From: Thermoanaerobaculia bacterium
GTDB taxonomy: Bacteria; Acidobacteriota; Thermoanaerobaculia; UBA5066
Assembly: GCA_963719225.1 (NCBI GenBank)
Contig: CAVRAY010000001.1
Span: forward strand, 608,001 to 672,000
DNA: 64,000 nt
Reading direction: 5' to 3'
The translations under genes and the position numbers were made by a program. Each line of letters starts with the position of its first letter. Within the stretch, counting starts at the first letter, position 1. Under the pieces are notes generated by a model. It ran no database searches and was not told the origin of the DNA. It saw only the letters and a list, made by a program, of their open reading frames with translations. Positions 1 to 64,000 of this stretch are shown one piece after another.

Positions 1-1
1 G

Positions 2-850
2 CATGGCGCGGTGGAGGGCGGGCGCCGCATCGTGAAGGACTACAACTGCAAGGGCTGCCACATCCTCGAGGACCAGGGGGGAGGCATCCGCGAGGCCATG
101 ACGGCGAACAAGATCGACCTCGCGCTCGCGCCGCCGATCATCCGCGGCGAGGGCGCGAAGGTGCAGAGCGACTGGCTCTTTTCGTTTCTTTCCGCGCCGC
201 GCACGGGCCAGATCCGGCCGTGGCTGAAGGTCCGCATGCCGACCTTCGATTTCAACCCCGACCAGATCAACGGTCTCACGTCCTACTTCGCCTCTCTCGA
301 CAAGGCACGCTATCCCTTCGAGAACCGCGTCGACGCGCTCGATCCGCGCTCGCGTGCGGCGGGCGCGAAGACGTTCGAGGCGCTCAAGTGCGCGCAGTGC
401 CATCCCACCTCGCAGGATGCCTTCCAGCTCGCGCTCAAGGCGGGAAAGACGCCGGCGGACCTCGCCCCCATTCTCGCGGCGGCGCACACGCGCCTGCGGT
501 ACGAATGGATCGCGGACTGGATCAAACGGCCCGAGGAATGGATGCCGGGCACGAGAATGCCCACGAACTTCCCGAAGATCGAGGAGGAGCCGGGCAAACC
601 CGCGAAGCGCATCTCGCCGCTCGCGCCGGCGCTCGACACACCCGCGTTCGCCTCTCTCAAGAGGGACCTCGTCGCGATCTGGGGATCCGAGGAAGGCGCG
701 AAGTCCTACATCGACGATCCCGACCGCGTCACGAAGGCCCTGCGCGACCATATCTGGTCGCTCGGCAACGACTTCCTCACGGCGCCGAAGGCGCCCGCGG
801 GGCAACACGCCGCGAGGCCGAAGGCGTCGGCGGCCGTCGCGGCGAATTAG
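2..850 (+). CDS. Multiheme cytochrome c, C-terminal part (5' end lies outside the window)
   Basis: Two CxxCH motifs (CKGCH, CAQCH), each followed by a W...P...MP distal-Met motif (RPWLKVRMP, PGTRMP). Frame is open to the window edge. Confidence 0.85.
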   Translation, partial: HGAVEGGRRIVKDYNCKGCHILEDQGGGIREAMTANKIDLALAPPIIRGEGAKVQSDWLFSFLSAPRTGQIRPWLKVRMPTFDFNPDQINGLTSYFASLDKARYPFENRVDALDPRSRAAGAKTFEALKCAQCHPTSQDAFQLALKAGKTPADLAPILAAAHTRLRYEWIADWIKRPEEWMPGTRMPTNFPKIEEEPGKPAKRISPLAPALDTPAFASLKRDLVAIWGSEEGAKSYIDDPDRVTKALRDHIWSLGNDFLTAPKAPAGQHAARPKASAAVAAN

Positions 851-862
851 GCTATTAGTCCC

Positions 863-1567
863 GTGCGCTTTCGGGCTGCGTTCGTCCTTTTCGTACTGGT
901 GGTTTCGGCAGCAGGCGTCGCTCCGTCCGTGCCCTCGCACGGGGTGTTTGGCAAAGTGACTCTCTCCGGCCCCGTCCCGAAGCTCGCGCCGCGGCCCGTG
1001 AACGCGGACGTCGCGATCTGCGGCAGGGCAGATCGCCCGTCGCCGTCTCTCGTCCTCGCGAAGGACAAGGGAATCGCGAACGCCGTCGTGTGGCTCGAGG
1101 GTGCGAGGGGTCCCCTTCCGAAGGGGCCGTTCCATCTGGACCAGAAGAACTGCCTGTTCGCCCCGTACGTGCAGGTCGTCTCGAAGGGCGCTCCCGTCGT
1201 CATCGGAAACTCGGACCGCGTGCTGCACAACGTCCACGCGAAGACGGCGGACTCCACGCTGATCTTCAATAGGGCAATTCCTGTGAAGGGACAGACCTTC
1301 ACCGCGACGTTCGCGGAGCCGGGCGTCGTGCGCTTGAAGTGCGATGTCCACACGTGGATGACGGCGTGGCTCTTCGTGGCCGATACGCCGTATGCGGCCC
1401 TCACGGACAAGGAGGGGCGGTTCTCGTTCCCTTCGGTTCCTCCCGGCTCTTACCGCCTCAAGACCTGGCACGAGCTCTTCGGCGAAAAGTCGCAGCCCGT
1501 GACGGTCGCGGCGTCGGGCGCCGCGAAGGCCGACGTAACGCTCTCCCTCCTCGACGCCTCGAACTGA
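863..1567 (+). CDS. Exported cupredoxin-like / carboxypeptidase-regulatory-like domain protein
   Basis: Signal peptide; DQKNCLFAP, HNVH and CDVHTWM motifs; C-terminal TDKEGRFSF..VPPGSYRLKTWHE beta-sandwich. Confidence 0.75.
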   Translation: MRFRAAFVLFVLVVSAAGVAPSVPSHGVFGKVTLSGPVPKLAPRPVNADVAICGRADRPSPSLVLAKDKGIANAVVWLEGARGPLPKGPFHLDQKNCLFAPYVQVVSKGAPVVIGNSDRVLHNVHAKTADSTLIFNRAIPVKGQTFTATFAEPGVVRLKCDVHTWMTAWLFVADTPYAALTDKEGRFSFPSVPPGSYRLKTWHELFGEKSQPVTVAASGAAKADVTLSLLDASN

Positions 1568-1579
1568 AGCGTAGGTCGA

Positions 1580-1975
1580 TCAGGCGACGAGCTCGATCCG
1601 GGCCCGATGTCCAGGCGCGGAGGCGAGACGCTTGTCGAGCGTGAGGAGAGGGGCCTTGAGTCCCTCTGCGAGCGCCACGTAAGCCGCGTCGTATGCCGTG
1701 AGATTCTCCCGGAGCGCCCAGATTCGCAGCAGGAGCACGTCGTGCTCATGGCGCACGAAGTCGAGGTCTCCCAGGTCCTCGAGCGCCAGGCGCGCTCGTT
1801 CGGGGCCAAGTGAGCCGGTCGCCACGTATCGACGAAGGGCCTGGACGACTTCGAGGTCCAGAAGGTGCGGCACGTGGAGTGAGAGTCGGGGCGAGCGAAT
1901 TCTCTCGGCGATCTTTCTCCCGGCCTTCGTCGCGAGCAGCAGCTCGAGGACCGCCGAAGCGTCGAGAACGATCAA
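1580..1975 (-). CDS. vapC: PIN-domain (VapC-family) toxin
   Basis: MIVLDASA N-terminus and LTAYDAAYVALAE...LLTLD motif; 131 aa; ATGA overlap with the upstream antitoxin gene. Confidence 0.9.
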   Translation of the reverse strand: MIVLDASAVLELLLATKAGRKIAERIRSPRLSLHVPHLLDLEVVQALRRYVATGSLGPERARLALEDLGDLDFVRHEHDVLLLRIWALRENLTAYDAAYVALAEGLKAPLLTLDKRLASAPGHRARIELVA

Positions 1976-2202
1976 CGGCTGTCGCGTTCGGCGCGAATAA
2001 CGTCAGCGGGCGAAGGGTCGAGCCGGACCCCCGGAAGCTTCGAGAGCCTTTCGAGGATCTCTTCGCGCGTTGGCTGCGCGAGCCCCTTGCCGATCTCGCG
2101 GAGAACGAATTCCGACATGGACATGCCGGCGAGGGCCGAGCGCGCCTTGAGACGCCGGTGAAGATCCTTCGGGACGTTGCGGATTTGCAGCATCGTCGAC
2201 AT
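1972..2202 (-). CDS. FitA-like ribbon-helix-helix antitoxin
   Basis: MLQIRNVPKDLHRRLKARSALAGMSMSEF RHH signature; 76 aa; directly upstream of the PIN toxin. Confidence 0.88.
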   Translation of the reverse strand: MSTMLQIRNVPKDLHRRLKARSALAGMSMSEFVLREIGKGLAQPTREEILERLSKLPGVRLDPSPADVIRAERDSR

Positions 2203-2208
2203 GCGAAA

Positions 2209-2237
2209 AGTGTACTTTCATCAGTTTTTCATGTCAA
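2209..2237 (-). promoter_or_regulatory. Sigma70 promoter of the TA operon, probably giving a leaderless transcript
   Basis: Minus strand TTGACA-17 bp-TACACT with ATG 6 nt downstream. A short inverted repeat AAAG-TACA-CTTT overlaps the -10 and may be the antitoxin operator. Confidence 0.8.
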
Positions 2238-2265
2238 GCCAACGTACGTCTGGTCCCCGAATCAC

Positions 2266-2841
2266 TCAGTTGATCTTCTCGGATCCCGACGCGCGGCTGA
2301 ACTCCGCCGCGAACGCGCGGAATTTCGGGGAGCTCCAGTCCAGCGGGCCCACGACGTGCTGGACGATCTCGCCGGACGGCGTGATGAAAAACGTCTCGGG
2401 GTAGCCGTCCGTTCCGTAGAGGTGCGCGGTGCCCCCCCGGGGATCCAGCGCAACGGGCAGCCCCGAGATCCGGTGCTGCTTCAGCCACGCATCCACGATC
2501 TTCCAGTCCTCGTCCGTCGAGACCGCGAGGAACTCGACGTTCGCGTCGCTCTTCGTGTCCCCGACGAACTTCACGAGCTCGGGCATCTCCTCGCGGCAGG
2601 GCGGACACCACGTCGCCCAGAAATGCAGGATCAGCCCCTTGCCCGTCTTCGACGCGAGGTCGCGCCGAGCGCCGTCGCGCGCGAGGACGACGAGGGATCC
2701 CGGCGGCGGCGCCTTCGCCGCCGGGGCGACGACGCGGGGCGCGCCGGGCGGAGCCAGGGAATCCTTCGCGAAGTAGCCGATCGCCAGGGCGCCGAGGGCC
2801 GCAGCCGCGACGACGACGAGGAGCCTCTTCAGATCCTTCAT
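2266..2841 (-). CDS. TlpA/ResA-family thiol:disulfide oxidoreductase
   Basis: N-terminal TM anchor, HFWATWCPPC and GYPETF cis-Pro motifs; ATG 2841 overlaps the upstream stop (ATGA). Confidence 0.88.
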   Translation of the reverse strand: MKDLKRLLVVVAAAALGALAIGYFAKDSLAPPGAPRVVAPAAKAPPPGSLVVLARDGARRDLASKTGKGLILHFWATWCPPCREEMPELVKFVGDTKSDANVEFLAVSTDEDWKIVDAWLKQHRISGLPVALDPRGGTAHLYGTDGYPETFFITPSGEIVQHVVGPLDWSSPKFRAFAAEFSRASGSEKIN

Positions 2842-3752
2842 GCGCGAGCCTCGGGCAACGTCACCGGCAGGCCGAGAATTCCGAGACGCGAGAGAGGCCA
2901 GTCGTAGGCAACGGGATCGGCGGGCGAGATCCGCCTCAGCCACGCGGTGGCTTCGCGTGACGCGGCGAGATCGGCGGCCTTGCGGCGCGTGAGGCCGATG
3001 CGGCGCGAGATGCGGTGGAGATGAACGTCCATCGGAAGCAGGAGGCGCGCGGGCGTGAAGCGCCCGCCCGTCCACAGGCCGAGGTCGAAGCCCTCCGTCC
3101 GGACCATCCAGCGCAGGAAGAGATGCGAGCGCTTGCAGGCGGAGCCAGCGGCAGGGGATGGCAAGAGGAATTTCAGCCCGCGCGAGGGCGTGGCGGCGTG
3201 GGGGGAAAGCAGTTGAAGATTTCTTAGAAAGGTAGCGAGGGCGGCGACGTAATCCGGCTGGGCGGCCCGATTCGGGTGTGCGCCACACGTTGCGCGAGGC
3301 GCTTTCGGCGCACCCTCTTCAGCTTCTAAGAAATCCCCCGTCTTCTTCTTTTCTTCGTCCCCCGCCGCGAAGAGAGCGCCGAGGGAGCCGTGCGCGTGCC
3401 GCGCCCTCTTCACCATTCGAAGAAACTCTTCGATGTCGTTTCCCGAAACCCAGCGATGCCGAAACGCACTGAGGGAGGCGATATCTGCCTCGTCCCATTT
3501 CTCGAGAAATGCCGCCGGGCTCGGCCCGAGAGCCGCGAGGACACGCGCGATCGACGCCTGGATGGATGCGACGCGCCCGAAGGCGAGCGAGGCGGAGACG
3601 AAGGCCACGACCTCGCGGTCTGCCGGATCGGCATAGCGGTGCGCGAAGACGAGCGGGTCCGAGTCGAGCCTCCGCGAGCGCCACTCGCGCCTGAGGGCCT
3701 CGAGGCGTTCGCCGAGGAGCACGAGGTTCGGGGGGCCGGCCGCGCGTCTCAC
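2838..3752 (-). CDS. TIGR02757/DUF2400-family protein (HhH-like) with an apparent insertion of about 30 aa
   Basis: DPLVFAHRY..DREV, SACKR..LFLRWMVR, LPMDVH..R and DPVAYDW motifs. Confidence 0.82.
   Translation of the reverse strand: MRRAAGPPNLVLLGERLEALRREWRSRRLDSDPLVFAHRYADPADREVVAFVSASLAFGRVASIQASIARVLAALGPSPAAFLEKWDEADIASLSAFRHRWVSGNDIEEFLRMVKRARHAHGSLGALFAAGDEEKKKTGDFLEAEEGAPKAPRATCGAHPNRAAQPDYVAALATFLRNLQLLSPHAATPSRGLKFLLPSPAAGSACKRSHLFLRWMVRTEGFDLGLWTGGRFTPARLLLPMDVHLHRISRRIGLTRRKAADLAASREATAWLRRISPADPVAYDWPLSRLGILGLPVTLPEARA
3215..3431. repeat. Dispersed motif cluster A: inverted pair plus a third copy, all inside the TIGR02757 CDS
   Basis: GATTTCTTAGAA (3218-3229) and TTCTAAGAAATC (3324-3335) form a perfect 12-bp IR. 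A third copy at 3404-3431 on minus reads GAAGAGTTTCTTCGAATGGTGAAGAGGG. Confidence 0.75.
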
Positions 3753-3758
3753 GCCTCT

Positions 3759-3768
3759 ACGCTAGCAT
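3759..3768. promoter_or_regulatory. Overlapping divergent -10 elements for TIGR02757 and hflX (leaderless type)
   Basis: Plus strand TAGCAT lies 7 nt before GTG 3776; minus strand TAGCGT lies 6 nt before GTG 3752; the 23-bp intergenic gap has no SD. Confidence 0.55.
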
Positions 3769-3775
3769 CCCCGCG

Positions 3776-4921
3776 GTGAGCCCGCGACGTCCCGCGAAGG
3801 AAGCTCCTCCTCCGCCCGAAGAAAAGCCCGATTCCCGCCGCACGATCCTCGTGGGCGTCTACGGGCGCGAGATCCCCAGGGCGATGGCCGAGGACCAGCT
3901 CGACGAGCTCGAACGCCTCGTGGACACGGCGGGCGGGCTCGTGGTCGCGCGAGCGCTTCAGGAGCGCCGGGGGCCCGATCCCGCGACGTACGTCGGCTCG
4001 GGGAAGGTGGAGGAGATCGCCGAGGCTGCGCGCGCCCTCGGCGCCGGCTGGACGGTCTTCGACGACGAGCTCACGCCCACGCAGGCCCGGAACCTCGACA
4101 AGAAGCTCCCCACGCAGGTGCTCGACCGTGCCGGCGTGATCCTGCGGATTTTCGCGTCCCGCGCGCGCTCGCGGGAGGCGATGACACAGGTCGAGCTCGC
4201 GAGGCTCCAGTACGAGCTTCCGCGGCTCGCGGGGCCGACGAAAGGCCTCGCCCAGCAGCGCGGAGGCGGCGCGTTCCGCGGTGGCGCGGGCGAGCGAAAG
4301 ATCGAGCTGGACCGCCGCCGCGTGCGCGCCCGCATCGCGAAGCTCAAGGAAGAGCTCCAGCACATCGAGACCCAGCGGGACGTGAGGCGGAAGGGGATGA
4401 AGCGCGTCGCCACGGTCTCCCTCGTCGGCTACACGAACGCGGGAAAGACGACGCTCTTCAACCGGCTCACGTCCTCGAAGGAATTCGCGGAGGACCGCCT
4501 CTTCGCGACGCTCGACCCCAGGCACGCCCGGCTCCAGGGCGTGGGCGGACGGGCCATCGTCCTGGCCGACACGGTCGGCTTTCTCCGCAAGCTTCCCCAT
4601 ACGCTCGTCGCGTCCTTCAAGTCCACGCTCGCCGAAGTGAAGGACGCGGACCTCCTCGTTCACGTCGTGGACGCATCGTCCGCACAGGCGGCCGAGCAGC
4701 GCGCCGTCGCCGAGGAGGTCATCGCCGGCTTCGGCGTGGAGAAGCGGCGCATCCTCCTCGCCTACAACAAGACCGACCGCCCGCACCCCGACGTTCTCGC
4801 GTCCGACGGGATCCGGATCTCGGCGGCGACCGGAGACGGCCTTCCCGAGCTTCGGAAGGCGATCGTCGCGCGGCTCTCGGCGCTCGGCGCGCGCATGCCC
4901 TTCTACGGATCCCCTTCGTAA
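3776..4921 (+). CDS. hflX: GTPase HflX
   Basis: GSGKVEE, ILRIFASRA, GYTNAGKT, LFATLD, DTVGF and NKTD motifs. Confidence 0.95.
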   Translation: MSPRRPAKEAPPPPEEKPDSRRTILVGVYGREIPRAMAEDQLDELERLVDTAGGLVVARALQERRGPDPATYVGSGKVEEIAEAARALGAGWTVFDDELTPTQARNLDKKLPTQVLDRAGVILRIFASRARSREAMTQVELARLQYELPRLAGPTKGLAQQRGGGAFRGGAGERKIELDRRRVRARIAKLKEELQHIETQRDVRRKGMKRVATVSLVGYTNAGKTTLFNRLTSSKEFAEDRLFATLDPRHARLQGVGGRAIVLADTVGFLRKLPHTLVASFKSTLAEVKDADLLVHVVDASSAQAAEQRAVAEEVIAGFGVEKRRILLAYNKTDRPHPDVLASDGIRISAATGDGLPELRKAIVARLSALGARMPFYGSPS

Positions 4922-4951
4922 TACGATCCATCACGTCCGGGAGGCAATGCC

Positions 4952-6100
4952 ATGAGCACACCCATCGAATATCGCCGCCGCGGCCAGGCCGTGTGGCTCG
5001 ACACCATCTCCTCGAAGATGATCCATTCCGGGCGGCTTTCGTCGCTGATCGAAGCCGGCTCGATTTACGGGGTGACGTCGAACCCGACGATCTTCGGCCA
5101 GGCCATCGTGAAGAACGAGGGTGACTACAACGCGCACCTCGAAAGCCTCGCGCGCGAGGGAAAGGACCCCTTCGCGATCTACGACGCGCTCACGCGAAAG
5201 GACATCGCCGAGGGCGCCGACGCGTTCCGAGCGATCCACGAGAAGAATCCCGTGGACGGGTGGATCTCGCTCGAGGTCCTCCCCTCGCTCGCGGCGGAGA
5301 CCGACAAGACCGTGGCGGAGGCGAAGAGGCTCTCTTCGGCGCTCGCGCGGCCGAACGTCTTCATCAAGGTGCCCGCGACGTCCGCGGGCGTTCCCGCGGT
5401 GCGCCGCCTGATCGGCGAAGGGATCTCGATCAACATCACGCTCATGTTCAACCGGAAGCATTACCGCGACGTCGCGAACGCCTACCTCGAAGGTCTTTCG
5501 GAGTTCGCGGGGAAGGGCGGCGACGTCTCGCGCGTCCACTCCGTCGCGTCGTTCTTCGTCTCGCGCGTCGACACGCTCGTCGACAAGCTTCTGGGGGAGA
5601 AGATCGGGAAGGCCGCAGGGTCGGAGAAAGCGAGCCTGGAGAGTCTCCTCGGAAAGGCGGGCCTCGCGAACTCGAAGGTCGTTTACGGGGATTATCTCGG
5701 GATCTTCGAGGGAGCGCCGTTCGCGGCGCTTCGCGCGAAGGGCGCGCGCGTTCAGCGGCCCCTCTGGGCGTCCACGGGCACGAAGAACCCCGCATACTCG
5801 GATCTTCTCTACGTCGAGAACCTCATCGGTCCCGACACGGTGAACACGATGCCCGAGAAGACGCTCGAGGCGCTCCTCGACCACGGCCGGACTCCGGGAG
5901 ACACGGTGCTCGAAGGGGTCGCGGAGGCGAAGAAGACGCTCGACGATCTCGCAGCCGTCGGGATCGACATCGAAGCGGTCGGCGAGCAGCTCCAAAGGGA
6001 CGGCGTCGTCCTCTTCGCCAAGTCCTACGACGAGCTCCTCGCGACGATCGAGTCGCGCCGCGCCGGGGCCGTGAAGGCCTCCGCCGGGGTGAAGGCGTGA
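4952..6100 (+). CDS. tal: Transaldolase
   Basis: WLD, GVTSNPTIF, IKVPAT, NITLMF, SFFVSRVD and RPLWASTGTKNP motifs. Confidence 0.95.
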   Translation: MSTPIEYRRRGQAVWLDTISSKMIHSGRLSSLIEAGSIYGVTSNPTIFGQAIVKNEGDYNAHLESLAREGKDPFAIYDALTRKDIAEGADAFRAIHEKNPVDGWISLEVLPSLAAETDKTVAEAKRLSSALARPNVFIKVPATSAGVPAVRRLIGEGISINITLMFNRKHYRDVANAYLEGLSEFAGKGGDVSRVHSVASFFVSRVDTLVDKLLGEKIGKAAGSEKASLESLLGKAGLANSKVVYGDYLGIFEGAPFAALRAKGARVQRPLWASTGTKNPAYSDLLYVENLIGPDTVNTMPEKTLEALLDHGRTPGDTVLEGVAEAKKTLDDLAAVGIDIEAVGEQLQRDGVVLFAKSYDELLATIESRRAGAVKASAGVKA

Positions 6101-8037
6101 TCCTCGGCAATTTCGAGGCTCCCGACCTGACCGACGAACAGGCGAAGAAGCTGACCGATCTGGCCCGAGCCGCGCGCGGCGACATCCTCAAGATGACCAC
6201 GCTCGCGGCCTCCGGGCATCCCGGGGGCTCGATGTCCTCGCTCGAGTTCCTCCTGATCCTGTGGGGCTTCGGGAACTGCGATCCGAAAAACCCCTTCCAG
6301 AAGGCCCGCGACCGCGTCGTGATCAGCCACGGACACATTTCTCCCGGCTCCTACGCGGCGCTCGCGCGGCTCGGGTACTTCGATCCCTCGCTGCCTCTCC
6401 TCGGTTTCCGCCGCGGCGGCTCGCCGTTCGAGGGACACGTCGAACGGGACGTGCCGGGCATCGACTGGGGCACGGGCAACCTCGGGCAGGGCTTCTCGGC
6501 CGCCGTGGGGTTCGCGCTGGCGGCGAAGATCAAGGGGAACGGCGCGCGCGTGTTCTGCGGGATGGGAGACGGCGAGCAGCAGAAGGGCCAGCCCTCGGAG
6601 GCACGCCGATTCGCCGTGCGCTACGGCCTGACGAACCTCGTTGCCGTCCTCGACTGGAACCACCAGCAGCTCTCCGGAAGCAACGCGGACATCATGCCGC
6701 AGCACATCGTCGCCGACTGGGAGGCGGACGGCTGGGGGGTCATCGAGGTCGACGGCCACGACGTCAGGGCCGTATACCGTGCCGTCCGCGGGGCCCTCCA
6801 CGCGAGCCGCCCGACGCTCGTCGCCTGCCGCACGGTGATGTCGAAAGGCGTGCCCTTCATGGAGAAGGAAGGTTTCAAGTGGCACGGGGCGGCGCTGCCC
6901 CTCGACAAATGCCGCGAAGCGCTCGCGATCCTGGGCGTGACGGACGACCTCGACCACTGGATCGCCGAAAGGAAGAAGCCCGCGCCCGACTGGCACCGCG
7001 TCCTCCCGCACCGCCCGGACGAGGCGACCGTCCTCCCCGGGGGCGGCACGCCGCGGAGCTACGCGGCCGACGCGAAGACCGACAACCGGAGCGCGTTCGG
7101 AGCGGCGCTCGCCGATCTCGGGACCGTGTCGGCGTCGTCCGGCGTCCCGATGGCCGTTCTGGACTGCGACCTCTCCGTCTCGACGAAGACGGACAAGTTC
7201 CTCGAGACGCACCCGAAGAGCTTCTTCCAGGGGGGGATCGCCGAGCACAACGCGGCCGTCATCAACGGCGCCCTCTCCCTCGCCGGGGTCGCGGCCTGGT
7301 GGGGCGAGTTCGCGATGTTCGGGGTGGCCGAGTCTTACAACCAGCAGCGCCTGAACGACATCAACGGGGCGAACGCGAAGCTCGCCGTGACGCACTCCGG
7401 GATCGACGTCGGCGAGGACGGCAAGACGCACCATTCCATCGACTACTTCGCCCTCTTCAACTCCACGTTCGGCTGGAAGGTCTTCACGCCGGCGGATCCG
7501 AATCAGACCGACCGCGTCACGCGCTGGATGGCGACGCACCGCGGGAACCACGCGCTCGTCATGGGGCGCTCGAAGATCCCGGTCGCGCTCAAGGAGGACG
7601 GGAGCCCGTTCTTCGGGGGCGACTACGTCTTCGATCCGACCCGGGCCGACCGGATCCGCGAGGGCGAGGGCCTTTCCCTCGTCTGTGCCGGCAACGTGCT
7701 GTCCTACGCGCTGGATGCCTGGAACGCGCTCGCGAAGGAAGGAACGCGCGTCGACCTCGTCTCGGTGGCGGCGTGGAGCGACCTTTCGGACTCGGATCTC
7801 GCGCACATCGCGCGGCACGGGTCCGTGGTCACCGTCGAGGACCACAATCCCAGGACGGGTCTCGGGACATGGATCCAGGCTCGGCTCAACGATCTCGGCC
7901 TTGCCGCGCGCGTCAGGAAGATGGGTGTCACGTTCTATTCGTCGTCGGGACCCGCGAAGGAGCTGTACGCGCTCATGGGGCTCGACGGCCCCGCGATCGC
8001 CAAAACGGTCCGCGAGGCTCTGCCCGTGAAGCGCTGA
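6097..8037 (+). CDS. tkt: Transketolase
   Basis: SGHPGGSMS, DRVVISHGH, GNLGQG, GDGE ThDP motif, GIAEH and GEDGKTH; GTG 6097 overlaps the tal stop. Confidence 0.92.
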   Translation: MILGNFEAPDLTDEQAKKLTDLARAARGDILKMTTLAASGHPGGSMSSLEFLLILWGFGNCDPKNPFQKARDRVVISHGHISPGSYAALARLGYFDPSLPLLGFRRGGSPFEGHVERDVPGIDWGTGNLGQGFSAAVGFALAAKIKGNGARVFCGMGDGEQQKGQPSEARRFAVRYGLTNLVAVLDWNHQQLSGSNADIMPQHIVADWEADGWGVIEVDGHDVRAVYRAVRGALHASRPTLVACRTVMSKGVPFMEKEGFKWHGAALPLDKCREALAILGVTDDLDHWIAERKKPAPDWHRVLPHRPDEATVLPGGGTPRSYAADAKTDNRSAFGAALADLGTVSASSGVPMAVLDCDLSVSTKTDKFLETHPKSFFQGGIAEHNAAVINGALSLAGVAAWWGEFAMFGVAESYNQQRLNDINGANAKLAVTHSGIDVGEDGKTHHSIDYFALFNSTFGWKVFTPADPNQTDRVTRWMATHRGNHALVMGRSKIPVALKEDGSPFFGGDYVFDPTRADRIREGEGLSLVCAGNVLSYALDAWNALAKEGTRVDLVSVAAWSDLSDSDLAHIARHGSVVTVEDHNPRTGLGTWIQARLNDLGLAARVRKMGVTFYSSSGPAKELYALMGLDGPAIAKTVREALPVKR

Positions 8038-8054
8038 CAGCCGGAGAGAACGAG

Positions 8055-9560
8055 ATGTCCAGCCCGATTCCGACCGACCCCGCGACGATCGTCATCTTCG
8101 GAGGATCCGGAGACCTCAGCAAGCGGAAGCTGGTGCCCGCGCTCTTCGAGCTCGACCGCGAAAAGCAGCTTCCTCCCGCGACGGCCATCGTCGGGTACGC
8201 GCGGACGGGCGAGTCCGACGACACCTATCGCGCCGAGATGAAGGCCGCGGTCGCCGAGTTCGCACGCACGAAACCCGTCGACGAAGCGGTCTGGAACAGC
8301 TTCGCCTCCAGGCTCTTCTTCTTTCGAGGCGATCTGAAGATTCCGAAGAACTATGCCGACCTCAAGGCGCGCCTCGACTCGATCGAGAAGGAAAGGGGCC
8401 TTCCGGGAAACCGGCTCTTCTACCTCGCGATCCCACCTTCTTCGATCGGCCTCGTCGTCGCCAACCTCGGCCAGGCGGGCTTCGTGTACCGGATCGACGG
8501 CGGCCCGTGGTCGCGCGTCATCGTGGAAAAGCCCTTCGGGCGCGATCTCGAGACGGCCCGCGCGCTGAACGAGGAGCTGTCCCAGGTCTTCCGCGAGCGG
8601 CAGATCTTCCGGATCGACCACTATCTCGGCAAGGAGACGACGCAGAACATCCTCGTCCTGAGGCTCGGAAACGGCATTTTCGAGCCGCTCTGGAACCGCC
8701 GCTACGTCGACCACGTGCAGATCACCGTCGCCGAGTGCATCGGCGTCGAGAACCGCGGGAAGTTCTACGAGGAAGCGGGAGTCCTCCGCGACATCATCCA
8801 GAACCACGTCCTCCAGCTCCTGTGTCTCGTCGCGATGGAGCCGCCCGTCGCCTTCGATCCGAACGCCGTGCGCGACGAGAAGGTGAAAGTGCTGAGGTCG
8901 ATCCAGCCGCAGTCCCCCGAGGAGATCCTGCGCGACAGCGTGCGCGGACAGTACGGACCGGGCGCGGTGGAAGGCCAGACGGTCGTGGGCTATCGCCAGG
9001 AGAAGGACGTCAACCCGATGTCACTCCGTGAAACGTACGCGGCCTGGAAGGTGCAGATCGAGAACTGGAGGTGGGCGGGAGTCCCGTTCTACCTGCGCGC
9101 CGGAAAACGGCTCGCCAAGCGCGTTACCGAGATCGCGATCCAGTTCAAGACCCCGCCGATCGCCCTCTTCCGCCAGGTCGGCGTCATCCGGCAGGAGCCG
9201 AACGTCCTCGTCCTGCGCATCCAGCCCGACGAGGGCATCGCCCTGAAGTTCGGGGCGAAGGAACCGGGGCCCGTGACGAAGATCGACCCCGTGACGATGG
9301 ACTTCCGCTACAGCGAGTTCTTCGGCGCGTCGCAGCCCGAAGCGTACGAACGACTCCTCATGGACGCCATCCACGGCGACTCCACGCTCTTCGCGCGGCG
9401 GGACGAGGTCGAGGCGGCCTGGGAGCACGTGACGCCTCTTCTCGACGTGTGGCGCGACAACCCGCCTCTCGACCACCCGAACTACGAAGCGGGCACGTGG
9501 GGACCCGACGCGTCGGTGGCTCTCCTGGCGAGGGACGGGAGACGTTGGCGAAGGCCGTGA
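8055..9560 (+). CDS. zwf: Glucose-6-phosphate 1-dehydrogenase
   Basis: GGSGDLSKRKL, EKPFG, RIDHYLGKE and RWAGVPFYLRAGK motifs. Confidence 0.96.
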   Translation: MSSPIPTDPATIVIFGGSGDLSKRKLVPALFELDREKQLPPATAIVGYARTGESDDTYRAEMKAAVAEFARTKPVDEAVWNSFASRLFFFRGDLKIPKNYADLKARLDSIEKERGLPGNRLFYLAIPPSSIGLVVANLGQAGFVYRIDGGPWSRVIVEKPFGRDLETARALNEELSQVFRERQIFRIDHYLGKETTQNILVLRLGNGIFEPLWNRRYVDHVQITVAECIGVENRGKFYEEAGVLRDIIQNHVLQLLCLVAMEPPVAFDPNAVRDEKVKVLRSIQPQSPEEILRDSVRGQYGPGAVEGQTVVGYRQEKDVNPMSLRETYAAWKVQIENWRWAGVPFYLRAGKRLAKRVTEIAIQFKTPPIALFRQVGVIRQEPNVLVLRIQPDEGIALKFGAKEPGPVTKIDPVTMDFRYSEFFGASQPEAYERLLMDAIHGDSTLFARRDEVEAAWEHVTPLLDVWRDNPPLDHPNYEAGTWGPDASVALLARDGRRWRRP

Positions 9561-10321
9561 AGGAAGTCCTCGCGTTCGGTACGGCAGACGACGTCGCGGA
9601 CGCGGCGGCTTTTCTCTTCGTGAACCTCGCAGACCAGGCGGTCGAGGAACGGGGAAGATTCTTCGTCTCCCTCGCCGGGGGAACCACACCGATTTCGAGC
9701 TATCGGGTTCTCGGGGCGCCATTGATTTCCTCGAGAGTGAATTGGGAACAGACGCACGTCTTCTGGAGCGACGAAAGGTGCGTTCCCGAGGGCCATCCGG
9801 ACCGGAACGACGAGGCTGCACTCGAGGCGTTCCTGCGAGAAGTCCCGCTTCCTTCGAAGAATATCCACCGCATCGCGGCGACGGAGCCGGACGCGGCGGA
9901 GCGCTATGAATCCGACCTGCGCGGGACTCTTTCCGGCGCCTCCTCCTCGAAAGGAATTCCACGTTTCGACCTCGTGCTCCTCGGCCTCGGGCCGGACGGC
10001 CATACCGCCTCCCTGTTTCCCGGGCACGCCTCTCTGGAAGAAAAGCAACGGCTCGTGCTGCGGATCGACGACGCGCCGAAGCCGCCTCCTTCGCGCATCA
10101 CGTTCACGCTGCCGCTCCTGAACGCCGCGCGCCACGTGGCTCTTCTCGTCACGGGGAAGGACAAGGCGCAGGCTCTCGCGCGCGTCCTCGCCGACGACGA
10201 GGCGCTGCCGGCTTCGCGACTCGACCCGGACGGCACGCTCACGATCCTCGCGGACTCCGGCGCTCTCTCCCAGTCGAAGGACCTTCCCCGCCCGGCCGCC
10301 TCGAGCCCCGCGGACCGATGA
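9557..10321 (+). CDS. pgl: 6-phosphogluconolactonase
   Basis: LAGGTTP, DERCVP, LGLGPDGHTASLFP and RITFT motifs; GTGA overlap. Confidence 0.93.
   Translation: MKEVLAFGTADDVADAAAFLFVNLADQAVEERGRFFVSLAGGTTPISSYRVLGAPLISSRVNWEQTHVFWSDERCVPEGHPDRNDEAALEAFLREVPLPSKNIHRIAATEPDAAERYESDLRGTLSGASSSKGIPRFDLVLLGLGPDGHTASLFPGHASLEEKQRLVLRIDDAPKPPPSRITFTLPLLNAARHVALLVTGKDKAQALARVLADDEALPASRLDPDGTLTILADSGALSQSKDLPRPAASSPADR
9724..9866. repeat. Degenerate inverted pair of the dispersed motif inside pgl
   Basis: Plus GATTTCCTCGAGAGTGAA at 9724; minus GGATATTCTTCGAAGGAAGCGGG at 9866-9844; codons here are locally atypical and AT-rich. Confidence 0.4.
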
Positions 10322-11301
10322 TCCTCGCTGGCGACATCGGCGGCACGAACGTACGTCTCGCGCTCTTCGAGATCGAAGCGGGAATCCTCGTTCGAAAGGA
10401 CGAGAGGAAGTTCGGGAGCCGGGAGGTCCCGGGACTCGAGGGCCCCGTCGAGGCGTTTCTCCAGGGCCGGCGCGTGGAAGCCGCCGGCTTCGGCGTCGCC
10501 GGACCCGTGCGCGACGGGCGCTGCGAGGCCACGAACCTGCCCTGGGTCGTGGACGCCGCCCGTCTCGCAGGTCAGCTCGCGCTTCGACACGTGGCGCTCG
10601 TGAACGACCTCTTCGCGAACGCGCTCGGTCTCGCGGAGCTCTCCGGCGAAGACTTCGCCGTCGTGAACGCGGGGACTCCTGACCCGCAGGGCGCCGCGGC
10701 CCTCATCTCGGCCGGGACCGGCCTCGGAGAGGCTTACCTCGTGAGGCGCGGCGGCCGTCTCGTGCCGCAGTCCTCCGAGGGCGGACACGCGTCGTTCGCG
10801 CCGCGCAATCCGTTCGAGATCGAGCTCCTGAAGCACCTCCATCGCACGTACAGCCACGTCTCCTTCGAGAGAGTTCTCTCGGGCCCGGGCCTCGCCGCGT
10901 TGTACGCGTTCGAGCGCTACTGCTCTCAGGAGGCCGAGCCGGGCTGGCTTTCGGCCGAGATCGCCGCGGCCGGCGACGCCGCGCCCGCCGTGACGGCGGC
11001 AGCCCTCTCGGGTAAGGACGCGGTGGCCGAACGGACGCTCGAGCACTTCGTTTCGATCTATGGCGGCGAGGCCGGGAACCTCGCGCTCAAGGTCCTCGCG
11101 ACGGGCGGCGTCTACGTGGGCGGCGGAATCGCTCCTCGGGTCCTGCCCAGGCTTCTCGACGGGACGTTTTTCGGGGCTTTCTGCGACAAGGGGCGCTTCG
11201 CGGCGCTTCTTGCGAGAATTCCGATCAAGGTCGTGGTCAACGACGCGTGCGCGCTCTTCGGCGCGGCGCGCCTCGGAGCCGAGTCCGGAGGAGCCGCGTG
11301 A
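10318..11301 (+). CDS. glk: Glucokinase
   Basis: GDIGGTN, TNLPW, VNDL, GTGLG, SEGGH, ERVLSGPGL and GGVYVGGGI motifs. Confidence 0.95.
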   Translation: MILAGDIGGTNVRLALFEIEAGILVRKDERKFGSREVPGLEGPVEAFLQGRRVEAAGFGVAGPVRDGRCEATNLPWVVDAARLAGQLALRHVALVNDLFANALGLAELSGEDFAVVNAGTPDPQGAAALISAGTGLGEAYLVRRGGRLVPQSSEGGHASFAPRNPFEIELLKHLHRTYSHVSFERVLSGPGLAALYAFERYCSQEAEPGWLSAEIAAAGDAAPAVTAAALSGKDAVAERTLEHFVSIYGGEAGNLALKVLATGGVYVGGGIAPRVLPRLLDGTFFGAFCDKGRFAALLARIPIKVVVNDACALFGAARLGAESGGAA

Positions 11302-12503
11302 AAAAAATAGGCGTCATCACCAGCGGAGGCGACGGCGGCGGCTTGAACGCCGTGATCAAGGGAGTCGCGCGCGAGGCCGCGAATCACGGCGTCGAGACGG
11401 TCGTCATCCCGAACGGGTACGCGGGGCTCTACAACCTCGTGGATCTGCCGGAGCTGGCGGTCCTGGACGGCAAGCGGCTGCTCCGCATCGACGCCGCGCA
11501 GGCCGGCTCCGAAGCCGGCCATTCGCGCGTGAAGATCTCGAAGATCGCCGATCCCGCCAAGTACGAGCGCATCAAGGAAGGCCTGAAGAAGTTCGGCATC
11601 GACGCCCTCGTCATCAGCGGCGGCGACGACACGGGCAGCGTCGCCGTGGACCTTTCCTCCCGCGGAATTCCCTGCGTGCACGCGCCGAAGACGATGGACC
11701 TCGACCTGCAGACCTACAGCGTGGGCGGCGACTCGGCGGTGACGCGGATCGCACAGTTCTGCAACGACCTGAAGACGACGGGCCTCTCGCACAACCGGAT
11801 CCTCGTGGTGGAAGTCTTCGGCCGCTACGTCGGCCACACGGCCTTTCGCGGCGGCACCGGCGCCGAGGCCGACTGCATCCTCATCCCCGAGATTCCCGTC
11901 GACTTCGACGTCGTCTACGACCACCTGAAAGAGACTTATTGCGCGCGCGTGGAGAAGAGCGACGTGAAGGCGGGCACGTACCTCATCGTCGTGGCAGAGG
12001 GTCTTCGCAAGGCCGACGGAGAAAACCTCTACGACGAGACGGCGGGAATGGACGCATTCGGCCACAAGCGCCTCGCGGGCGCGGGGAGGTACGTCCGGCA
12101 GGAGCTGGAAAGGCGCCTCGAGGCCGATCCCGGGATCGCGGACTTCATGAAACGCACCGGACAATACGTCCAGGGCGTCTACACCTCTCCGGAGGTTCGC
12201 GAGGTCGCGCCCGGCCATCTGGTTCGCTCGGGCCCGTCCTCGGCCTTCGACGTGAACTTCGGAACCATGGCGGGCGCCGCGGCGGTGCTTCTTCTCCTGA
12301 AGGGGTTCGCGGGGAACACCGTCGTCTCCGTGGTCGGAAACCGGCTTTCGTACATGCCGACGGCGCAGGCCATCCTGCGGCGCGAGGTGGATGTCGCGGA
12401 GCTGGCCCTCTTCGAGAGTCTCGGAGTGTGCTTCGGAAGGAAGCCTTCCGCGTGGGAGCCCGAGATCGCGCTCGCGACGCCGGTGGTTCCGAGACATCTC
12501 TAG
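11298..12503 (+). CDS. pfkA: Phosphofructokinase, PfkA family, with a PPi-dependent signature
   Basis: TSGGDGGGLNAVI, GGDDT, PKTMD, EVFGR and VAEG motifs. Confidence 0.85.
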   Translation: MKKIGVITSGGDGGGLNAVIKGVAREAANHGVETVVIPNGYAGLYNLVDLPELAVLDGKRLLRIDAAQAGSEAGHSRVKISKIADPAKYERIKEGLKKFGIDALVISGGDDTGSVAVDLSSRGIPCVHAPKTMDLDLQTYSVGGDSAVTRIAQFCNDLKTTGLSHNRILVVEVFGRYVGHTAFRGGTGAEADCILIPEIPVDFDVVYDHLKETYCARVEKSDVKAGTYLIVVAEGLRKADGENLYDETAGMDAFGHKRLAGAGRYVRQELERRLEADPGIADFMKRTGQYVQGVYTSPEVREVAPGHLVRSGPSSAFDVNFGTMAGAAAVLLLLKGFAGNTVVSVVGNRLSYMPTAQAILRREVDVAELALFESLGVCFGRKPSAWEPEIALATPVVPRHL

Positions 12504-12504
12504 A

Positions 12505-12990
12505 ATGAAGAAGACCCCGTCCGCGCTGCTGACCGGAGTCCTGTCTTCGATCGTCGCCTTCGCCGGGTGTCAATCTGCGACGGTTTCGGCGCCTCCTTCG
12601 GCCGCGACCGCGCCTGTTCAGAGAGAAAGGATGAGCAACATGATCTCGACTCCCTCAGGGCTCCAGTACGAGGACACGAAGGAAGGCACGGGGGCTTCGC
12701 CGAAGAGCGGCCAGACGTGCGTGATGCACTACACGGGCTGGCTTTGGGAGAAGGGCGCAAAGGGCGCTAAGTTCGACAGCTCGCTCGACAGGGGTCAGCC
12801 CTTCGAGTTTCCGTTGGGCCAGGGGCGCGTCATCAGGGGCTGGGACGAGGGCGTCGCCACGATGAAGGTCGGCGGCAAGCGGACTCTCCTGATTCCTCCG
12901 GACCTGGCCTACGGCGCCCGCGCCGTCGGCGGCGTCATCCCCGCGAACGCGACGCTGCTTTTCGAGGTGGAACTGGTTGGAATCAAATAG
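12505..12990 (+). CDS. FKBP-type peptidyl-prolyl isomerase, probable lipoprotein
   Basis: Lipobox FAGC; HYTGWL, FDSSLDR, VIRGWDEG, LAYG and LLFEVEL motifs. Confidence 0.92.
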   Translation: MKKTPSALLTGVLSSIVAFAGCQSATVSAPPSAATAPVQRERMSNMISTPSGLQYEDTKEGTGASPKSGQTCVMHYTGWLWEKGAKGAKFDSSLDRGQPFEFPLGQGRVIRGWDEGVATMKVGGKRTLLIPPDLAYGARAVGGVIPANATLLFEVELVGIK

Positions 12991-13082
12991 CACACCCTAA
13001 TCAGGTGTCTTCTTTCGGGGACCCCTACATTTCGATGGTGGGGCCTCCCGGCAGGGGAAAGTGCCCCGCCGGAGGGTTTCCA

Positions 13083-14423
13083 ATGCGGAGTCCCGTGAGG
13101 CGTGTCGTCATTCTCGGTGCGGCAGGCCGCGATTTCCACGATTTCAATACGGTTTTCCGGGACAAGCCCGACCATCGGGTCGTCGCCTTCACGGCGACGC
13201 AGATCCCGGGCATCGAGGGCCGCCGCTATCCGTCATCCCTTGCGCGATCGCTCTACCCGGACGGCATTCCGATCGTGGCCGAAGACGAGCTCGAAGATCT
13301 GATCCGCCGCGAGAAGGTCGACCTCTGTGTCTTCTCGTACTCGGACGTGGCGCACACGCAGGTCATGCACCTCGCTTCTCGTGTCATCGCGGCGGGAGCG
13401 GACTTCCTCTTCCTGGGCGCGAACCGGACGATGTTGAAGTCGAAGGTCACCGTCATCGCCGTCACGGCCGTGAGGACGGGAGCGGGCAAGAGCCAGACGA
13501 CGCGGTACCTCTCGAGGATCCTGAAAGAGCGCGGGCTCTCCGTCGTCGCGGTCCGCCACCCGATGCCGTACGGGGATCTTGCGATCCAGGCCTGCCAGCG
13601 CTTCGCGAAGTACGCGGACCTCGACCGCGAGAAGTGCACGATCGAGGAGCGCGAGGAGTACGAGCCGCATCTCGACAACGGCTTCGTCGTGTACGCGGGC
13701 GTCGACTACGCCCAGATCCTGAAACGCGCCGAGGCGGAGGCCGACGTCATTCTCTGGGACGGCGGAAACAACGACCTGCCGTTCTATGCGCCCGATCTCC
13801 ACATCTGCATCGCGGATCCCCATCGCCCCGGCCACGAGACCGCCTACCACCCGGGCGAGGCGAACTTCCGGCGAGCCGACGTCATTCTCATCAACAAGTG
13901 CGACACGGCGGACAAAGGGAACATCCACGCGATCGAGACCGCGGCCGCGAAGCTGAACCCGAAGGCGCGCGTCCTTCGAACGAACTCGCCGGTCGTCTGC
14001 GAGAGGCCCGAGCTCGTGAGGGACAAGCGCGCCCTCGTCGTCGAGGACGGTCCGACGCTGACGCATGGCGGCATGACCTTCGGAGCCGGCCTCGTCGCGG
14101 CCAGGAGGGCCGGCGCGGCGGTGATCGTGGATCCGAAGCCGTACGCCGTCGGCACGATCGCCGAGACCTTCCGGAAATACCCGAACGCGGCGGGAATTCT
14201 TCCCGCGATGGGCTACGGCGACGCGCAGGTGGCCGAGCTCGCCGAGACGATCGCACGGACTCCCTGCGACGTCGTCGTCGTCGGGACCCCGATCGACCTG
14301 ACGCGCGTGGTGAGGCTCGACAAGCCCGCCGTGCGCGCGCAGTACGAGCTCCAGGAGGTCGTTCCGGGGCGCCTCGCCGAAGAGATCGAACGCGCCATGC
14401 CGGCGGCCGTCGCCGTGTGGTAG
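13083..14423 (+). CDS. Cyclic 2,3-diphosphoglycerate synthetase-like P-loop protein (arginine synthetase-like family)
   Basis: GAAGRDFHDFN, AVRTGAGKSQT, RHPMPYG, TIEEREEYEPH, WDGGNND and VEDGPTLTHG motifs. Confidence 0.82.
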   Translation: MRSPVRRVVILGAAGRDFHDFNTVFRDKPDHRVVAFTATQIPGIEGRRYPSSLARSLYPDGIPIVAEDELEDLIRREKVDLCVFSYSDVAHTQVMHLASRVIAAGADFLFLGANRTMLKSKVTVIAVTAVRTGAGKSQTTRYLSRILKERGLSVVAVRHPMPYGDLAIQACQRFAKYADLDREKCTIEEREEYEPHLDNGFVVYAGVDYAQILKRAEAEADVILWDGGNNDLPFYAPDLHICIADPHRPGHETAYHPGEANFRRADVILINKCDTADKGNIHAIETAAAKLNPKARVLRTNSPVVCERPELVRDKRALVVEDGPTLTHGGMTFGAGLVAARRAGAAVIVDPKPYAVGTIAETFRKYPNAAGILPAMGYGDAQVAELAETIARTPCDVVVVGTPIDLTRVVRLDKPAVRAQYELQEVVPGRLAEEIERAMPAAVAVW

Positions 14424-14477
14424 GTCCGCAGCCGTAGCGGTTTCGGGAAAGTCGCGCGGGCTTTATAGTCCGGCGCG

Positions 14478-14906
14478 ATGCTCCTTCTCTCGCGCACGAT
14501 TCACTTCAACGCGGCGCATCGCCTCTTCAACCCGGCGAAGAGCGAGGAGTGGAACCGCGGGACGTACGGAGATGCGTCGAACCCCGCCGGTTATGGCCAC
14601 AACTACACGCTCGAGGTGTCCGTCGCGGGCACCGCCGACGCCGACTCGGCCATGATCGTGAATCTCACGGATCTCGACCGCATCCTGAAGGAGGAAGTCG
14701 ATCGCCCGCTCGACCACCGGAACCTCAACGAGGAGATCGCGGAGTTCGCGACGCGCGTCCCGACGGCTGAAAACCTCGCGCGGTGGATCTGGGATCACGT
14801 GGCCGCGCGGATCGAGAGGGAGCGGTGGCCCTGCCGCCTCGCGACGCTGAAACTCACGATCACGCCAACCTTCTCGGTCGAGATGGTTTCGGAAGAGATG
14901 ACGTAG
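14478..14906 (+). CDS. 6-pyruvoyl-tetrahydropterin synthase / QueD-like protein with a degenerate active site
   Basis: FNAAHRL, GHNY, LDHRNLN and PTAENLA motifs; the catalytic Cys position is Ala. Confidence 0.8.
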   Translation: MLLLSRTIHFNAAHRLFNPAKSEEWNRGTYGDASNPAGYGHNYTLEVSVAGTADADSAMIVNLTDLDRILKEEVDRPLDHRNLNEEIAEFATRVPTAENLARWIWDHVAARIERERWPCRLATLKLTITPTFSVEMVSEEMT

Positions 14907-14907
14907 A

Positions 14908-15092
14908 GAAGAAGAAGACCGGGGATTTTCTTAGAAGGGTGAGTGGGGGCGACGCGCGGGACAGGCCTCGCTGGTTCCTCGAGCGGCTCAGCAGCGATTG
15001 CCCTTCTGAGAAATTTGCAGACCGGTTCAATCGCAGGAGCCGGTCTTATCTTAGAGAGGGTGCCTCCTTCTCTCTCTCTTCCTAAAACTCAA
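14908..15092. repeat. Dispersed motif cluster B, just after the queD-like stop and overlapping the hisJ 3' end
   Basis: 14909-14937 matches the reverse complement of 3323-3350 at 27/29 positions. Partner arm CCCTTCTGAGAAAT at 15001; a weaker second pair at about 15045-15092. Confidence 0.75.
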
Positions 15093-15872
15093 ATGTTCTC
15101 TTGCCCCTGCCGCATGCGCGGCGGCTTCGATCTTGTCGCGGCCCCACGCGACTTCGGCCGGCGCGTGCGCGTCCGACGAGAAAACGATCGGAACGCGCGC
15201 CTCGACGAGGCTGCGGAGCAGCGGCGGAGCCGGATACTCCTCGCCGACCGCTTTCCGGAGGCCCGCGCTCGAGACCTCGATCGAGACGCCGGCGTCCCGC
15301 GCGGCGGCCACGGCCGCGTCCTGGGCATCCTGCAGGTCCGCCGGCATGCGGTGGCCGAACTTCTTCGGGAGGTCGAAGTGCGTGAGGACGTCGAAGAGCC
15401 CGCTCTTCGCCGCCTTCGCGAGCAACCGGTAGTACTCGCGCCAGAGAATTTCCGTCCCCTCGGTCGCGTGCCTCTTCGCGGAGCCGGGAGCGTCGATCCA
15501 GTCGCCGGCGACCCAGTGCACGGAACCGAGGACGACGTCCCAGTCGTGGGCGCGGAGAATCTCCTCGAGCGCGGCCTCGTGGCCTTCCGCGTAGTCGGCT
15601 TCGAGGCCGAGCAGGATGTCGATCCGGCCCGCGAACTCCTCCTTCAGGGCTCGGACCTCCTCGACGTATCCGGGCAGCTCCGCGCGTGTCATCGCGATAG
15701 AGGGATCGGGATCGTCTCCCGGAAGGAAGTAGAGAGGAATGTGGTCCGTGAAGGCGATCTCGGCCAGGCCCTTTTCCAGCGCCGTCTGGATGTACCCCCG
15801 CATCTCGCCGCCGGCATGCCCGCAGCGGGCCGTGTGGACGTGGTAGTCGGTCTGGTACGCGCCCGGTCGCAT
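15051..15872 (-). CDS. hisJ: Histidinol-phosphatase, PHP family (HisJ)
   Basis: DYHVHT..CGHA, FTDH, GLEADY, GSVH, HFDLPKK and SSDAH motifs. Confidence 0.88.
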   Translation of the reverse strand: MRPGAYQTDYHVHTARCGHAGGEMRGYIQTALEKGLAEIAFTDHIPLYFLPGDDPDPSIAMTRAELPGYVEEVRALKEEFAGRIDILLGLEADYAEGHEAALEEILRAHDWDVVLGSVHWVAGDWIDAPGSAKRHATEGTEILWREYYRLLAKAAKSGLFDVLTHFDLPKKFGHRMPADLQDAQDAAVAAARDAGVSIEVSSAGLRKAVGEEYPAPPLLRSLVEARVPIVFSSDAHAPAEVAWGRDKIEAAAHAAGAREHLSFRKRERRRHPL

Positions 15873-15917
15873 CGAAGTCCCGCGCTCCGAGTGTAGTCTT
15901 GGGCCGAAGGGGAGCGC

Positions 15918-16514
15918 ATGGCCATCCGGATCAACCGCGTTTACACACGGGGAGGCGACGCCGGGGAGACGAGCCTCGTGGGCGGCCAGCGGATCGCGAA
16001 GGACGCGATCCGCATCGAGAGCTACGGGACGGTCGACGAGCTCAACGCTCTTCTCGGGCTCGTGCGCACGGCGAACCGCGACGATGCGGGCGCCGCCGGA
16101 AAGGCGGATCGCGACCGGCTCGACGGAATCCTCGAGCAGATCCAGAACGAGCTCTTCAACCTCGGATCGGATCTCGCCACCCTGCCGCAGGACCGGCATC
16201 CGAAGCAGCCCGTCATCGAAGCGCGCCACGTCTCGTTTCTGGAAAAGACGATCGACGACCTGAACGCCGGCCTGCCGGAGCTGAAGTCCTTCGTGCTGCC
16301 GGGCGGCGGGTGGGTCTCGGCATTCCTGCACCAGGCGCGCACCGTGTGTCGCCGGGCGGAGCGTCTCGTGACGACGCTCGCTCGACAGGAGGCCTTGGGG
16401 GCCCATGCCCTCATCTATCTCAACCGCCTCTCGGACCTGCTCTTCGTGCTGGGCCGCTGGGCGGCGAAGACGCGACAGGAGCCGGAGCCTCTCTGGAATC
16501 CCACGAAGAGCTGA
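15918..16514 (+). CDS. pduO: Cob(I)alamin adenosyltransferase, PduO type
   Basis: [36 protein letters not shown] and [10 protein letters not shown] motifs. Confidence 0.93.
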
Positions 16515-18076
16515 CGCGCGACAGACGGGCCGCCTGCGCGGCGACCGCGGTGCTCCTCGGGCTTCTCGGCCGCGGCCTCGCGGCGGAGGAGGTTCCGCGC
16601 ATCGAAACCGTCGAGATCCGCTCGACGAACGTCTTCGCGCCGCAGGAGGCGGCGAAGTCCTTCTTCCCTTACGGGCTCGCGAACGTCCTCCACGTCACGA
16701 CCCGATCGTCGTTCATCCAGAAACAGCTCCTCTTCAAGCCGGGAGACGATCTTCGTCCGGATCTTCTCGCCGAGACCGAGCGAAACCTCCGCGCCTTCGG
16801 GCTTTTCCGCAGGGCCTACGTGCGCGCGGAGGGAACCCGCGTCGTCGTCGAGACGGCCGACGCATGGACGCTGCTCCTGCGCGGCTCTCTGTCGAACAAG
16901 GGCGGCGTGACGACGTATTCGATCGGAGCCGAGGAATACAACCTGCTCGGCACCGGCCGCCAGTTCGGATTCGGATGGGAAAAGGAGACGGACCGCTCGT
17001 CCCGGTCGCTCTTTTTCGTCGATCCGAACCTTTTCGTTCCGCACCTGGCGTTCCGGCTGGACGCTTCGGATCTCTCGGACGGCAGGCTCTTCCAGCTGGG
17101 GCTGGGGCGCCCGTTCTATGCGCTCGACGTCCCATGGGCCCTCGAGGGCATGACGAGGCTCTCGGACTTCGACACGAAGCTCTACGCCGGAGGCGAGGAG
17201 GCGACCGTGTGGAAGGAGGAGCAGCGCAGCCTGGTCGTGTCGGCTGGCCGCCTGATCTCCCGCGATCCCGACGCCGTCGTGCGTCTCCTCGGATCCGTCG
17301 AATGGAGCAGCGTGAAGCTCCTCGTCGGCGGCCTCGGACCGCCGCCTTCCCAGGAGACGGCTCATCGCACGTTCCTGTTCGTTTCGGGGGGCATCGCGCG
17401 GGAAGGCTCGGACTGGATCACGCGGCGGCTCGTCGACCGGATCGACCGGGACGAGGATTTCAATCTCGCGACGAGCATCCGCGGAGAGCTCGGTTTCTCG
17501 CCTCACGTCGGAGAGATCCAGGGCGCGGGCCGGGCGCTCGTCTCCGGAAGCACAGGAACTCTCCTGTCCAGGGGCGGCTTTGCGCTCGCGACGCTCGAGG
17601 CCTCGACGCGAGTGTCCTCGAGAATCGAGAACGCCGTCCTTTCGGCAGACGCGCGGGCTTACCTCCTGACGGGCCCGTGGACGTTCGTGGGACGGGTCGG
17701 AACGAAAGTCGGCTGGAACCTCGACCCCGAGAACCAGATTCCGCTCGACGGGGAAAGCGGCGTGCGCGCCTACCGGCTCCATTCCGTGGAAGGGAGCCGC
17801 CGCCTCGTGGCGAACGTCGAAGCGCGCGTTCTCGCGGTGCCCGAGATCCTTCAGCTCGTGTCGTTCGCGCTCGCCGCCTTCGGGGACGTCGGCTGGTCCT
17901 CGGGAGAACCCGACGGTTTCTGGAGACTCGCGGACGCGGGAGTGGGTCTCAGGATCGGCATCACGCGCGCCAGCAAGAACAGCCTCCTGCGCATGGACCT
18001 GGCGCGCTCGCTGCATCCCGACCCCCTCGGCCGGACCGGGTGGCTTCTCTCGTTCTCCTCGGGGCAGGCTTTCTAG
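16511..18076 (+). CDS. Outer-membrane beta-barrel protein with a POTRA domain (BamA/TamA-like)
   Basis: Signal peptide, [31 protein letters not shown] (VRGY-like) and C-terminal SSGQAF. Start uncertain (CTG at a CTGA overlap). Confidence 0.78.
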
Positions 18077-18086
18077 GGCGCGGCGG

Positions 18087-19034
18087 TCAGTGGATGCCGT
18101 GCTCCGAGAGCCAGCGCTCGGCGTCGATCGCGGCCTTGCAGCCTTCGCCGGCGGCCGAGACGGCCTGACGGTAGATGAAATCCGCGACGTCGCCGGCCGC
18201 GAAGATGCCCGGAACCGACGTCTTCGTCGAGGGATGCTGGATTCTCAGATAGCCCACGTCGTCCATTTGGAGCTTGCCTCGGAAGAGCTCGGTGTTCGGC
18301 TGGTGGCCGATGGCCGCGAAATATCCCGAGACGCTCAACGTCGTCACGTCGCCCGTTTTCGTGTTCTTCACGCGCACGCCCTTCACGCCCGTCGTCGGCT
18401 CTCCGAGGATCTCCTCGACGATCGTGTCGAGGAGGACCTCGATCTTGGGGTTCTGAAGCGCGCGCTGCACCATGATCTTCGAAGCGCGGAACTCGCTTCG
18501 CCGGTGGACGAGATAGACCTTCGAGCAGAACTTCGTGAGGAAAGTGGCTTCCTCCATCGCCGTGTCTCCGCCTCCCACGACGACGACCTCCTTGCCGCGG
18601 AAGAAGAAGCCGTCGCACGTGGCGCAGGCCGAAACGCCGTAGCCGAGAAGCTTCTTCTCGCTCTCGAGCCCGAGGTATTTCGCCGACGCGCCGGAAGCGA
18701 TGATGACGGCGTCGGCCTTGATCGTTCCGGCCGTCTCGAGCGTCAGCGTGAAGGGCCGCTTGGAGACCTCGACGTTCACGACCGTGTCGACGACGATCTC
18801 GGTGCCGAAGCGCTCGGCCTGCTTGCGGGTGACGTCCATGAGCGTGGGGCCCTGGATGCCGTGCTCGAAACCGGGGAAGTTCTCGACGTCCGTCGTCGTC
18901 GTAAGCTGGCCCCCGGGCTGAATCCCCTCGACGACGAGCGGCTCGAGGTTCGCGCGGGCGGCGTAGATCGCCGCGGTGAGGCCCGCGGGGCCGGAGCCCA
19001 CGATGACGACCTTGTAATGGGATTTCAGGGGCAT
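18087..19034 (-). CDS. trxB: Thioredoxin-disulfide reductase
   Basis: GSGPAG, VENFPGF, CATCDG, GGGDTAMEEA and GDV..YRQA motifs. Confidence 0.96.
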   Translation of the reverse strand: MPLKSHYKVVIVGSGPAGLTAAIYAARANLEPLVVEGIQPGGQLTTTTDVENFPGFEHGIQGPTLMDVTRKQAERFGTEIVVDTVVNVEVSKRPFTLTLETAGTIKADAVIIASGASAKYLGLESEKKLLGYGVSACATCDGFFFRGKEVVVVGGGDTAMEEATFLTKFCSKVYLVHRRSEFRASKIMVQRALQNPKIEVLLDTIVEEILGEPTTGVKGVRVKNTKTGDVTTLSVSGYFAAIGHQPNTELFRGKLQMDDVGYLRIQHPSTKTSVPGIFAAGDVADFIYRQAVSAAGEGCKAAIDAERWLSEHGIH

Positions 19035-19040
19035 GGGCCG

Positions 19041-19628
19041 TTACTTCGCGTGGGCGAAGTACTCTTTCGACTTCTCCCAGTCGGCCTTCATGGCCTTCGT
19101 GCCGGGCTTCCAGTCGGCGGGGCAGACCTCACCTTCCTCGCGCACGTGCTGGAACGCCTGGAGGACGCGAAGCGTCTCGTCGACCGACCGGCCGACTGCC
19201 GTGTTGTTGATCGTGGCGTGCTGGACGACGCCGTCCGGATCGATGATGAAGAGCCCGCGCAGCGCGATCCTGCCGTTCTCGGCGAGCACGTTGTACTCCC
19301 GGGCGAGGTCCTTCCCGAGGTCCTCGAGGAGGGGATAGGCGAGGCCCTTGATCCCTCCCTCCTCGCGGGGTTTCTCGGTCCACGCGAGGTGACTGAATTT
19401 CGAGTCCACGGACGCGCCGAGCACTTCGGCGTTGACCCTCCGGAACTCCCCGAGCCGGTCCGAGAACGCGAGGATCTCGGTCGGGCAGACGAACGTGAAG
19501 TCGAGGGGATAGAAGAAGAGGACGACCCACTTTCCTTTGTAATCGGAAAGGCGGTAGGTGTGGAACTTGCCGTTGAGGACGCCTTCGAGGGCGAATTCGG
19601 GGGCCATTCGGCCGACGATCTGGGCCAT
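19041..19628 (-). CDS. ahpC: 2-Cys peroxiredoxin (AhpC/Prx1)
   Basis: [13 protein letters not shown] and GEVCPADW motifs. Confidence 0.95.
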
Positions 19629-19693
19629 GGATATTCTCCTTGTGCGGGCCTTATCTTTCCCGGGCGGGCGATTCTGGCCCCGCTTCGGGCCTC

Positions 19694-19758
19694 AATTTAG
19701 ACTAAGTCTAGAAAGAAGTCCATTTGCTCTTGATTCTTAATTATATCGAGTCTAAATT
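19694..19758. promoter_or_regulatory. Two 7-1-7 inverted-repeat boxes (Fur/PerR-like) in the divergent ahpC/rubrerythrin promoter
   Basis: TTAGACT-A-AGTCTAG at 19697 and TTATATC-G-AGTCTAA at 19741. The outer AATTTAGACT...AGTCTAAATT is a perfect 10-bp IR in an AT-rich island. Confidence 0.65.
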
Positions 19759-19784
19759 ACTCGCACGATCACGAAGGAGGATTC

Positions 19785-20207
19785 ATGGCCGAACTCAAGG
19801 GAACGAAAACACACGAAAACCTCAAGCACGCGTTCGCGGGCGAGAGCCAGGCGAACCGCCGCTACCTCTACTTCGCCGACAAGGCCGACATCGAGGGGTA
19901 CCCCGAGATTGCCGGAAACTTCCGTGACACGGCCGAAGGCGAAACCGGCCATGCGCACGGTCACATGGACTACCTCAAAGCGGCGGGAGATCCGGCGACG
20001 GGACTCCCGTTCGGCTCGACGACTCTGAACCTCAAGAGCGCGATCGAAGGCGAAACGTACGAGTACACGCAGATGTACCCGGGCTTCGCGAAGACCGCCC
20101 GCGAGGAGGGCTTCGCCGAAGTCGCCGACTGGTTCGAGACGCTCGCGCGCGCCGAGAAGTCGCACGCGAACCGCTTCTCGAAGCTCCTGACGACGATCGG
20201 GACCTAG
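19785..20207 (+). CDS. rbr: Short rubrerythrin (no rubredoxin domain)
   Basis: [24 protein letters not shown] and EKSH di-iron motifs; AGGAGG SD. Confidence 0.93.
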
Positions 20208-20303
20208 AGAGCAAGAAGAGAAGAGAAGAGATTTGCTTAGAAGATAAGAGGGGAGGGGTCACCGCGCGCTGATCGTCCCCTCTCCTTCAAAGAATCTCTC
20301 CTC
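20208..20303. repeat. Dispersed motif cluster C, just after the rubrerythrin stop
   Basis: Plus GAAGAGATTTGCTTAGAAGATAAGAGGGG (core 20230-20243) and partner arm CCCCTCTCCTTCAAAGAATCTCTC at 20277. Confidence 0.7.
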
Positions 20304-20310
20304 GAACGTT

Positions 20311-21612
20311 ATGGGAGCCGTAGGTTCGCCCGTCAAGGTCATCGACAGTCCATCTCTCTCTCTTGAGCTGACCCGCGTTGCGGACATCTGTCACGGGTGC
20401 CGGCGGTGCTTTTCGCTGTGCCCTTCGTTCGACGTGCTCTTCAAGGGACTCGACGTCCCGGAGGTGGACGGCGAGGCGGAGAAGCTGCCGAAGAAGGTCC
20501 TCGACGACTTCGTGGATCTTTGTTACGAGTGCAAGCTCTGCATCCCGCACTGCCCGTACATCCCGCCGCACCGCTGGGCGGTGGACGTCCCGCACCTCGT
20601 CCTGGAGTCGCGCAACGTCCGGATGAAGGAGACGGGCCTTCCTCTCCGCGAGCGTCTCCTTTCGCGTCCCGACGCCCTCGGCCGCCTCGCGCGGCCGGTC
20701 GCGCCGGTCGCGAACTTCGTGAACACGCTGCCGCTCGCGCGCTGGGCCCTGGAGAAGACGCTCGGCGTCGCGGCCGGGAAAGACCTGCCGCATTTCGTCT
20801 GGCGCACGTTCACGGCATGGTTCGAGACTCGCGAGGCGCCCGCCAGGACGGGGAAGCCCGTCGCGAAAGTCGTCCTTTTTCCGACCTGTTCCGTCGAGTG
20901 GAACCGGCCGGACATCGGGCGGGCCGCGGTCGCGGTCCTCGAGAAGAACCGGGTCGAGGTCGCGGTCGCGTATCCGCAATGCTGCGGGATGCCGCTCTTC
21001 GACGTCGGGGACGTCGGGGGCGCGGACGAGGCCCGCCGGGCATTCGTGTCCTCGATGAAAGGCTGGGTCGATCGCGGCTACACGATCGTGACGCCCGGCC
21101 CCTCGTGCTCTCTCATGATCAAGAAGGAGTATCCGTGGCTCGAGAAGCGAGGCGAGGTCGGGACGGGCGCCGCGACGGCCCCGACGGACACGCAGGCCGT
21201 CGCCGCCGCCACGCGCGACCTCTTCGAATTCCTCGCCGAGCTGAAGGCGAAGGGACTTCTGGCGCTCGACTTCCCGAACGCCCCGAAGTCGATCGCCTAT
21301 CACCTGCCTTGTCATCTGAAAGTCCAGAACATGGGCTTCAAGTCGCGCGATCTCCTCGCCGCCACGGGGGCGTCCGTCACGATGGTGGAGAAGTGCTCCG
21401 GCCACGACGGCACCTGGGCGATGAAGGAGGAGTATTTCGGCCTCTCGATGCAGGTGGGAAAGAAGCTCTTCGACGGACTCGCCGATGCCAACGCGGACGT
21501 CATTGCCTCCGACTGCGCCCTGGCGGGAGTGCAGATCCGGCAGGGGATGGGCACAGCCGTGAAACACCCCATCGAAATCCTACGCGATGCCTATGGATTG
21601 CCGGCTGATTGA
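20311..21612 (+). CDS. Rubrerythrin-associated Fe-S oxidoreductase (GlpC/heterodisulfide reductase-like)
   Basis: CHGCRRCFSLC, CYECKLC...CPY and two CCG-type domains (QCCGMP, CSGHDG). Confidence 0.88.
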   Translation: MGAVGSPVKVIDSPSLSLELTRVADICHGCRRCFSLCPSFDVLFKGLDVPEVDGEAEKLPKKVLDDFVDLCYECKLCIPHCPYIPPHRWAVDVPHLVLESRNVRMKETGLPLRERLLSRPDALGRLARPVAPVANFVNTLPLARWALEKTLGVAAGKDLPHFVWRTFTAWFETREAPARTGKPVAKVVLFPTCSVEWNRPDIGRAAVAVLEKNRVEVAVAYPQCCGMPLFDVGDVGGADEARRAFVSSMKGWVDRGYTIVTPGPSCSLMIKKEYPWLEKRGEVGTGAATAPTDTQAVAAATRDLFEFLAELKAKGLLALDFPNAPKSIAYHLPCHLKVQNMGFKSRDLLAATGASVTMVEKCSGHDGTWAMKEEYFGLSMQVGKKLFDGLADANADVIASDCALAGVQIRQGMGTAVKHPIEILRDAYGLPAD

Positions 21613-21618
21613 AGCGAA

Positions 21619-21645
21619 GGATTTTCACCTTCCAAGAAAAACATC
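21619..21645 (-). repeat. Single degenerate copy of the dispersed motif between the Fe-S oxidoreductase and DUF3501 genes
   Basis: Minus strand GATGTTTTTCTTGGAAGGTGAAAATCC. Confidence 0.45.
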
Positions 21646-21653
21646 GAAATGAA

Positions 21654-22241
21654 ATGAAGAAACTTGTCCTTTCTGACGTGAAGAACCTCCAGGAATACGA
21701 GCTCATCCGAGACGAGTGGCGGCGCGAGATCATCGCCGTGAAAGCGAAACGGCGCGTCCTCCTCGGCGACATGATGTCTCTCGTCTTCGAGAGCCGCCTA
21801 ACCGTCCTGAATCAGGTCCAGGAGATGTGCCGGGCCGAGCGCCTCGCGAAGCCGGAAGCCGTCCAGCAGGAAATCGACGTGTACAACGAGCTGATTCCCG
21901 ACGCCGGCGAGCTTTCAGCCACGCTTCTCGTCGAGATCACCGAGGAAGCGCGCATCCAGCCCCAGCTCGACCGGCTCCTGGGCCTCTCCTCCGGCCGTCA
22001 TCTCTGGCTCGAGCTGAACGGCCGCAAGGTGTTCGCGCGCTTCCTCGAAGGACAGGGGCGCGAGGATCGGATCGCCGCCGTCCAGTACCTGCGGTTTCCG
22101 ATCGGGACCGATCCCGAAGATCGCGGGGCGCTCGCAGGTGGCCCGGCGGCGGTGGTCCTCCACGTCGAACACCCGGGCTACCAGGCTCACGCCGTCCTTT
22201 CCCTCGAGACCCGCGCCGAAATCGCCCGCGATCTCGACTGA
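21654..22241 (+). CDS. DUF3501-family protein
   Basis: RRVLLG, FE..TVLNQVQEM, YNELIP..LSATL and AVQYLRF motifs; usual partner of rbr and the Fe-S oxidoreductase. Confidence 0.85.
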   Translation: MKKLVLSDVKNLQEYELIRDEWRREIIAVKAKRRVLLGDMMSLVFESRLTVLNQVQEMCRAERLAKPEAVQQEIDVYNELIPDAGELSATLLVEITEEARIQPQLDRLLGLSSGRHLWLELNGRKVFARFLEGQGREDRIAAVQYLRFPIGTDPEDRGALAGGPAAVVLHVEHPGYQAHAVLSLETRAEIARDLD

Positions 22242-22266
22242 CGCCCGTCCGGGGCGCGAATAGAAT
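22238..22266 (+). promoter_or_regulatory. Sigma70-type promoter of sixA (leaderless type)
   Basis: CTGACG-17 bp-TAGAAT with ATG 6 nt downstream. Confidence 0.6.
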
Positions 22267-22272
22267 CGGCCG

Positions 22273-22764
22273 ATGCTGATCCACTTGCTCCGCCACGCCG
22301 AAGCCGAAGACGTTTCCCCGACCGGGCGAGACCCCGATCGCCGGCTCACCGAGGAAGGCCGGAAGCGGATGCGAGCCGTCGCCAAGGCGATCGCGAAGCT
22401 GGAGCCCGGTTACGAGGCCGTGCTCGTCTCACCGTTCGTCCGCTCCCGCCAGACGGCCGAGCCGGTGGCCGAGACGTGCGGTTTCAAGCGGCCGTTCACG
22501 GAGACGAAGAGCCTCGCCCCCAATGCCGACCCCGCCGAGGTTCTCCACGAACTCGCACGGCTCGGCCCGGCCAGCGCTCTGCTCGTCGGCCACCAACCTC
22601 ATTTCGGCCTTCTGTTCGGGCTGCTCCTCTCGGGCCGTCGCGACCTCGAAATCCCGATGAAGAAGGCCGGCCTCGCGGCATTCGAAGCCCCCGCGGATCC
22701 GTCCCTCGGACCTGCGGAGCTGAAGTTTCTCCTTCCTCCGAGACTCCTGGAAAAGCTGGCATGA
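22273..22764 (+). CDS. sixA: Phosphohistidine phosphatase SixA
   Basis: LLRHAEA, RRLTEEG, SPFVRSRQTA and VGHQP motifs. Confidence 0.9.
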   Translation: MLIHLLRHAEAEDVSPTGRDPDRRLTEEGRKRMRAVAKAIAKLEPGYEAVLVSPFVRSRQTAEPVAETCGFKRPFTETKSLAPNADPAEVLHELARLGPASALLVGHQPHFGLLFGLLLSGRRDLEIPMKKAGLAAFEAPADPSLGPAELKFLLPPRLLEKLA

Positions 22765-22842
22765 CAACGAGTTACGTTCGGCAAGGCGAATAGTTGAGCC
22801 GTTCCTGATAGGATCTCGCGTTCTTGGAGGAACGATTTTCCC

Positions 22843-23442
22843 ATGGGTAAAAGCATTGCTCTCGGCTGCATCGTCCTCGTCCTGGTCGGCGTTCTCGTCG
22901 TCGGCGGCATGGCGGCGGGCGCCTACAACAAGCTGAACTCGGCCGATCAGGCCGTCAGCGCGGGCTGGGCCCAGGTGGAGAACGTTTACCAGCGCCGTGC
23001 CGATCTGATCCCGAATCTCGTCGAGACGGTCAAGGGAGCGGCGAACTTCGAAAAAGACACGCTCACGCAAGTCATCCAGGCGCGCGCCTCGGCCTCGCAA
23101 GTCAAGCTCGACGCGAACTCCATCAAGGACCCCGCCGCGTTCGACAAGTTCCAGAAGGCGCAGGACCAGCTCGGGGGGGCCCTCAGCCGCCTTCTCGTCA
23201 CGATCGAGAAGTACCCGGAGCTGAAGGCGAACCAGAACTACCGCGACCTTCAGACGCAGCTCGAGGGCACGGAGAACCGAATCTCCGTCGAGCGGGGCCG
23301 ATTCAATGACGTGACGCAGGCCTACAACACGCTGCGCCGGTCGTTCCCGACCGTCATCGTGGCGAGCTTCGCCGGCTTCAAGGACCGTCCCTACTTCAAG
23401 GCCACGGAAGGCTCGGAAAAGCCGCCGGCCGTGAAGTTCTGA
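22843..23442 (+). CDS. lemA: LemA-family protein
   Basis: N-terminal TM; YQRRADLIPNLV, YPELKAN and LEGTENRI motifs. Confidence 0.95.
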   Translation: MGKSIALGCIVLVLVGVLVVGGMAAGAYNKLNSADQAVSAGWAQVENVYQRRADLIPNLVETVKGAANFEKDTLTQVIQARASASQVKLDANSIKDPAAFDKFQKAQDQLGGALSRLLVTIEKYPELKANQNYRDLQTQLEGTENRISVERGRFNDVTQAYNTLRRSFPTVIVASFAGFKDRPYFKATEGSEKPPAVKF

Positions 23443-23451
23443 CGAGGGAAC

Positions 23452-23590
23452 GAGAGAAAGAGAAGAACAGGGATTCGGATTTTCCTAGAGTGAGAAGAGG
23501 CGGAGGCCGACGGTCGTTCGTTGCCGGAAAGCGCAGCGCTGCCCCTCTTGCCTTCAAAGAAATCTTCCTCTTCATTTCTCTTCTTCTTTC
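23452..23590. repeat. Dispersed motif cluster D, after the lemA stop and overlapping the start and signal peptide of a TPM gene
   Basis: Plus ATTCGGATTTTCCTAGAGTG (23473) matches 53874-53893 at 18/20. Partner arm CCCCTCTTGCCTTCAAAGAAATCTTCC at 23542 shares CCTTCAAAGAA with cluster C. Confidence 0.7.
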
Positions 23591-24356
23591 GGGCGCCGCG
23601 TTCGGCGCGGGCCCGCCGCCTCCGCCGCCAAAGCCCGCGAAGTACCTCACGGATCTCGCGGGGGTCGTCCCGCCCGAGCGCGCGGCGCGCTTGAACGAGA
23701 AGCTCGCGACTTTCGAGCGCGAGACGTCGAACCAGGTCCTCGTCTGGATCGACCGGAAGATCCCGGACGGAACGACGCTCGAAGAGTTCGCGAATCGCGC
23801 GTTCCATGCCTGGGGCGTGGGACAGAAGGGCAAGTCGAACGGCGTCGTCCTCTTCCTCTTCACGGAAAACGGGCGCATCCGGATGGAGGTCGGTTACGGC
23901 CTCGAAGGCGCCCTCCCCGACGCCCGCGCCCACCGCATCAACGCGGAGCTCGTCGCGCCGCTGTTCCGGAAAGGCGACGTCGCGGGTGCGGTCGATGCCG
24001 GGACGAACGCAATTCTCGCGGCGGCGCGGGGCGAGCCCTACAAAGGAACCGGCCGAACATCCGCCGAGAAGCGCGGGCCGCTCGGGCTCCCACCCGGCAG
24101 GAGCCTCGGCGCGCTGATTCCGCTTGCTCTTTTCTTCGGTGGGTTCGTTTTCATCTTCGCGATCATCGTCTGGGCCGCGCGCCGGAGCGGGCGCGGCAGG
24201 GGGTTGCCGGGGTCGTCGGGCTGGGTGTCCGGCTCCGATTCTTATTCTTCGTCCTCTTCCGACTTCTCGTCGTCGTCTTCGTCGTCCGATTCCTCGTCCT
24301 CGTCTGATTTTTCCGGGGGCGGAGGAGACAGCGGCGGTGGCGGCTCGAGCGACTAG
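23490..24356 (+). CDS. TPM-domain (YgcG-like) membrane protein with a Ser/Gly-rich tail
   Basis: LTDLAG, WGVG..NGVVLF and MEVGYGLEGALPD motifs; TM segment; start uncertain. Confidence 0.85.
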   Translation: MRRGGGRRSFVAGKRSAAPLAFKEIFLFISLLLSGAAFGAGPPPPPPKPAKYLTDLAGVVPPERAARLNEKLATFERETSNQVLVWIDRKIPDGTTLEEFANRAFHAWGVGQKGKSNGVVLFLFTENGRIRMEVGYGLEGALPDARAHRINAELVAPLFRKGDVAGAVDAGTNAILAAARGEPYKGTGRTSAEKRGPLGLPPGRSLGALIPLALFFGGFVFIFAIIVWAARRSGRGRGLPGSSGWVSGSDSYSSSSSDFSSSSSSSDSSSSSDFSGGGGDSGGGGSSD

Positions 24357-24366
24357 CTCGAACTCC

Positions 24367-25128
24367 ATGCGATACCGCAACCCGATCGCTCTTTCCCTCC
24401 TTCTCCTCGCCGGGGTTCTCGCCGCGGCCGGGCCGGTCGTTCCGCCGACGCCCACGCGGTACGTGACGGACAACGCGGGCGTCATCGCGTCCGACGCGAA
24501 TGCGCGGCTGGAGACACGTCTCGCCGACTTCGAGAGGGAGACCTCGAACCAGTTCCTCGTTTACACGCAGACGACGATCCCCGAAGGCACCACGCTCGAG
24601 GAATACACGGTCGCGTGCGCGCAGGCCTGGAAGGCCGGGCAGACGCAGAGGAAGAACGGGATGATCCTCTTCGTCTTCCCCGGATCGCGGAAGGCGCGCC
24701 TCGAGGTCGGCTACGGCCTGGAAGGCGCTATGCCCGACGCCCTCGCGCGCCGAGTCCTCGACGAGCAGGTGATCCCGCGCTTCCGGACGGGCGACTACAG
24801 CGGCGGGATCTCAGCGGGCGTCACCGCCGCGATCGCGGCCACACGTGGCGAGTACAAGGGGACCGGAAGGACGCGCGGGCAACGCCAGGAGCGGGGTCTG
24901 CCCTTCCCGCTTTTCCTCGCCCTCCTCTTCTTCTTTTTCTTCGGAATCATCCCCTTCTTCTTCGGGCGTCGCGGCGGATACTCGTACATAGGCCGCGGCG
25001 GCTGGGGCTCAGGGGGCTTCGGCGGCTTCGGCGGGTTCGGTGGCGGCGGCTTCGGCGGCGGGGGAGGAGGCGGCTTCTCGGGCGGCGGCGGCTCCTTCGG
25101 GGGCGGCGGCGCGAGCGGGAGCTGGTGA
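24367..25128 (+). CDS. TPM-domain (YgcG-like) membrane protein with a Gly-rich tail
   Basis: VTDNAG, LEVGYGLEGAMPD and C-terminal GGGGSFGGGGASGSW. Confidence 0.9.
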   Translation: MRYRNPIALSLLLLAGVLAAAGPVVPPTPTRYVTDNAGVIASDANARLETRLADFERETSNQFLVYTQTTIPEGTTLEEYTVACAQAWKAGQTQRKNGMILFVFPGSRKARLEVGYGLEGAMPDALARRVLDEQVIPRFRTGDYSGGISAGVTAAIAATRGEYKGTGRTRGQRQERGLPFPLFLALLFFFFFGIIPFFFGRRGGYSYIGRGGWGSGGFGGFGGFGGGGFGGGGGGGFSGGGGSFGGGGASGSW

Positions 25129-25578
25129 ATGGCGAGACACCGGAAGACGGCGGCGTTCTTCGACGGCCTCGATCGCCCTGCGATCGTCGAAGCGATCAAG
25201 CGGGCCGAGTCGAAGAGCTTCGGCGAGATCCGCGTGCATCTTCACCGCGGACCCGTCTCCGACGCGCTCGACGCTGCGCAGGCCGCCTTCAAGAAGCTCG
25301 GCATGGAAAAGACGGTGCAGGGCAGCGGCTGTCTCGTGTTCATCGCCCCGGAGGCGCGCGCCTTCGCGGTCGTCGGGGGTACCGGGATCCACGAGAAGGT
25401 GGGGGACACCTTCTGGGCCGAAGCGCGGGACGCGGCGCAGGCGCTTTTCGTGGACGGAAAGTTCACGGAAGGCATCGTCGCGGCCGTCGACAAGCTCGGC
25501 GACGCGCTCGCGCTGCATTTTCCGAAGGCAGGACGATCGGACACGAACGAGCTTTCGGACGAGGTCAGCGAGGACTGA
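25129..25578 (+). CDS. Short TPM-domain protein
   Basis: AIKRAE..GEIRVH, F.KLGM, GIHEKVGDTFW and NELSDEVS motifs. Confidence 0.88.
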   Translation: MARHRKTAAFFDGLDRPAIVEAIKRAESKSFGEIRVHLHRGPVSDALDAAQAAFKKLGMEKTVQGSGCLVFIAPEARAFAVVGGTGIHEKVGDTFWAEARDAAQALFVDGKFTEGIVAAVDKLGDALALHFPKAGRSDTNELSDEVSED

Positions 25579-25585
25579 CGCCGCT

Positions 25586-25614
25586 TTGACAGGTGTCGGC
25601 GGGTCTGGTAAGTT
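25586..25614 (+). promoter_or_regulatory. Sigma70 promoter of rplU-rpmA-obgE
   Basis: TTGACA-17 bp-TAAGTT with TG upstream of the -10; GAGGT SD before rplU. Confidence 0.7.
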
Positions 25615-25649
25615 TGTCGGCCGTTTTGTTCGGGAAATCGAGGTAAAGC

Positions 25650-25970
25650 ATGTACGCAGTGATCCGGACCGGTGGGAAGCAGGTGCGCGTCGCCGAAGGC
25701 GACGTCGTGCGTGTCGAGCGCCTCACGAAAGAGACCCTGAAGAAGGGCGCGGAGGTGTCTCTCCCCGAGGTCCTCGCCATCGGCAAGGACGACGGCCTGC
25801 ACCTCGGCTCCCCGCTCGTTTCCGGCGCCGCGGTCACGGGCGTCGTCGTGCGCGAGATGCGCGGGCCGAAGCTCCTCGTCTACAAGAAGAAGCGCCGGAA
25901 AGGCTTCCAGCGCACCCACGGACACCGTCAGGATCTCGTCGAGATCCGCATCGCGTCCATCGTCGGATAA
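25650..25970 (+). CDS. rplU: 50S ribosomal protein L21
   Basis: [11 protein letters not shown] and GHRQ motifs. Confidence 0.97.
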
Positions 25971-25980
25971 GGGACCAGTC

Positions 25981-26250
25981 ATGGCACACAAAAAAGGTCA
26001 GGGTTCGTCCCGCAACGGGCGCGACAGCAACAGCCAGCGCCTCGGCGTGAAACGCTTCGCGGGCCAGCTCGTCTCCGGCGGCTCGATCCTCGTTCGGCAG
26101 CGCGGCACGCCGCTCAAACCCGGCGAGAACGTCGGCCGCGCCAAGGACGATTCGCTCTTCGCGAAGGTGGACGGCATCGTGAATTTCCACGACAAGGGCC
26201 GCCTGGGCCGATTCGTGTCGATCACGCCCGCGGCGGAAAAGACCGCGTAG
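25981..26250 (+). CDS. rpmA: 50S ribosomal protein L27
   Basis: [16 protein letters not shown] and ILVRQRG motifs. Confidence 0.97.
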
Positions 26251-26266
26251 GTCGGTGTTTCCGTGA

Positions 26267-27956
<1,690 letters not shown>

Positions 27957-27960
<4 letters not shown>

Positions 27961-28433
27961 AACATCCGGTTCCCCAGGTGGGGCCGATCGACGACCTCAT
28001 CGAGGCGACCCTGCAGCGCGCCGGGATGCGGGCGGACTCTGCCGAGCCGGAGAGGCCCCGCGCGAGCGCCGACCCCGCCCTCGACGAGCGCCTCACGGCG
28101 CAGCTCAAGAAGGGCGTGGCCGCCCTGCTCGACAAGAAAGCCGAGAAGCTCGTCGTCCTGAACCTCCAGGGCCTGACGACGATGTCCGACTACTTCGTGC
28201 TGGCCACGGCCGGCAGCGATCGGCAGGCGCAGGCGCTCGCGGACGCCGTGGAGATGGCTCTCAAGACGGAAGGGCGCCGGCCCCTCTCGATCGAGGGGTA
28301 TCAGTCCGCGGCCTGGATCCTCCTCGATTACGGCGACGTCGTGTTCCACGTCTTCCACCACGAGGCGCGCCGCTTCTACGGCCTCGAGAGACTCTGGGGG
28401 GATGCTCCGGACGCCACGGCGGCGTTCCGCTAG
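27957..28433 (+). CDS. rsfS: Ribosome silencing factor RsfS (start GTG 27957 or ATG 28026)
   Basis: DKKAE, DYFVLAT and WILLDYGDVVFHVF..R.FYGLERLW motifs. Confidence 0.93.
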
Positions 28434-28440
28434 GCGCTGA

Positions 28441-29397
28441 GTGGCGAGACGCGCCGCAGTCCCGGTGCTCTTTTCGACCCGGCATCGCGGCCTCAAGGAA
28501 CAGCTCAGGAGGCTCGCGCGCGCCGCGGACTCCGCGAATACCGTGCTCCTCCTCGGATCGCCCGGAACCGGCAAGGACCGGCTCGCGCGACTTCTCCACG
28601 AGCGCTCGTCGCGCGCGAACGCCCCCTTCGTGCGCGTGGATCTCGCGGCCGTGGCCGACGACCTCTTCGAGAGCGAGCTCTTCGGCCACGAGCGCGGGGC
28701 GTTCACGGGCGCCGTCGCGGGGAAGCCCGGCCTTCTCGAGGGCGCAGGCGACGGCACGCTCTACCTCGACCGGGTCGACGCGCTTTCCCTTCGAGCCCAG
28801 GGAAAGCTGCTGCGCGTCGTCGAGGAGCGCCTCGTGCGGCGCGTGGGGGGCATGCGTATGCTGCCGCTCAAGGCGCGCCTCGTGGCGTCCGCCGGGCCGG
28901 ATCTGCCGCGCCGGGCACGCGCGGGGACGTTTCGGGAGGATCTCTTCTACCGCCTCGCGGTCGTCACGGTCAGCCTTCCGCCTCTCGCCGAGCGCCGCGA
29001 GGACCTCGTTCCGGCGGCGCGCGCCCTCGCGAAGGCCGCGGGCGGCCCGGCCACGTTCACGGCCGCCGCCCGACGCGTGCTGCTCTCCCACGCGTGGCGT
29101 GGAAATTTTCGCGAGCTCGAAAACGTGGTCCGCCGTGCGGCGAACGACGCGACGGCCGCGGGCGCGGCCGCGATCGATGCCCCCCACGTGAAGCTCACGG
29201 GCCCCTCGGATCCCGAGGCGCTTCTCCACGCGGCGGCCCACGCGCGCTGGACTCTGCGGCAGCTTTCGGACGCGTACATCACCCTCGTTCTGGACGAGGC
29301 GGGCGGAAACGTGACGGAAGCGGCGCGCCGCCTCGGGGTCGCCCGCAAGACCCTCTATGCGCGCAAGGATGGCGTCCGAAGAGAACGATCTTCTTAG
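28441..29397 (+). CDS. Sigma-54-dependent activator-like protein with no N-terminal regulatory domain and a degenerate Walker B
   Basis: GSPGTGKD, ESELFGHERGAFTGA, LYLDRV (instead of DE), FREDLFYRL, WRGNFRELEN and a Fis-type HTH. Confidence 0.85.
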   Translation: MARRAAVPVLFSTRHRGLKEQLRRLARAADSANTVLLLGSPGTGKDRLARLLHERSSRANAPFVRVDLAAVADDLFESELFGHERGAFTGAVAGKPGLLEGAGDGTLYLDRVDALSLRAQGKLLRVVEERLVRRVGGMRMLPLKARLVASAGPDLPRRARAGTFREDLFYRLAVVTVSLPPLAERREDLVPAARALAKAAGGPATFTAAARRVLLSHAWRGNFRELENVVRRAANDATAAGAAAIDAPHVKLTGPSDPEALLHAAAHARWTLRQLSDAYITLVLDEAGGNVTEAARRLGVARKTLYARKDGVRRERSS

Positions 29398-29404
29398 AAG
29401 GTGA
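29378..29404 (+). repeat. Single copy of the dispersed motif that supplies the TAG stop of the activator gene
   Basis: GAAGAGAACGATCTTCTTAGAAGGTGA. Confidence 0.6.
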
Positions 29405-29539
29405 TATGGCTTGCGTCCTCTTGGGGCGTGATATCCTCCGCCATTCTCGAAGGGCCCCAATGCTCCTCACGGAGCAGTAAACCGGCCGATCGCAACGTTT
29501 TACCGCCTATCCAAAGTCATCTCGAGGGAGACGACCAGC

Positions 29540-29929
29540 ATGCCACTCAAAGCCGCAGCGATGCCCGCGAAGCCCCTGAGGAAGGAGGCCGGCGAGAAGG
29601 TCAAGAAGCGCCTCCTGGCCCGGCGCGACGAGCTGCTCAAGGACCTTGCGAAGAACCGCGAGGTCTCCGAGGAAACAGTCGACGAATCCGCGCAGGACAT
29701 GGCGGATCGCGCGACGTCCGCCTACACGAAGGAGTTCGCGTACTCGCTTTCAGAGAGCGATCGGAAGATCCTTCTGCTCATCGAAGAGGCGCTCTCACGG
29801 CTGGAAGCCGGAACGTACGGAACCTGCATCCATTGCTCTCAGCCCGTTCAGGAGAAGCGCATCGAGGCGGTTCCCTGGGCGCGCCACTGTCTCGACTGCC
29901 AGGAGCTTCAGGACAAGGGACTGCTGTAG
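29540..29929 (+). CDS. dksA: TraR/DksA-family C4 zinc-finger protein
   Basis: DMADRA coiled-coil tip; YGTCIHC...RIEAVPWARHCLDCQ. Confidence 0.9.
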   Translation: MPLKAAAMPAKPLRKEAGEKVKKRLLARRDELLKDLAKNREVSEETVDESAQDMADRATSAYTKEFAYSLSESDRKILLLIEEALSRLEAGTYGTCIHCSQPVQEKRIEAVPWARHCLDCQELQDKGLL

Positions 29930-29948
29930 CGGGATTTCGGAGCTTCTT

Positions 29949-31391
29949 CTGAAACGCTCCGATCCCTTCGCCCCTCTGGCCCCGCTCCTTGCGGCCGCAC
30001 GCACGACGCCCCTCCACCCCCTGCTCTTCCTGACCGGGGACGACGACTGGATCGTGTCCGAGGCCGTGCGCCGCGTGGCGGCGGCGTTCCGGGAGGCGTT
30101 TCCCGAGGGCGAGGTCACGGCGCACGAGGCGACGGGCGAGGGCGTCAAGGAGGCCGTCGCCGATGCGGCGACCATCGCCCTCTTCGCGACGAACCGGCTC
30201 GTCGTCCTGGAGGCAACCGAGCTGTTCCGCGGCAAGGGCCTCACGGCCGAGGAGCTAGACGCGCTTCTCGACGAGGCCGAGGAAGCGGGTGACGACGCGC
30301 GCGCCCTCGCGCGGCTCGGACGCAGGGCCGGCGCCCTCGCCGCGGCAGCCGGCGTCCCCATCGGCGACGATCCCGAGGAGGCGGCACGCCGGATCGCCGG
30401 GCGCGTCAAGCGGGCGGACCGGGCCGGGTCGCTTGCCGCGCTTCTCGCGAGCGTCCCGGAGTCCGAGGGAGTGGAGACGGCGCTCGAGACGCTCCTCGAT
30501 TTCGCGCAGCGCGCGCGACCTTCCGACAACGTTCTTCTGGTCCAGGCCCTCTCACCGGATGCGCAGCACCGCGGGACGCAGAGTCTCAAGCGCTCGGCGC
30601 GGTCCGCGGATCTGTCCGTGCCCGATGAAGCGTCGCGCCGCGACCGCCTCTCGGCGCTCGGTCTCGAACGCGCGATCGAGCGGAAGATGCTCGTCGACAA
30701 GGAGGTGTTCGACCTCCTCTCGGGGCGCGGCCGGCTCTTCGCGAGGCCGTTCCTCTCGGACCTCGACCGCCTCATCGATGCGGCAACCGGACCGCGAGTC
30801 ACCGGTGAGGAGGCCGCGCGACAGATCGCCGACGAGAGCAAGGAATACGGATCGGACTTCGTCGAGGCCGTCGTCCAACGCGATCTTTTTCAGGCGCTGC
30901 GCCTGCTCGCGAAGCTCCTTTCCGGGGCCACGTTCACGGCGTTCCGGCCCTGGGGAGGCAGAGAGGAAGCGCCCGCCGGAAAGAAGGGTCCCCGCGGCGA
31001 CGCCGCCTTCTTTCCGCTTCTCGGTCTCCTCGCGGCCGAGCTTCGGCGCATGCTCGCCCTTCGGGCGGGGCTGGACGAACGCCAGGTCCCTCCCGCCCTG
31101 GTCCGGCGCACGGACTATCGCGGGTTCGTGGATCGGGTCCTGCCCGCGCTCAAGGCGCCGCGAGAGGGGCTTCCACCCTTCTTCGTCGAAGCGCATCCCT
31201 TCGTCCTGCACAAGGCCTATCTCGCGGCTCTCGGCTGGACCCTGGAAGACCTCCGGCGCGCGCTCATGGGTCTGGAAGCGGTGGACCGCGGCGTGAAGAG
31301 CGGAGCCGGATCCGGCCCCGAGCTCCTCGAGGCCTGGCTCCTGGAGCGCCTGCCGCCCGCGCCCGTCCTCGCGGCCGGAAGGGTGGGCTGA
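29949..31391 (+). CDS. holA: DNA polymerase III delta subunit-like protein (expanded)
   Basis: LLFLTGDD, A.TIALFATNRLVVL, HPFVLHKA and D..VKSG..P..LLE motifs. Start inferred at CTG 6 nt after GGAG. Confidence 0.68.
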   Translation: MKRSDPFAPLAPLLAAARTTPLHPLLFLTGDDDWIVSEAVRRVAAAFREAFPEGEVTAHEATGEGVKEAVADAATIALFATNRLVVLEATELFRGKGLTAEELDALLDEAEEAGDDARALARLGRRAGALAAAAGVPIGDDPEEAARRIAGRVKRADRAGSLAALLASVPESEGVETALETLLDFAQRARPSDNVLLVQALSPDAQHRGTQSLKRSARSADLSVPDEASRRDRLSALGLERAIERKMLVDKEVFDLLSGRGRLFARPFLSDLDRLIDAATGPRVTGEEAARQIADESKEYGSDFVEAVVQRDLFQALRLLAKLLSGATFTAFRPWGGREEAPAGKKGPRGDAAFFPLLGLLAAELRRMLALRAGLDERQVPPALVRRTDYRGFVDRVLPALKAPREGLPPFFVEAHPFVLHKAYLAALGWTLEDLRRALMGLEAVDRGVKSGAGSGPELLEAWLLERLPPAPVLAAGRVG

Positions 31392-31395
31392 GCCG

Positions 31396-34300
31396 GTGGC
31401 CGAGACTCTCCGCCCGCCCGTGCGTTTCGACCGGCGCGACCGTGTCTTCGTCGTCCTCTGCCTGCTGACGATCCTCGCGGGCGCTGCGGTCTTTCACGCG
31501 GGATTCTCGCGGGCGTTCCCCGAGGCTTCGATCGACTTCAAGGTGACGCGCGAGGAGGCCGTTCGGCGCGGCGCCGAGGCGCTCCGCGCGCGCGGATTCG
31601 AGCTCGAGGGCACGCGCGCGCTCGTGGTCTTCGACGGCGACGACGAGGCGAAGGTCTACCTCGAGAGGACGCTCGGCCTCGAGAAGGCGAACCCTGTCTT
31701 CAAGACGACGGTTCCCGTGTGGCGCTGGTCGGTGCGCTGGGTGCGCCCGCTCGAGAAGCTGGAATACCGCGCGGCCGTGGCGCCGGACGGACGCCTTCTC
31801 GCGGTTCGGCGGATCCTGCCGGAGAAGGCGGCCGCGCCCGACCCCGGCGAAGCCGCGGCGCGCACCCTCGCGGAGGCGGAGATCAGGACTTTGCGCGGCC
31901 TCGACCCCTCGGCCCTGAAGTTCATCGAGACGACCGTCAACAGGCGGCCGGAGCGCGTCGACCGGACGTTCGTGTGGGAGTCGAACACCATCCGCTTCGG
32001 GGATGCCGCCCTCCGCTACCTCGTCGAGGTGCAGGGCGACCGCGTCGGACGCTCGTCGCTTCATTTCGAGGTCCCGGAGAAATGGCGTCGCGACTACGAG
32101 ACCCTCCGCTCGAAGAACCTCGCGGCGGGTACGGTGGCCACGCTCGGGCTCCTCCTCACGGCGCTCGCCGTCCTCGTCGTCTTCCTCGAGAGGGTTCGCC
32201 GGAAGGACGTCAAGTGGAAGTGGGCGCTCGCCTTCGCGGGCACGGGCGCCGTCCTGCAGCTCTTCGCGTCGCTCAACGAGATGCCGATCCGCCTCTTCGA
32301 TTACGACACCGCGGACGCCTGGGCGGGTTTCGTGGCGAAATCGGTGGCGGGCGACGTGGGCGGCGCGATCGCCCTCGGCGTCGTCCTCCTGCTCCTCGTG
32401 GCCGCGGGGGAGCCTCTCTACCGCGAACGCTATCCCGACAAGCCCGCGCTCGGCCGCCTCCTGTCCCTGCGCGGCATCTCCTCGAAGCGGTTCTTCCGCG
32501 GCCTACTCCTCGGTTACGCGATGACGGCGTTCTTCTTCGCGTACCAGATCGTCTTTTACCTCGTCGCCGCGCGCTTCGGCGCGTGGGCTCCCGCGGACGT
32601 CCCGTACTCGAACCTCCTCGGCACGTGGTTCCCCTGGGCCGGCGTCCTCCTGATGGGGTTCCTGCCCGCGACGACCGAGGAGTTCTCGTCGCGCATGTTC
32701 TCGATCCCCTTCGCGGAACGGTTCCTGCCGCGGTGGGGGGCCGTCGTGGTGCCGGCGCTCATCTGGGGCTTCGCGCACAGCACGTATCCGAACCAACCCT
32801 TCTACATCCGGGGGCTCGAGGTGGGCTTCGCGGGGATCCTCATCGGCGCCGTGATGCTGAAGGCGGACATCTTTCCGCTCCTCGTCTGGCACTTCACCGT
32901 GGACGCCGTCTACACGGCGCTCCTTCTCCTGCGGTCGTCGAACCCCTACTTCGTCGTCTCGGGGGCCGCCGCGTCTCTCATCCTGCTGCTTCCGCTCGCC
33001 GTCTCGCTCCTTCTCTATTTCCGGCGCGGCGGCTTCACGCCCGAGGACGACCTCTCGAACGCCGCGACGGGATCGGCGCCCGCGCCGCCCCGCGTCGAGG
33101 AAAGTGTCCCGTCCGCCTGCGCGCCGCCGCGCGCGATCTCGCCCGGACGCGCCGTCGCCGCTCTCTTGCTCGCGTTCGCGGCCTTCGGGGCGGCACGTTT
33201 CTTCCTGCCCCCGCCGGGGCCATGGGAAGGGGTACGCGCGACCGTGGACAGGACGCGTGCGAAGGCGGCGGCGGACGCCTACCTGAAGGCGGCGGGGGAC
33301 GATCCGGCCGGCTACCTTTCGGTCGCGACGACGGCGACCGCCCTTCCCGCTCTCGAGGACCCCGCGGAGACGGGACAGGACCTCCTCCCGTATGGCGAAT
33401 CCGCCCAAGCCGAGCGCTGGCTTCTCGAGCGGGGCGGAATGCCGCTCCTCGTGCGATGGGCGCGCGAGATCCTTCCCGGGCCGGTCTGGAACGTGCGATA
33501 CGTGCGCGCCCTCGACGAGCACGGGGCGACCGTCGCCGTGGATGCGCGGAGCGGCCGGATCGTGGGTTTTCGCCGGACGTTCCCCGAAGCGGAAGCGGGC
33601 GGGAGCCCCGACGAGGGCGTCGCGCGCGCGAAAGCGGCTTCCGTCTTCACGTCGTTCGGCCTGGACCCCCTCGGCTGGGACGTCGTCTCGTCGAAGAGCG
33701 AGGCGCGCAAGGCGCGGAAGGACACGCACGTCGTCTCCGAGTCGAAGCTGGAGAGGGCCGGCGAGGCCACCCGGCGCGTCGTGACGGGCCTCGCAGGCGA
33801 CGTGCCCTCGCTCTATGCGACGGCCTTGAAGCTGCCGGAGGAATGGGTGCGCGCGCGCGAGAAATCCACGACCGCGACCTACGTCGCGATCTGCTGGAAG
33901 ATCCTCGCGTGGGGGACTCTCGTCGGCCTCCTCGTCGTGGAGCTCGTGCGCCTCGCGCGCGCCGGGACGATCCCCTGGCGCCGCTCGCTTCGGCTCGGGG
34001 CTCTTCTGGCCCTGCCGGCGGTCCTCGCGCGCCTCGTCGCTCTTCCGCTCGTCCTCGCGCGGTACGACTCGCAGTTCTCGATGGGCGTCTTCGCCGTCGT
34101 GGCGGGCGTGGGCCTTCTCGTCGCGGTCCTGATCTCGTTGGGAGGGGCGCTCCTCGCCGTCGCCCTCGTCCTGTCCGTGAAGGGAGACGCGGTCGCGGCT
34201 TTCCGCCGGGCCGGGGCCGACGGCCCGCGGGCTCTCGCGGCCGGCGCCGGCGCCGCCGTGTTGATTCTTTCCATCCGCGCGCTCGCGCGCGGAGTCGAGG

Positions 34301-34794
34301 CCGCGTTTCCGCTCGAGGCGGGCGTCGCGGGTTTTCCGTTTCCGACGGGAGTCGAGACGATTCTCCCCGCCGCGGTCGCGATCGGCGCCCTCGTTCTCCG
34401 CATGCTGCTTTTCGCGGGCGGCGCCGCATTCCTCGCGCTTCTTCTCCGCGATGCCCTCGTGAAGCCGGTCTTTCGCGTGGCGTTCTTCGTCCTCGCGATC
34501 GGTCTCTTCGCGCCGTTCGGCGCCCGCTCTTTCGGCGAGCTCCTCGTGCCGGTTTTCGCCGGCGCGCTGACCGGCCTCGCCTTCCTCGCGGCGATCGCGA
34601 TCTTCCTGAGAGACGACCCGCGCGCGTACGTCTTCTCGGCCGCGTTCCTCGGAGCGGCGGGGGCCGGCGCCGACCTCGTCTCGAGCGGCATCGCGCCGTG
34701 GGTCTGGAACGGCGTCGCCGTTCTCGCCTTCGTCGCGCTCCTCGTCGTCCGCTTCGGCCTCGACCGGCCGGGGCAAGCGCCTCTTCCCGCCTAA
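31396..34794 (+). CDS. Large CPBP (CAAX/Abi-family) intramembrane metalloprotease with an internally duplicated soluble domain
   Basis: EEFSSR, WGFAH and HFTVD motifs; many TM helices; two homologous extramembrane domains. Confidence 0.85.
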   Translation: MAETLRPPVRFDRRDRVFVVLCLLTILAGAAVFHAGFSRAFPEASIDFKVTREEAVRRGAEALRARGFELEGTRALVVFDGDDEAKVYLERTLGLEKANPVFKTTVPVWRWSVRWVRPLEKLEYRAAVAPDGRLLAVRRILPEKAAAPDPGEAAARTLAEAEIRTLRGLDPSALKFIETTVNRRPERVDRTFVWESNTIRFGDAALRYLVEVQGDRVGRSSLHFEVPEKWRRDYETLRSKNLAAGTVATLGLLLTALAVLVVFLERVRRKDVKWKWALAFAGTGAVLQLFASLNEMPIRLFDYDTADAWAGFVAKSVAGDVGGAIALGVVLLLLVAAGEPLYRERYPDKPALGRLLSLRGISSKRFFRGLLLGYAMTAFFFAYQIVFYLVAARFGAWAPADVPYSNLLGTWFPWAGVLLMGFLPATTEEFSSRMFSIPFAERFLPRWGAVVVPALIWGFAHSTYPNQPFYIRGLEVGFAGILIGAVMLKADIFPLLVWHFTVDAVYTALLLLRSSNPYFVVSGAAASLILLLPLAVSLLLYFRRGGFTPEDDLSNAATGSAPAPPRVEESVPSACAPPRAISPGRAVAALLLAFAAFGAARFFLPPPGPWEGVRATVDRTRAKAAADAYLKAAGDDPAGYLSVATTATALPALEDPAETGQDLLPYGESAQAERWLLERGGMPLLVRWAREILPGPVWNVRYVRALDEHGATVAVDARSGRIVGFRRTFPEAEAGGSPDEGVARAKAASVFTSFGLDPLGWDVVSSKSEARKARKDTHVVSESKLERAGEATRRVVTGLAGDVPSLYATALKLPEEWVRAREKSTTATYVAICWKILAWGTLVGLLVVELVRLARAGTIPWRRSLRLGALLALPAVLARLVALPLVLARYDSQFSMGVFAVVAGVGLLVAVLISLGGALLAVALVLSVKGDAVAAFRRAGADGPRALAAGAGAAVLILSIRALARGVEAAFPLEAGVAGFPFPTGVETILPAAVAIGALVLRMLLFAGGAAFLALLLRDALVKPVFRVAFFVLAIGLFAPFGARSFGELLVPVFAGALTGLAFLAAIAIFLRDDPRAYVFSAAFLGAAGAGADLVSSGIAPWVWNGVAVLAFVALLVVRFGLDRPGQAPLPA

Positions 34795-34795
34795 C

Positions 34796-36463
34796 ATGGT
34801 GAGATTCCTCTCTGCCGCTCTGCTCATCTCCGCTCCGGCGGCCCTCGTCGCCATGAGCGCTGACGGTGCCACCCAGTCCGTCAACCCGGGAAGCGCGTGG
34901 TGCGGCGTCGTCAACGCCGCCGCTCCGGGCGACACGATCGTCTTCGCGGCCGGGATCTATACCGGGACGTGCTCGATCACGGCTTCGGGTTCTCTGGCGG
35001 CTCCGATCACGTTGCGCTCGCAAACCGCCTCTGCCGCCGATCGCGCGGTCCTGGCCTATCCCGGCACGAGCAGCAACATCGTCGACGTCTACGGCTCCTA
35101 CCTCGTGTTCCGCTGGCTGACCTTCGGCCCGACGGCGCCCGGCGGCGGCGTGAATCCTCTCAAGCTGCGGAGCAGCGTCCAGGGAATCGTCGTCGATCAG
35201 AACGTCTTCCAGGGCACCGACATCGCCGTCGCTGCGAACTCCAGCGGCAGTACCTATCGGAGCATCTCGATCACGAACAACGTCCTGACGAACATGCAGT
35301 CGACCGGCCTCTATTTCGGCTGTCACGACGGCACGTCCTGCCACGCCCTCGACATCCTCATCCAGGGAAACCTCATCGACACGGTGCAGCCGGGCGACGG
35401 CGTGGGCTACGGACTGGAGATCAAGCTGAACTCCTGGGCCACGATCCTCGAGAACACGGTCTACGACCCGCAGGGTCCGGGCATCGATGTCTACGGCTCG
35501 AATCGGGGCGATCCTCCGAGCGTCGTCGAGCGCAACTACGTCGAAGGGTCACGGAGCGACGCCGGCATCAACGTGGGCGGGGGCCCCGCGATCGTGCGCA
35601 ACAACATCGTCGTGGGCAACGCGTACCACGGGATCTGGGCCCAGGATTACGGCGGTCGCGGTCTTCAGCAGAACGTCTGGATCGTCGAGAACACGGCACT
35701 CGCGAACCAGACCGGGGGAATCAAAGTCAGCAACTGGCAGGCGGGCGCGGGCAACGTCCTCGCGTTCAACGCCGTCGCGCCTCTCCTCGGCACGCCGGCG
35801 CTGGCGCCGGCCTCGCCGGTCGCCGACACGCTGCTGGGAAACGTGGCCTGCGTCCCGGCGGCGAGCTGTTTCGTGCAGCCCGTCTCGGCGCCCTACGATC
35901 TCTGGCCTCTCTCGGGCGGCCCGCTGATCGGAGCGGCCGCGAGCGGTTTGCAGCCCTGGCGCGTCGGCAACGACTTCATGTGCGCGCCGCGGGGAATCGC
36001 GGCGGATACGGGAGCGATGCAAAGAACCTCTGCCGGCAATGGGCCCCCGCTCGGTGGCGGCGGCGCCCGGCCCGCGTGCGGCTCGGGCGGCACGCTCCTC
36101 CACACCCTGACTCCGTGCCGCGCCGTGGATACGCGCAACGCACCTGGCGCGTGGGGCGGTCCTGCGCTCCTCGCGGGCGCGCAGCGCAGCTTCGTCCTCG
36201 CGGGCCGGTGCGGGATCCCGCCGACCGCACGCGCCGTCACGGCGAACGTGACGGTGACGACGCCGGCCGCTGCCGGCGTCCTGAGTCTGCGCCCGGGAGG
36301 CACGGCTCCGGTTCTGGCCTCGACGATCAATTACGGGCCCGGCCAGACCCGCGCGAACAACGCGGTGCTTCTGCTGGGCGCGGCGGGTGACGTGGTGGTG
36401 GCCTGCGGCCAGGCCTCCGGCACGACGCAGTTCGTCATGGACGTTACCGGCTACTTCCAGTAG
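34796..36463 (+). CDS. Secreted right-handed beta-helix (pectin lyase-like) protein with a C-terminal TPCR..DTR/DV.GYF domain
   Basis: Signal peptide, AAPGDTIVFAAGIY, repeated IxxN strands, a choice-of-anchor-Q-like segment and C-terminal FVMDVTGYFQ. Confidence 0.78.
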   Translation: MVRFLSAALLISAPAALVAMSADGATQSVNPGSAWCGVVNAAAPGDTIVFAAGIYTGTCSITASGSLAAPITLRSQTASAADRAVLAYPGTSSNIVDVYGSYLVFRWLTFGPTAPGGGVNPLKLRSSVQGIVVDQNVFQGTDIAVAANSSGSTYRSISITNNVLTNMQSTGLYFGCHDGTSCHALDILIQGNLIDTVQPGDGVGYGLEIKLNSWATILENTVYDPQGPGIDVYGSNRGDPPSVVERNYVEGSRSDAGINVGGGPAIVRNNIVVGNAYHGIWAQDYGGRGLQQNVWIVENTALANQTGGIKVSNWQAGAGNVLAFNAVAPLLGTPALAPASPVADTLLGNVACVPAASCFVQPVSAPYDLWPLSGGPLIGAAASGLQPWRVGNDFMCAPRGIAADTGAMQRTSAGNGPPLGGGGARPACGSGGTLLHTLTPCRAVDTRNAPGAWGGPALLAGAQRSFVLAGRCGIPPTARAVTANVTVTTPAAAGVLSLRPGGTAPVLASTINYGPGQTRANNAVLLLGAAGDVVVACGQASGTTQFVMDVTGYFQ

Positions 36464-36486
36464 CTCACGGCGCAGACGGGACGCCT

Positions 36487-37350
36487 CTAGCGCCCTCCTG
36501 CCTTCCGCCATTCCCATTCGGCGAGGCGCTCGCGGGTGCCGAGGCCGATGGCGCGGTGCAGGTCGACGAGGAGCCGGGAGGCCTCGGGGTCGCGGAAGGG
36601 AGGCGGGCCGAGGCGCGTGAGGACCGCCTCGGGGTGCTCCGGAGGCGCGAACGAAGAGCGCAGCGCGGCGACGGGCTCGCCGGGACGGTAGTACAGCTCG
36701 GGCCTCTCCAGGATGTGCCGCGCCAGCGGCTCGGGCGGCTCGGCCGCCTCGCCCGATTTAGAGGCGTCCGCCTCGCGGGCTTCGGCCTTTCGATCGGGGC
36801 GCGTCCGCGCGCGTTGCAGGCCCTGGAGAAGCTCCTCGCGCGGGACGCCGCGAAGGAGGAAGACGAGGAACGGGTCGTCCTGGAGGCGGTCGCCGAGCAG
36901 CACGGCGAGGGCGCCGGCGTGCGCGCACGGCTGCTCGGACTCGGCGCACGAGCATCTCGTGACGACGTCGCCGGCCTCCAGCGGAAGGAGCGAGCGGCCC
37001 GTTTCGCTGAACGCGCTCTCCACGTCCTCCGGTAGGCGGCCGGCGAGAAGGTCGGCCGCGTACCGGGCGCGCGCCGCCATCGCCTTGAGGACACGGCGCT
37101 TGACGACCGACTCGAGCGGCCGGAGCGATAGCGACGTCTCCTCCATCTCGCCGCCTGCGCCCCGGACGTCCGAACGGGCCCCGGAACGCGCGATCTCGAG
37201 CGACGTGACCGCGCCCGAGGCCGCGACCGCGCGCCCTTCCGTGAGTGCGTCCTCCCAGCCGAGCGAAGCGAGCCGCGCGAGGAAGCGATAGGCCCATCCG
37301 CTCTCGGGAGGCGTCGCGCGCGGAAGGAGAGCCTTCTTGCGGCGCGGCAT
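36487..37350 (-). CDS. SWIM zinc-finger protein
   Basis: CSC......CAH SWIM motif, LLAGRLP and DPFLVFLLRG; coupled to the SNF2 gene. Confidence 0.85.
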   Translation of the reverse strand: MPRRKKALLPRATPPESGWAYRFLARLASLGWEDALTEGRAVAASGAVTSLEIARSGARSDVRGAGGEMEETSLSLRPLESVVKRRVLKAMAARARYAADLLAGRLPEDVESAFSETGRSLLPLEAGDVVTRCSCAESEQPCAHAGALAVLLGDRLQDDPFLVFLLRGVPREELLQGLQRARTRPDRKAEAREADASKSGEAAEPPEPLARHILERPELYYRPGEPVAALRSSFAPPEHPEAVLTRLGPPPFRDPEASRLLVDLHRAIGLGTRERLAEWEWRKAGGR

Positions 37351-40300
37351 CAGTGGCCTCCGTCCGTCTCGATCGCGCTCGTGTCGAGAGCCACGAGCTC
37401 CGTGAGCTGCTCGTCCGAGAGCGTCGCGATCCACTGCTCGCCGGCGCCCACGATCGAACGGGCCAGCGCTTTCTTCTCCTCGATCATCCGGTCGATGCGC
37501 TCCTCGAGCGTGCCCTTGCAGACGAACTTGTGGACCTGGACGTGCTCGGTCTGACCGATGCGGAAGGCGCGGTCGGTCGCCTGCTCCTCGACGGCGGGAT
37601 TCCACCAGCGGTCCACGTGGAAGACGTGCGACGCGCGGGTCAGGTTCAGGCCGGTGCCCCCCGCGCGCAGCGAAAGCACGAAGAACGGAGGCGGGTCCTC
37701 ATCCTCCTGAAAGCGGCGGACCATCTCCGTGCGCGTGTGGCGCGGAACCGCGCCGTGCAGGAAGAGCACTTCGCAGCCGAAGCGCTCCTTCAGCTCGGCG
37801 ACGAGGAGATGACCCATCTCGGCGAACTGCGTGAAGAGCAGGGCGGGGCTCTTCTCGGCGAGCGTCTCTTCGCACATCTCGAGGAGGCGGGAGATCTTCG
37901 CCGAGCGGCCGTTGCGCCGGGCGTCCCCGAGAAAGAGAGCCGGGTGATCGCAGATCTGCTTGAGGCGGAGGAGAAGGAGCAGGATCTTCGCCTTGCGGCT
38001 GCGTCGGTTCGCCCGCCCGATGCCGGAAAGAAGGGATCGGGTCGTCGCGCGATAGAGCGCGGCCTGCTCGCGCGTGAGGCCGACGAGCTCCTTGGTCTCG
38101 ATCTTCTCGGGGAGGTCGGGGACGACGCCGGGGTCGGTCTTGGCGCGGCGCAGAAGGAACGGGCCCGTCACGTGGCGCAGGCGCGCGGAAGCGGCCGGGT
38201 CGTTGTGCCGCTCGATCGGGATCGCGAAGCTGCGCCGGAACGCGTCGTCCGTGCCGAGGAGGCCGGGATTGAGGAAGTCGAAGATGGACTTCAGCTCGGC
38301 GAGTCGGTTCTCGACGGGCGTGCCGGTGAGGGCCGCTCGCCGATGCGCGCGGAGGGAACGCGCGGCGCGCGACTGCGCGGCCGCCGGGTTCTTGACGTTC
38401 TGCGCCTCGTCGAGCGCGAGGTATTCCCACGTAACGCCCGAAAGGAGTGCGCGGTCCCGATGCACGAGGGCGTACGTCGTGACGAGGAGGTCCACCTCTT
38501 TGAGGAGCCGCGAGAACGCCTCGCCGCTCGCGCGCCCCGCGCCGTGGTGCACGAGGACGCGAAGCTGGGGGGCGAACCGCTCGGCCTCACGGACCCAGTT
38601 CTCGGCGACGGACGTCGGGCACACGAGAAGGGACGGACCAATGCGCTCTCCGGCGTCGCGCGCGGCGAGGAGAGCGGCGAGGAACTGGATCGTCTTGCCG
38701 AGCCCCATGTCGTCGGCGAGGCAGGCGCCGAGGCCGCGCGAGAGCAGGAAGCGCAGCCATCCGACGCCGCGCATCTGGTAGGGGCGCAGGATGCCCGTCA
38801 GGCCGCGCGGCGCGGTGAAGCCCGCGATCTCGCGCCGGGCGGTCTCGGGATCGAGGAGACGCCCGACCCATCCTTCGCCTCCCACGGCGTCGACGAGGAC
38901 GTCGTCGCGCTCGCCGTCGAGCCCTCCCGCGAGCCGCAGCAGCTCGCCGAGCGTCGTGCGGCCCCCGGGCCTGCGGTCGAGGAGGCGCCGCGCCTTCTCG
39001 AGGTTCTCCTTGTCGAGGAGAACCCACTCCCCCCGGATCTCGACGAGCGGGATCTGCCGGGCGGCCAGCTCCTCGAACTCGTGAGGAGAGAGGAGCGCGT
39101 CGCCCACGGCCACGCGCCAGTCGAAGTCGACGAGGGCATCGAGGCCGAAGCGCACCACGGACGAGTCGGCTTCGCCCGTTCCCGGAGCTCGCGCGACGAG
39201 CTTGAGCGCGACGCGCGCGAGGCTGCCGCCGCCGGGCAGGCGAACGGCGATGCCGGCCTCGCCGAGCAGCGGGGCCTCGTCGGACAGGAAGCGCCACGCT
39301 TCGTCCGGGGACAGGACGACGCCCGTAGGGTGCCTCTCCTCGAGGCTGCGCGCGACGGGGCGCGAGAGCGCCGCCGCCGTTCCGAGACGCGCGAGGAGGG
39401 TGTCCTGCGGGTTCGTGAACAGGCGCCCGCGCCGTCGCACCGATCCTTCGGTCGTGGCCCAGATCTCCTCCGCCGAGAGGGAGACTTCCGGGCTGTCCCC
39501 GGACTCGAGGACGTACGCGAGCGAGAACGGACCGCCGACTTCGGACGGCGGCACGACACGGATGCCGAGGCGGAGCAGGCTCTCGGGAAGGGGATCCAGG
39601 AGCGGAAGGCTCCACTCGCTGAGGCGCGAAAGGACGGCCGGCTCGAGCGCGCGGGCCGGAGGAGCCGCGAGGGCGGCGATGACTTCCGCCTCCATTGTGT
39701 CGCCCGCGCGGCGCCGCTCGGCCGGAAGGACGTCCCTGAGCACGTCGCGCGCTGCCGCGTCGACGGCCTGGTCGAGAAACGCGAGGAGGAGGCCGCGCGC
39801 CGGCGGAAGCGCGCTGTCGGCTCCGAGGCGCGCGCCCGGCGGCAGGATCGCGCGCGAGACCGGAGGCATCGCCTCGGCCAGACGCCGGAGACGTTCCCTT
39901 TCGTGCGGATCGTCGAGGACAGGCCGCCAGACGGGATGAGTGCCGTTCGCTCCCGGCGCGATGCGCCTGCGAAGCAGGAGGTCGAACGCCCACCGCGCTC
40001 CTTCCGCCCAGTAGTCGAGATCGTCGCCTGCCGACACGGAGAAAGGGCGCGCGCGGAGCGCCGCGGGGAGCGCGAGGAGGGTTTCGAGTGCGGCCGCCAT
40101 CGGCAGGACGAAAGCAGGCACTTCGTAGATCCGGAGCGCCGCGGAAAAGGGCGCCGCATAGTCGGCGGGCTCCCGGAGAGCCGGCGCAGACGGAACGGGG
40201 CGCCCGTGAACCGCCGGGACGGCGAGCAGGAGCGTGACGGTCTCTGTGCGCGGCGAGAGACACGTCGCAAGGCTCTCGGCGCTCAGCGCCTCCAGGATCT

Positions 40301-40421
40301 CGCCCGGCTCGAGCGCGCGCGGGTGTCGATCGCGCCCGTCGTGCGGAACGAAAAGTCCCTCCGCCCAGAAGGCGAATCCGGACGGGCGCGGAGCACCGTG
40401 CAGGACGATCAAGCCCTCCAT
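37350..40421 (-). CDS. SNF2-family (SF2) ATPase/helicase
   Basis: LRPYQ, LADDMGLGKT, DEAQNVKN, LTGTPVENR, GTGLNL and QATDRAFRIGQ motifs. Confidence 0.94.
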   Translation of the reverse strand: MEGLIVLHGAPRPSGFAFWAEGLFVPHDGRDRHPRALEPGEILEALSAESLATCLSPRTETVTLLLAVPAVHGRPVPSAPALREPADYAAPFSAALRIYEVPAFVLPMAAALETLLALPAALRARPFSVSAGDDLDYWAEGARWAFDLLLRRRIAPGANGTHPVWRPVLDDPHERERLRRLAEAMPPVSRAILPPGARLGADSALPPARGLLLAFLDQAVDAAARDVLRDVLPAERRRAGDTMEAEVIAALAAPPARALEPAVLSRLSEWSLPLLDPLPESLLRLGIRVVPPSEVGGPFSLAYVLESGDSPEVSLSAEEIWATTEGSVRRRGRLFTNPQDTLLARLGTAAALSRPVARSLEERHPTGVVLSPDEAWRFLSDEAPLLGEAGIAVRLPGGGSLARVALKLVARAPGTGEADSSVVRFGLDALVDFDWRVAVGDALLSPHEFEELAARQIPLVEIRGEWVLLDKENLEKARRLLDRRPGGRTTLGELLRLAGGLDGERDDVLVDAVGGEGWVGRLLDPETARREIAGFTAPRGLTGILRPYQMRGVGWLRFLLSRGLGACLADDMGLGKTIQFLAALLAARDAGERIGPSLLVCPTSVAENWVREAERFAPQLRVLVHHGAGRASGEAFSRLLKEVDLLVTTYALVHRDRALLSGVTWEYLALDEAQNVKNPAAAQSRAARSLRAHRRAALTGTPVENRLAELKSIFDFLNPGLLGTDDAFRRSFAIPIERHNDPAASARLRHVTGPFLLRRAKTDPGVVPDLPEKIETKELVGLTREQAALYRATTRSLLSGIGRANRRSRKAKILLLLLRLKQICDHPALFLGDARRNGRSAKISRLLEMCEETLAEKSPALLFTQFAEMGHLLVAELKERFGCEVLFLHGAVPRHTRTEMVRRFQEDEDPPPFFVLSLRAGGTGLNLTRASHVFHVDRWWNPAVEEQATDRAFRIGQTEHVQVHKFVCKGTLEERIDRMIEEKKALARSIVGAGEQWIATLSDEQLTELVALDTSAIETDGGH

Positions 40422-40443
40422 TGTCGGTTATCCTCGCCCCCGG

Positions 40444-40965
40444 ATGAAAGCCCCGAAAACCCACGAGCTTTTTCGCCGGATGTCGAGCGCCGAAGTGGCC
40501 TCCGTCGTCGCGGCGGCGTGCGAGGACGACGAGCTGCCCGAGAAGATCGCGGGCGGCGTGATCACGTATCAGCAAATCCCCCTCAAGCGGTTTTCGAAGC
40601 TGCCCGAGGAGACGCGACTCGCCTACGTCAGGCGAACCCTGCGCGACAGGCGCGCGTCCGACCTCGGTCTCTACGTCCTCTCCGCGGCGCTCACGCGCCG
40701 GCAAGCGGCGCTCATCGCGTCTTTCCTCGAGGCGCTGAAGCTGCCGCACGAGGGACCCAGCCTCACGAACGAGGGCGCGATCCCGGCTCCGCCCGCGAAG
40801 GTCCTTCGCCGCGCGGTCGACGCGCTCCTCGGCGCCCACGAAGCGCGCGACGTGGCGCTCTATCTTCACGCCTTCGCGGCGCAGGAGGACGTCGACTGGC
40901 CCGCCCTCGAAACGCTCCTCGAATCGGACGCGCGCCTCGCGTTCGAGGACCGCTCGGCGAGCTAG
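40444..40965 (+). CDS. Hypothetical protein
   Basis: Genome-typical codon use; fills the gap; FLEALKLPHEG and LYLHAF..Q...W resemble a conserved uncharacterised family. Confidence 0.65.
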   Translation: MKAPKTHELFRRMSSAEVASVVAAACEDDELPEKIAGGVITYQQIPLKRFSKLPEETRLAYVRRTLRDRRASDLGLYVLSAALTRRQAALIASFLEALKLPHEGPSLTNEGAIPAPPAKVLRRAVDALLGAHEARDVALYLHAFAAQEDVDWPALETLLESDARLAFEDRSAS

Positions 40966-41004
40966 GGGACGGCGCCTCTCGCAATCCGGTAGACGAGATC
41001 TTCC

Positions 41005-41212
41005 CGGCCGCGTGGGCCGGGAACGTCCAGCCGATCTCGATTTCGCTCCCGTCCGGATCGGATCCGTGGAATCGCGACGACCCGATGACCCGGCCGTCCC
41101 TGGATCGGGCGCGATCAAGGCTCCGCCGGATTCCAGAGCCCCGCGGAAGACCTCCCTGAAGACCTCCCTGAAGACGTCTTCCTGGTAGCGGTCGCTCGCC
41201 GGATGCTGTCGT
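41005..41212 (-). pseudogene. Degraded RimJ/GNAT acetyltransferase fragment
   Basis: Minus strand reads QHPASDRYQEDVFREVFREVFRGALESGGALI, then a frameshift to GRVIGSSRFHG..SEIEIGWTF. It has a 12-bp tandem duplication (41146-41169) and both ends are missing. Confidence 0.7.
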
Positions 41213-41215
41213 CCA

Positions 41216-41587
41216 TCAGGTGTGGGTAATCATGAGGACGTAGCCGTCCGGATCCACCAGTCGGAACTCGCCCTTCGGCGCATAGAAGGGATACGCCATG
41301 GGCCCGGGGTCGAGGCCCGTCTCGGAGAGCGCCGTCCTCGTTGCCGGGACGTCGTCGTAATAGACGTAGAAGAGGACGGCCTGTTGAGAAGGAACGACGG
41401 GTTCAGTCGCCCGCGCCAGCATGAGCTGCGCGCGATCGGATTCGAGCCACGCCCACGTGGGTGCCGACGTGCCCGGCGGGACGAAGGTGTTGCCGACGGT
41501 GAATCCAATGCGCTCGTAGAACTTGATGGAGAGCTCGACGTCCTTCACGAAAGCCATGGGAACGAGAGCCCGAGGTGAGAGCGACAC
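41216..41587 (-). CDS. VOC/glyoxalase/bleomycin-resistance family protein
   Basis: VKDVELSIKFYERIGF, LML, YVYYDDV and EFRLVDPDGY motifs. Confidence 0.85.
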   Translation of the reverse strand: MSLSPRALVPMAFVKDVELSIKFYERIGFTVGNTFVPPGTSAPTWAWLESDRAQLMLARATEPVVPSQQAVLFYVYYDDVPATRTALSETGLDPGPMAYPFYAPKGEFRLVDPDGYVLMITHT

Positions 41588-41609
41588 GAGAACCTCCCGA
41601 AATGAGGAT

Positions 41610-41694
41610 AGCTCTCGATCGCGGCGGGCGGGGCGTCGGGATAGAGCTCGTCGTAGACGTCCGCAATCTCGTCGCCGTACGTGGCGGGATTCAT
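41610..41694 (-). pseudogene. N-terminal remnant of a class I SAM methyltransferase
   Basis: ATG overlapping the rsmI stop gives MNPATYGDEIADVYDELYP, a typical methyltransferase N-terminus; no SAM-binding motif follows. Confidence 0.5.
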
Positions 41695-42368
41695 GGCGCT
41701 GCCGTTCCTGCCGCGAGGACGATCTCCCCTTTCACGCCGGGCCGTGCCGCGAGGATTCTGGCGATCTCCGACGCTCGCCCGCGGAGGACCTCCTCGTGGA
41801 CCTTCGTCAGCTCGCGCCCGAGGACGACGGGCGGGTCGCCCCAGGCCTTTGCGAGCGCCTCGAGGGATTCCACGATCCGGAAGGGCGACTCGAACAGCAC
41901 CGCCGTGCCGTTTCGCGAGGCGTTCGCGGCGTACCAGCGGTCGCGCTCGCCGCGGCGCGAGGGGGGAAAGCCCAGGAACGTGAACGGGACGGCCGGAAAT
42001 CCCGAGATCGAGAGGATCGCGAGGACCGCCGACGGCCCTGGAATCGCTTCGACCTGGTGCCCGGCCGCGGCGGCCGCCGCGACGAGCCGCTCCCCGGGAT
42101 CGGAGACGAGCGGCGTCCCCGCGTCGGAGACGAGAGCCAGCGTCTCGCCGCGCGCGAGCCGCTCGAGGGCCTCGTCGACGCGCCGATGCTCGTTGTGGCC
42201 GTGGCAGGACACGCGCGGCGACGCGAGGCCGTGGCGCGCGAAGAGGTTTCCCGTGCGGCGGGTGTCCTCGCAGTAGACGACGGCCGCCGACGACAGCGCC
42301 TCGCGCGCGCGGGGCGAAAGGTCGTCGAGGTTCCCGATCGGCGTGGCGACGACGAGGAGGCGGCCCAT
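41691..42368 (-). CDS. rsmI: 16S rRNA C1402 2'-O-methyltransferase RsmI
   Basis: VATPIGNL.D, CEDTR, VSDAGTP.VSDPG, FESPFR and RELTKVHEE motifs. Confidence 0.95.
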   Translation of the reverse strand: MGRLLVVATPIGNLDDLSPRAREALSSAAVVYCEDTRRTGNLFARHGLASPRVSCHGHNEHRRVDEALERLARGETLALVSDAGTPLVSDPGERLVAAAAAAGHQVEAIPGPSAVLAILSISGFPAVPFTFLGFPPSRRGERDRWYAANASRNGTAVLFESPFRIVESLEALAKAWGDPPVVLGRELTKVHEEVLRGRASEIARILAARPGVKGEIVLAAGTAAP

Positions 42369-42447
42369 CGCGGCATTCTCTCGCGTCCCGGGGCGCGGAC
42401 CCCAGACGAGACGCGCCAGCGGCATAGGGGCCGGTCTGGTATGGCCC

Positions 42448-42453
42448 TATAAT
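42448..42453 (+). promoter_or_regulatory. -10 element of the second TA operon (leaderless type)
   Basis: Consensus TATAAT 6 nt before ATG 42460. Confidence 0.6.
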
Positions 42454-42459
42454 CCAGGT

Positions 42460-42735
42460 ATGGCCAGCATGACCATCAAAGCGACCTATGCCCTCGATGT
42501 CGAGACGGCGCGTACTCTCGAGGAAATGGCCCGCCGCTGGGGGGTCTCCAAATCCGAGGCCCTGCGGCGGGCGATCCGGGCGGCGAAACGGGGACCGGCG
42601 GGTGCGCCGAAGGCGCTCACCGCTCTCGATGCGCTCCAGCGTTCGCTCGGATTGAGTGCCCGGACGGCGGACGAGTGGGAAAGGCACTCCCGCAAAGAGC
42701 GCCGCGCCACGTCCATCCGGCGGGAATCGAGATGA
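42460..42735 (+). CDS. CopG/RHH-family antitoxin
   Basis: TYALD...LEEMARRWGVSKSEALRRAI; ATGA overlap with the PIN gene. Confidence 0.82.
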   Translation: MASMTIKATYALDVETARTLEEMARRWGVSKSEALRRAIRAAKRGPAGAPKALTALDALQRSLGLSARTADEWERHSRKERRATSIRRESR

Positions 42736-43109
42736 TCCACCTCGATACGAGCTTCCTGATCCGGGGGCTCGTGCGCGACTCCGCCGAAGATCGAGCGCTG
42801 CGAAAGTGGCTGAAAGAGGGCGAATCGCTGGCGATGAGCACCGTGGCCTGGACGGAGCTCCTGTGTGGCCCTCTCGAGGAGAGCCACCTGGATCTCGCGA
42901 CCCGGGTCGTTTCACAGCGCATCGCATTCCTCGAGGAAGACGCGGACGTGAGTGCTCGGCTATTCAATGAATCCGGGCGGCGGCGTGGATCTCTGGTCGA
43001 TTGCATGATCGCCGCAAGCGCATTGCGCGCCGGGGAGCCGCTCGCGACCGGAAACGTCGGCGATTTTCGGAGGTTCGCCGCCTTCGGGCTGAAAATCTTC
43101 GAAGCGTGA
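42732..43109 (+). CDS. vapC: PIN-domain (VapC-family) toxin
   Basis: MIHLDTSFLI, E.L.G, DCMIAA.A and LATGN..DF motifs. Confidence 0.88.
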   Translation: MIHLDTSFLIRGLVRDSAEDRALRKWLKEGESLAMSTVAWTELLCGPLEESHLDLATRVVSQRIAFLEEDADVSARLFNESGRRRGSLVDCMIAASALRAGEPLATGNVGDFRRFAAFGLKIFEA

Positions 43110-43831
43110 TGAAGAGCATGGTGACCCAGGTGAAGTGGCTCGTCCCGCTCGTTTTCGCGGGCGTCACCCTCGTGCCGGCCGAAGGGCGCGGCGCGCCTCC
43201 GGCGCCGGCAGCGGCACCGCCCGTGTCGACGCCTTCGGGACCGGCGGTGCTCGTGGATCGCATCGCCGCCGTCGTGGGCGACGAGATCGTCCTCGAGAGC
43301 GAGGTCCAGAAGCTCGTCGCCGTGCGGTTCCTCGAGCACAAGGGCGGCGAGAGCGACGCCGCGTATCGCGACCGCGTTCTCGACGAGCGCATCGTCGATC
43401 TCCTGCGCGAGCGACAGCTCCGCAGAACGAGCGGTTTCGAGCCGAAGCCCGAGGAGGTCGAGGCGCGTGTCGCCGCGCTCGAAGCGCGTCTCGCGAAGGA
43501 GCGCGGCATTCCCGCCGCCGCGGCGCTCGCGGCCGCCGGCACGACGCGCGAGGAGCTGGCGGCATGGGTCAGGCGCGGCCTCGCGCTCGACAGCTACGTG
43601 AAAGAGCGCCTTGCGCCGGGGCTGAAGCTGACCGAGGCGGATCTTCGCGCCTACTACGAGTCGACGTTCCGGGAAGCGGCGAAAAAGCGGGGGCTCGCGG
43701 ACGTCCCCCCTTTCGAGGACGTTCGCGAGGAGATCCGCGAGGTCGTGCGCGAGATCAAGCTCAATGCCGAGATCGAGCGCTGGACTTTGCAGCTCCGCAA
43801 CGAGACGCGCGTCCTCATCTACCGGCGCTGA
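43109..43831 (+). CDS. SurA N-terminal-domain-like periplasmic chaperone (no PPIase domain evident)
   Basis: Signal peptide; VDRIAAVVGDEIVLESEV, TEADLRAYYE and PFEDVREEI motifs. Confidence 0.75.
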   Translation: MKSMVTQVKWLVPLVFAGVTLVPAEGRGAPPAPAAAPPVSTPSGPAVLVDRIAAVVGDEIVLESEVQKLVAVRFLEHKGGESDAAYRDRVLDERIVDLLRERQLRRTSGFEPKPEEVEARVAALEARLAKERGIPAAAALAAAGTTREELAAWVRRGLALDSYVKERLAPGLKLTEADLRAYYESTFREAAKKRGLADVPPFEDVREEIREVVREIKLNAEIERWTLQLRNETRVLIYRR

Positions 43832-43843
43832 TCGGGCAGCTTT

Positions 43844-46195
43844 TCAGCGTTCGGCCGGCTCCGCCTTGCGATAGAGGATGCGGTTCGCGAGCACGCGGCG
43901 CAGGTACGTGCGCGTTTCCGCATAGCTGATCGAGGCGAGGAGCGCCTCCGTGGGAGCTTTCGCGCCGCCGGCCCAAAGCGACGTCTGGCCGGCACCGGCG
44001 TTGTAGCCCGAGGCCGCGAGGGCCGCGTCGCCCTCGAACCGGGCGAGCAGGTTCTTCAGCGTGCGCGCCCCGAGGCGCAGCGACCGCGCCGGATCGTAGA
44101 GATCGGCATAGGCCGGAGGGTTCTCGTTGAGCTCCCGCGCCGCCTCTCCCGCCGTCGGGAGCGTGAGCTGCATGAGGCCGCGGGCCGCGGCGGGGGAGGC
44201 CGCCTCGCGGTCGAATCGGCTCTCCTGCCGCATGATCGCGTAGAGCAGGTCGCGCGGCACGCCGCTCTGGTCCGCGGACTCGGAGACGAGGCGGTCGAAC
44301 GGCCTCGGCGCCAGGGAGCGAAGCACCGAACGCGGGGCGAGATCGAGGAGGAAATCGTCCGGCACGAGCCGGTCGAGCGCCTCCGCCGCCTCGAGCGCCG
44401 CGGGCCCCGCGTCCGCGTCCTCGGCAAGACGCGCGGCCACGAGGCTGCCCAGAAGCGTGTCGAGACGCGAAGCGTCGCGCACGATCGGCTCGGCTTCGAG
44501 GGGCAGGCCGAGCTGCAGGAGGCGGCACGCCGCCGCGTCTCCGCAGAGCGTCGGAAGAGTCTCCTCCGGGAGGTCGGGCGCGAGCAGGACCTCGGAGTAG
44601 CCGGGCAAGGAGCGGTAGGCGATCTTCAGGAGGTCACGCGCGAGAGCGTCTCCGAGAAGGGCGGGCGGCAGGAGACGCACCTTGGCCTCCTGGGTCTTCC
44701 CGGACGTGAGGAGGGCTTCACCCTCGAGCCTCTCGCGGCGAAGAAAGGCATCACGGGACACGGCTGGAAGAGCGGACATCCGCTGCGCGGCGACCTCGCC
44801 CGCGGCGGTCCACGGGCGCGCGGCGAGGAGGGCGGCATACCCCGCGAGTGCGCCCCCGAGATCCCCCGAGGCCTCCGCGGCACGCCCGCGCCAGAACGGG
44901 AGCTCGCTCTTCCAGGGCTCCGCGAGCCGCCGGAGGCGCGCGAGGCGCTCGATGGGAAGAAGGACGCGCCGCGCGCCGGCACCGTCGCCCGCCTCGGCGC
45001 GCCTCACGAGGAGGTGGAGGAGTCCCTCCACGCGTCCGGGCTCTTTGGCGAGGGTTGGGCGCAAGAGGATCGCCTCGGCCCCCACGAGGTCGCCGCGGCG
45101 CATGAAGAGACGCGCCCGCTGAAGCGCGGCGAGAACGGCCGGCCCGGCGCGAGAGCTCTCCACGCGACGGAACTCGGCCGCCGCCGCGTCGAGCTGCCCG
45201 AGCTTCTCGAGCGTCATCCCGACGTTGAAGCGCACGCGGGCGAAGAAGGCGTCGGTGCCGGGGGCGTCGTCTTTCTTGCCTCGGGCGTGTCGCGGGTGGC
45301 GGGGCTGCTTTTCGAGGATCGACCGGAACGCCGACAGCGCCTCCGCGAACCGGCCGCGCGAAGCGAGGATCCGGCCGAGGTCGAAGCGGGCGCTCCAGCG
45401 CGCGATGTCGTCGCCCGCACGAGACGCACGCGCGTCTCTCTCCGCCGCGAGGCGCTCGGCGAGGTCGAGGTCTCGTTGGGCTTTCGCGGTCTCGATCAGG
45501 AGCGGAAGGAGGCGATCGAACAGCCCATGCACGTCCCGCCCCCGCATCTCGCGCGCGAGCACGATCGCCGCCGCGTCGTCGCGCCGCGCCTCGCGAAGGA
45601 TCTCTTCGCGCAGGGAGGCCGCGCCCGACGCGTCTCCGGCCTGGTCGAGAGCCTCGGCGCGCAGGGCGAGGAGGCGGCGCCGCTCGCGCGGAGCGGCCGG
45701 CGGCCTCGCGGCCACGAGCCGCGCCAGAGTCGCGGCGTCGAGGCGCGTCTCGAGCGCGTCGAGGGTGATGCGGAGCGCGCGGCGCGAGACGGCGCCTCCT
45801 TTCCTCTGCAGGAGGGGAAGCAGCAGCTCGAGCGCGCCGGCCCCGTCCCCGCCTTCGAACCGGAGCGAGCCGGCGGCGAGACGGGCCGGCACGTTGAAGA
45901 GGTCGTCGGCGGAGACGTGGCGCTCGAAGAGCGCGATGGCCTCGTCGCGGCGCCCCGTTGCGGCGAGGGCTCGCGCGGCGAGGTAGTCGAAGCGGCCGTC
46001 GGCGTATCTTTCGGCGGACTCCTTCTTCAGGCCGTCCAGCTGCTCGAGGACTTCGGTCCACTTTCCCGCGCGGGCAGCGGCCGCGAGGTCCCGCTCGCGG
46101 GCGGCGCTCGCCTCGAGCGTCGTTCCGGAATCGAGGAGGAGGACGAGAAGGGCGGGTGCGGCAGCGCGGCGGAAAGCTGTCAGCCCGGCGGCCAC
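43844..46195 (-). CDS. TPR-containing soluble lytic transglycosylase (Slt-like)
   Basis: TPR-like helices; RQESRF, ARGLMQL, GYNAG and ETRTY motifs. Confidence 0.88.
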   Translation of the reverse strand: MAAGLTAFRRAAAPALLVLLLDSGTTLEASAARERDLAAAARAGKWTEVLEQLDGLKKESAERYADGRFDYLAARALAATGRRDEAIALFERHVSADDLFNVPARLAAGSLRFEGGDGAGALELLLPLLQRKGGAVSRRALRITLDALETRLDAATLARLVAARPPAAPRERRRLLALRAEALDQAGDASGAASLREEILREARRDDAAAIVLAREMRGRDVHGLFDRLLPLLIETAKAQRDLDLAERLAAERDARASRAGDDIARWSARFDLGRILASRGRFAEALSAFRSILEKQPRHPRHARGKKDDAPGTDAFFARVRFNVGMTLEKLGQLDAAAAEFRRVESSRAGPAVLAALQRARLFMRRGDLVGAEAILLRPTLAKEPGRVEGLLHLLVRRAEAGDGAGARRVLLPIERLARLRRLAEPWKSELPFWRGRAAEASGDLGGALAGYAALLAARPWTAAGEVAAQRMSALPAVSRDAFLRRERLEGEALLTSGKTQEAKVRLLPPALLGDALARDLLKIAYRSLPGYSEVLLAPDLPEETLPTLCGDAAACRLLQLGLPLEAEPIVRDASRLDTLLGSLVAARLAEDADAGPAALEAAEALDRLVPDDFLLDLAPRSVLRSLAPRPFDRLVSESADQSGVPRDLLYAIMRQESRFDREAASPAAARGLMQLTLPTAGEAARELNENPPAYADLYDPARSLRLGARTLKNLLARFEGDAALAASGYNAGAGQTSLWAGGAKAPTEALLASISYAETRTYLRRVLANRILYRKAEPAER

Positions 46196-46533
46196 GCGAA
46201 GGCCCGTCCGCCGAGGAGATGGAGATGCAGGTGAAAGACGCTCTGGCCGGCCTGAGCGCCGTCGTTGATGACGACGCGGTAGCTTTCGAGCTCGAGCCCC
46301 CTCGCGACCTCGGTGAGCGCCACGAGGCAGGGGCCGAGCAGCGCGGCGTGATCACCCGAGGCGTCGGAGAGGCGGGCGACGTGCGTCTTCGGTATCACGA
46401 GCACGTGCGTGGGCGCCTTCGGGGCGACATCGTGGAACGCGAGGACGCGCTCGTCCTCGAAGGCGATCCTCGCGGGAATCTCCCTCCGGACGATCCGGCA
46501 GAAGAGGCACGAGGGGTCGGGCGAGGAGCTCAT
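46180..46533 (-). CDS. hinT: Histidine triad nucleotide-binding protein
   Basis: CLFCRI and AGQSVFHLHLHLLGG motifs. Confidence 0.93.
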   Translation of the reverse strand: MSSSPDPSCLFCRIVRREIPARIAFEDERVLAFHDVAPKAPTHVLVIPKTHVARLSDASGDHAALLGPCLVALTEVARGLELESYRVVINDGAQAGQSVFHLHLHLLGGRAFAWPPG

Positions 46534-46541
46534 CGCACCGA

Positions 46542-47828
46542 TTATCCGTCGATCCTCTCGACGGAGGCGCCGAGGCTCCGCAGGCGCTCGTCCATGGCCG
46601 CGTAGCCCCGGTCGAGATGGTAGATCCGGCGCACGCGCGTTTCGCCCCGGGAAACGAGGCCCGCCAGGACGAGAGCCGCCGAGGCGCGGAGGTCCGACGC
46701 GGTCACGGGCGCGCCTTCGAGCTGCGCCGGACCGCGCACGAGAGCCGCGCGTCCTTCGACACGGACGTCGGCTCCGAGGCGCGCGAGCTCGACGGCGTGC
46801 AGGAAGCGGTTCTCGAAGATCGTCTCGACGAGGCGGGACGGCCCCCGGGCCTGCGTCATGAGGGCGAGGAACTGCGCCTGGAGATCCGTCGGAAAGCCGG
46901 GATGCGGCGCCGTTTCGATGTCCACGCCTCCGAGCGGCCGCGAGGCGAAGACGCGCACGGCGTCCTGGGTCGCCTCGACGCCGGCTCCGGCGCGTCGCAG
47001 CGCGTCCAAAAACGCCTCGAGGTCCCGGGCGCGCGCGCGAGAAACCGTCACGTCGCCCCCGGTGATCGCGCCGGCGGCGAGGTACGTTCCCGCTTCGATG
47101 CGGTCGGGCACGATTACGTGGGGTGAGGCGCCGGTTCCCCCGAGCTGCTCGACGCCCTCGATCGTGATCGTGGACGTTCCCGCGCCGGTCACGCGCGCGC
47201 CCATGCGGGTGAGGAGGAGCGCCACGTCCTCCACCTCGGGCTCTCGCGCAGCGTTTTCGATCACCGTCGTCCCGCGCGCGAGCGTCGCGGCGAAGAGCAC
47301 GTTCTCCGTGCCGGTGACGGTGGGAGTCGGGAAGCGGATCGTCGTTCCCGTGAGCCGGCCTCTCGCGCGGCCGACGCGCGAGACGTGCGCATGGATGTAG
47401 CCTTTCTCGACGGCGATCCGCGCGCCCAGCGCCTCGAGAGCGAGGAGGTGCAGGTCCACGGGCCTGACGCCGATCGCGCACCCTCCCGGCAGCGAGACGC
47501 GGGCCTCGCCGAAGCGCGCGACGAGAGGGCCGAGGACGAGGATGGAAGCGCGCATCGTCCTCACGAGGTCGTAAGGCGCCTCTGTCGAGGTGACGCGCGA
47601 CGCATCGACGATCCGGCGCGAGGGAGCCGGCGCTCCGACGAGAACTCCCATGCCGTCCAGAAGACGCGTCATCGTGCGGACGTCCGCGAGATCGGGCACT
47701 TCCTCGAGCGTCACGGGCGCGTCCGTGAGGAGCGCGGCGGCCAGAGCCGGCAGCGCCGCGTTCTTCGCGCCGCTCGCGCGAACGGTGCCCTGGAGGCGCA
47801 CGGGCCCTTTCAGAAGGAAAGCATCCAT
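46542..47828 (-). CDS. murA: UDP-N-acetylglucosamine 1-carboxyvinyltransferase
   Basis: GAKNAALP, MRAS, LPGGCAIG.RP, PDRIEAGT, PGFPTD and DLRA motifs. Confidence 0.97.
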   Translation of the reverse strand: MDAFLLKGPVRLQGTVRASGAKNAALPALAAALLTDAPVTLEEVPDLADVRTMTRLLDGMGVLVGAPAPSRRIVDASRVTSTEAPYDLVRTMRASILVLGPLVARFGEARVSLPGGCAIGVRPVDLHLLALEALGARIAVEKGYIHAHVSRVGRARGRLTGTTIRFPTPTVTGTENVLFAATLARGTTVIENAAREPEVEDVALLLTRMGARVTGAGTSTITIEGVEQLGGTGASPHVIVPDRIEAGTYLAAGAITGGDVTVSRARARDLEAFLDALRRAGAGVEATQDAVRVFASRPLGGVDIETAPHPGFPTDLQAQFLALMTQARGPSRLVETIFENRFLHAVELARLGADVRVEGRAALVRGPAQLEGAPVTASDLRASAALVLAGLVSRGETRVRRIYHLDRGYAAMDERLRSLGASVERIDG

Positions 47829-47858
47829 CCGGAGAGGGAGTCTAAGGGGCGCGGCTCC

Positions 47859-48722
47859 TCAGAGCCGCAGCGCGGTGGCCGTCCGCGGGATTCCGGCGGT
47901 GTCGAGGCGCATGTCGACGAGCGTGAACGTTCCCGAGGCTTCCACAAGCGCCGAGATGTCGCGGGCCTGCCCGTACCCGAGCTCGAAGATGAAAGGGGCG
48001 CCGGGCGTCATGAAGTCGGCGAGCCCCGAAAGGATCGCGCGCATCGGCGCGAGTCCGTCATCCCCGCCGTAGAGCGCGAGAGGCGGCTCGAACTCCGAGA
48101 CGGTCTTCGAAAGATTCGGGGCTTCGGCAAGGGAGACGTAGGGCGGGTTCGCGACGGCGAGGTCGAACAGTTGCCGCCGGGCGAACGCGGAAAGCCAGTC
48201 GGAGGCGACTGCCCTCACGCGTCCGGCCACGCCGTGCCGGCGTGCGTTTTCCGCGGCGAGAGCCAGAGCCGATAGCGAGCGGTCGATCGCGAGCACGCGC
48301 GAGAGGGGGCGCTCGAGCGCGAGCGTGACGGCCAGGATGCCGCTGCCCGTGCCGAGATCGACGAGGTCCCGCGCGTCGGGAGCGGCGGCGCGCGCGGCTT
48401 CCACGATGACCTCCGTCTCGAGGCGCGGGATGAGCGCGCGCGCATCGACGTGAAACGTGCGGCCGAGGAATTCCCATTCGCCGAGAAGGTATTGCAGGGG
48501 CTCGCCGGCCGCGCGGCGCGCGACGAGCGACTCGAAAGCCGCGCGGCTCGCGGCGTCCGCGGGCTCCGCCCGGCGGCCGAGGAACCAGGAGCGAGAGCGC
48601 GCGGCGGCCCGGGCGAGAAGCTCCTCCGCTTCGTAGGGAGCGTGCTCCGCTTCCGACAGGCGGCGCCGCCCCTCGGCGAGAAGGGCGCCCCATGTGGGTT
48701 CGGGCCGGGCTTCGGAGCTCAT
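47859..48722 (-). CDS. prmC: Release factor glutamine methyltransferase
   Basis: RRAAGEPLQY, LIPRLETE, DLGTGSG, NPPY and EP..ALYGG.DGL motifs. Confidence 0.95.
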   Translation of the reverse strand: MSSEARPEPTWGALLAEGRRRLSEAEHAPYEAEELLARAAARSRSWFLGRRAEPADAASRAAFESLVARRAAGEPLQYLLGEWEFLGRTFHVDARALIPRLETEVIVEAARAAAPDARDLVDLGTGSGILAVTLALERPLSRVLAIDRSLSALALAAENARRHGVAGRVRAVASDWLSAFARRQLFDLAVANPPYVSLAEAPNLSKTVSEFEPPLALYGGDDGLAPMRAILSGLADFMTPGAPFIFELGYGQARDISALVEASGTFTLVDMRLDTAGIPRTATALRL

Positions 48723-48749
48723 GCGGGCCTCGTGTTTAAGATAGGAACG

Positions 48750-50294
48750 ATGTCGGGCTCCCGGATTCTCGTCTTTTTCGGCCTCGTGCTCCTCGGACTC
48801 GGCGTCGTCCTCGGCTTTCCGGCGTCCCTCGTTCCGGCCGCTGTCGTGATCGCCGTCGCCGCCGTTCTCGTCCTCGTCGGGGCGGGTCGTTCTCCGTCGA
48901 CGGCGGGATCCCGCGCCGAACCGGTGACGTCCGTGCGCGCGGCTTTCGGGCCGGCCGTGGATGCGATCGAGGCCGTCGCCGTGTACACGCTGGATCGCAC
49001 GGGCAGGATCGGGTACGCGAACAGGGGCGCGCGCCGAACGCTCGGGATCGAAGAGCGCGACCTGGAAGGGCATCCCGCGTCGGACTTTCCCGCCCTCGGT
49101 GCCGAGACGCCCGAGATGATCGTGGGCCTGAACGAGGTCTTCGAGACGGGGCAGCCTCGCGCGGCACGTCGAATCCTGCTGACCGTGGACGGGGCGACGC
49201 AGGTCGAGTCGATCATCTCGATGACGCCGGTCGTGCGGTACGGCAAGGTCGTGGGGGCAGCGATCTGGCGCGTCGACACGCACGGGCCGGCCGGCGGAGA
49301 CGAGCACCGCGCCCGCCTCCTGGACTCCTCGCCCGCGGGTCTCCTCGGCGTGGACGCCGCCGGCCGCATCGAAGCGGTCAGCCGCAGGCTTTCGGAATGG
49401 GTGGGGCGCAGGGCGGATGCTCTCGAGGGCCTCGACGTCGAGCGGTCCGAGGTCCTGCCGGAAGGGCTACGGGCGCTCCTCCGCACGCACGCCGCGAACC
49501 GCGCCCCGCAGGGTACTCCGACGACCGGTGTCGAGGAAGACGTCTCCCTCGTCACGCCCGAAGGCGTTTCGCGGATGCTGCACGTCGTCGTCTCGCCCCG
49601 GCCGGGAGGCGGAGCCGACGCCGTCTTTCTCGACGGCGGCTCGCGGCGCCGGCTCCTCGCCGAGCTGGATGCGGCGCGGCGGGCGCTCGCCGAAGCGCGC
49701 GAGGCCGCCGTCGACGTGCTCCAGTCCACGACGCGCGATCTCAAGGCCCGCGTCCAGGAGATCGTCGCCGCCGCGCGGCGCGCGGCGGACGAGACCTCGG
49801 GTCCGATCCAGCGCGCGCGCGCCGAAGCCGATCTGAAGGCCACGAGCGACCAGCTTCTCGCGCACGTCGAGGATTCCGGGTCCCGGGACGCCCGCCGGGT
49901 GATCGGCGGCGCCGACGGCCGCCCGCGCGTCCTCCTCGTGGAGGACAACGAAGAGAACCGCGAGCTTCTCGCCCACATGCTGAGGTCGCGCGGCGCCGAG
50001 GTTCTCACGGCGGGCAGCGGGCGCGAGGCCGTGGACGCGGCCGCGGGGTTCCACTTCGACTTCGTCCTCCTGGACCTGCACATGCCCGAGATGGACGGGT
50101 TCCAGGTGCTGAGGCGGTTGCGGGGCCTGCCGGACGGAGAGCGCCTCCCGGTCATCGCGCTCACCGCGCTCACGTCCGACCTCGTCAAGGAGCGCTGCGA
50201 AGCCGAGGGGATGAACGACTTCGTGTCCAAGCCCGTGACGCTCGCGAGGGTGGGGGAGCTCGTCGCGAAGTGGGGGCGCGGCGCGCGCGCCTGA
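48750..50294 (+). CDS. Membrane-anchored PAS-PAS-receiver protein (kinase ATPase domain absent)
   Basis: Two N-terminal TMs, two PAS-like segments, a coiled coil, and a REC domain with VEDNEEN, DLHMPEMDG and KP. Confidence 0.8.
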   Translation: MSGSRILVFFGLVLLGLGVVLGFPASLVPAAVVIAVAAVLVLVGAGRSPSTAGSRAEPVTSVRAAFGPAVDAIEAVAVYTLDRTGRIGYANRGARRTLGIEERDLEGHPASDFPALGAETPEMIVGLNEVFETGQPRAARRILLTVDGATQVESIISMTPVVRYGKVVGAAIWRVDTHGPAGGDEHRARLLDSSPAGLLGVDAAGRIEAVSRRLSEWVGRRADALEGLDVERSEVLPEGLRALLRTHAANRAPQGTPTTGVEEDVSLVTPEGVSRMLHVVVSPRPGGGADAVFLDGGSRRRLLAELDAARRALAEAREAAVDVLQSTTRDLKARVQEIVAAARRAADETSGPIQRARAEADLKATSDQLLAHVEDSGSRDARRVIGGADGRPRVLLVEDNEENRELLAHMLRSRGAEVLTAGSGREAVDAAAGFHFDFVLLDLHMPEMDGFQVLRRLRGLPDGERLPVIALTALTSDLVKERCEAEGMNDFVSKPVTLARVGELVAKWGRGARA

Positions 50295-50714
50295 CTACCA
50301 GCGCATCCGGTAGAGCATCACGTAGACGACCACTCCGGTGACGGAGACGTAGAGCCAGATCGGCAGCGTGAAGCGGGCGAACTGCCGGTGCCGCTCGAAA
50401 CGGCCCCGCCGGGCGAGGACGAACGTCGTGATCGCGAGCGGCGCGACGAAAGCCGCGAGGATCGTGTGCGTGAGGAGGATCGCGAGATAGAGCGTCCGCG
50501 CGCCGCCCGTGCCGGGGAACCGCACGCTTCCGACCTGCGCATGGTAAGCGAGGTACGAGACGAGGAAGAGAGTCGAGCACAGGAAGGCCGCCGTCATCGT
50601 GCGGCGGTGCGCGGCGATCCGCCGCCTTCGGATGAGCGTCCAGCCGACCGCGAGGAGGACGGCGCTCGTCGCGTTGAGGAAGGCGTTCAACGTCGGCAGG
50701 TCGCGGACCGTCAT
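50295..50714 (-). CDS. DUF420-family membrane protein
   Basis: LPTLNAFLN, HRRTM, FLVSYL.YH, H..LA and WLYVSVTGVVVY motifs. Confidence 0.9.
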   Translation of the reverse strand: MTVRDLPTLNAFLNATSAVLLAVGWTLIRRRRIAAHRRTMTAAFLCSTLFLVSYLAYHAQVGSVRFPGTGGARTLYLAILLTHTILAAFVAPLAITTFVLARRGRFERHRQFARFTLPIWLYVSVTGVVVYVMLYRMRW

Positions 50715-51493
50715 CGCTCCACCGGCGCCCGTGCCGCGGCGAGGCGCGCGGCGGGGCCCGCGGGAAAGCGCGCGACGACGGCCACGGCGGCGGCGAACAT
50801 GAGGATCGCGAAAGCCGCGGTCACCGTGAACGAGAGCGACGGAGAGATCCACGCCGGCGCGGCGCCGCCGAGAGCCCGGCGCAGCGCCGCGACGCCGTAC
50901 GTGAGCGGGTTGACGGCCATCGCCGCGCCCAGCCACGAGGAAGCGCCGTCGACGGGAAAGAACGCTCCCGAAAGGAGCCACATGGGGATCAGGAAGAGAT
51001 TCATGATCGCGTGGAAGCCCTGCGTCGACTCGAGGGACCAGGCGATCGCGAACCCGAGGGAAGTCAGCGCGAAAGCGAGGAGCGCGAGGAGCGCGCCCGC
51101 GGCGAGAAGGCCCGTGGCGTCGACCTTGAGGCCGGTCCACGGCACGAGGAGGAGCAGCGGAAGGCCCTGCATGAGACCGAGCGCCGCACCCCCGAGGACC
51201 TTCCCGAGCGCGATCGAGGCCGGAGCGACGGGTGAAACGAGGACTCCCTGCAGGAAGCCCTCGCGCCGGTCCTCGATGACGGAGATCGTCGCGAAGATGG
51301 CCGCGAAGAGCACGACGAGCACGATCGTGCCCGGGAAGAAGTAGCCGAACGAGTCCTCGCGAAAGGAGCCGCGGAAGCCCGAACCCACGAGGATCCACAT
51401 GACGAGAGGAGGAGCCACCGCACCCACGATGCGGCTCTTCTGCCGGAAGAAGCGGACGATCTCGCGCCGCGCGAGGGCGAGAGAAGGGCTCAT
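50711..51493 (-). CDS. ABC-2 type transporter permease
   Basis: REIVRFFRQ, YFFPG, DRREGFL...LVSP, LSGAFFP and NPLTY motifs. Confidence 0.9.
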   Translation of the reverse strand: MSPSLALARREIVRFFRQKSRIVGAVAPPLVMWILVGSGFRGSFREDSFGYFFPGTIVLVVLFAAIFATISVIEDRREGFLQGVLVSPVAPASIALGKVLGGAALGLMQGLPLLLLVPWTGLKVDATGLLAAGALLALLAFALTSLGFAIAWSLESTQGFHAIMNLFLIPMWLLSGAFFPVDGASSWLGAAMAVNPLTYGVAALRRALGGAAPAWISPSLSFTVTAAFAILMFAAAVAVVARFPAGPAARLAAARAPVER

Positions 51494-51500
51494 GTAACGT

Positions 51501-52472
51501 TCATGCCGTGTGCGCTCCGTCCTCCGGCGCGTCCGCCTCGCGGAAGCGCCGTCCCGTCTTCGCGATGAAGACATCCTCGAGCGACGGCGCACCGAGGGTT
51601 ACGGATTTGAAGGCGCCCGGGAACGCTTCGACGAGACGCGGCACGAACGTGTGCGCGGCCTGCCGCTCCACGCGGACCGTGGGTCCGACGACGGTAATCC
51701 GGCCGGCCTCGGCGCCGAAGCGGCTTTCGATCCGGGCGGCGAGCGCCGGCGCGCCCGCGTCGTCCTTCGACTCGACGGTCACGACGTCTCCGCCGAGTGT
51801 GGCCTTCAGCGCGGCGGGCGTGTCGAGCGCGAGGAGGCGTCCCCGGTCGAGGAGGCCGATGCGGTGTGCGGCCTCCGCCTCCTCGAAGAGGTGCGTCGTC
51901 AGGAGAATGGCCGTGCCCGCGCGGGCAAGAGAAGCGAGCGCGTCGATGAGATCGCGCCGCGCGCCCGGGTCGAGGCCGGTCGACGGCTCGTCGAGGAGGA
52001 GGACGGGAGGGGCGTGAAGGAGGGCCTTGGCAATCTCCACGCGCCGCGCGAGGCCGCCGGACAAAGTCTCGACGAGGTCGCCCGCCCGGTCCTCGAGATG
52101 GAACATTTCGAGCAGCTCGCCCATCCGCGCAGTCCGCGTTCCCGAGCGGAGCCCGTACAGGTCGCCTTGGAGCGCGAGGTTCTCCGCGACGGTCAGCTTC
52201 TTGTCGAGGCTCGGAGCCTGGAACACGACGCCGAGGCGCCGGCGGACGACGCGGCCCGCCACCGTGGGATCGAGCCCGTCGATCGAGAAGCTCCCTTCGC
52301 CAGGAGGCAGCAGGGTCGCGAGAATCCGGAAGAGGGTCGTCTTGCCGCCGCCGTTCGGGCCGAGGAGCGCGAAGATCTCGCCGCGCGAGACCGAAAACGT
52401 CACGTCCGTCAGCGCGGCGCGCGCGCCAAAGGCGCGGGAGAGGGAACGGGCTTCGACGGCGGGAGGCGTCAC
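51501..52472 (-). CDS. ABC transporter ATP-binding protein
   Basis: GPNGGGKTT, LSGG, LLLDEP and TTH motifs. Confidence 0.92.
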   Translation of the reverse strand: MTPPAVEARSLSRAFGARAALTDVTFSVSRGEIFALLGPNGGGKTTLFRILATLLPPGEGSFSIDGLDPTVAGRVVRRRLGVVFQAPSLDKKLTVAENLALQGDLYGLRSGTRTARMGELLEMFHLEDRAGDLVETLSGGLARRVEIAKALLHAPPVLLLDEPSTGLDPGARRDLIDALASLARAGTAILLTTHLFEEAEAAHRIGLLDRGRLLALDTPAALKATLGGDVVTVESKDDAGAPALAARIESRFGAEAGRITVVGPTVRVERQAAHTFVPRLVEAFPGAFKSVTLGAPSLEDVFIAKTGRRFREADAPEDGAHTA

Positions 52473-52497
52473 GTGTCGGGTGAGAGTTCTTTCGGCG

Positions 52498-53379
52498 TCA
52501 GATGCGGTCGAGGACGAGGAGGATGAGGATCGCCGGGAGCCAGCCGATCGACGCGAAGAAGAGGGAACGGGCGCGAATGTCCGTCGTCTCGCGCGCGAAG
52601 GCGAGCGAAGAGCGGAGGAAGAAGAGCGTGAGGATGAACGCTCCGACCGCATAGGCGAAGCCGGCCGTCCCGACGAGCGACGGCAGGAGGCTGATGGGAA
52701 GGAGGACGGTCGTCCAGAGAAGGGTCTGCCGGGCCGTGCGCGTGCCGGACGGGTCGATCACGGGAAGGATGCGCACGCCGGCGCGGGCGTAGTCGACACG
52801 GTGGCGCCATCCGATCGCGAAGAAATGCGGAAGCTGCCAGACGAAGAGGATCGCGAAGAGCGCGAGACCCGGAAGACCGAGGCCGCCAGCGGCCGCGGTG
52901 TATCCCCCGAGAGGCGGCAGCGCGCCGGGCACGGCGCCGACGATCGTGGAGGCGTGCGACCGCGTCTTCATCGGCGTGTAGAGGCAGACGTACGAGACGA
53001 GCGTGAAGGCCGCCAGAGCGGTCGTCAGAACGTTCGTGAAGAGGAAGAGCTCGACGAGGCCCGCGACCGAAAGCGCGCCCGCGAAAAGAGCCGCGCCCCG
53101 GAGGCTGATGCGGCCGGAGGGCAGGGGACGGTCCTGCGTGCGTTTCATCAGGCCGTCGAGATCCACCTCGCGCACCTGGTTGAACGCGCTCGTGCCGGAG
53201 GCGACGAGGGCGGTTCCCAGGAGCGTGTGGAGGAGGAGCGGGACGGCGAGAGACGAAAGCGGCCCGCTCGTGCCCGCGACGAAGCCGACGAAGGCCGTCA
53301 TCACGACGAAGACCGTGATGCGCGGCTTCGTGAGGGCGACGTAGGAGGCGAACGTGGAGGGGTTGCGACTCAGGCTCAT
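52498..53379 (-). CDS. ctaB: Protoheme IX farnesyltransferase (heme O synthase)
   Basis: LTKPRI, NQ..E.D.D..MKRT..RPLP, YTPMK, GALPP and WQLPHF motifs. Confidence 0.95.
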   Translation of the reverse strand: MSLSRNPSTFASYVALTKPRITVFVVMTAFVGFVAGTSGPLSSLAVPLLLHTLLGTALVASGTSAFNQVREVDLDGLMKRTQDRPLPSGRISLRGAALFAGALSVAGLVELFLFTNVLTTALAAFTLVSYVCLYTPMKTRSHASTIVGAVPGALPPLGGYTAAAGGLGLPGLALFAILFVWQLPHFFAIGWRHRVDYARAGVRILPVIDPSGTRTARQTLLWTTVLLPISLLPSLVGTAGFAYAVGAFILTLFFLRSSLAFARETTDIRARSLFFASIGWLPAILILLVLDRI

Positions 53380-54386
53380 GCGCGGATGGCGGAGCTTACC
53401 GCGTTCGCCCGATTCCGGCAGGCCCAGAGGCAGGCCGCGGCGAGGACGCCCGTGACCCAGCATAGGGCGCCCCCGGCGAGGTGGGCGGCGGTGAGGGACG
53501 GCGCCTTCCTGGACCAGATGGAGAGGGCGCCGAGCAGGACCTGAACGCCGACGAGGCCGAACCAGGCCGCGGCGAGTCTGGCGAAAACGGCGTTCCGCTC
53601 CGAGAGCCGCGCCAGCGCGCGCACGGCCGTGAGGACGAGGACGAGAACGACGACCGCTCCGATCCGGTGCGCGAGGTGGAGGCCCACGCCGCGGCGCTTG
53701 AGCTCTTCCGCGGAGGGCCAGAGGCCGCCGAAGGCCGTGGGGAAGTCGGGGATGGCAAGGCCGGCGCCGGTGTGACGCATGACCGCGCCGAGGACGATCT
53801 GGACGTAGATCGCCGTGGTCGCAATGACGACCCAGCGAAACGCGCGCATCGCTTCCGCATCCTTCGAAGAAGAATTCGGATTTTCTTCGAGTGGAAGAGA
53901 AAGAGGGCGCGCCGTCAAATCGTTCCAGGTTTTCGAGCACATGAGCGCGACGAGCGCGGTGAGGGCGAAGACGATCTCTGCGAGAGCGGCGTGCGCGGAG
54001 GAGACGGCAGGCGGAAGGAGAAGGATGACCGTCAAGCCGCCCAGAGCGGCCTGCAGAAGAATTGCGCCGAACGCGGCGGCTGCGAGGACCTTGACCGCTT
54101 TCTTACCCTCTAGGAAAAAAAGAAGAGCACCCAGCTCCAGACCTACCAATGTGGAGACCGCCGCCGCGATGAGCCTGTGGCCGTGCTCGAACAGGATGCC
54201 GCCGACCATCGGGGGCATGACTTTTCCGTACGAGAGCGGCCAGTCCGGGACGGCGAGGCCCGACCCGGTGGACGTGACGAGCGCACCCGCGACGAGGAGA
54301 ACGAACACTCCGAACGCGACGCCCCGCGTCGCGACCCTCAGAATTCCGGCATTCCGCGCGGCGTGCGCGTCCTGCTCCTTCGTCAG
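53376..54386 (-). CDS. ctaA: Heme A synthase (COX15/CtaA)
   Basis: GALVTSTGSGLAVPDWP, EHGHR, Q..LGG.TV, H..HR and C-terminal HL motifs. Start inferred at CTG overlapping the upstream TGA. Confidence 0.9.
   Translation of the reverse strand: MTKEQDAHAARNAGILRVATRGVAFGVFVLLVAGALVTSTGSGLAVPDWPLSYGKVMPPMVGGILFEHGHRLIAAAVSTLVGLELGALLFFLEGKKAVKVLAAAAFGAILLQAALGGLTVILLLPPAVSSAHAALAEIVFALTALVALMCSKTWNDLTARPLSLPLEENPNSSSKDAEAMRAFRWVVIATTAIYVQIVLGAVMRHTGAGLAIPDFPTAFGGLWPSAEELKRRGVGLHLAHRIGAVVVLVLVLTAVRALARLSERNAVFARLAAAWFGLVGVQVLLGALSIWSRKAPSLTAAHLAGGALCWVTGVLAAACLWACRNRANAVSSAIRA
53866..54127. repeat. Dispersed motif cluster E inside ctaA
   Basis: Plus GAAGAATTCGGATTTTCTTCGAGTGGAAGAGAAAGAGGG (to 53907); minus TTTTTCCTAGAGGGTAAGAAAG (about 54120-54097). 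Both are AT-rich patches in a GC-rich CDS. Confidence 0.62.
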
Positions 54387-55228
54387 GCTCCGGCCTTGAA
54401 CGTGAAGGCGAGCTGCTTGGACTCCGTCGCGCCGACCGTGACCTGCTGCGTCTGCGTGCCGAACTTCTCGTGCCACGCCTCGATCGTGTACGTGCCGGCC
54501 GGCAGGTTCTTGATCGCGTACGTGCCGTCCGCGGCCGTGACCGCGAAGAACGGGTGCGCGACGACGCCGCAGTAGGCGGACATCCAGCCGTGCACGTCGC
54601 ACTTGATGTGGATCATGACCTCGGGCTTGTCGAACTTCTTCGTGTACTTCATCCCCTTGACGGGCATCCCGAGGTTGAAGGACTCGTTCTTCTCCGGCAG
54701 GGAGTGGATGTTGTGGAGCGTGTCGTCGCTGTTCAGGATGTCGAGGCTCTGCCCGGCGACCATGCCGAAGACGTGCGGGTGGTACGTGCAGCCTTTCTGG
54801 TCGATGACGGCCGCGGCCGCGGGAGGCGGGTACGTTCCGGAGATTCCGGTCTTCACGTACACGAACACATCCTTGATGCCCCTGTCTGGCCCGATCTCGG
54901 CGTCCTGCTTGACCACCTCTCCGGGATGCTGCTTCGCGCAGAAGGCGTCGGCCGACATCTTGAATTTCTCGGCGGCCGGCACAGTGCCCTCGAAGACGAT
55001 CTTGCCGGTGACCGAGGCGGAGCCCGTCGCGCCGGCGGCCGGGCCCGCGGCGGAAGCTGCCGGGGCCGCGGGAGCCGCGGCGCCCTCCGTCGCGGCGCCC
55101 CTGGCGCGCGCGGACTTGGGCTGGTCCTCGTCCTCGTCCTTGCCGCCGCACCCGGCGGCGAGAACGGCCGCGAGCGCGGTGACGGCGCAGGCGGAGACGA
55201 AACGGAAGCGGATTGCAGGACCACTCAT
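54383..55228 (-). CDS. Cupredoxin-like / carboxypeptidase-regulatory-like lipoprotein (paralog of 863-1567)
   Basis: Lipobox LAAGC; DQKGCTYHP, HNIH, CDVHGWM and LPAGTYTIEAWHE motifs. Confidence 0.8.
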   Translation of the reverse strand: MSGPAIRFRFVSACAVTALAAVLAAGCGGKDEDEDQPKSARARGAATEGAAAPAAPAASAAGPAAGATGSASVTGKIVFEGTVPAAEKFKMSADAFCAKQHPGEVVKQDAEIGPDRGIKDVFVYVKTGISGTYPPPAAAAVIDQKGCTYHPHVFGMVAGQSLDILNSDDTLHNIHSLPEKNESFNLGMPVKGMKYTKKFDKPEVMIHIKCDVHGWMSAYCGVVAHPFFAVTAADGTYAIKNLPAGTYTIEAWHEKFGTQTQQVTVGATESKQLAFTFKAGA

Positions 55229-55303
55229 GCGGGCCTCCTCGCGGAAGGATTTCCTTATCATGTGCCCCCGGTACGAGGGCAATCGATGATAGACAATCGC
55301 CGG

Positions 55304-56410
55304 ATGCGCGTCGAATTCGCAGTTCTTCGTCACGTCGAGATGCCTCTCAAGTTCCGCTTCCGCACGTCCTTCGGGGAGACGGGCGTGAAGAAGTTCGTCC
55401 TCCTCGAGCTTCGGTCCGACGGCCTTTCCGGATGGGGTGAGTGCGTCGCCGAAGAGGGGCCGTTCTATTCGCCCGAGACGACCGCCACGGCGTCCTCGAT
55501 CCTGACGTCGTTCCTCCTGCCGCTCGTCCTCGGCAAGTCGGTTTCGTCGCCCGAGGAGTTCGAGCGCCTCGCGGCGCGCATCCGCGGCAACCGGATGGCG
55601 AAGGCCGCCGTCGAATGCGCGCTGCGCGACCTCTTTGCCAAGGCGGCCGGCGTTCCGCTCGGAAAGTCGCTCGGAGGCTCGCGCGAGAAGATCGAGGTCG
55701 GCGTCTCGCTCGGCATCTCGCCCACGCCCGGGGAAACCGTCGAAAACGTGAAGAAGCACGTCGCGCAGGGCTATCGCCGCATCAAGCTGAAGATCGAGCC
55801 GGGCTCGGATCAGGACCGTCTGTCCGCCGTCCGCGACGCGTTTCCGGACATCACGCTCACGGTCGACGCGAACGCGGCCTACACGCTCGCGCAAGCCGAG
55901 GCGCTGTGCGCGCTCGACGCCTTCGGCCTCGACTACATGGAGCAGCCCCTGCATCACGAGGACCTCGTGGCGCACGCGGAGCTCGCGCGGACGCTGAAGA
56001 CCCCGATCTGCCTCGACGAGTCGATCCGCTCGGCCGCCGACGCGAGAGCCGCGATCCAGCTCGGCGCCTGCCAGGTCATCAACGTCAAGATCGGCCGCGT
56101 CGGGGGCCACGGCGAGGCCGTGCGGATCCACGACCTCGCGCTTGCCGCCGGCGTTCCCGTGTGGTGCGGGGGCATGCTCGAGGCCGGAATCGGTCGCGCC
56201 CACAACGTCGCCATCGCCAGCCTTCCGGGCTTCTCGAAGCCGGGCGACACGTCCTCGTCGTCGCGCTACTTCGAGGAGGACATCGTGGCGCCGGCTCTCG
56301 AGGCCACGGACGGACTCATGCCCGTGCCGAGCGGGCCCGGCATCGGGGTCGCGGTCCGGCCGGACGTCCTCTCGCGCGTCACGACGGGGATCCAGGAGCT
56401 TCGCGCGTGA
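55304..56410 (-). other. Antisense shadow frame only; the real gene here is on the plus strand (next feature)
   Basis: The ORF track extends 54383..56203 across this interval, but that extension has no motifs and lies upstream of the lipoprotein signal peptide. Confidence 0.2.
55304..56410 (+). CDS. menC: o-succinylbenzoate synthase / N-succinylamino acid racemase (NSAR/OSBS subfamily)
   Basis: FRTSFG, GWGE, KLKI, DAN, EQP, DES, NVK..RVGG and WCGGMLE motifs. Confidence 0.9.
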   Translation: MRVEFAVLRHVEMPLKFRFRTSFGETGVKKFVLLELRSDGLSGWGECVAEEGPFYSPETTATASSILTSFLLPLVLGKSVSSPEEFERLAARIRGNRMAKAAVECALRDLFAKAAGVPLGKSLGGSREKIEVGVSLGISPTPGETVENVKKHVAQGYRRIKLKIEPGSDQDRLSAVRDAFPDITLTVDANAAYTLAQAEALCALDAFGLDYMEQPLHHEDLVAHAELARTLKTPICLDESIRSAADARAAIQLGACQVINVKIGRVGGHGEAVRIHDLALAAGVPVWCGGMLEAGIGRAHNVAIASLPGFSKPGDTSSSSRYFEEDIVAPALEATDGLMPVPSGPGIGVAVRPDVLSRVTTGIQELRA

Positions 56411-57549
56411 GCGCGCGCGTCGCCGATCTCGGTGCGCTGTTTCGCGCGCGCCAGGGTTCCATGCTCTCCGACCTCGAGGCTCTCGTCGTGCGCGAGAGCC
56501 CGTCCGGCGAGAGTGCGCTCGTCGGCGACCTCGCGGGCTGGATCGCGTCGCGACTCGAGGCCGCCGGGGTCTCGGCCGCGCGCGTGCCCTGCGCGGGCCG
56601 CGGCGACGCCCTCCTCGCGCGGGTCGGACCCGAGCGCGGAGGCACTCTCCTTCTCGGCCACCTCGACACGGTCTGGCCCGAAGGTACGCTGGAGGGAATT
56701 CCGTTTCGCATCGAGGAGGGTGTCGCCCGGGGACCCGGCGTCTTCGACATGAAGGGCGGCATCGCGGTCGCCCTGGCGGTCCTCGAGGCCGTGGCGCGGC
56801 GCGACGTGGCCCCCGCCGCGGGTCTCGCGCTCCTCCTCACGCCGGACGAGGAGGCCGGGACCCTCGCCTCGCGCGACCTGCTCGTCGCGGAAGCCCTGAA
56901 GCGCGATCGCGTCTTCGTCCTCGAGCCGTCCGGCGGAGGCGGCGCCGCGAAGATCGCGCGAAAAGGGGTCGGCCTCGTGACGGCGCGCTTCACCGGCGTA
57001 GCCGCGCACGCGGGGCTCGAGCCCGAGAAAGGAGCCTCGGCCCTTCTCGAGATGTCGCGTTTCGCGCTGTATGCCGACGCGCTCGCCGACGCCCCGTCCG
57101 GAACGTCGGTCGTGCCGACGGTGTCGGCGTCCGGCACGGTGACGAACGTCGTACCGGAGAGCGCGGTCCTCTCCGTGGATTTCCGGCTCTGGACCCGGAC
57201 GGAGGGCGAACGCGTCCTCGCGGGACTTCGCGCGTACCGTCCCGCCGACCCGCGTGTCCAGGTCGCGCTGGAGGGAGGCGTCAACCGTCCGCCCATGGAG
57301 CCGACCGAAGAATCGCTCGCGCTCTACAGGCGTGCGGCGACGCTCGCGAAGATGCTCGACTTCGATCTCGAAGCGGTTCGCGTGGGCGGCGGCTCCGACG
57401 GGAATCTCACGGCCTCGGCCGGCGTCCCGACGCTGGACGGCCTCGGGCCTTCGGGAGCCGGCGCGCATGCGCGCTCGGAGCACCTCCTCGTCGAGGATCT
57501 TCCCCGGCGCGCGGCTCTCCTCGCGGGCCTCCTCGAGGACGCGGCTTGA
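56407..57549 (+). CDS. M20-family peptidase / carboxypeptidase G2-like (candidate desuccinylase)
   Basis: GHLDTV, GPGVFDMKGG, DEE, EP, HAG, GGSD and GAHA..E motifs. Confidence 0.9.
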   Translation: MSARVADLGALFRARQGSMLSDLEALVVRESPSGESALVGDLAGWIASRLEAAGVSAARVPCAGRGDALLARVGPERGGTLLLGHLDTVWPEGTLEGIPFRIEEGVARGPGVFDMKGGIAVALAVLEAVARRDVAPAAGLALLLTPDEEAGTLASRDLLVAEALKRDRVFVLEPSGGGGAAKIARKGVGLVTARFTGVAAHAGLEPEKGASALLEMSRFALYADALADAPSGTSVVPTVSASGTVTNVVPESAVLSVDFRLWTRTEGERVLAGLRAYRPADPRVQVALEGGVNRPPMEPTEESLALYRRAATLAKMLDFDLEAVRVGGGSDGNLTASAGVPTLDGLGPSGAGAHARSEHLLVEDLPRRAALLAGLLEDAA

Positions 57550-58322
57550 GCGGACGCCTCGTCGTCCGCGAGCTCCGGAGCCCGGAGGAGTTCATAGAGA
57601 CGACGCATGTCTCGAAAGCCGCCTGGGGATTCACCGAGCGCTCCCTCTCGCCCGCGAGCGACCTCGTGGCGGCGACCCACGCCGGCGGCCTCACGGCTGC
57701 GGCGTTCGAGGGAAAGAAGATGCTCGGCTTCGTGCACGGCATTCCGCGCACGAACCTCGGCGAACCGTGCCAGCACTCGCATCTCCTCGCGGTCCGGCCC
57801 GACGCGCAGGGTCGGGGACTCGGAGTGACGCTCAAGCTCTTTCAGCGCGCGTGGTGTCTCGAGCGCGGGATCCGGCTCGTGACCTGGACGTACGACCCGT
57901 TCCTCCTGAAGAACGCGAAGCTGAACATCGGTCGCTTGCGTGCGACGGTGCGGAGCCTCCTGCCGGACTTCTACGGCCACATGGGAGGCATCTACGCCGG
58001 TCTGCCGACGGACCGCTTCGAGGTGAACTGGCGTCTCGACGATCCGATCGTCGCGCGCGCGGCGCGCGGCGAAGGGCCGTCTCCCGAGAGCACGGACGAC
58101 GTCCCGGCAGTGACGCGGCCGGGAGCGTTTCCCGAAGGGAGACGGGTCCTCCTTCCGTTCCTCGCGGACGCGCCGCGCGTATATCGCACCGATCCGAAGC
58201 GAAGTCTGGCCGCGCGATTGAAGTTCCGGCGGCTTGCCACGGCGCTCTTCGCGAAAGGCTACGCCGTCACGGGCGTCGCGTCCCGAAACGGCGAGCCCGC
58301 GTACGTCCTCGACCGGATCTAG
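57546..58322 (+). CDS. GNAT-family acyltransferase (N-succinyltransferase-like)
   Basis: HSHLLAV, QGRGLG..LK..QR, WTYDP...NA.LN, FYG and TDRF motifs; TTG start at a TTGA overlap. Confidence 0.85.
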   Translation: MSGRLVVRELRSPEEFIETTHVSKAAWGFTERSLSPASDLVAATHAGGLTAAAFEGKKMLGFVHGIPRTNLGEPCQHSHLLAVRPDAQGRGLGVTLKLFQRAWCLERGIRLVTWTYDPFLLKNAKLNIGRLRATVRSLLPDFYGHMGGIYAGLPTDRFEVNWRLDDPIVARAARGEGPSPESTDDVPAVTRPGAFPEGRRVLLPFLADAPRVYRTDPKRSLAARLKFRRLATALFAKGYAVTGVASRNGEPAYVLDRI

Positions 58323-58352
58323 GTGATAGAGTTTTCGATCAGGAGGACGAAG

Positions 58353-58643
58353 ATGAAGAAGATTCTTCGAGTGCTGGTGCCCGCGGTTCTTCTGTTGATC
58401 GCCCCGGTCTTCGCTCAGGCCGCCGTCGACGACTTCCAGGTGACGGGCAACGTCACGGAGAAGACAGCCGACTCCATCACGGTCATGAAAGGCAAGGAGC
58501 GCTTCCAGATCGCGATCGACAAGGACACGAAGATGACCGGCGACGTGAAGGTCGGCGGCAAGGTCACGATCAAGTACAAGATGCACGCCAGCTCGATCGA
58601 GGCGAAAGAAGCGGCGGCAGCGAAACCCGCGAAGAAGAAGTAG
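58353..58643 (+). CDS. Small exported beta-barrel/OB-fold-like protein
   Basis: AGGAGG SD, signal peptide, QVTG.V..ITVMKGKERF and VKVG.KVTI.Y.M.A motifs. Confidence 0.75.
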   Translation: MKKILRVLVPAVLLLIAPVFAQAAVDDFQVTGNVTEKTADSITVMKGKERFQIAIDKDTKMTGDVKVGGKVTIKYKMHASSIEAKEAAAAKPAKKK

Positions 58644-58644
58644 G

Positions 58645-59727
58645 TCAGGCCTTCGCCAGCTCTTCCTTCAGCTTTTCGGCCTGGAAGTGCGCGACGAGCG
58701 GGTCGATCAGCTCGTCGAGCCGTCCGTCGAGAACGTCCGCGAGCCGGTGTGACGTGAATCCGATGCGATGGTCCGTCACCCGGCTCTGCGGGAAGTTGTA
58801 CGTCCGGATCTTCTCGGAGCGGTCGCCCGAGCCCACCATTTTCTTGCGGTCGGCGGCGTAGGCGGCTTCCTTCTTCGCGCGCTCGGCTTCGTAGATGCGG
58901 GCCTTGAGGACGCGCATCGCCTTCGCCTTGTTCTTGATCTGCGAGCGCTCGTCCTGGCACTGCACGACGACGCCCGTCGGGAGGTGCGTGAGGCGCACCG
59001 CCGAGTAAGTCGTATTGACGCCCTGGCCGCCCGGCCCTGACGCGCAGAAGAGATCCACGCGGACGTCCTTGTCAAGGATCTCCACGTCCACGTCCTCCGC
59101 CTCGGGCAGGACGGCGACCGTGGCCGCGGAGGTGTGTATGCGGCCGGCGGCCTCGGTGGCCGGGACGCGCTGCACGCGGTGAACGCCGCCTTCGTACTTC
59201 AGGCGCGAGTAGGCGCCCTCGCCTTCGACGATGGCCTGGACCTCCTTGAGGCCGCCGGCGCCGCCGGAGTCGCTCCGGTCGATGATCTCGACCTTCCAGC
59301 CGCGGTTCTCCGCGTAGCGCACGTACATCCTCAGGAGCTCCTCGGCGAAGAGAGCCGCCTCGTCGCCGCCGGTTCCCGCCCGGATCTCGAGGACGACGTT
59401 CTTGGCGTCGTTCGGGTCCCTGGGCAGGAGGAGAACGCGGATCTCCTCCAGCGTCGCCTCGCGCCGCGCCTTCAGCTCTTCGAGCTCCTGTTGCGCGATG
59501 GGGCGGAGCTCGTCCGCGGGCGGAAGCGTGTCGACGAGCTCCTGCACGCCGGCGAGCTGCGCGTCGACTCTCTTGCGCTCGCGGTTCTTCTCGACGATCG
59601 GCAGGATCTCGCGCATCGCCCGCATCGTCTTCGTCGCGAGGGCGTGGTCGGCGAGCACCTCGGGCGACGCGGCGCGGGCTTCGAGATCCGCGTAGCGGCG
59701 TTCGATCTCGTCGAGTTTCTGAAACAT
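58645..59727 (-). CDS. prfA: Peptide chain release factor 1
   Basis: [21 protein letters not shown] (PxT), GGQ and RTYNFPQ motifs. Confidence 0.97.
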
Positions 59728-59765
59728 GGGAGGCGGACGCGGGCGGCCCGGCAGGACCGCCGCGA

Positions 59766-60029
59766 TCAGGCAGTCGTGGAGACGGCGGGCTTGGCGGGCT
59801 TTTCCTTGGCGGGCGCGGCCGCGCCCTTGGGCGTGTTGGCGTAGCGCTTCTGGAAGCGCTCGACGCGGCCGGCCGTGTCGACGAGCTTGGATTTGCCCGT
59901 GAAGAACGGGTGGCAGTTCGAGCAGATCTCGAGGCGGAGCTCGTTCTTCGTGCTCTTGGTCTTCCACGTGTTCCCGCACGCACAGTGCACGGTCACGTCG
60001 TGGTATTCGGGGTGAATCTTCTCTTTCAT
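59766..60029 (-). CDS. rpmE: 50S ribosomal protein L31 (Zn-binding C+ type)
   Basis: [23 protein letters not shown] and GRVERF motifs. Confidence 0.97.
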
Positions 60030-60145
60030 CTCGGGGCTCCCTTCGCGGCTCCGCCGCGATGTGAGCGGCGCCGGAACCGCGGAGGATAACACGAGCACGG
60101 AGCCCGGGGAACCCCTGAACCGATTGTCCTTGCTAGACTTCGAGC

Positions 60146-61807
60146 GTGCTCGTCCTGAACGTGCGGGTGCCGGGGGAGCCGGCGCGCCGCATCCGGCTCG
60201 ACCGTCCCGTTCTGACCCTGGGCCGTTCCTCCACGAACGACGTGCCCCTCGGGGATCGCACGCTTTCCCGCGTCCACGCGCGGATCGAGGGCGTTCTCGA
60301 CGGCGGGCCGATCCGCCTCGTGGACCTCGGCTCGCGCAACGGCACTTCGTTGAACGGCGCACGCATCACGGAGCCGACGCCCCTTTCGGCCGGGGACCGC
60401 ATCCAGCTCGGCGAGACTCTCGTGGAGATCATCGAGGAATCCACCACCCGCGTCGTCATCGATCCCATCGGGGAAGAGAGCTCGAAGAGAACGACGTTCC
60501 TGCAGTCTTCCAAGGACCTCCTGCGCCCGCACAAACAGGAGAGGGACTCGAAGCTCGGGGCCGAGGAGCTCGCGCGCCTGAACGCTTCGCTGAGGATGCT
60601 CAACGAGATCTCCGTCGATCTTCTCGGCGACATCCCGCTGAACCGCCTGCTCGAGCTCATCCTCGAGAAGACCTTCACGTTCCTGCAGCCCGACCGCGGC
60701 CTCCTGATGCTCGCGGACGAGCACGGAGAGCTGAAGCCCGAGAAGGTGAAGTACGCGCCCGGCGTCGACCCGTCCGACATCCGGCTCAGCAAGACGCTGA
60801 TCCAGTCGGTCGTGGAAAAGAAGAACGGCGTCCTCCTCATCGACGCGGCGACGGACGCCGGCCTCGGCGCCGCCGAGTCCATCCGGATCCAGGGCATCAC
60901 GTCGTGCATGGCGGCCCCTCTTTTCGTCGAGGACAGGGTCATCGGCCTCATCTACCTCGAGGTCCGGCTCGGGCGCAAGAGCTTCAGCGAGGACGACCTG
61001 CGCCTCCTCACGTCGCTCGCGAACACGTCGGCCATCAAGATCCAGAACCTGCGCCTGCAGGAAGGCGCCGCGGCCCGCCAGCGCATCGAGCGCGAGATGG
61101 CGCTCGCATGGGACATTCAGCGGCGCCTGCTGCCGGAGGCCGAGCCCATCCTGCCGCACACGGAGCTCCTCGGGCGGACGGTTCCCTCGCGCACGGTCTC
61201 CGGCGACTACTACGATTTCTTCGAGCGGGGCGACAAGTCGCTCGACGTCGTGGTCGCGGACGTCAGCGGAAAGGGCATGGGCGCCTCGATCCTCGCGGCG
61301 TCGGTTCAGGCCGCGTTCCAGGCTTGGGCCGGCGAGCACTTCCCTCCGGACCGGCTCTGCTCGCGTCTCAACGAGATGGTCTTCCGTCGGACGAGCCCGG
61401 AGAAGTTCATCACGTTCTTCCTCGCGCTCTACGACCCCGAGACGGGCTCGGTCGTCTTCACGAACGCGGGCCACAACCCGGGCATCCTCGTGAGGGCCGC
61501 CGGCACGACGGAGCTCCTCGGCGCCCACGGGCCTCCGCTCGGACTCTTTCCCGGAAAGACGTACGGCTCGGGCACCTTCACCCTGGAGCCGGGCGATCTC
61601 CTCGCCCTCTACACCGACGGAGTGACCGAAGCCGCGAATCCCGAGGACGAGGAATTCGGGACGCAGCGCCTCGTCGACACGCTCGTGAAGGCGCGAGGCG
61701 GCACCGTCGCCGAGATCGAGGCCAGGCTCGGCGAGGGTCTTCTCGCGTTCACGGCGGGCACGCCCTTCGGAGACGACCGGACGTTCGTCCTTCTGAAGAG
61801 AAGCTAG
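60146..61807 (+). CDS. FHA-GAF-PP2C (SpoIIE/RsbU-like) phosphatase
   Basis: FHA ([16 protein letters not shown]), GAF, and PP2C (GDYYD, DVSGKG, NAGH, TDG, DDRT) motifs. Confidence 0.93.
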
Positions 61808-61814
61808 CCCGACC

Positions 61815-63230
61815 TCACGCGCGCGACGGTGCCGCGGGCTCCGGCTCGACTGCGTCCCGGGCGTCCCGCGCGTCGCGCGGGAGCATGCCGTGGCGCTTCA
61901 GCATCTCGTTCAGCGTCGTCGGCTTGAGGCCGAGAAGCTCGGCCGCGCGCTTCTGAACGCCCGACGCACGCTGAAGGGCCGCCGAAAGGAGCGCGCGCTC
62001 GTAGGCCGCGACGGCGTCCTTGAACGAGAGGCCCTCGGCGGGCAGCGACGCCGCGCGCGGCACCGACCGACGCACGGTATCCGGAAGCTGGTCGAGGTCG
62101 ATGACCCCGTGGCCGAGGACGAGGGCGCGCTCGAGGACGTTCTCGAGCTCGCGCACGTTGCCGGGCCAGTCGTGATCGAGGAGCGCCTTCATCGTGGCGG
62201 GCGTGACGGAAGGAACGGCTCGGCCGTTCTCGGCCGCGGCTCGCGCGAGAAGCGTTTCCACGAGAAGCGGAACGTCCTCGCGGCGCTCGCGCAGCGGGGG
62301 AAGAGGAATCGTGATGACGCAGAGGCGGTAGAAGAGATCCTCGCGGAAGCGGCCCTCGGCCACGAGCCGGGCGAGATCGGCGTTCGTGGCCGCGATGACC
62401 CGCACGTCCGCGTGCTGCGGCTCGACCGCGCCCACCGGCAGGAACTCGCGCTCCTGCAAGACACGCAGGAGCTTCGCCTGCGTCTCGATCGGGACCGTGC
62501 CGATCTCGTCGAAGAAGATCGTCCCCTGGTCGGCGGCCTTGAAGAGGCCCTTCTTGTCGGCGACGGCGCCGGTGAACGAGCCACGCACGTGCCCGAAGAG
62601 GTTCGATTCGAGAAGGTCGGGCGGGAGAGCTCCGGAATGCACGGTGACGAACGGGCCCGCCGCCCGCGGTGAGAGCCGGTGAAGCGCCTTTGCGACGAGC
62701 TCCTTGCCGGTTCCGCTCTCGCCGGTGATGAGGACCGTCGAGCGCGCGGCGGCCGCCTGGCGGATCGTCTCGAAGACGCGCTCCATCGAGGCGGAGCGCC
62801 CGATGATCTCCTTGAGGCCGGGCGGAGTCTCGAGGCGCGCCTTCAGGGCGCGGTTCTCGGCCACGAGCCGGCGTTTTTCGAGAGCCTGCTTGACGACGTG
62901 AACGACCTCTTCGTTCCGGAACGGCTTGGGCAGGTAGTGGAACGCGCCCTCGCGCATGGCGGAGATCGCGCTCTCCACCGACGAGTACGCGGTCACGACG
63001 ACGACCGGCACTTCGGGATGCCGCATCTTCACTTCCGCGAGGACCTCGAGGCCCGGGCGGTCGGGGAGCATGAGGTCGAGGAGCAGGAGGTCGACGGGCT
63101 CTTTCGCGAGTCGTTCGAGCCCTTCGGCCGCCGTCGCGGCTTCGCGCGTCACGAACCCTGCCTTCGCGAGGACGGAACCGAGGACGTCGCGGATGACGGG
63201 CTCGTCGTCGAGGATGAGGACGGTGGACAT
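61815..63230 (-). CDS. NtrC-family sigma-54-dependent response regulator
   Basis: REC domain; GESGTGKE, GSFTGA, FFDEI and WPGNVRELEN motifs; HTH. Confidence 0.94.
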   Translation of the reverse strand: MSTVLILDDEPVIRDVLGSVLAKAGFVTREAATAAEGLERLAKEPVDLLLLDLMLPDRPGLEVLAEVKMRHPEVPVVVVTAYSSVESAISAMREGAFHYLPKPFRNEEVVHVVKQALEKRRLVAENRALKARLETPPGLKEIIGRSASMERVFETIRQAAAARSTVLITGESGTGKELVAKALHRLSPRAAGPFVTVHSGALPPDLLESNLFGHVRGSFTGAVADKKGLFKAADQGTIFFDEIGTVPIETQAKLLRVLQEREFLPVGAVEPQHADVRVIAATNADLARLVAEGRFREDLFYRLCVITIPLPPLRERREDVPLLVETLLARAAAENGRAVPSVTPATMKALLDHDWPGNVRELENVLERALVLGHGVIDLDQLPDTVRRSVPRAASLPAEGLSFKDAVAAYERALLSAALQRASGVQKRAAELLGLKPTTLNEMLKRHGMLPRDARDARDAVEPEPAAPSRA

Positions 63231-63233
63231 TTT

Positions 63234-64000
63234 TCAGGTCGCTGCGGGCAGGGATACGGTGAATCGGGCGCCACGCTCTCCCGCGGACGTCACCGTCAGC
63301 GTCCCGCCGTGCGCCTGGATGATATCCCGCGCGATGGCGAGCCCGAGACCCGTCCCTCCCTTTGCGGTCTTCGTGGAATAGAACGGCTCGAACACGCGAG
63401 CCGCTTCGGCGTCTGACAGGCCGGGGCCGTTGTCCTCGACCGAGAAGAGAACGTGGCCGTCGTCCGCGGCGACCCGCAGGCGGACCGCGGGCGGCGGATC
63501 GCCTTCCGCGCGCGGCGACGTGACGGCTTCGAGCCCGTTCTTGGCGAGATTCACGAGCACCTGGACGAGGGCGTCGCGATGCCCCGAGACCTCCGGGAGG
63601 CCCGGCGCCGCCTCGACGTCGAGGGACGCCCGTCGCGCCGCGGTTTCGTCGGCGAGCGCCCAGCCGGCCTCTTCCGCGAGGGCGGCGGGATCGAGGCGCA
63701 CGAACTCGCGCGGCTTCCCGCGCGCGAGATCGAGGAGGCTGCCGACGAGGCGCGAGGCGCGGAACGCCTGACGCTCGATCTTCTCGACGAGAGTTCGGCG
63801 GGGATCGTCGCTCGGCGTCTCGTCGAGAAGGAGGCGCGCAAACCCCGCGACGCCCGCGAGCGGCGTATTGACCTCGTGCGCGACGCCGGCCGACAGCGTT
63901 CCGAGAGCCGCGAGGCGCTCCCGGTCAGCGAGCGCGCGTTCGAGGCGCGCGGTCTCGGTGGCGTCGTAGAGGACGAGGACGCGGGCGCGGGACCCCGGCA
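63234..64000 (-). CDS. Sensor histidine kinase, C-terminal part (5' end lies outside the window)
   Basis: H-box AGVAHEVNTPL, N-box QVLVNLAKN, DNGPG, FEPFYSTK and GTGLGL. Confidence 0.92.
   Translation of the reverse strand, partial: PGSRARVLVLYDATETARLERALADRERLAALGTLSAGVAHEVNTPLAGVAGFARLLLDETPSDDPRRTLVEKIERQAFRASRLVGSLLDLARGKPREFVRLDPAALAEEAGWALADETAARRASLDVEAAPGLPEVSGHRDALVQVLVNLAKNGLEAVTSPRAEGDPPPAVRLRVAADDGHVLFSVEDNGPGLSDAEAARVFEPFYSTKTAKGGTGLGLAIARDIIQAHGGTLTVTSAGERGARFTVSLPAAT

Follow-up and report, generated by a model that had tools for sequence, protein, structure and literature searches.

An oriented, AT-rich DNA word of ~36 bp, consisting of the core TTTCTTAGAAGG and purine-rich flanks, was found throughout the genome rather than in one window, the refined matrix detecting 822 copies compared to ~8 in the control. 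Genomes of a single soil lineage of Acidobacteriota each hold some 800 copies. The unit is the pair of copies. The motif is not mainly an inserted element, and its copies often overwrite ordinary gene sequence, with amino-acid changes as the price. The pairs are likely the mark of an undescribed system whose protein component reads both copies and promotes the spread of such DNA.

Enrichment and pairing of the motif

The original prediction had named 15 copies in the window, the whole stretch of 64,000 nucleotides analysed here, and a matrix scan found all 15 at their positions (Table 1). Several of them lie within genes, a feature that had gone unmentioned. The identities given between distant copies (27/29 and 18/20) were correct, and the six convergent window pairs were confirmed at the centre distances in Table 1. 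The proposed consensus proved too tight, each of its two spellings finding only two window copies at 3 mismatches. One strong match, at 53867, was new, and weaker matches were observed at 24941 on the minus strand (17 bits, lacking a proper core), 58367 on the plus strand (14 bits) and 8327 on the minus strand (13 bits). For the copies at 21634 and 29395, no partner of at least 7 bits was present within 300 bp.

Table 1. Motif copies in the window (positions are those of the window; pair distances are between core centres)
Core centre	Extent	Strand	Bits	Pairing and context
3225	3207..3242	+	33	Within TIGR02757-family gene 2838-3752 (minus strand)
3328	3311..3346	-	30	Faces 3225 at 103 bp; encodes DFLEAEEG in the TIGR02757-family gene
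3420	3403..3438	-	32	Second minus copy facing 3225, at 195 bp
9731	9713..9748	+	19	Weaker copy; within pgl (9545-10321)
9857	9840..9875	-	16	Weaker copy; within pgl, faces 9731 at 126 bp; encodes PLPSKN
14932	14914..14949	+	35	Between convergent queD-like and hisJ-like genes
15008	14991..15026	-	12	Weak partner, 76 bp from 14932; 20-27 bits in four relatives
20238	20220..20255	+	36	3' of rubrerythrin gene
20290	20273..20308	-	24	Partner, 52 bp from 20238; among the shortest pairs
21634	21617..21652	-	22	Unpaired
23486	23468..23503	+	24	At start of gene presumed to be TPM-like
23557	23540..23575	-	35	Partner, 71 bp from 23486
29395	29377..29412	+	28	Unpaired; across stop codon of sigma-54 activator gene
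53867	53850..53885	-	25	Extra copy, back to back with 53887
53887	53869..53904	+	31	Within membrane-protein gene 53376-54308
54112	54095..54130	-	14	Partner, 225 bp from 53887; encodes FFLEGKK in gene 53376-54308

The copy at 3225 was retained in all five relatives aligned in orientation across it, and that at 3328 in G008 and G010, the region being unaligned in G001, G020 and G021. The copy at 9731 was strong in five relatives and degraded in four. The ~45-bp stretch holding 21634 was missing from G009, G024 and G015, and in G017 the hairpin element described below sits there. The membrane-protein gene, which we take to be heme A synthase-like, gave no NCBIfam match at 1e-8.

A matrix seeded solely on the 15 window copies found 751 genome sites compared to 20 in the control, and an order-5 Markov control yielded 0.24 matches of at least 16 bits per 64 kb. 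The enrichment also held against synonymous-codon shuffles. A facing partner on the opposite strand 35-300 bp downstream was found for 640 of the 822 copies (78%), while the same search gave 21 upstream and 25 at random positions, so that convergent pairs are in strong excess genome-wide, as had been proposed. The findings that the original prediction had named as fatal to it (no enrichment over a codon-preserving shuffle, no convergent excess, or a match to a known insertion sequence, MITE or regulator site) were not obtained. The spacing has a floor near 65 bp, and about one-fifth of sites are without a partner. Both arms were lost together above chance (4 pairs with both lost, 8 with one lost, 36 kept; Fisher p 0.018). 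Across 231 pairs, arm-to-arm identity in the flanks equalled that of shuffled pairings (block z 0.5, 0.8, -1.1 and 0.5), and it was therefore deduced that a consensus is read, rather than that the arms base pair; in the core, z was 2.2, with one position at 4.0. Of the two explanations first offered, a genome-wide oriented site used in pairs was thus borne out as regards enrichment, pairing and arms that match a consensus. The suggested 10.5-bp phasing of the spacing was not found (Rayleigh 1.4 and 0.5), nor was a binding protein. No periodic bending signal was found within pairs.

Any transcript across a pair has a purine-rich arm followed by its complement, and 251 of the 822 copies are intergenic, as might be expected of an RNA or single-strand signal (a long-range stem, terminator or RNase site) or of a conventional regulator site. 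This explanation was deemed very improbable. Compensatory covariation was absent, the coding copies were equally sense (287) and antisense (284), most of them lay far from gene ends, convergent gene ends held only 30 copies, and no Rfam match was obtained in the window. Still less probable is that a recombinase acts on the arms to invert the spacer, a possibility raised by their inverted orientation, by the near-palindromic core with its asymmetric centre and by the six tyrosine recombinases in the genome. None of the 75 alignable orthologous spacers was inverted (216 examined; 106 too diverged, 30 unanchored and 5 empty), and many spacers are parts of housekeeping genes. The contigs of the four soil runs used in checking for spacer inversion and excision were mixtures.

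Copies within genes and inserted pairs

The majority of copies (571/822) lie within predicted genes, and 555 coding sites were counted compared to 32-40 after synonymous-codon shuffles. The cores cover 0.18% of coding DNA and contain 57 of all 274 TTA codons, and relative to outgroup orthologues there was an excess of FEE[I/N] (14 versus 1), [P/L]SKK (20 versus 4) and SSSS (20 versus 3). In 36 of 50 outgroup comparisons, including genes that are presumably IleRS, HisRS and RluD, the sequence between the arms was native coding sequence, in several cases without any indel, and the arms in these genes were built from substitutions and short in-frame insertions. Gap openings were also more frequent near sites, at 1.7-4.4 per 100 bp compared to 0.14-0.27 elsewhere in genes; some of this excess may arise because sites persist in tolerant loops. 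An undescribed DNA transaction or chromosome function must lie behind a force strong enough to alter amino acids and to introduce runs of poly-serine or lysine/glutamate at hundreds of positions in housekeeping enzymes.

The second explanation first offered was an arm-only, non-autonomous element of REPIN or MITE type, in which an enzyme mobilises any DNA located between two arms, the spacers of old copies becoming unrelated through decay. This accounts for only a minority of pairs, though clean whole-pair insertions exist. A complete 123-bp pair occurs only in G017 and is missing from four relatives in which the locus is otherwise conserved, a 127/169-bp pair occurs only in G003 and G017, and 7 of the 50 coding pairs were mostly inserted sequence. 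Moreover, a 130-bp hairpin element whose ends resemble the motif was recently amplified in the same two genera. Its distribution is patchy, with high copy numbers in G011, G017 and G026 and no copies in G000, G001 and G009. It inserts at motif sites, 19 of 28 loci having a site no more than 150 bp away (5.5-7.7% expected), and often lies no more than 10 bp from a core. As the sole cause, such an element is nevertheless already disfavoured by the native sequence that most coding pairs bracket. The spacers are unshared, 58 of 246 having any other match, mostly short or in paralogues, and they fold no better than their flanks (z -0.53 versus -0.59). The cleanest insertion displayed no target duplication on inspection by eye. 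The flanks of the hairpin element had no transposase gene in common across 25 metagenome loci or 25 of the 28 G017 loci, the three overlapping ones having been dropped. In G000, only two loci resemble the hairpin element, and the proposal that all pairs are decayed hairpin elements was rejected. Candidate enzymes also failed to track the motif: Y1/RAYT was found in 2 of 14 g1 genomes but in all 14 genomes of the motif-free genus g2, its flanks being without the motif, and IS110 was found in just 7 of 14, so that both Y1/RAYT and IS110/IS1111 were rejected as agents. In sum, the arm-only element was considered a rather unlikely explanation.

Distribution among genomes and along the chromosome

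In a class-wide sample, the paired pattern was present in 19 of 301 genomes, all from two sister genera (g1 and g18), with 27-245 exact copies per genome in g1 and 6-61 in g18. The motif-negative genomes counted include the unpublished G037, on which alone no claim rests. With sister genera lacking the motif, a neighbouring genus lightly loaded and species tenfold apart, the motif was concluded to have arisen within one family. Many pairs stay at the same place across the genus, and turnover is fast, with 25-33% discordant between species ~85% identical. These differences in load form a natural series in which the gene behind the motif could be sought and in which it could be tested whether function or molecular drive maintains genome-wide words of this kind, a matter of long-standing debate.

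With the origin and terminus placed by dnaA, a parS-like site, GC skew and a dif-like site, intergenic density per 100 kb was found to rise from origin to terminus, from 12 to 125 along one arm and from 48 to 107 along the other, and coding density from 7 to 20 and from 9 to 17-23, respectively. No replichore strand skew was found (325 leading and 330 lagging for paired copies; 74 and 93 for single copies). Chi, KOPS, matS and HIP1 are likewise words over-represented genome-wide and embedded in genes, matS being terminus-biased. The present motif resembles them in both respects, but it differs in having no replichore skew, obligate facing pairs, a longer site and a visible change in protein sequence.

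The rise in density with distance from the origin, together with the many pairs kept in place, favours the main rival explanation, that of chromosome architecture. Here, a dimeric protein would bridge facing sites and hold in place a small loop or the tip of a supercoil, chiefly in the half of the chromosome around the terminus and under ordinary selection, and thereby help folding, decatenation or segregation. A candidate could be a basic 164-aa protein (G000 C1:3836045-3836539), predicted by modelling to have two three-helix HTH domains and an AT-hook-like tail, as a motif pair lies just past the 3' end of its gene. However, this protein is family-wide, no residues cleanly track the motif, and it was not found in 3 of 26 motif-rich genomes (these being 82-91% complete). 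The best structural match of its model (Z 5.9, rmsd 3.0, 53 aligned) was at a generic level, a Foldseek search gave no match at E 0.001, and a structure atlas gave only leads under 0.9. Also against architecture are the spacing and bending results above, the irregular spacing of clusters along the chromosome (CV 1.19), a weaker gradient in G028 and a load that varies more than tenfold among related species. Architecture was accordingly judged a real possibility, though on balance an unlikely one.

Proposed spread of the site pair by molecular drive

The best reading, which we adopt tentatively and at somewhat less than an even chance, is that of a protein-read site pair spreading through a molecular drive like that of uptake sequences. 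A sequence-specific protein needing two head-to-head copies would act on the 65-300 bp between them, and the pair would single out the DNA carrying it for preferential uptake, protection or use as a recombination donor. Alleles gaining or improving a pair could then spread by the drive, even at some protein cost. The mechanism probably includes nicking or strand exchange in or close to the core, and the indels and insertions seen there would follow from this.

The copies of DNA uptake sequences act singly and are not known to need a distant facing partner, whereas here 78% of copies face a partner across 65-300 bp of ordinary DNA. The present motif also differs from them in the in-frame insertions that build its flanks and in the grading of its density towards the terminus. 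As outlined in PMC2817400, the uptake sequences of Pasteurellaceae (USS) and Neisseriaceae (DUS) are similar to it in occurring as hundreds of copies of a lineage-specific word with a core and flanks, ~2/3 of them in genes, in several frames, and raising the encoded peptides. The molecular-drive model set out there covers single sites and gives no reason for pairs, which weakens the reading, as does the origin-terminus gradient, which is not predicted by uptake bias. The reading is further weakened because about one-fifth of sites are unpaired, because competence genes, being widespread, are no evidence of uptake bias, and because comEC, the pilin, ParB and the tandem-HTH protein occur throughout the family or order.

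Other paired or palindromic families were compared in the same manner. REP/BIME and REPINs (PMC3116915; PMC1525189) share the inverted doublets, less conserved spacers, lineage specificity and targeting by other mobile elements. They are described there as extragenic, forming hairpins with compensatory changes, and located beside RAYT, unlike the present pairs, which are mostly intragenic and without covariation, folding excess or a linked RAYT. Rickettsia palindromic elements and MITEs (PMC10969869) also occur in-frame in unrelated housekeeping genes, and some of the present pairs are likewise true insertions; the Rickettsia elements are shared ~150-bp inserts, while the interior here is unshared and mostly native gene sequence. 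No paper describing the motif was returned by a full-text search of the literature, which worked at the level of titles and abstract openings and left most subscription papers outside.

With respect to the agent of the proposed drive, a lineage-specific gene screen with ~1 Mb of outgroup DNA found no protein limited to motif-bearing genera, and no small gene enclosed by a lone pair was found. comEC was present in all 14 g1 relatives and in G000, and a FimT-like pilin in 24 of 26 genomes; both also occur in motif-free genera of the family. comEA-like genes were present, as identified by motif. The genome has four HU/IHF matches and two HTH_17 genes, the latter PTS-fused regulators. G000, which is 97% complete, had one weak Y1-like match (E 1e-5) in a site-free region. 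Further candidates were rejected: a ParB paralogue (two copies, order-wide), GxxExxY and DUF559 nucleases (none in G000) and a four-helix-bundle gene (one sub-threshold match, no adjoining sites).

A more specific form of the proposal, held with greater doubt, is that machinery encoded by the host recognises a pair of head-to-head copies, makes cuts or strand exchanges at their cores and handles the intervening 65-300 bp as a transferable cassette. If true, this would represent a new type of DNA transfer or conversion system based on paired sites, and a genome-wide gene drive, with hundreds of proteins rewritten, tRNA synthetases included, and itself parasitised by the 130-bp hairpin element. 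An enzyme that acts on two sites and has a long, asymmetric target might also prove useful as a tool.

Viruses gave no pair matches and no hairpin matches; three single-motif matches in AT-rich viral contigs were taken as chance. A search for other paired words in 40-200 kb from each of seven other genomes gave one, tandem heptamer arrays in G045.

Facing pairs of an oriented word

All 15 copies of the AT-rich word (about 36 bp) listed for the window by the original prediction were found at their positions, and the identities quoted between distant copies were correct. The seed matrix built from these copies gave 751 sites of at least 18 bits in the 4.75-Mb genome carrying the window (G000), compared to 20 in an order-5 Markov control, while a refined matrix gave 822 compared to about 8, confirming strong genome-wide enrichment. 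The core is near-palindromic, TTCTTNGAA, set within TTTCTTAGAAGG. Its flanks are a purine-rich run, spanning about -25 to -3, and a tail resembling GAARRGGG. The intergenic copies taken alone produced the same form.

The convergent pairing originally claimed was evident, as neighboring sites no more than 300 bp apart comprised 260 convergent, 9 divergent, and 82 same-strand cases. When weaker partners were admitted, 640 of the 822 sites had an opposite-strand partner 35 to 300 bp downstream, compared to 21 upstream and 25 expected at random. Spacing had its floor at around 65 bp, was commonest at 75 to 80, and tailed off to 300; a peak at 93 was attributed to paralogous kinases, and the phase of about 10.5 bp raised by the original prediction was not seen. 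Outside the core, the arms of a pair were no more alike than arms taken from different pairs (231 pairs; one core position at z 4.0), and each arm is therefore deduced to be read against a consensus, independently of mutual pairing. The motif is a directional consensus word whose value lies in facing pairs.

As had been described, the spacers were not common to different pairs; they folded no better than their flanks. No bending periodicity was found within pairs, although their inside is richer in GC steps. Unlike in invertons, 0 of 75 alignable orthologous spacers were inverted, and, unlike polar motifs, the sites in G000 showed no replichore skew. The features tested for REPINs (excerpts of PMC3116915) and the shared internal sequence of RPEs and MITEs (excerpts of PMC10969869) were likewise absent from the pairs, and a search of the window gave no Rfam family for the motif. 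Judged by sequence alone, the motif appears to work most like uptake sequences, the closest known system, but these follow a single-site pattern. A literature search found no published description of the motif; the two-genus limit, negative tests, terminus gradient, and site-targeting hairpin element reported here are new. The motif is real, strange, and testable.

Gain within genes, turnover, and chromosome position

By our own gene calls, coding DNA accounts for 571 of the 822 sites, 287 of them sense and 284 antisense and with every frame represented, and both arms lie inside one gene in 158 of 260 pairs. Synonymous-codon shuffling left 32 to 40 of 555 coding sites, so that enrichment held against codon-shuffled sequence also. 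Motif cores contain 57 of the 274 TTA codons of G000. Across about 156,000 residues aligned with outgroup orthologues, G000 had an excess of FEE[I/N] (14 versus 1), [P/L]SKK (20 versus 4), SSSS (20 versus 3), and FLEG (18 versus 7), with little difference for FLRR (6 versus 5) and FLE (58 versus 55). Outgroup comparison indicated that substitutions gave rise to the arms, with no indel at all in RluD, and that the flanks in genes often came from short in-frame insertions yielding SSSS or KKKEED runs. Apart from the NCBIfam matches of window genes, gene names, RluD included, are presumptive assignments from sequence. The motif is gained in small steps within genes, at a cost.

Between species about 85% identical, 34/106 (G007), 12/48 (G003), and 13/39 (G017) sites were discordant, with only one of the two species carrying the site; many others were conserved throughout the genus. 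In 76 comparisons around coding sites, gap openings were about 10 times as frequent as elsewhere in genes, and changes at first and second positions two to three times as frequent, an excess for which tolerant loops may partly account. Joint loss of both arms was favored (p 0.018, small numbers). Whole pairs were sometimes gained, one of 123 bp in G017 only and one of 127/169 bp in G003 and G017, which agrees with the mobile arm-only element originally suggested. Against it, coding-pair spacers were native in 36 of 50 outgroup comparisons; in 7 others the spacer was mostly inserted sequence, and in 7 it was partial. These comparisons are not independent, since overlapping pairings and kinase paralogues were each counted. 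Such an element, which would cover a minority of pairs, is considered improbable.

From origin to terminus of G000, site density rises two- to tenfold in intergenic DNA and by a factor of two to three within coding sequence, the 6% contamination of this assembly having its effect, through the suspect part of C2, limited to origin-side bins. The gradient is weaker in G028, and site clusters are unevenly spaced along the chromosome (CV 1.19). Origin and terminus were placed using dnaA, GC skew, a parS-like site, and what we take to be a dif-like site. Anchoring of loops for chromosome structure would account for this terminus bias better than a benefit at the DNA level does, but leaves the lack of 10.5-bp phasing unexplained, and is rather unlikely. 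We tentatively prefer a locus-by-locus benefit at the DNA level, along the lines of the biased-uptake model in excerpts of PMC2817400, as it may best explain why the motif is costly, irregularly spaced, and variable in load. A two-site protein would act on the DNA bracketed by the pair, and pairs would be expected if a short fragment needs to be recognized at each of its ends. Readings other than these are given very little weight.

Locations of the features discussed (C1 and C2, contigs of G000; L, extracted loci)
Feature	Location	Observation
SNF2-type helicase gene	window 37350-40421	best NCBIfam match SCO1167 family, under its cut-off; rest of window housekeeping
About 15 paralogous Ser/Thr kinase genes	C1:2295000-2320000 and other loci	one pair at 93 bp common to all, adjoined by poly-serine insertions of varying length
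IS110-family element, five copies	C1:1111460, 2199188, 2201174, 2206651, 2209686	one motif copy about 290 bp past each transposase stop; insertion places presumably attC-like
comEA-like genes	C2:230143-230224; C1:1007221	motif site at or just before start in both
164-aa protein gene (P0001)	C1:3836045-3836539 (L242)	motif pair just past 3' end
Second parA-parB-like operon	C1:2037864-2039524	adjoins dif-like site at terminus; two ParB genes found order-wide
Suggested contamination from relative	C2:about 600000-871796	duplicated housekeeping genes, shifted GC
Hairpin-element relics	C1:3285866-3285994; C2:335953-336098	
Hairpin-element loci	L274-L298, L359-L386	
Tandem heptamer arrays (GTTTCAG-type), another repeat	L216-L218 (G045); also G071, G199, G216	facing across short unrelated spacers; absent from motif-bearing genus

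Range, hairpin element, and candidate readers

An exact-pair scan of GTDB returned at least 118 loci, and the 80 matches listed were all titled Thermoanaerobaculia or Acidobacteriota. The 12-mer was present in 28/28 other genomes of the genus of G000 (27 to 245 copies each), compared to at most one copy in each of 32 genomes of other genera, and a slightly looser form had 6 to 61 copies in four genomes of the sister genus g18. The pair pattern occurred in 19 of 301 class genomes (G000, 16/16 of the motif-rich genus g1, and 2/2 of g18) and in 0 of the other 282; no site was present in 180 kb of outgroup G029 or in 840 kb of outgroup G175. The exact word is thus not class-wide among the genomes searched; other lineages may carry different words.

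Relatives contain a 128-bp mobile element of two hairpins, the second including GGCTGCATCAGCAGCC, with a terminal half-site-like AGAA. Its distribution is patchy: copies numbered 32 in G011, 25 in G017, 22 in G026, 8 in G323 (g18), and 0 in G000, with control levels in other genera. At 19 of 28 distinct loci the insertion point was no more than 150 bp from a G000 site (5.5 to 7.7% expected), with many points within 10 bp of a core, and 16 of 23 anchored G017 copies lay within intervals containing a G000 site, these counts including kin and not being independent. The inner half of one arm was often replaced by the element, as if the core were a breakage point. The motif is locally unstable and serves as an insertion target, resembling the REPs targeted by insertion sequences in excerpts of PMC1525189. 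As G000 holds two relics alone, most pairs are not remains of this element. No linked transposase was found beside the examined loci, and four loci gave no Rfam match.

Several candidates for a reader, a putative protein recognizing the motif, were rejected. RAYT-type Y1 proteins were found in 2/14 g1 genomes but in 14/14 of the motif-free genus g2, and their ends lack the motif; Y1 (HUH) transposase-like genes are almost universal in the family, yet not in g1. IS110 was present in 7/14 g1 genomes. ParB, comEC, and a FimT-like pilin are vertically inherited and extend across the family or order. The motif at both comEA-like gene starts could be chance at such site density. The basic 164-aa protein, which occurs family-wide, has no Pfam family; its model (pLDDT 73) contains two HTH-like domains together with an AT-hook-like tail and a final helix, with likeness to paired and mariner DNA-binding domains at a generic level only (Z 5 to 6). 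It is a doubtful candidate for the reader and is likely a nucleoid protein.
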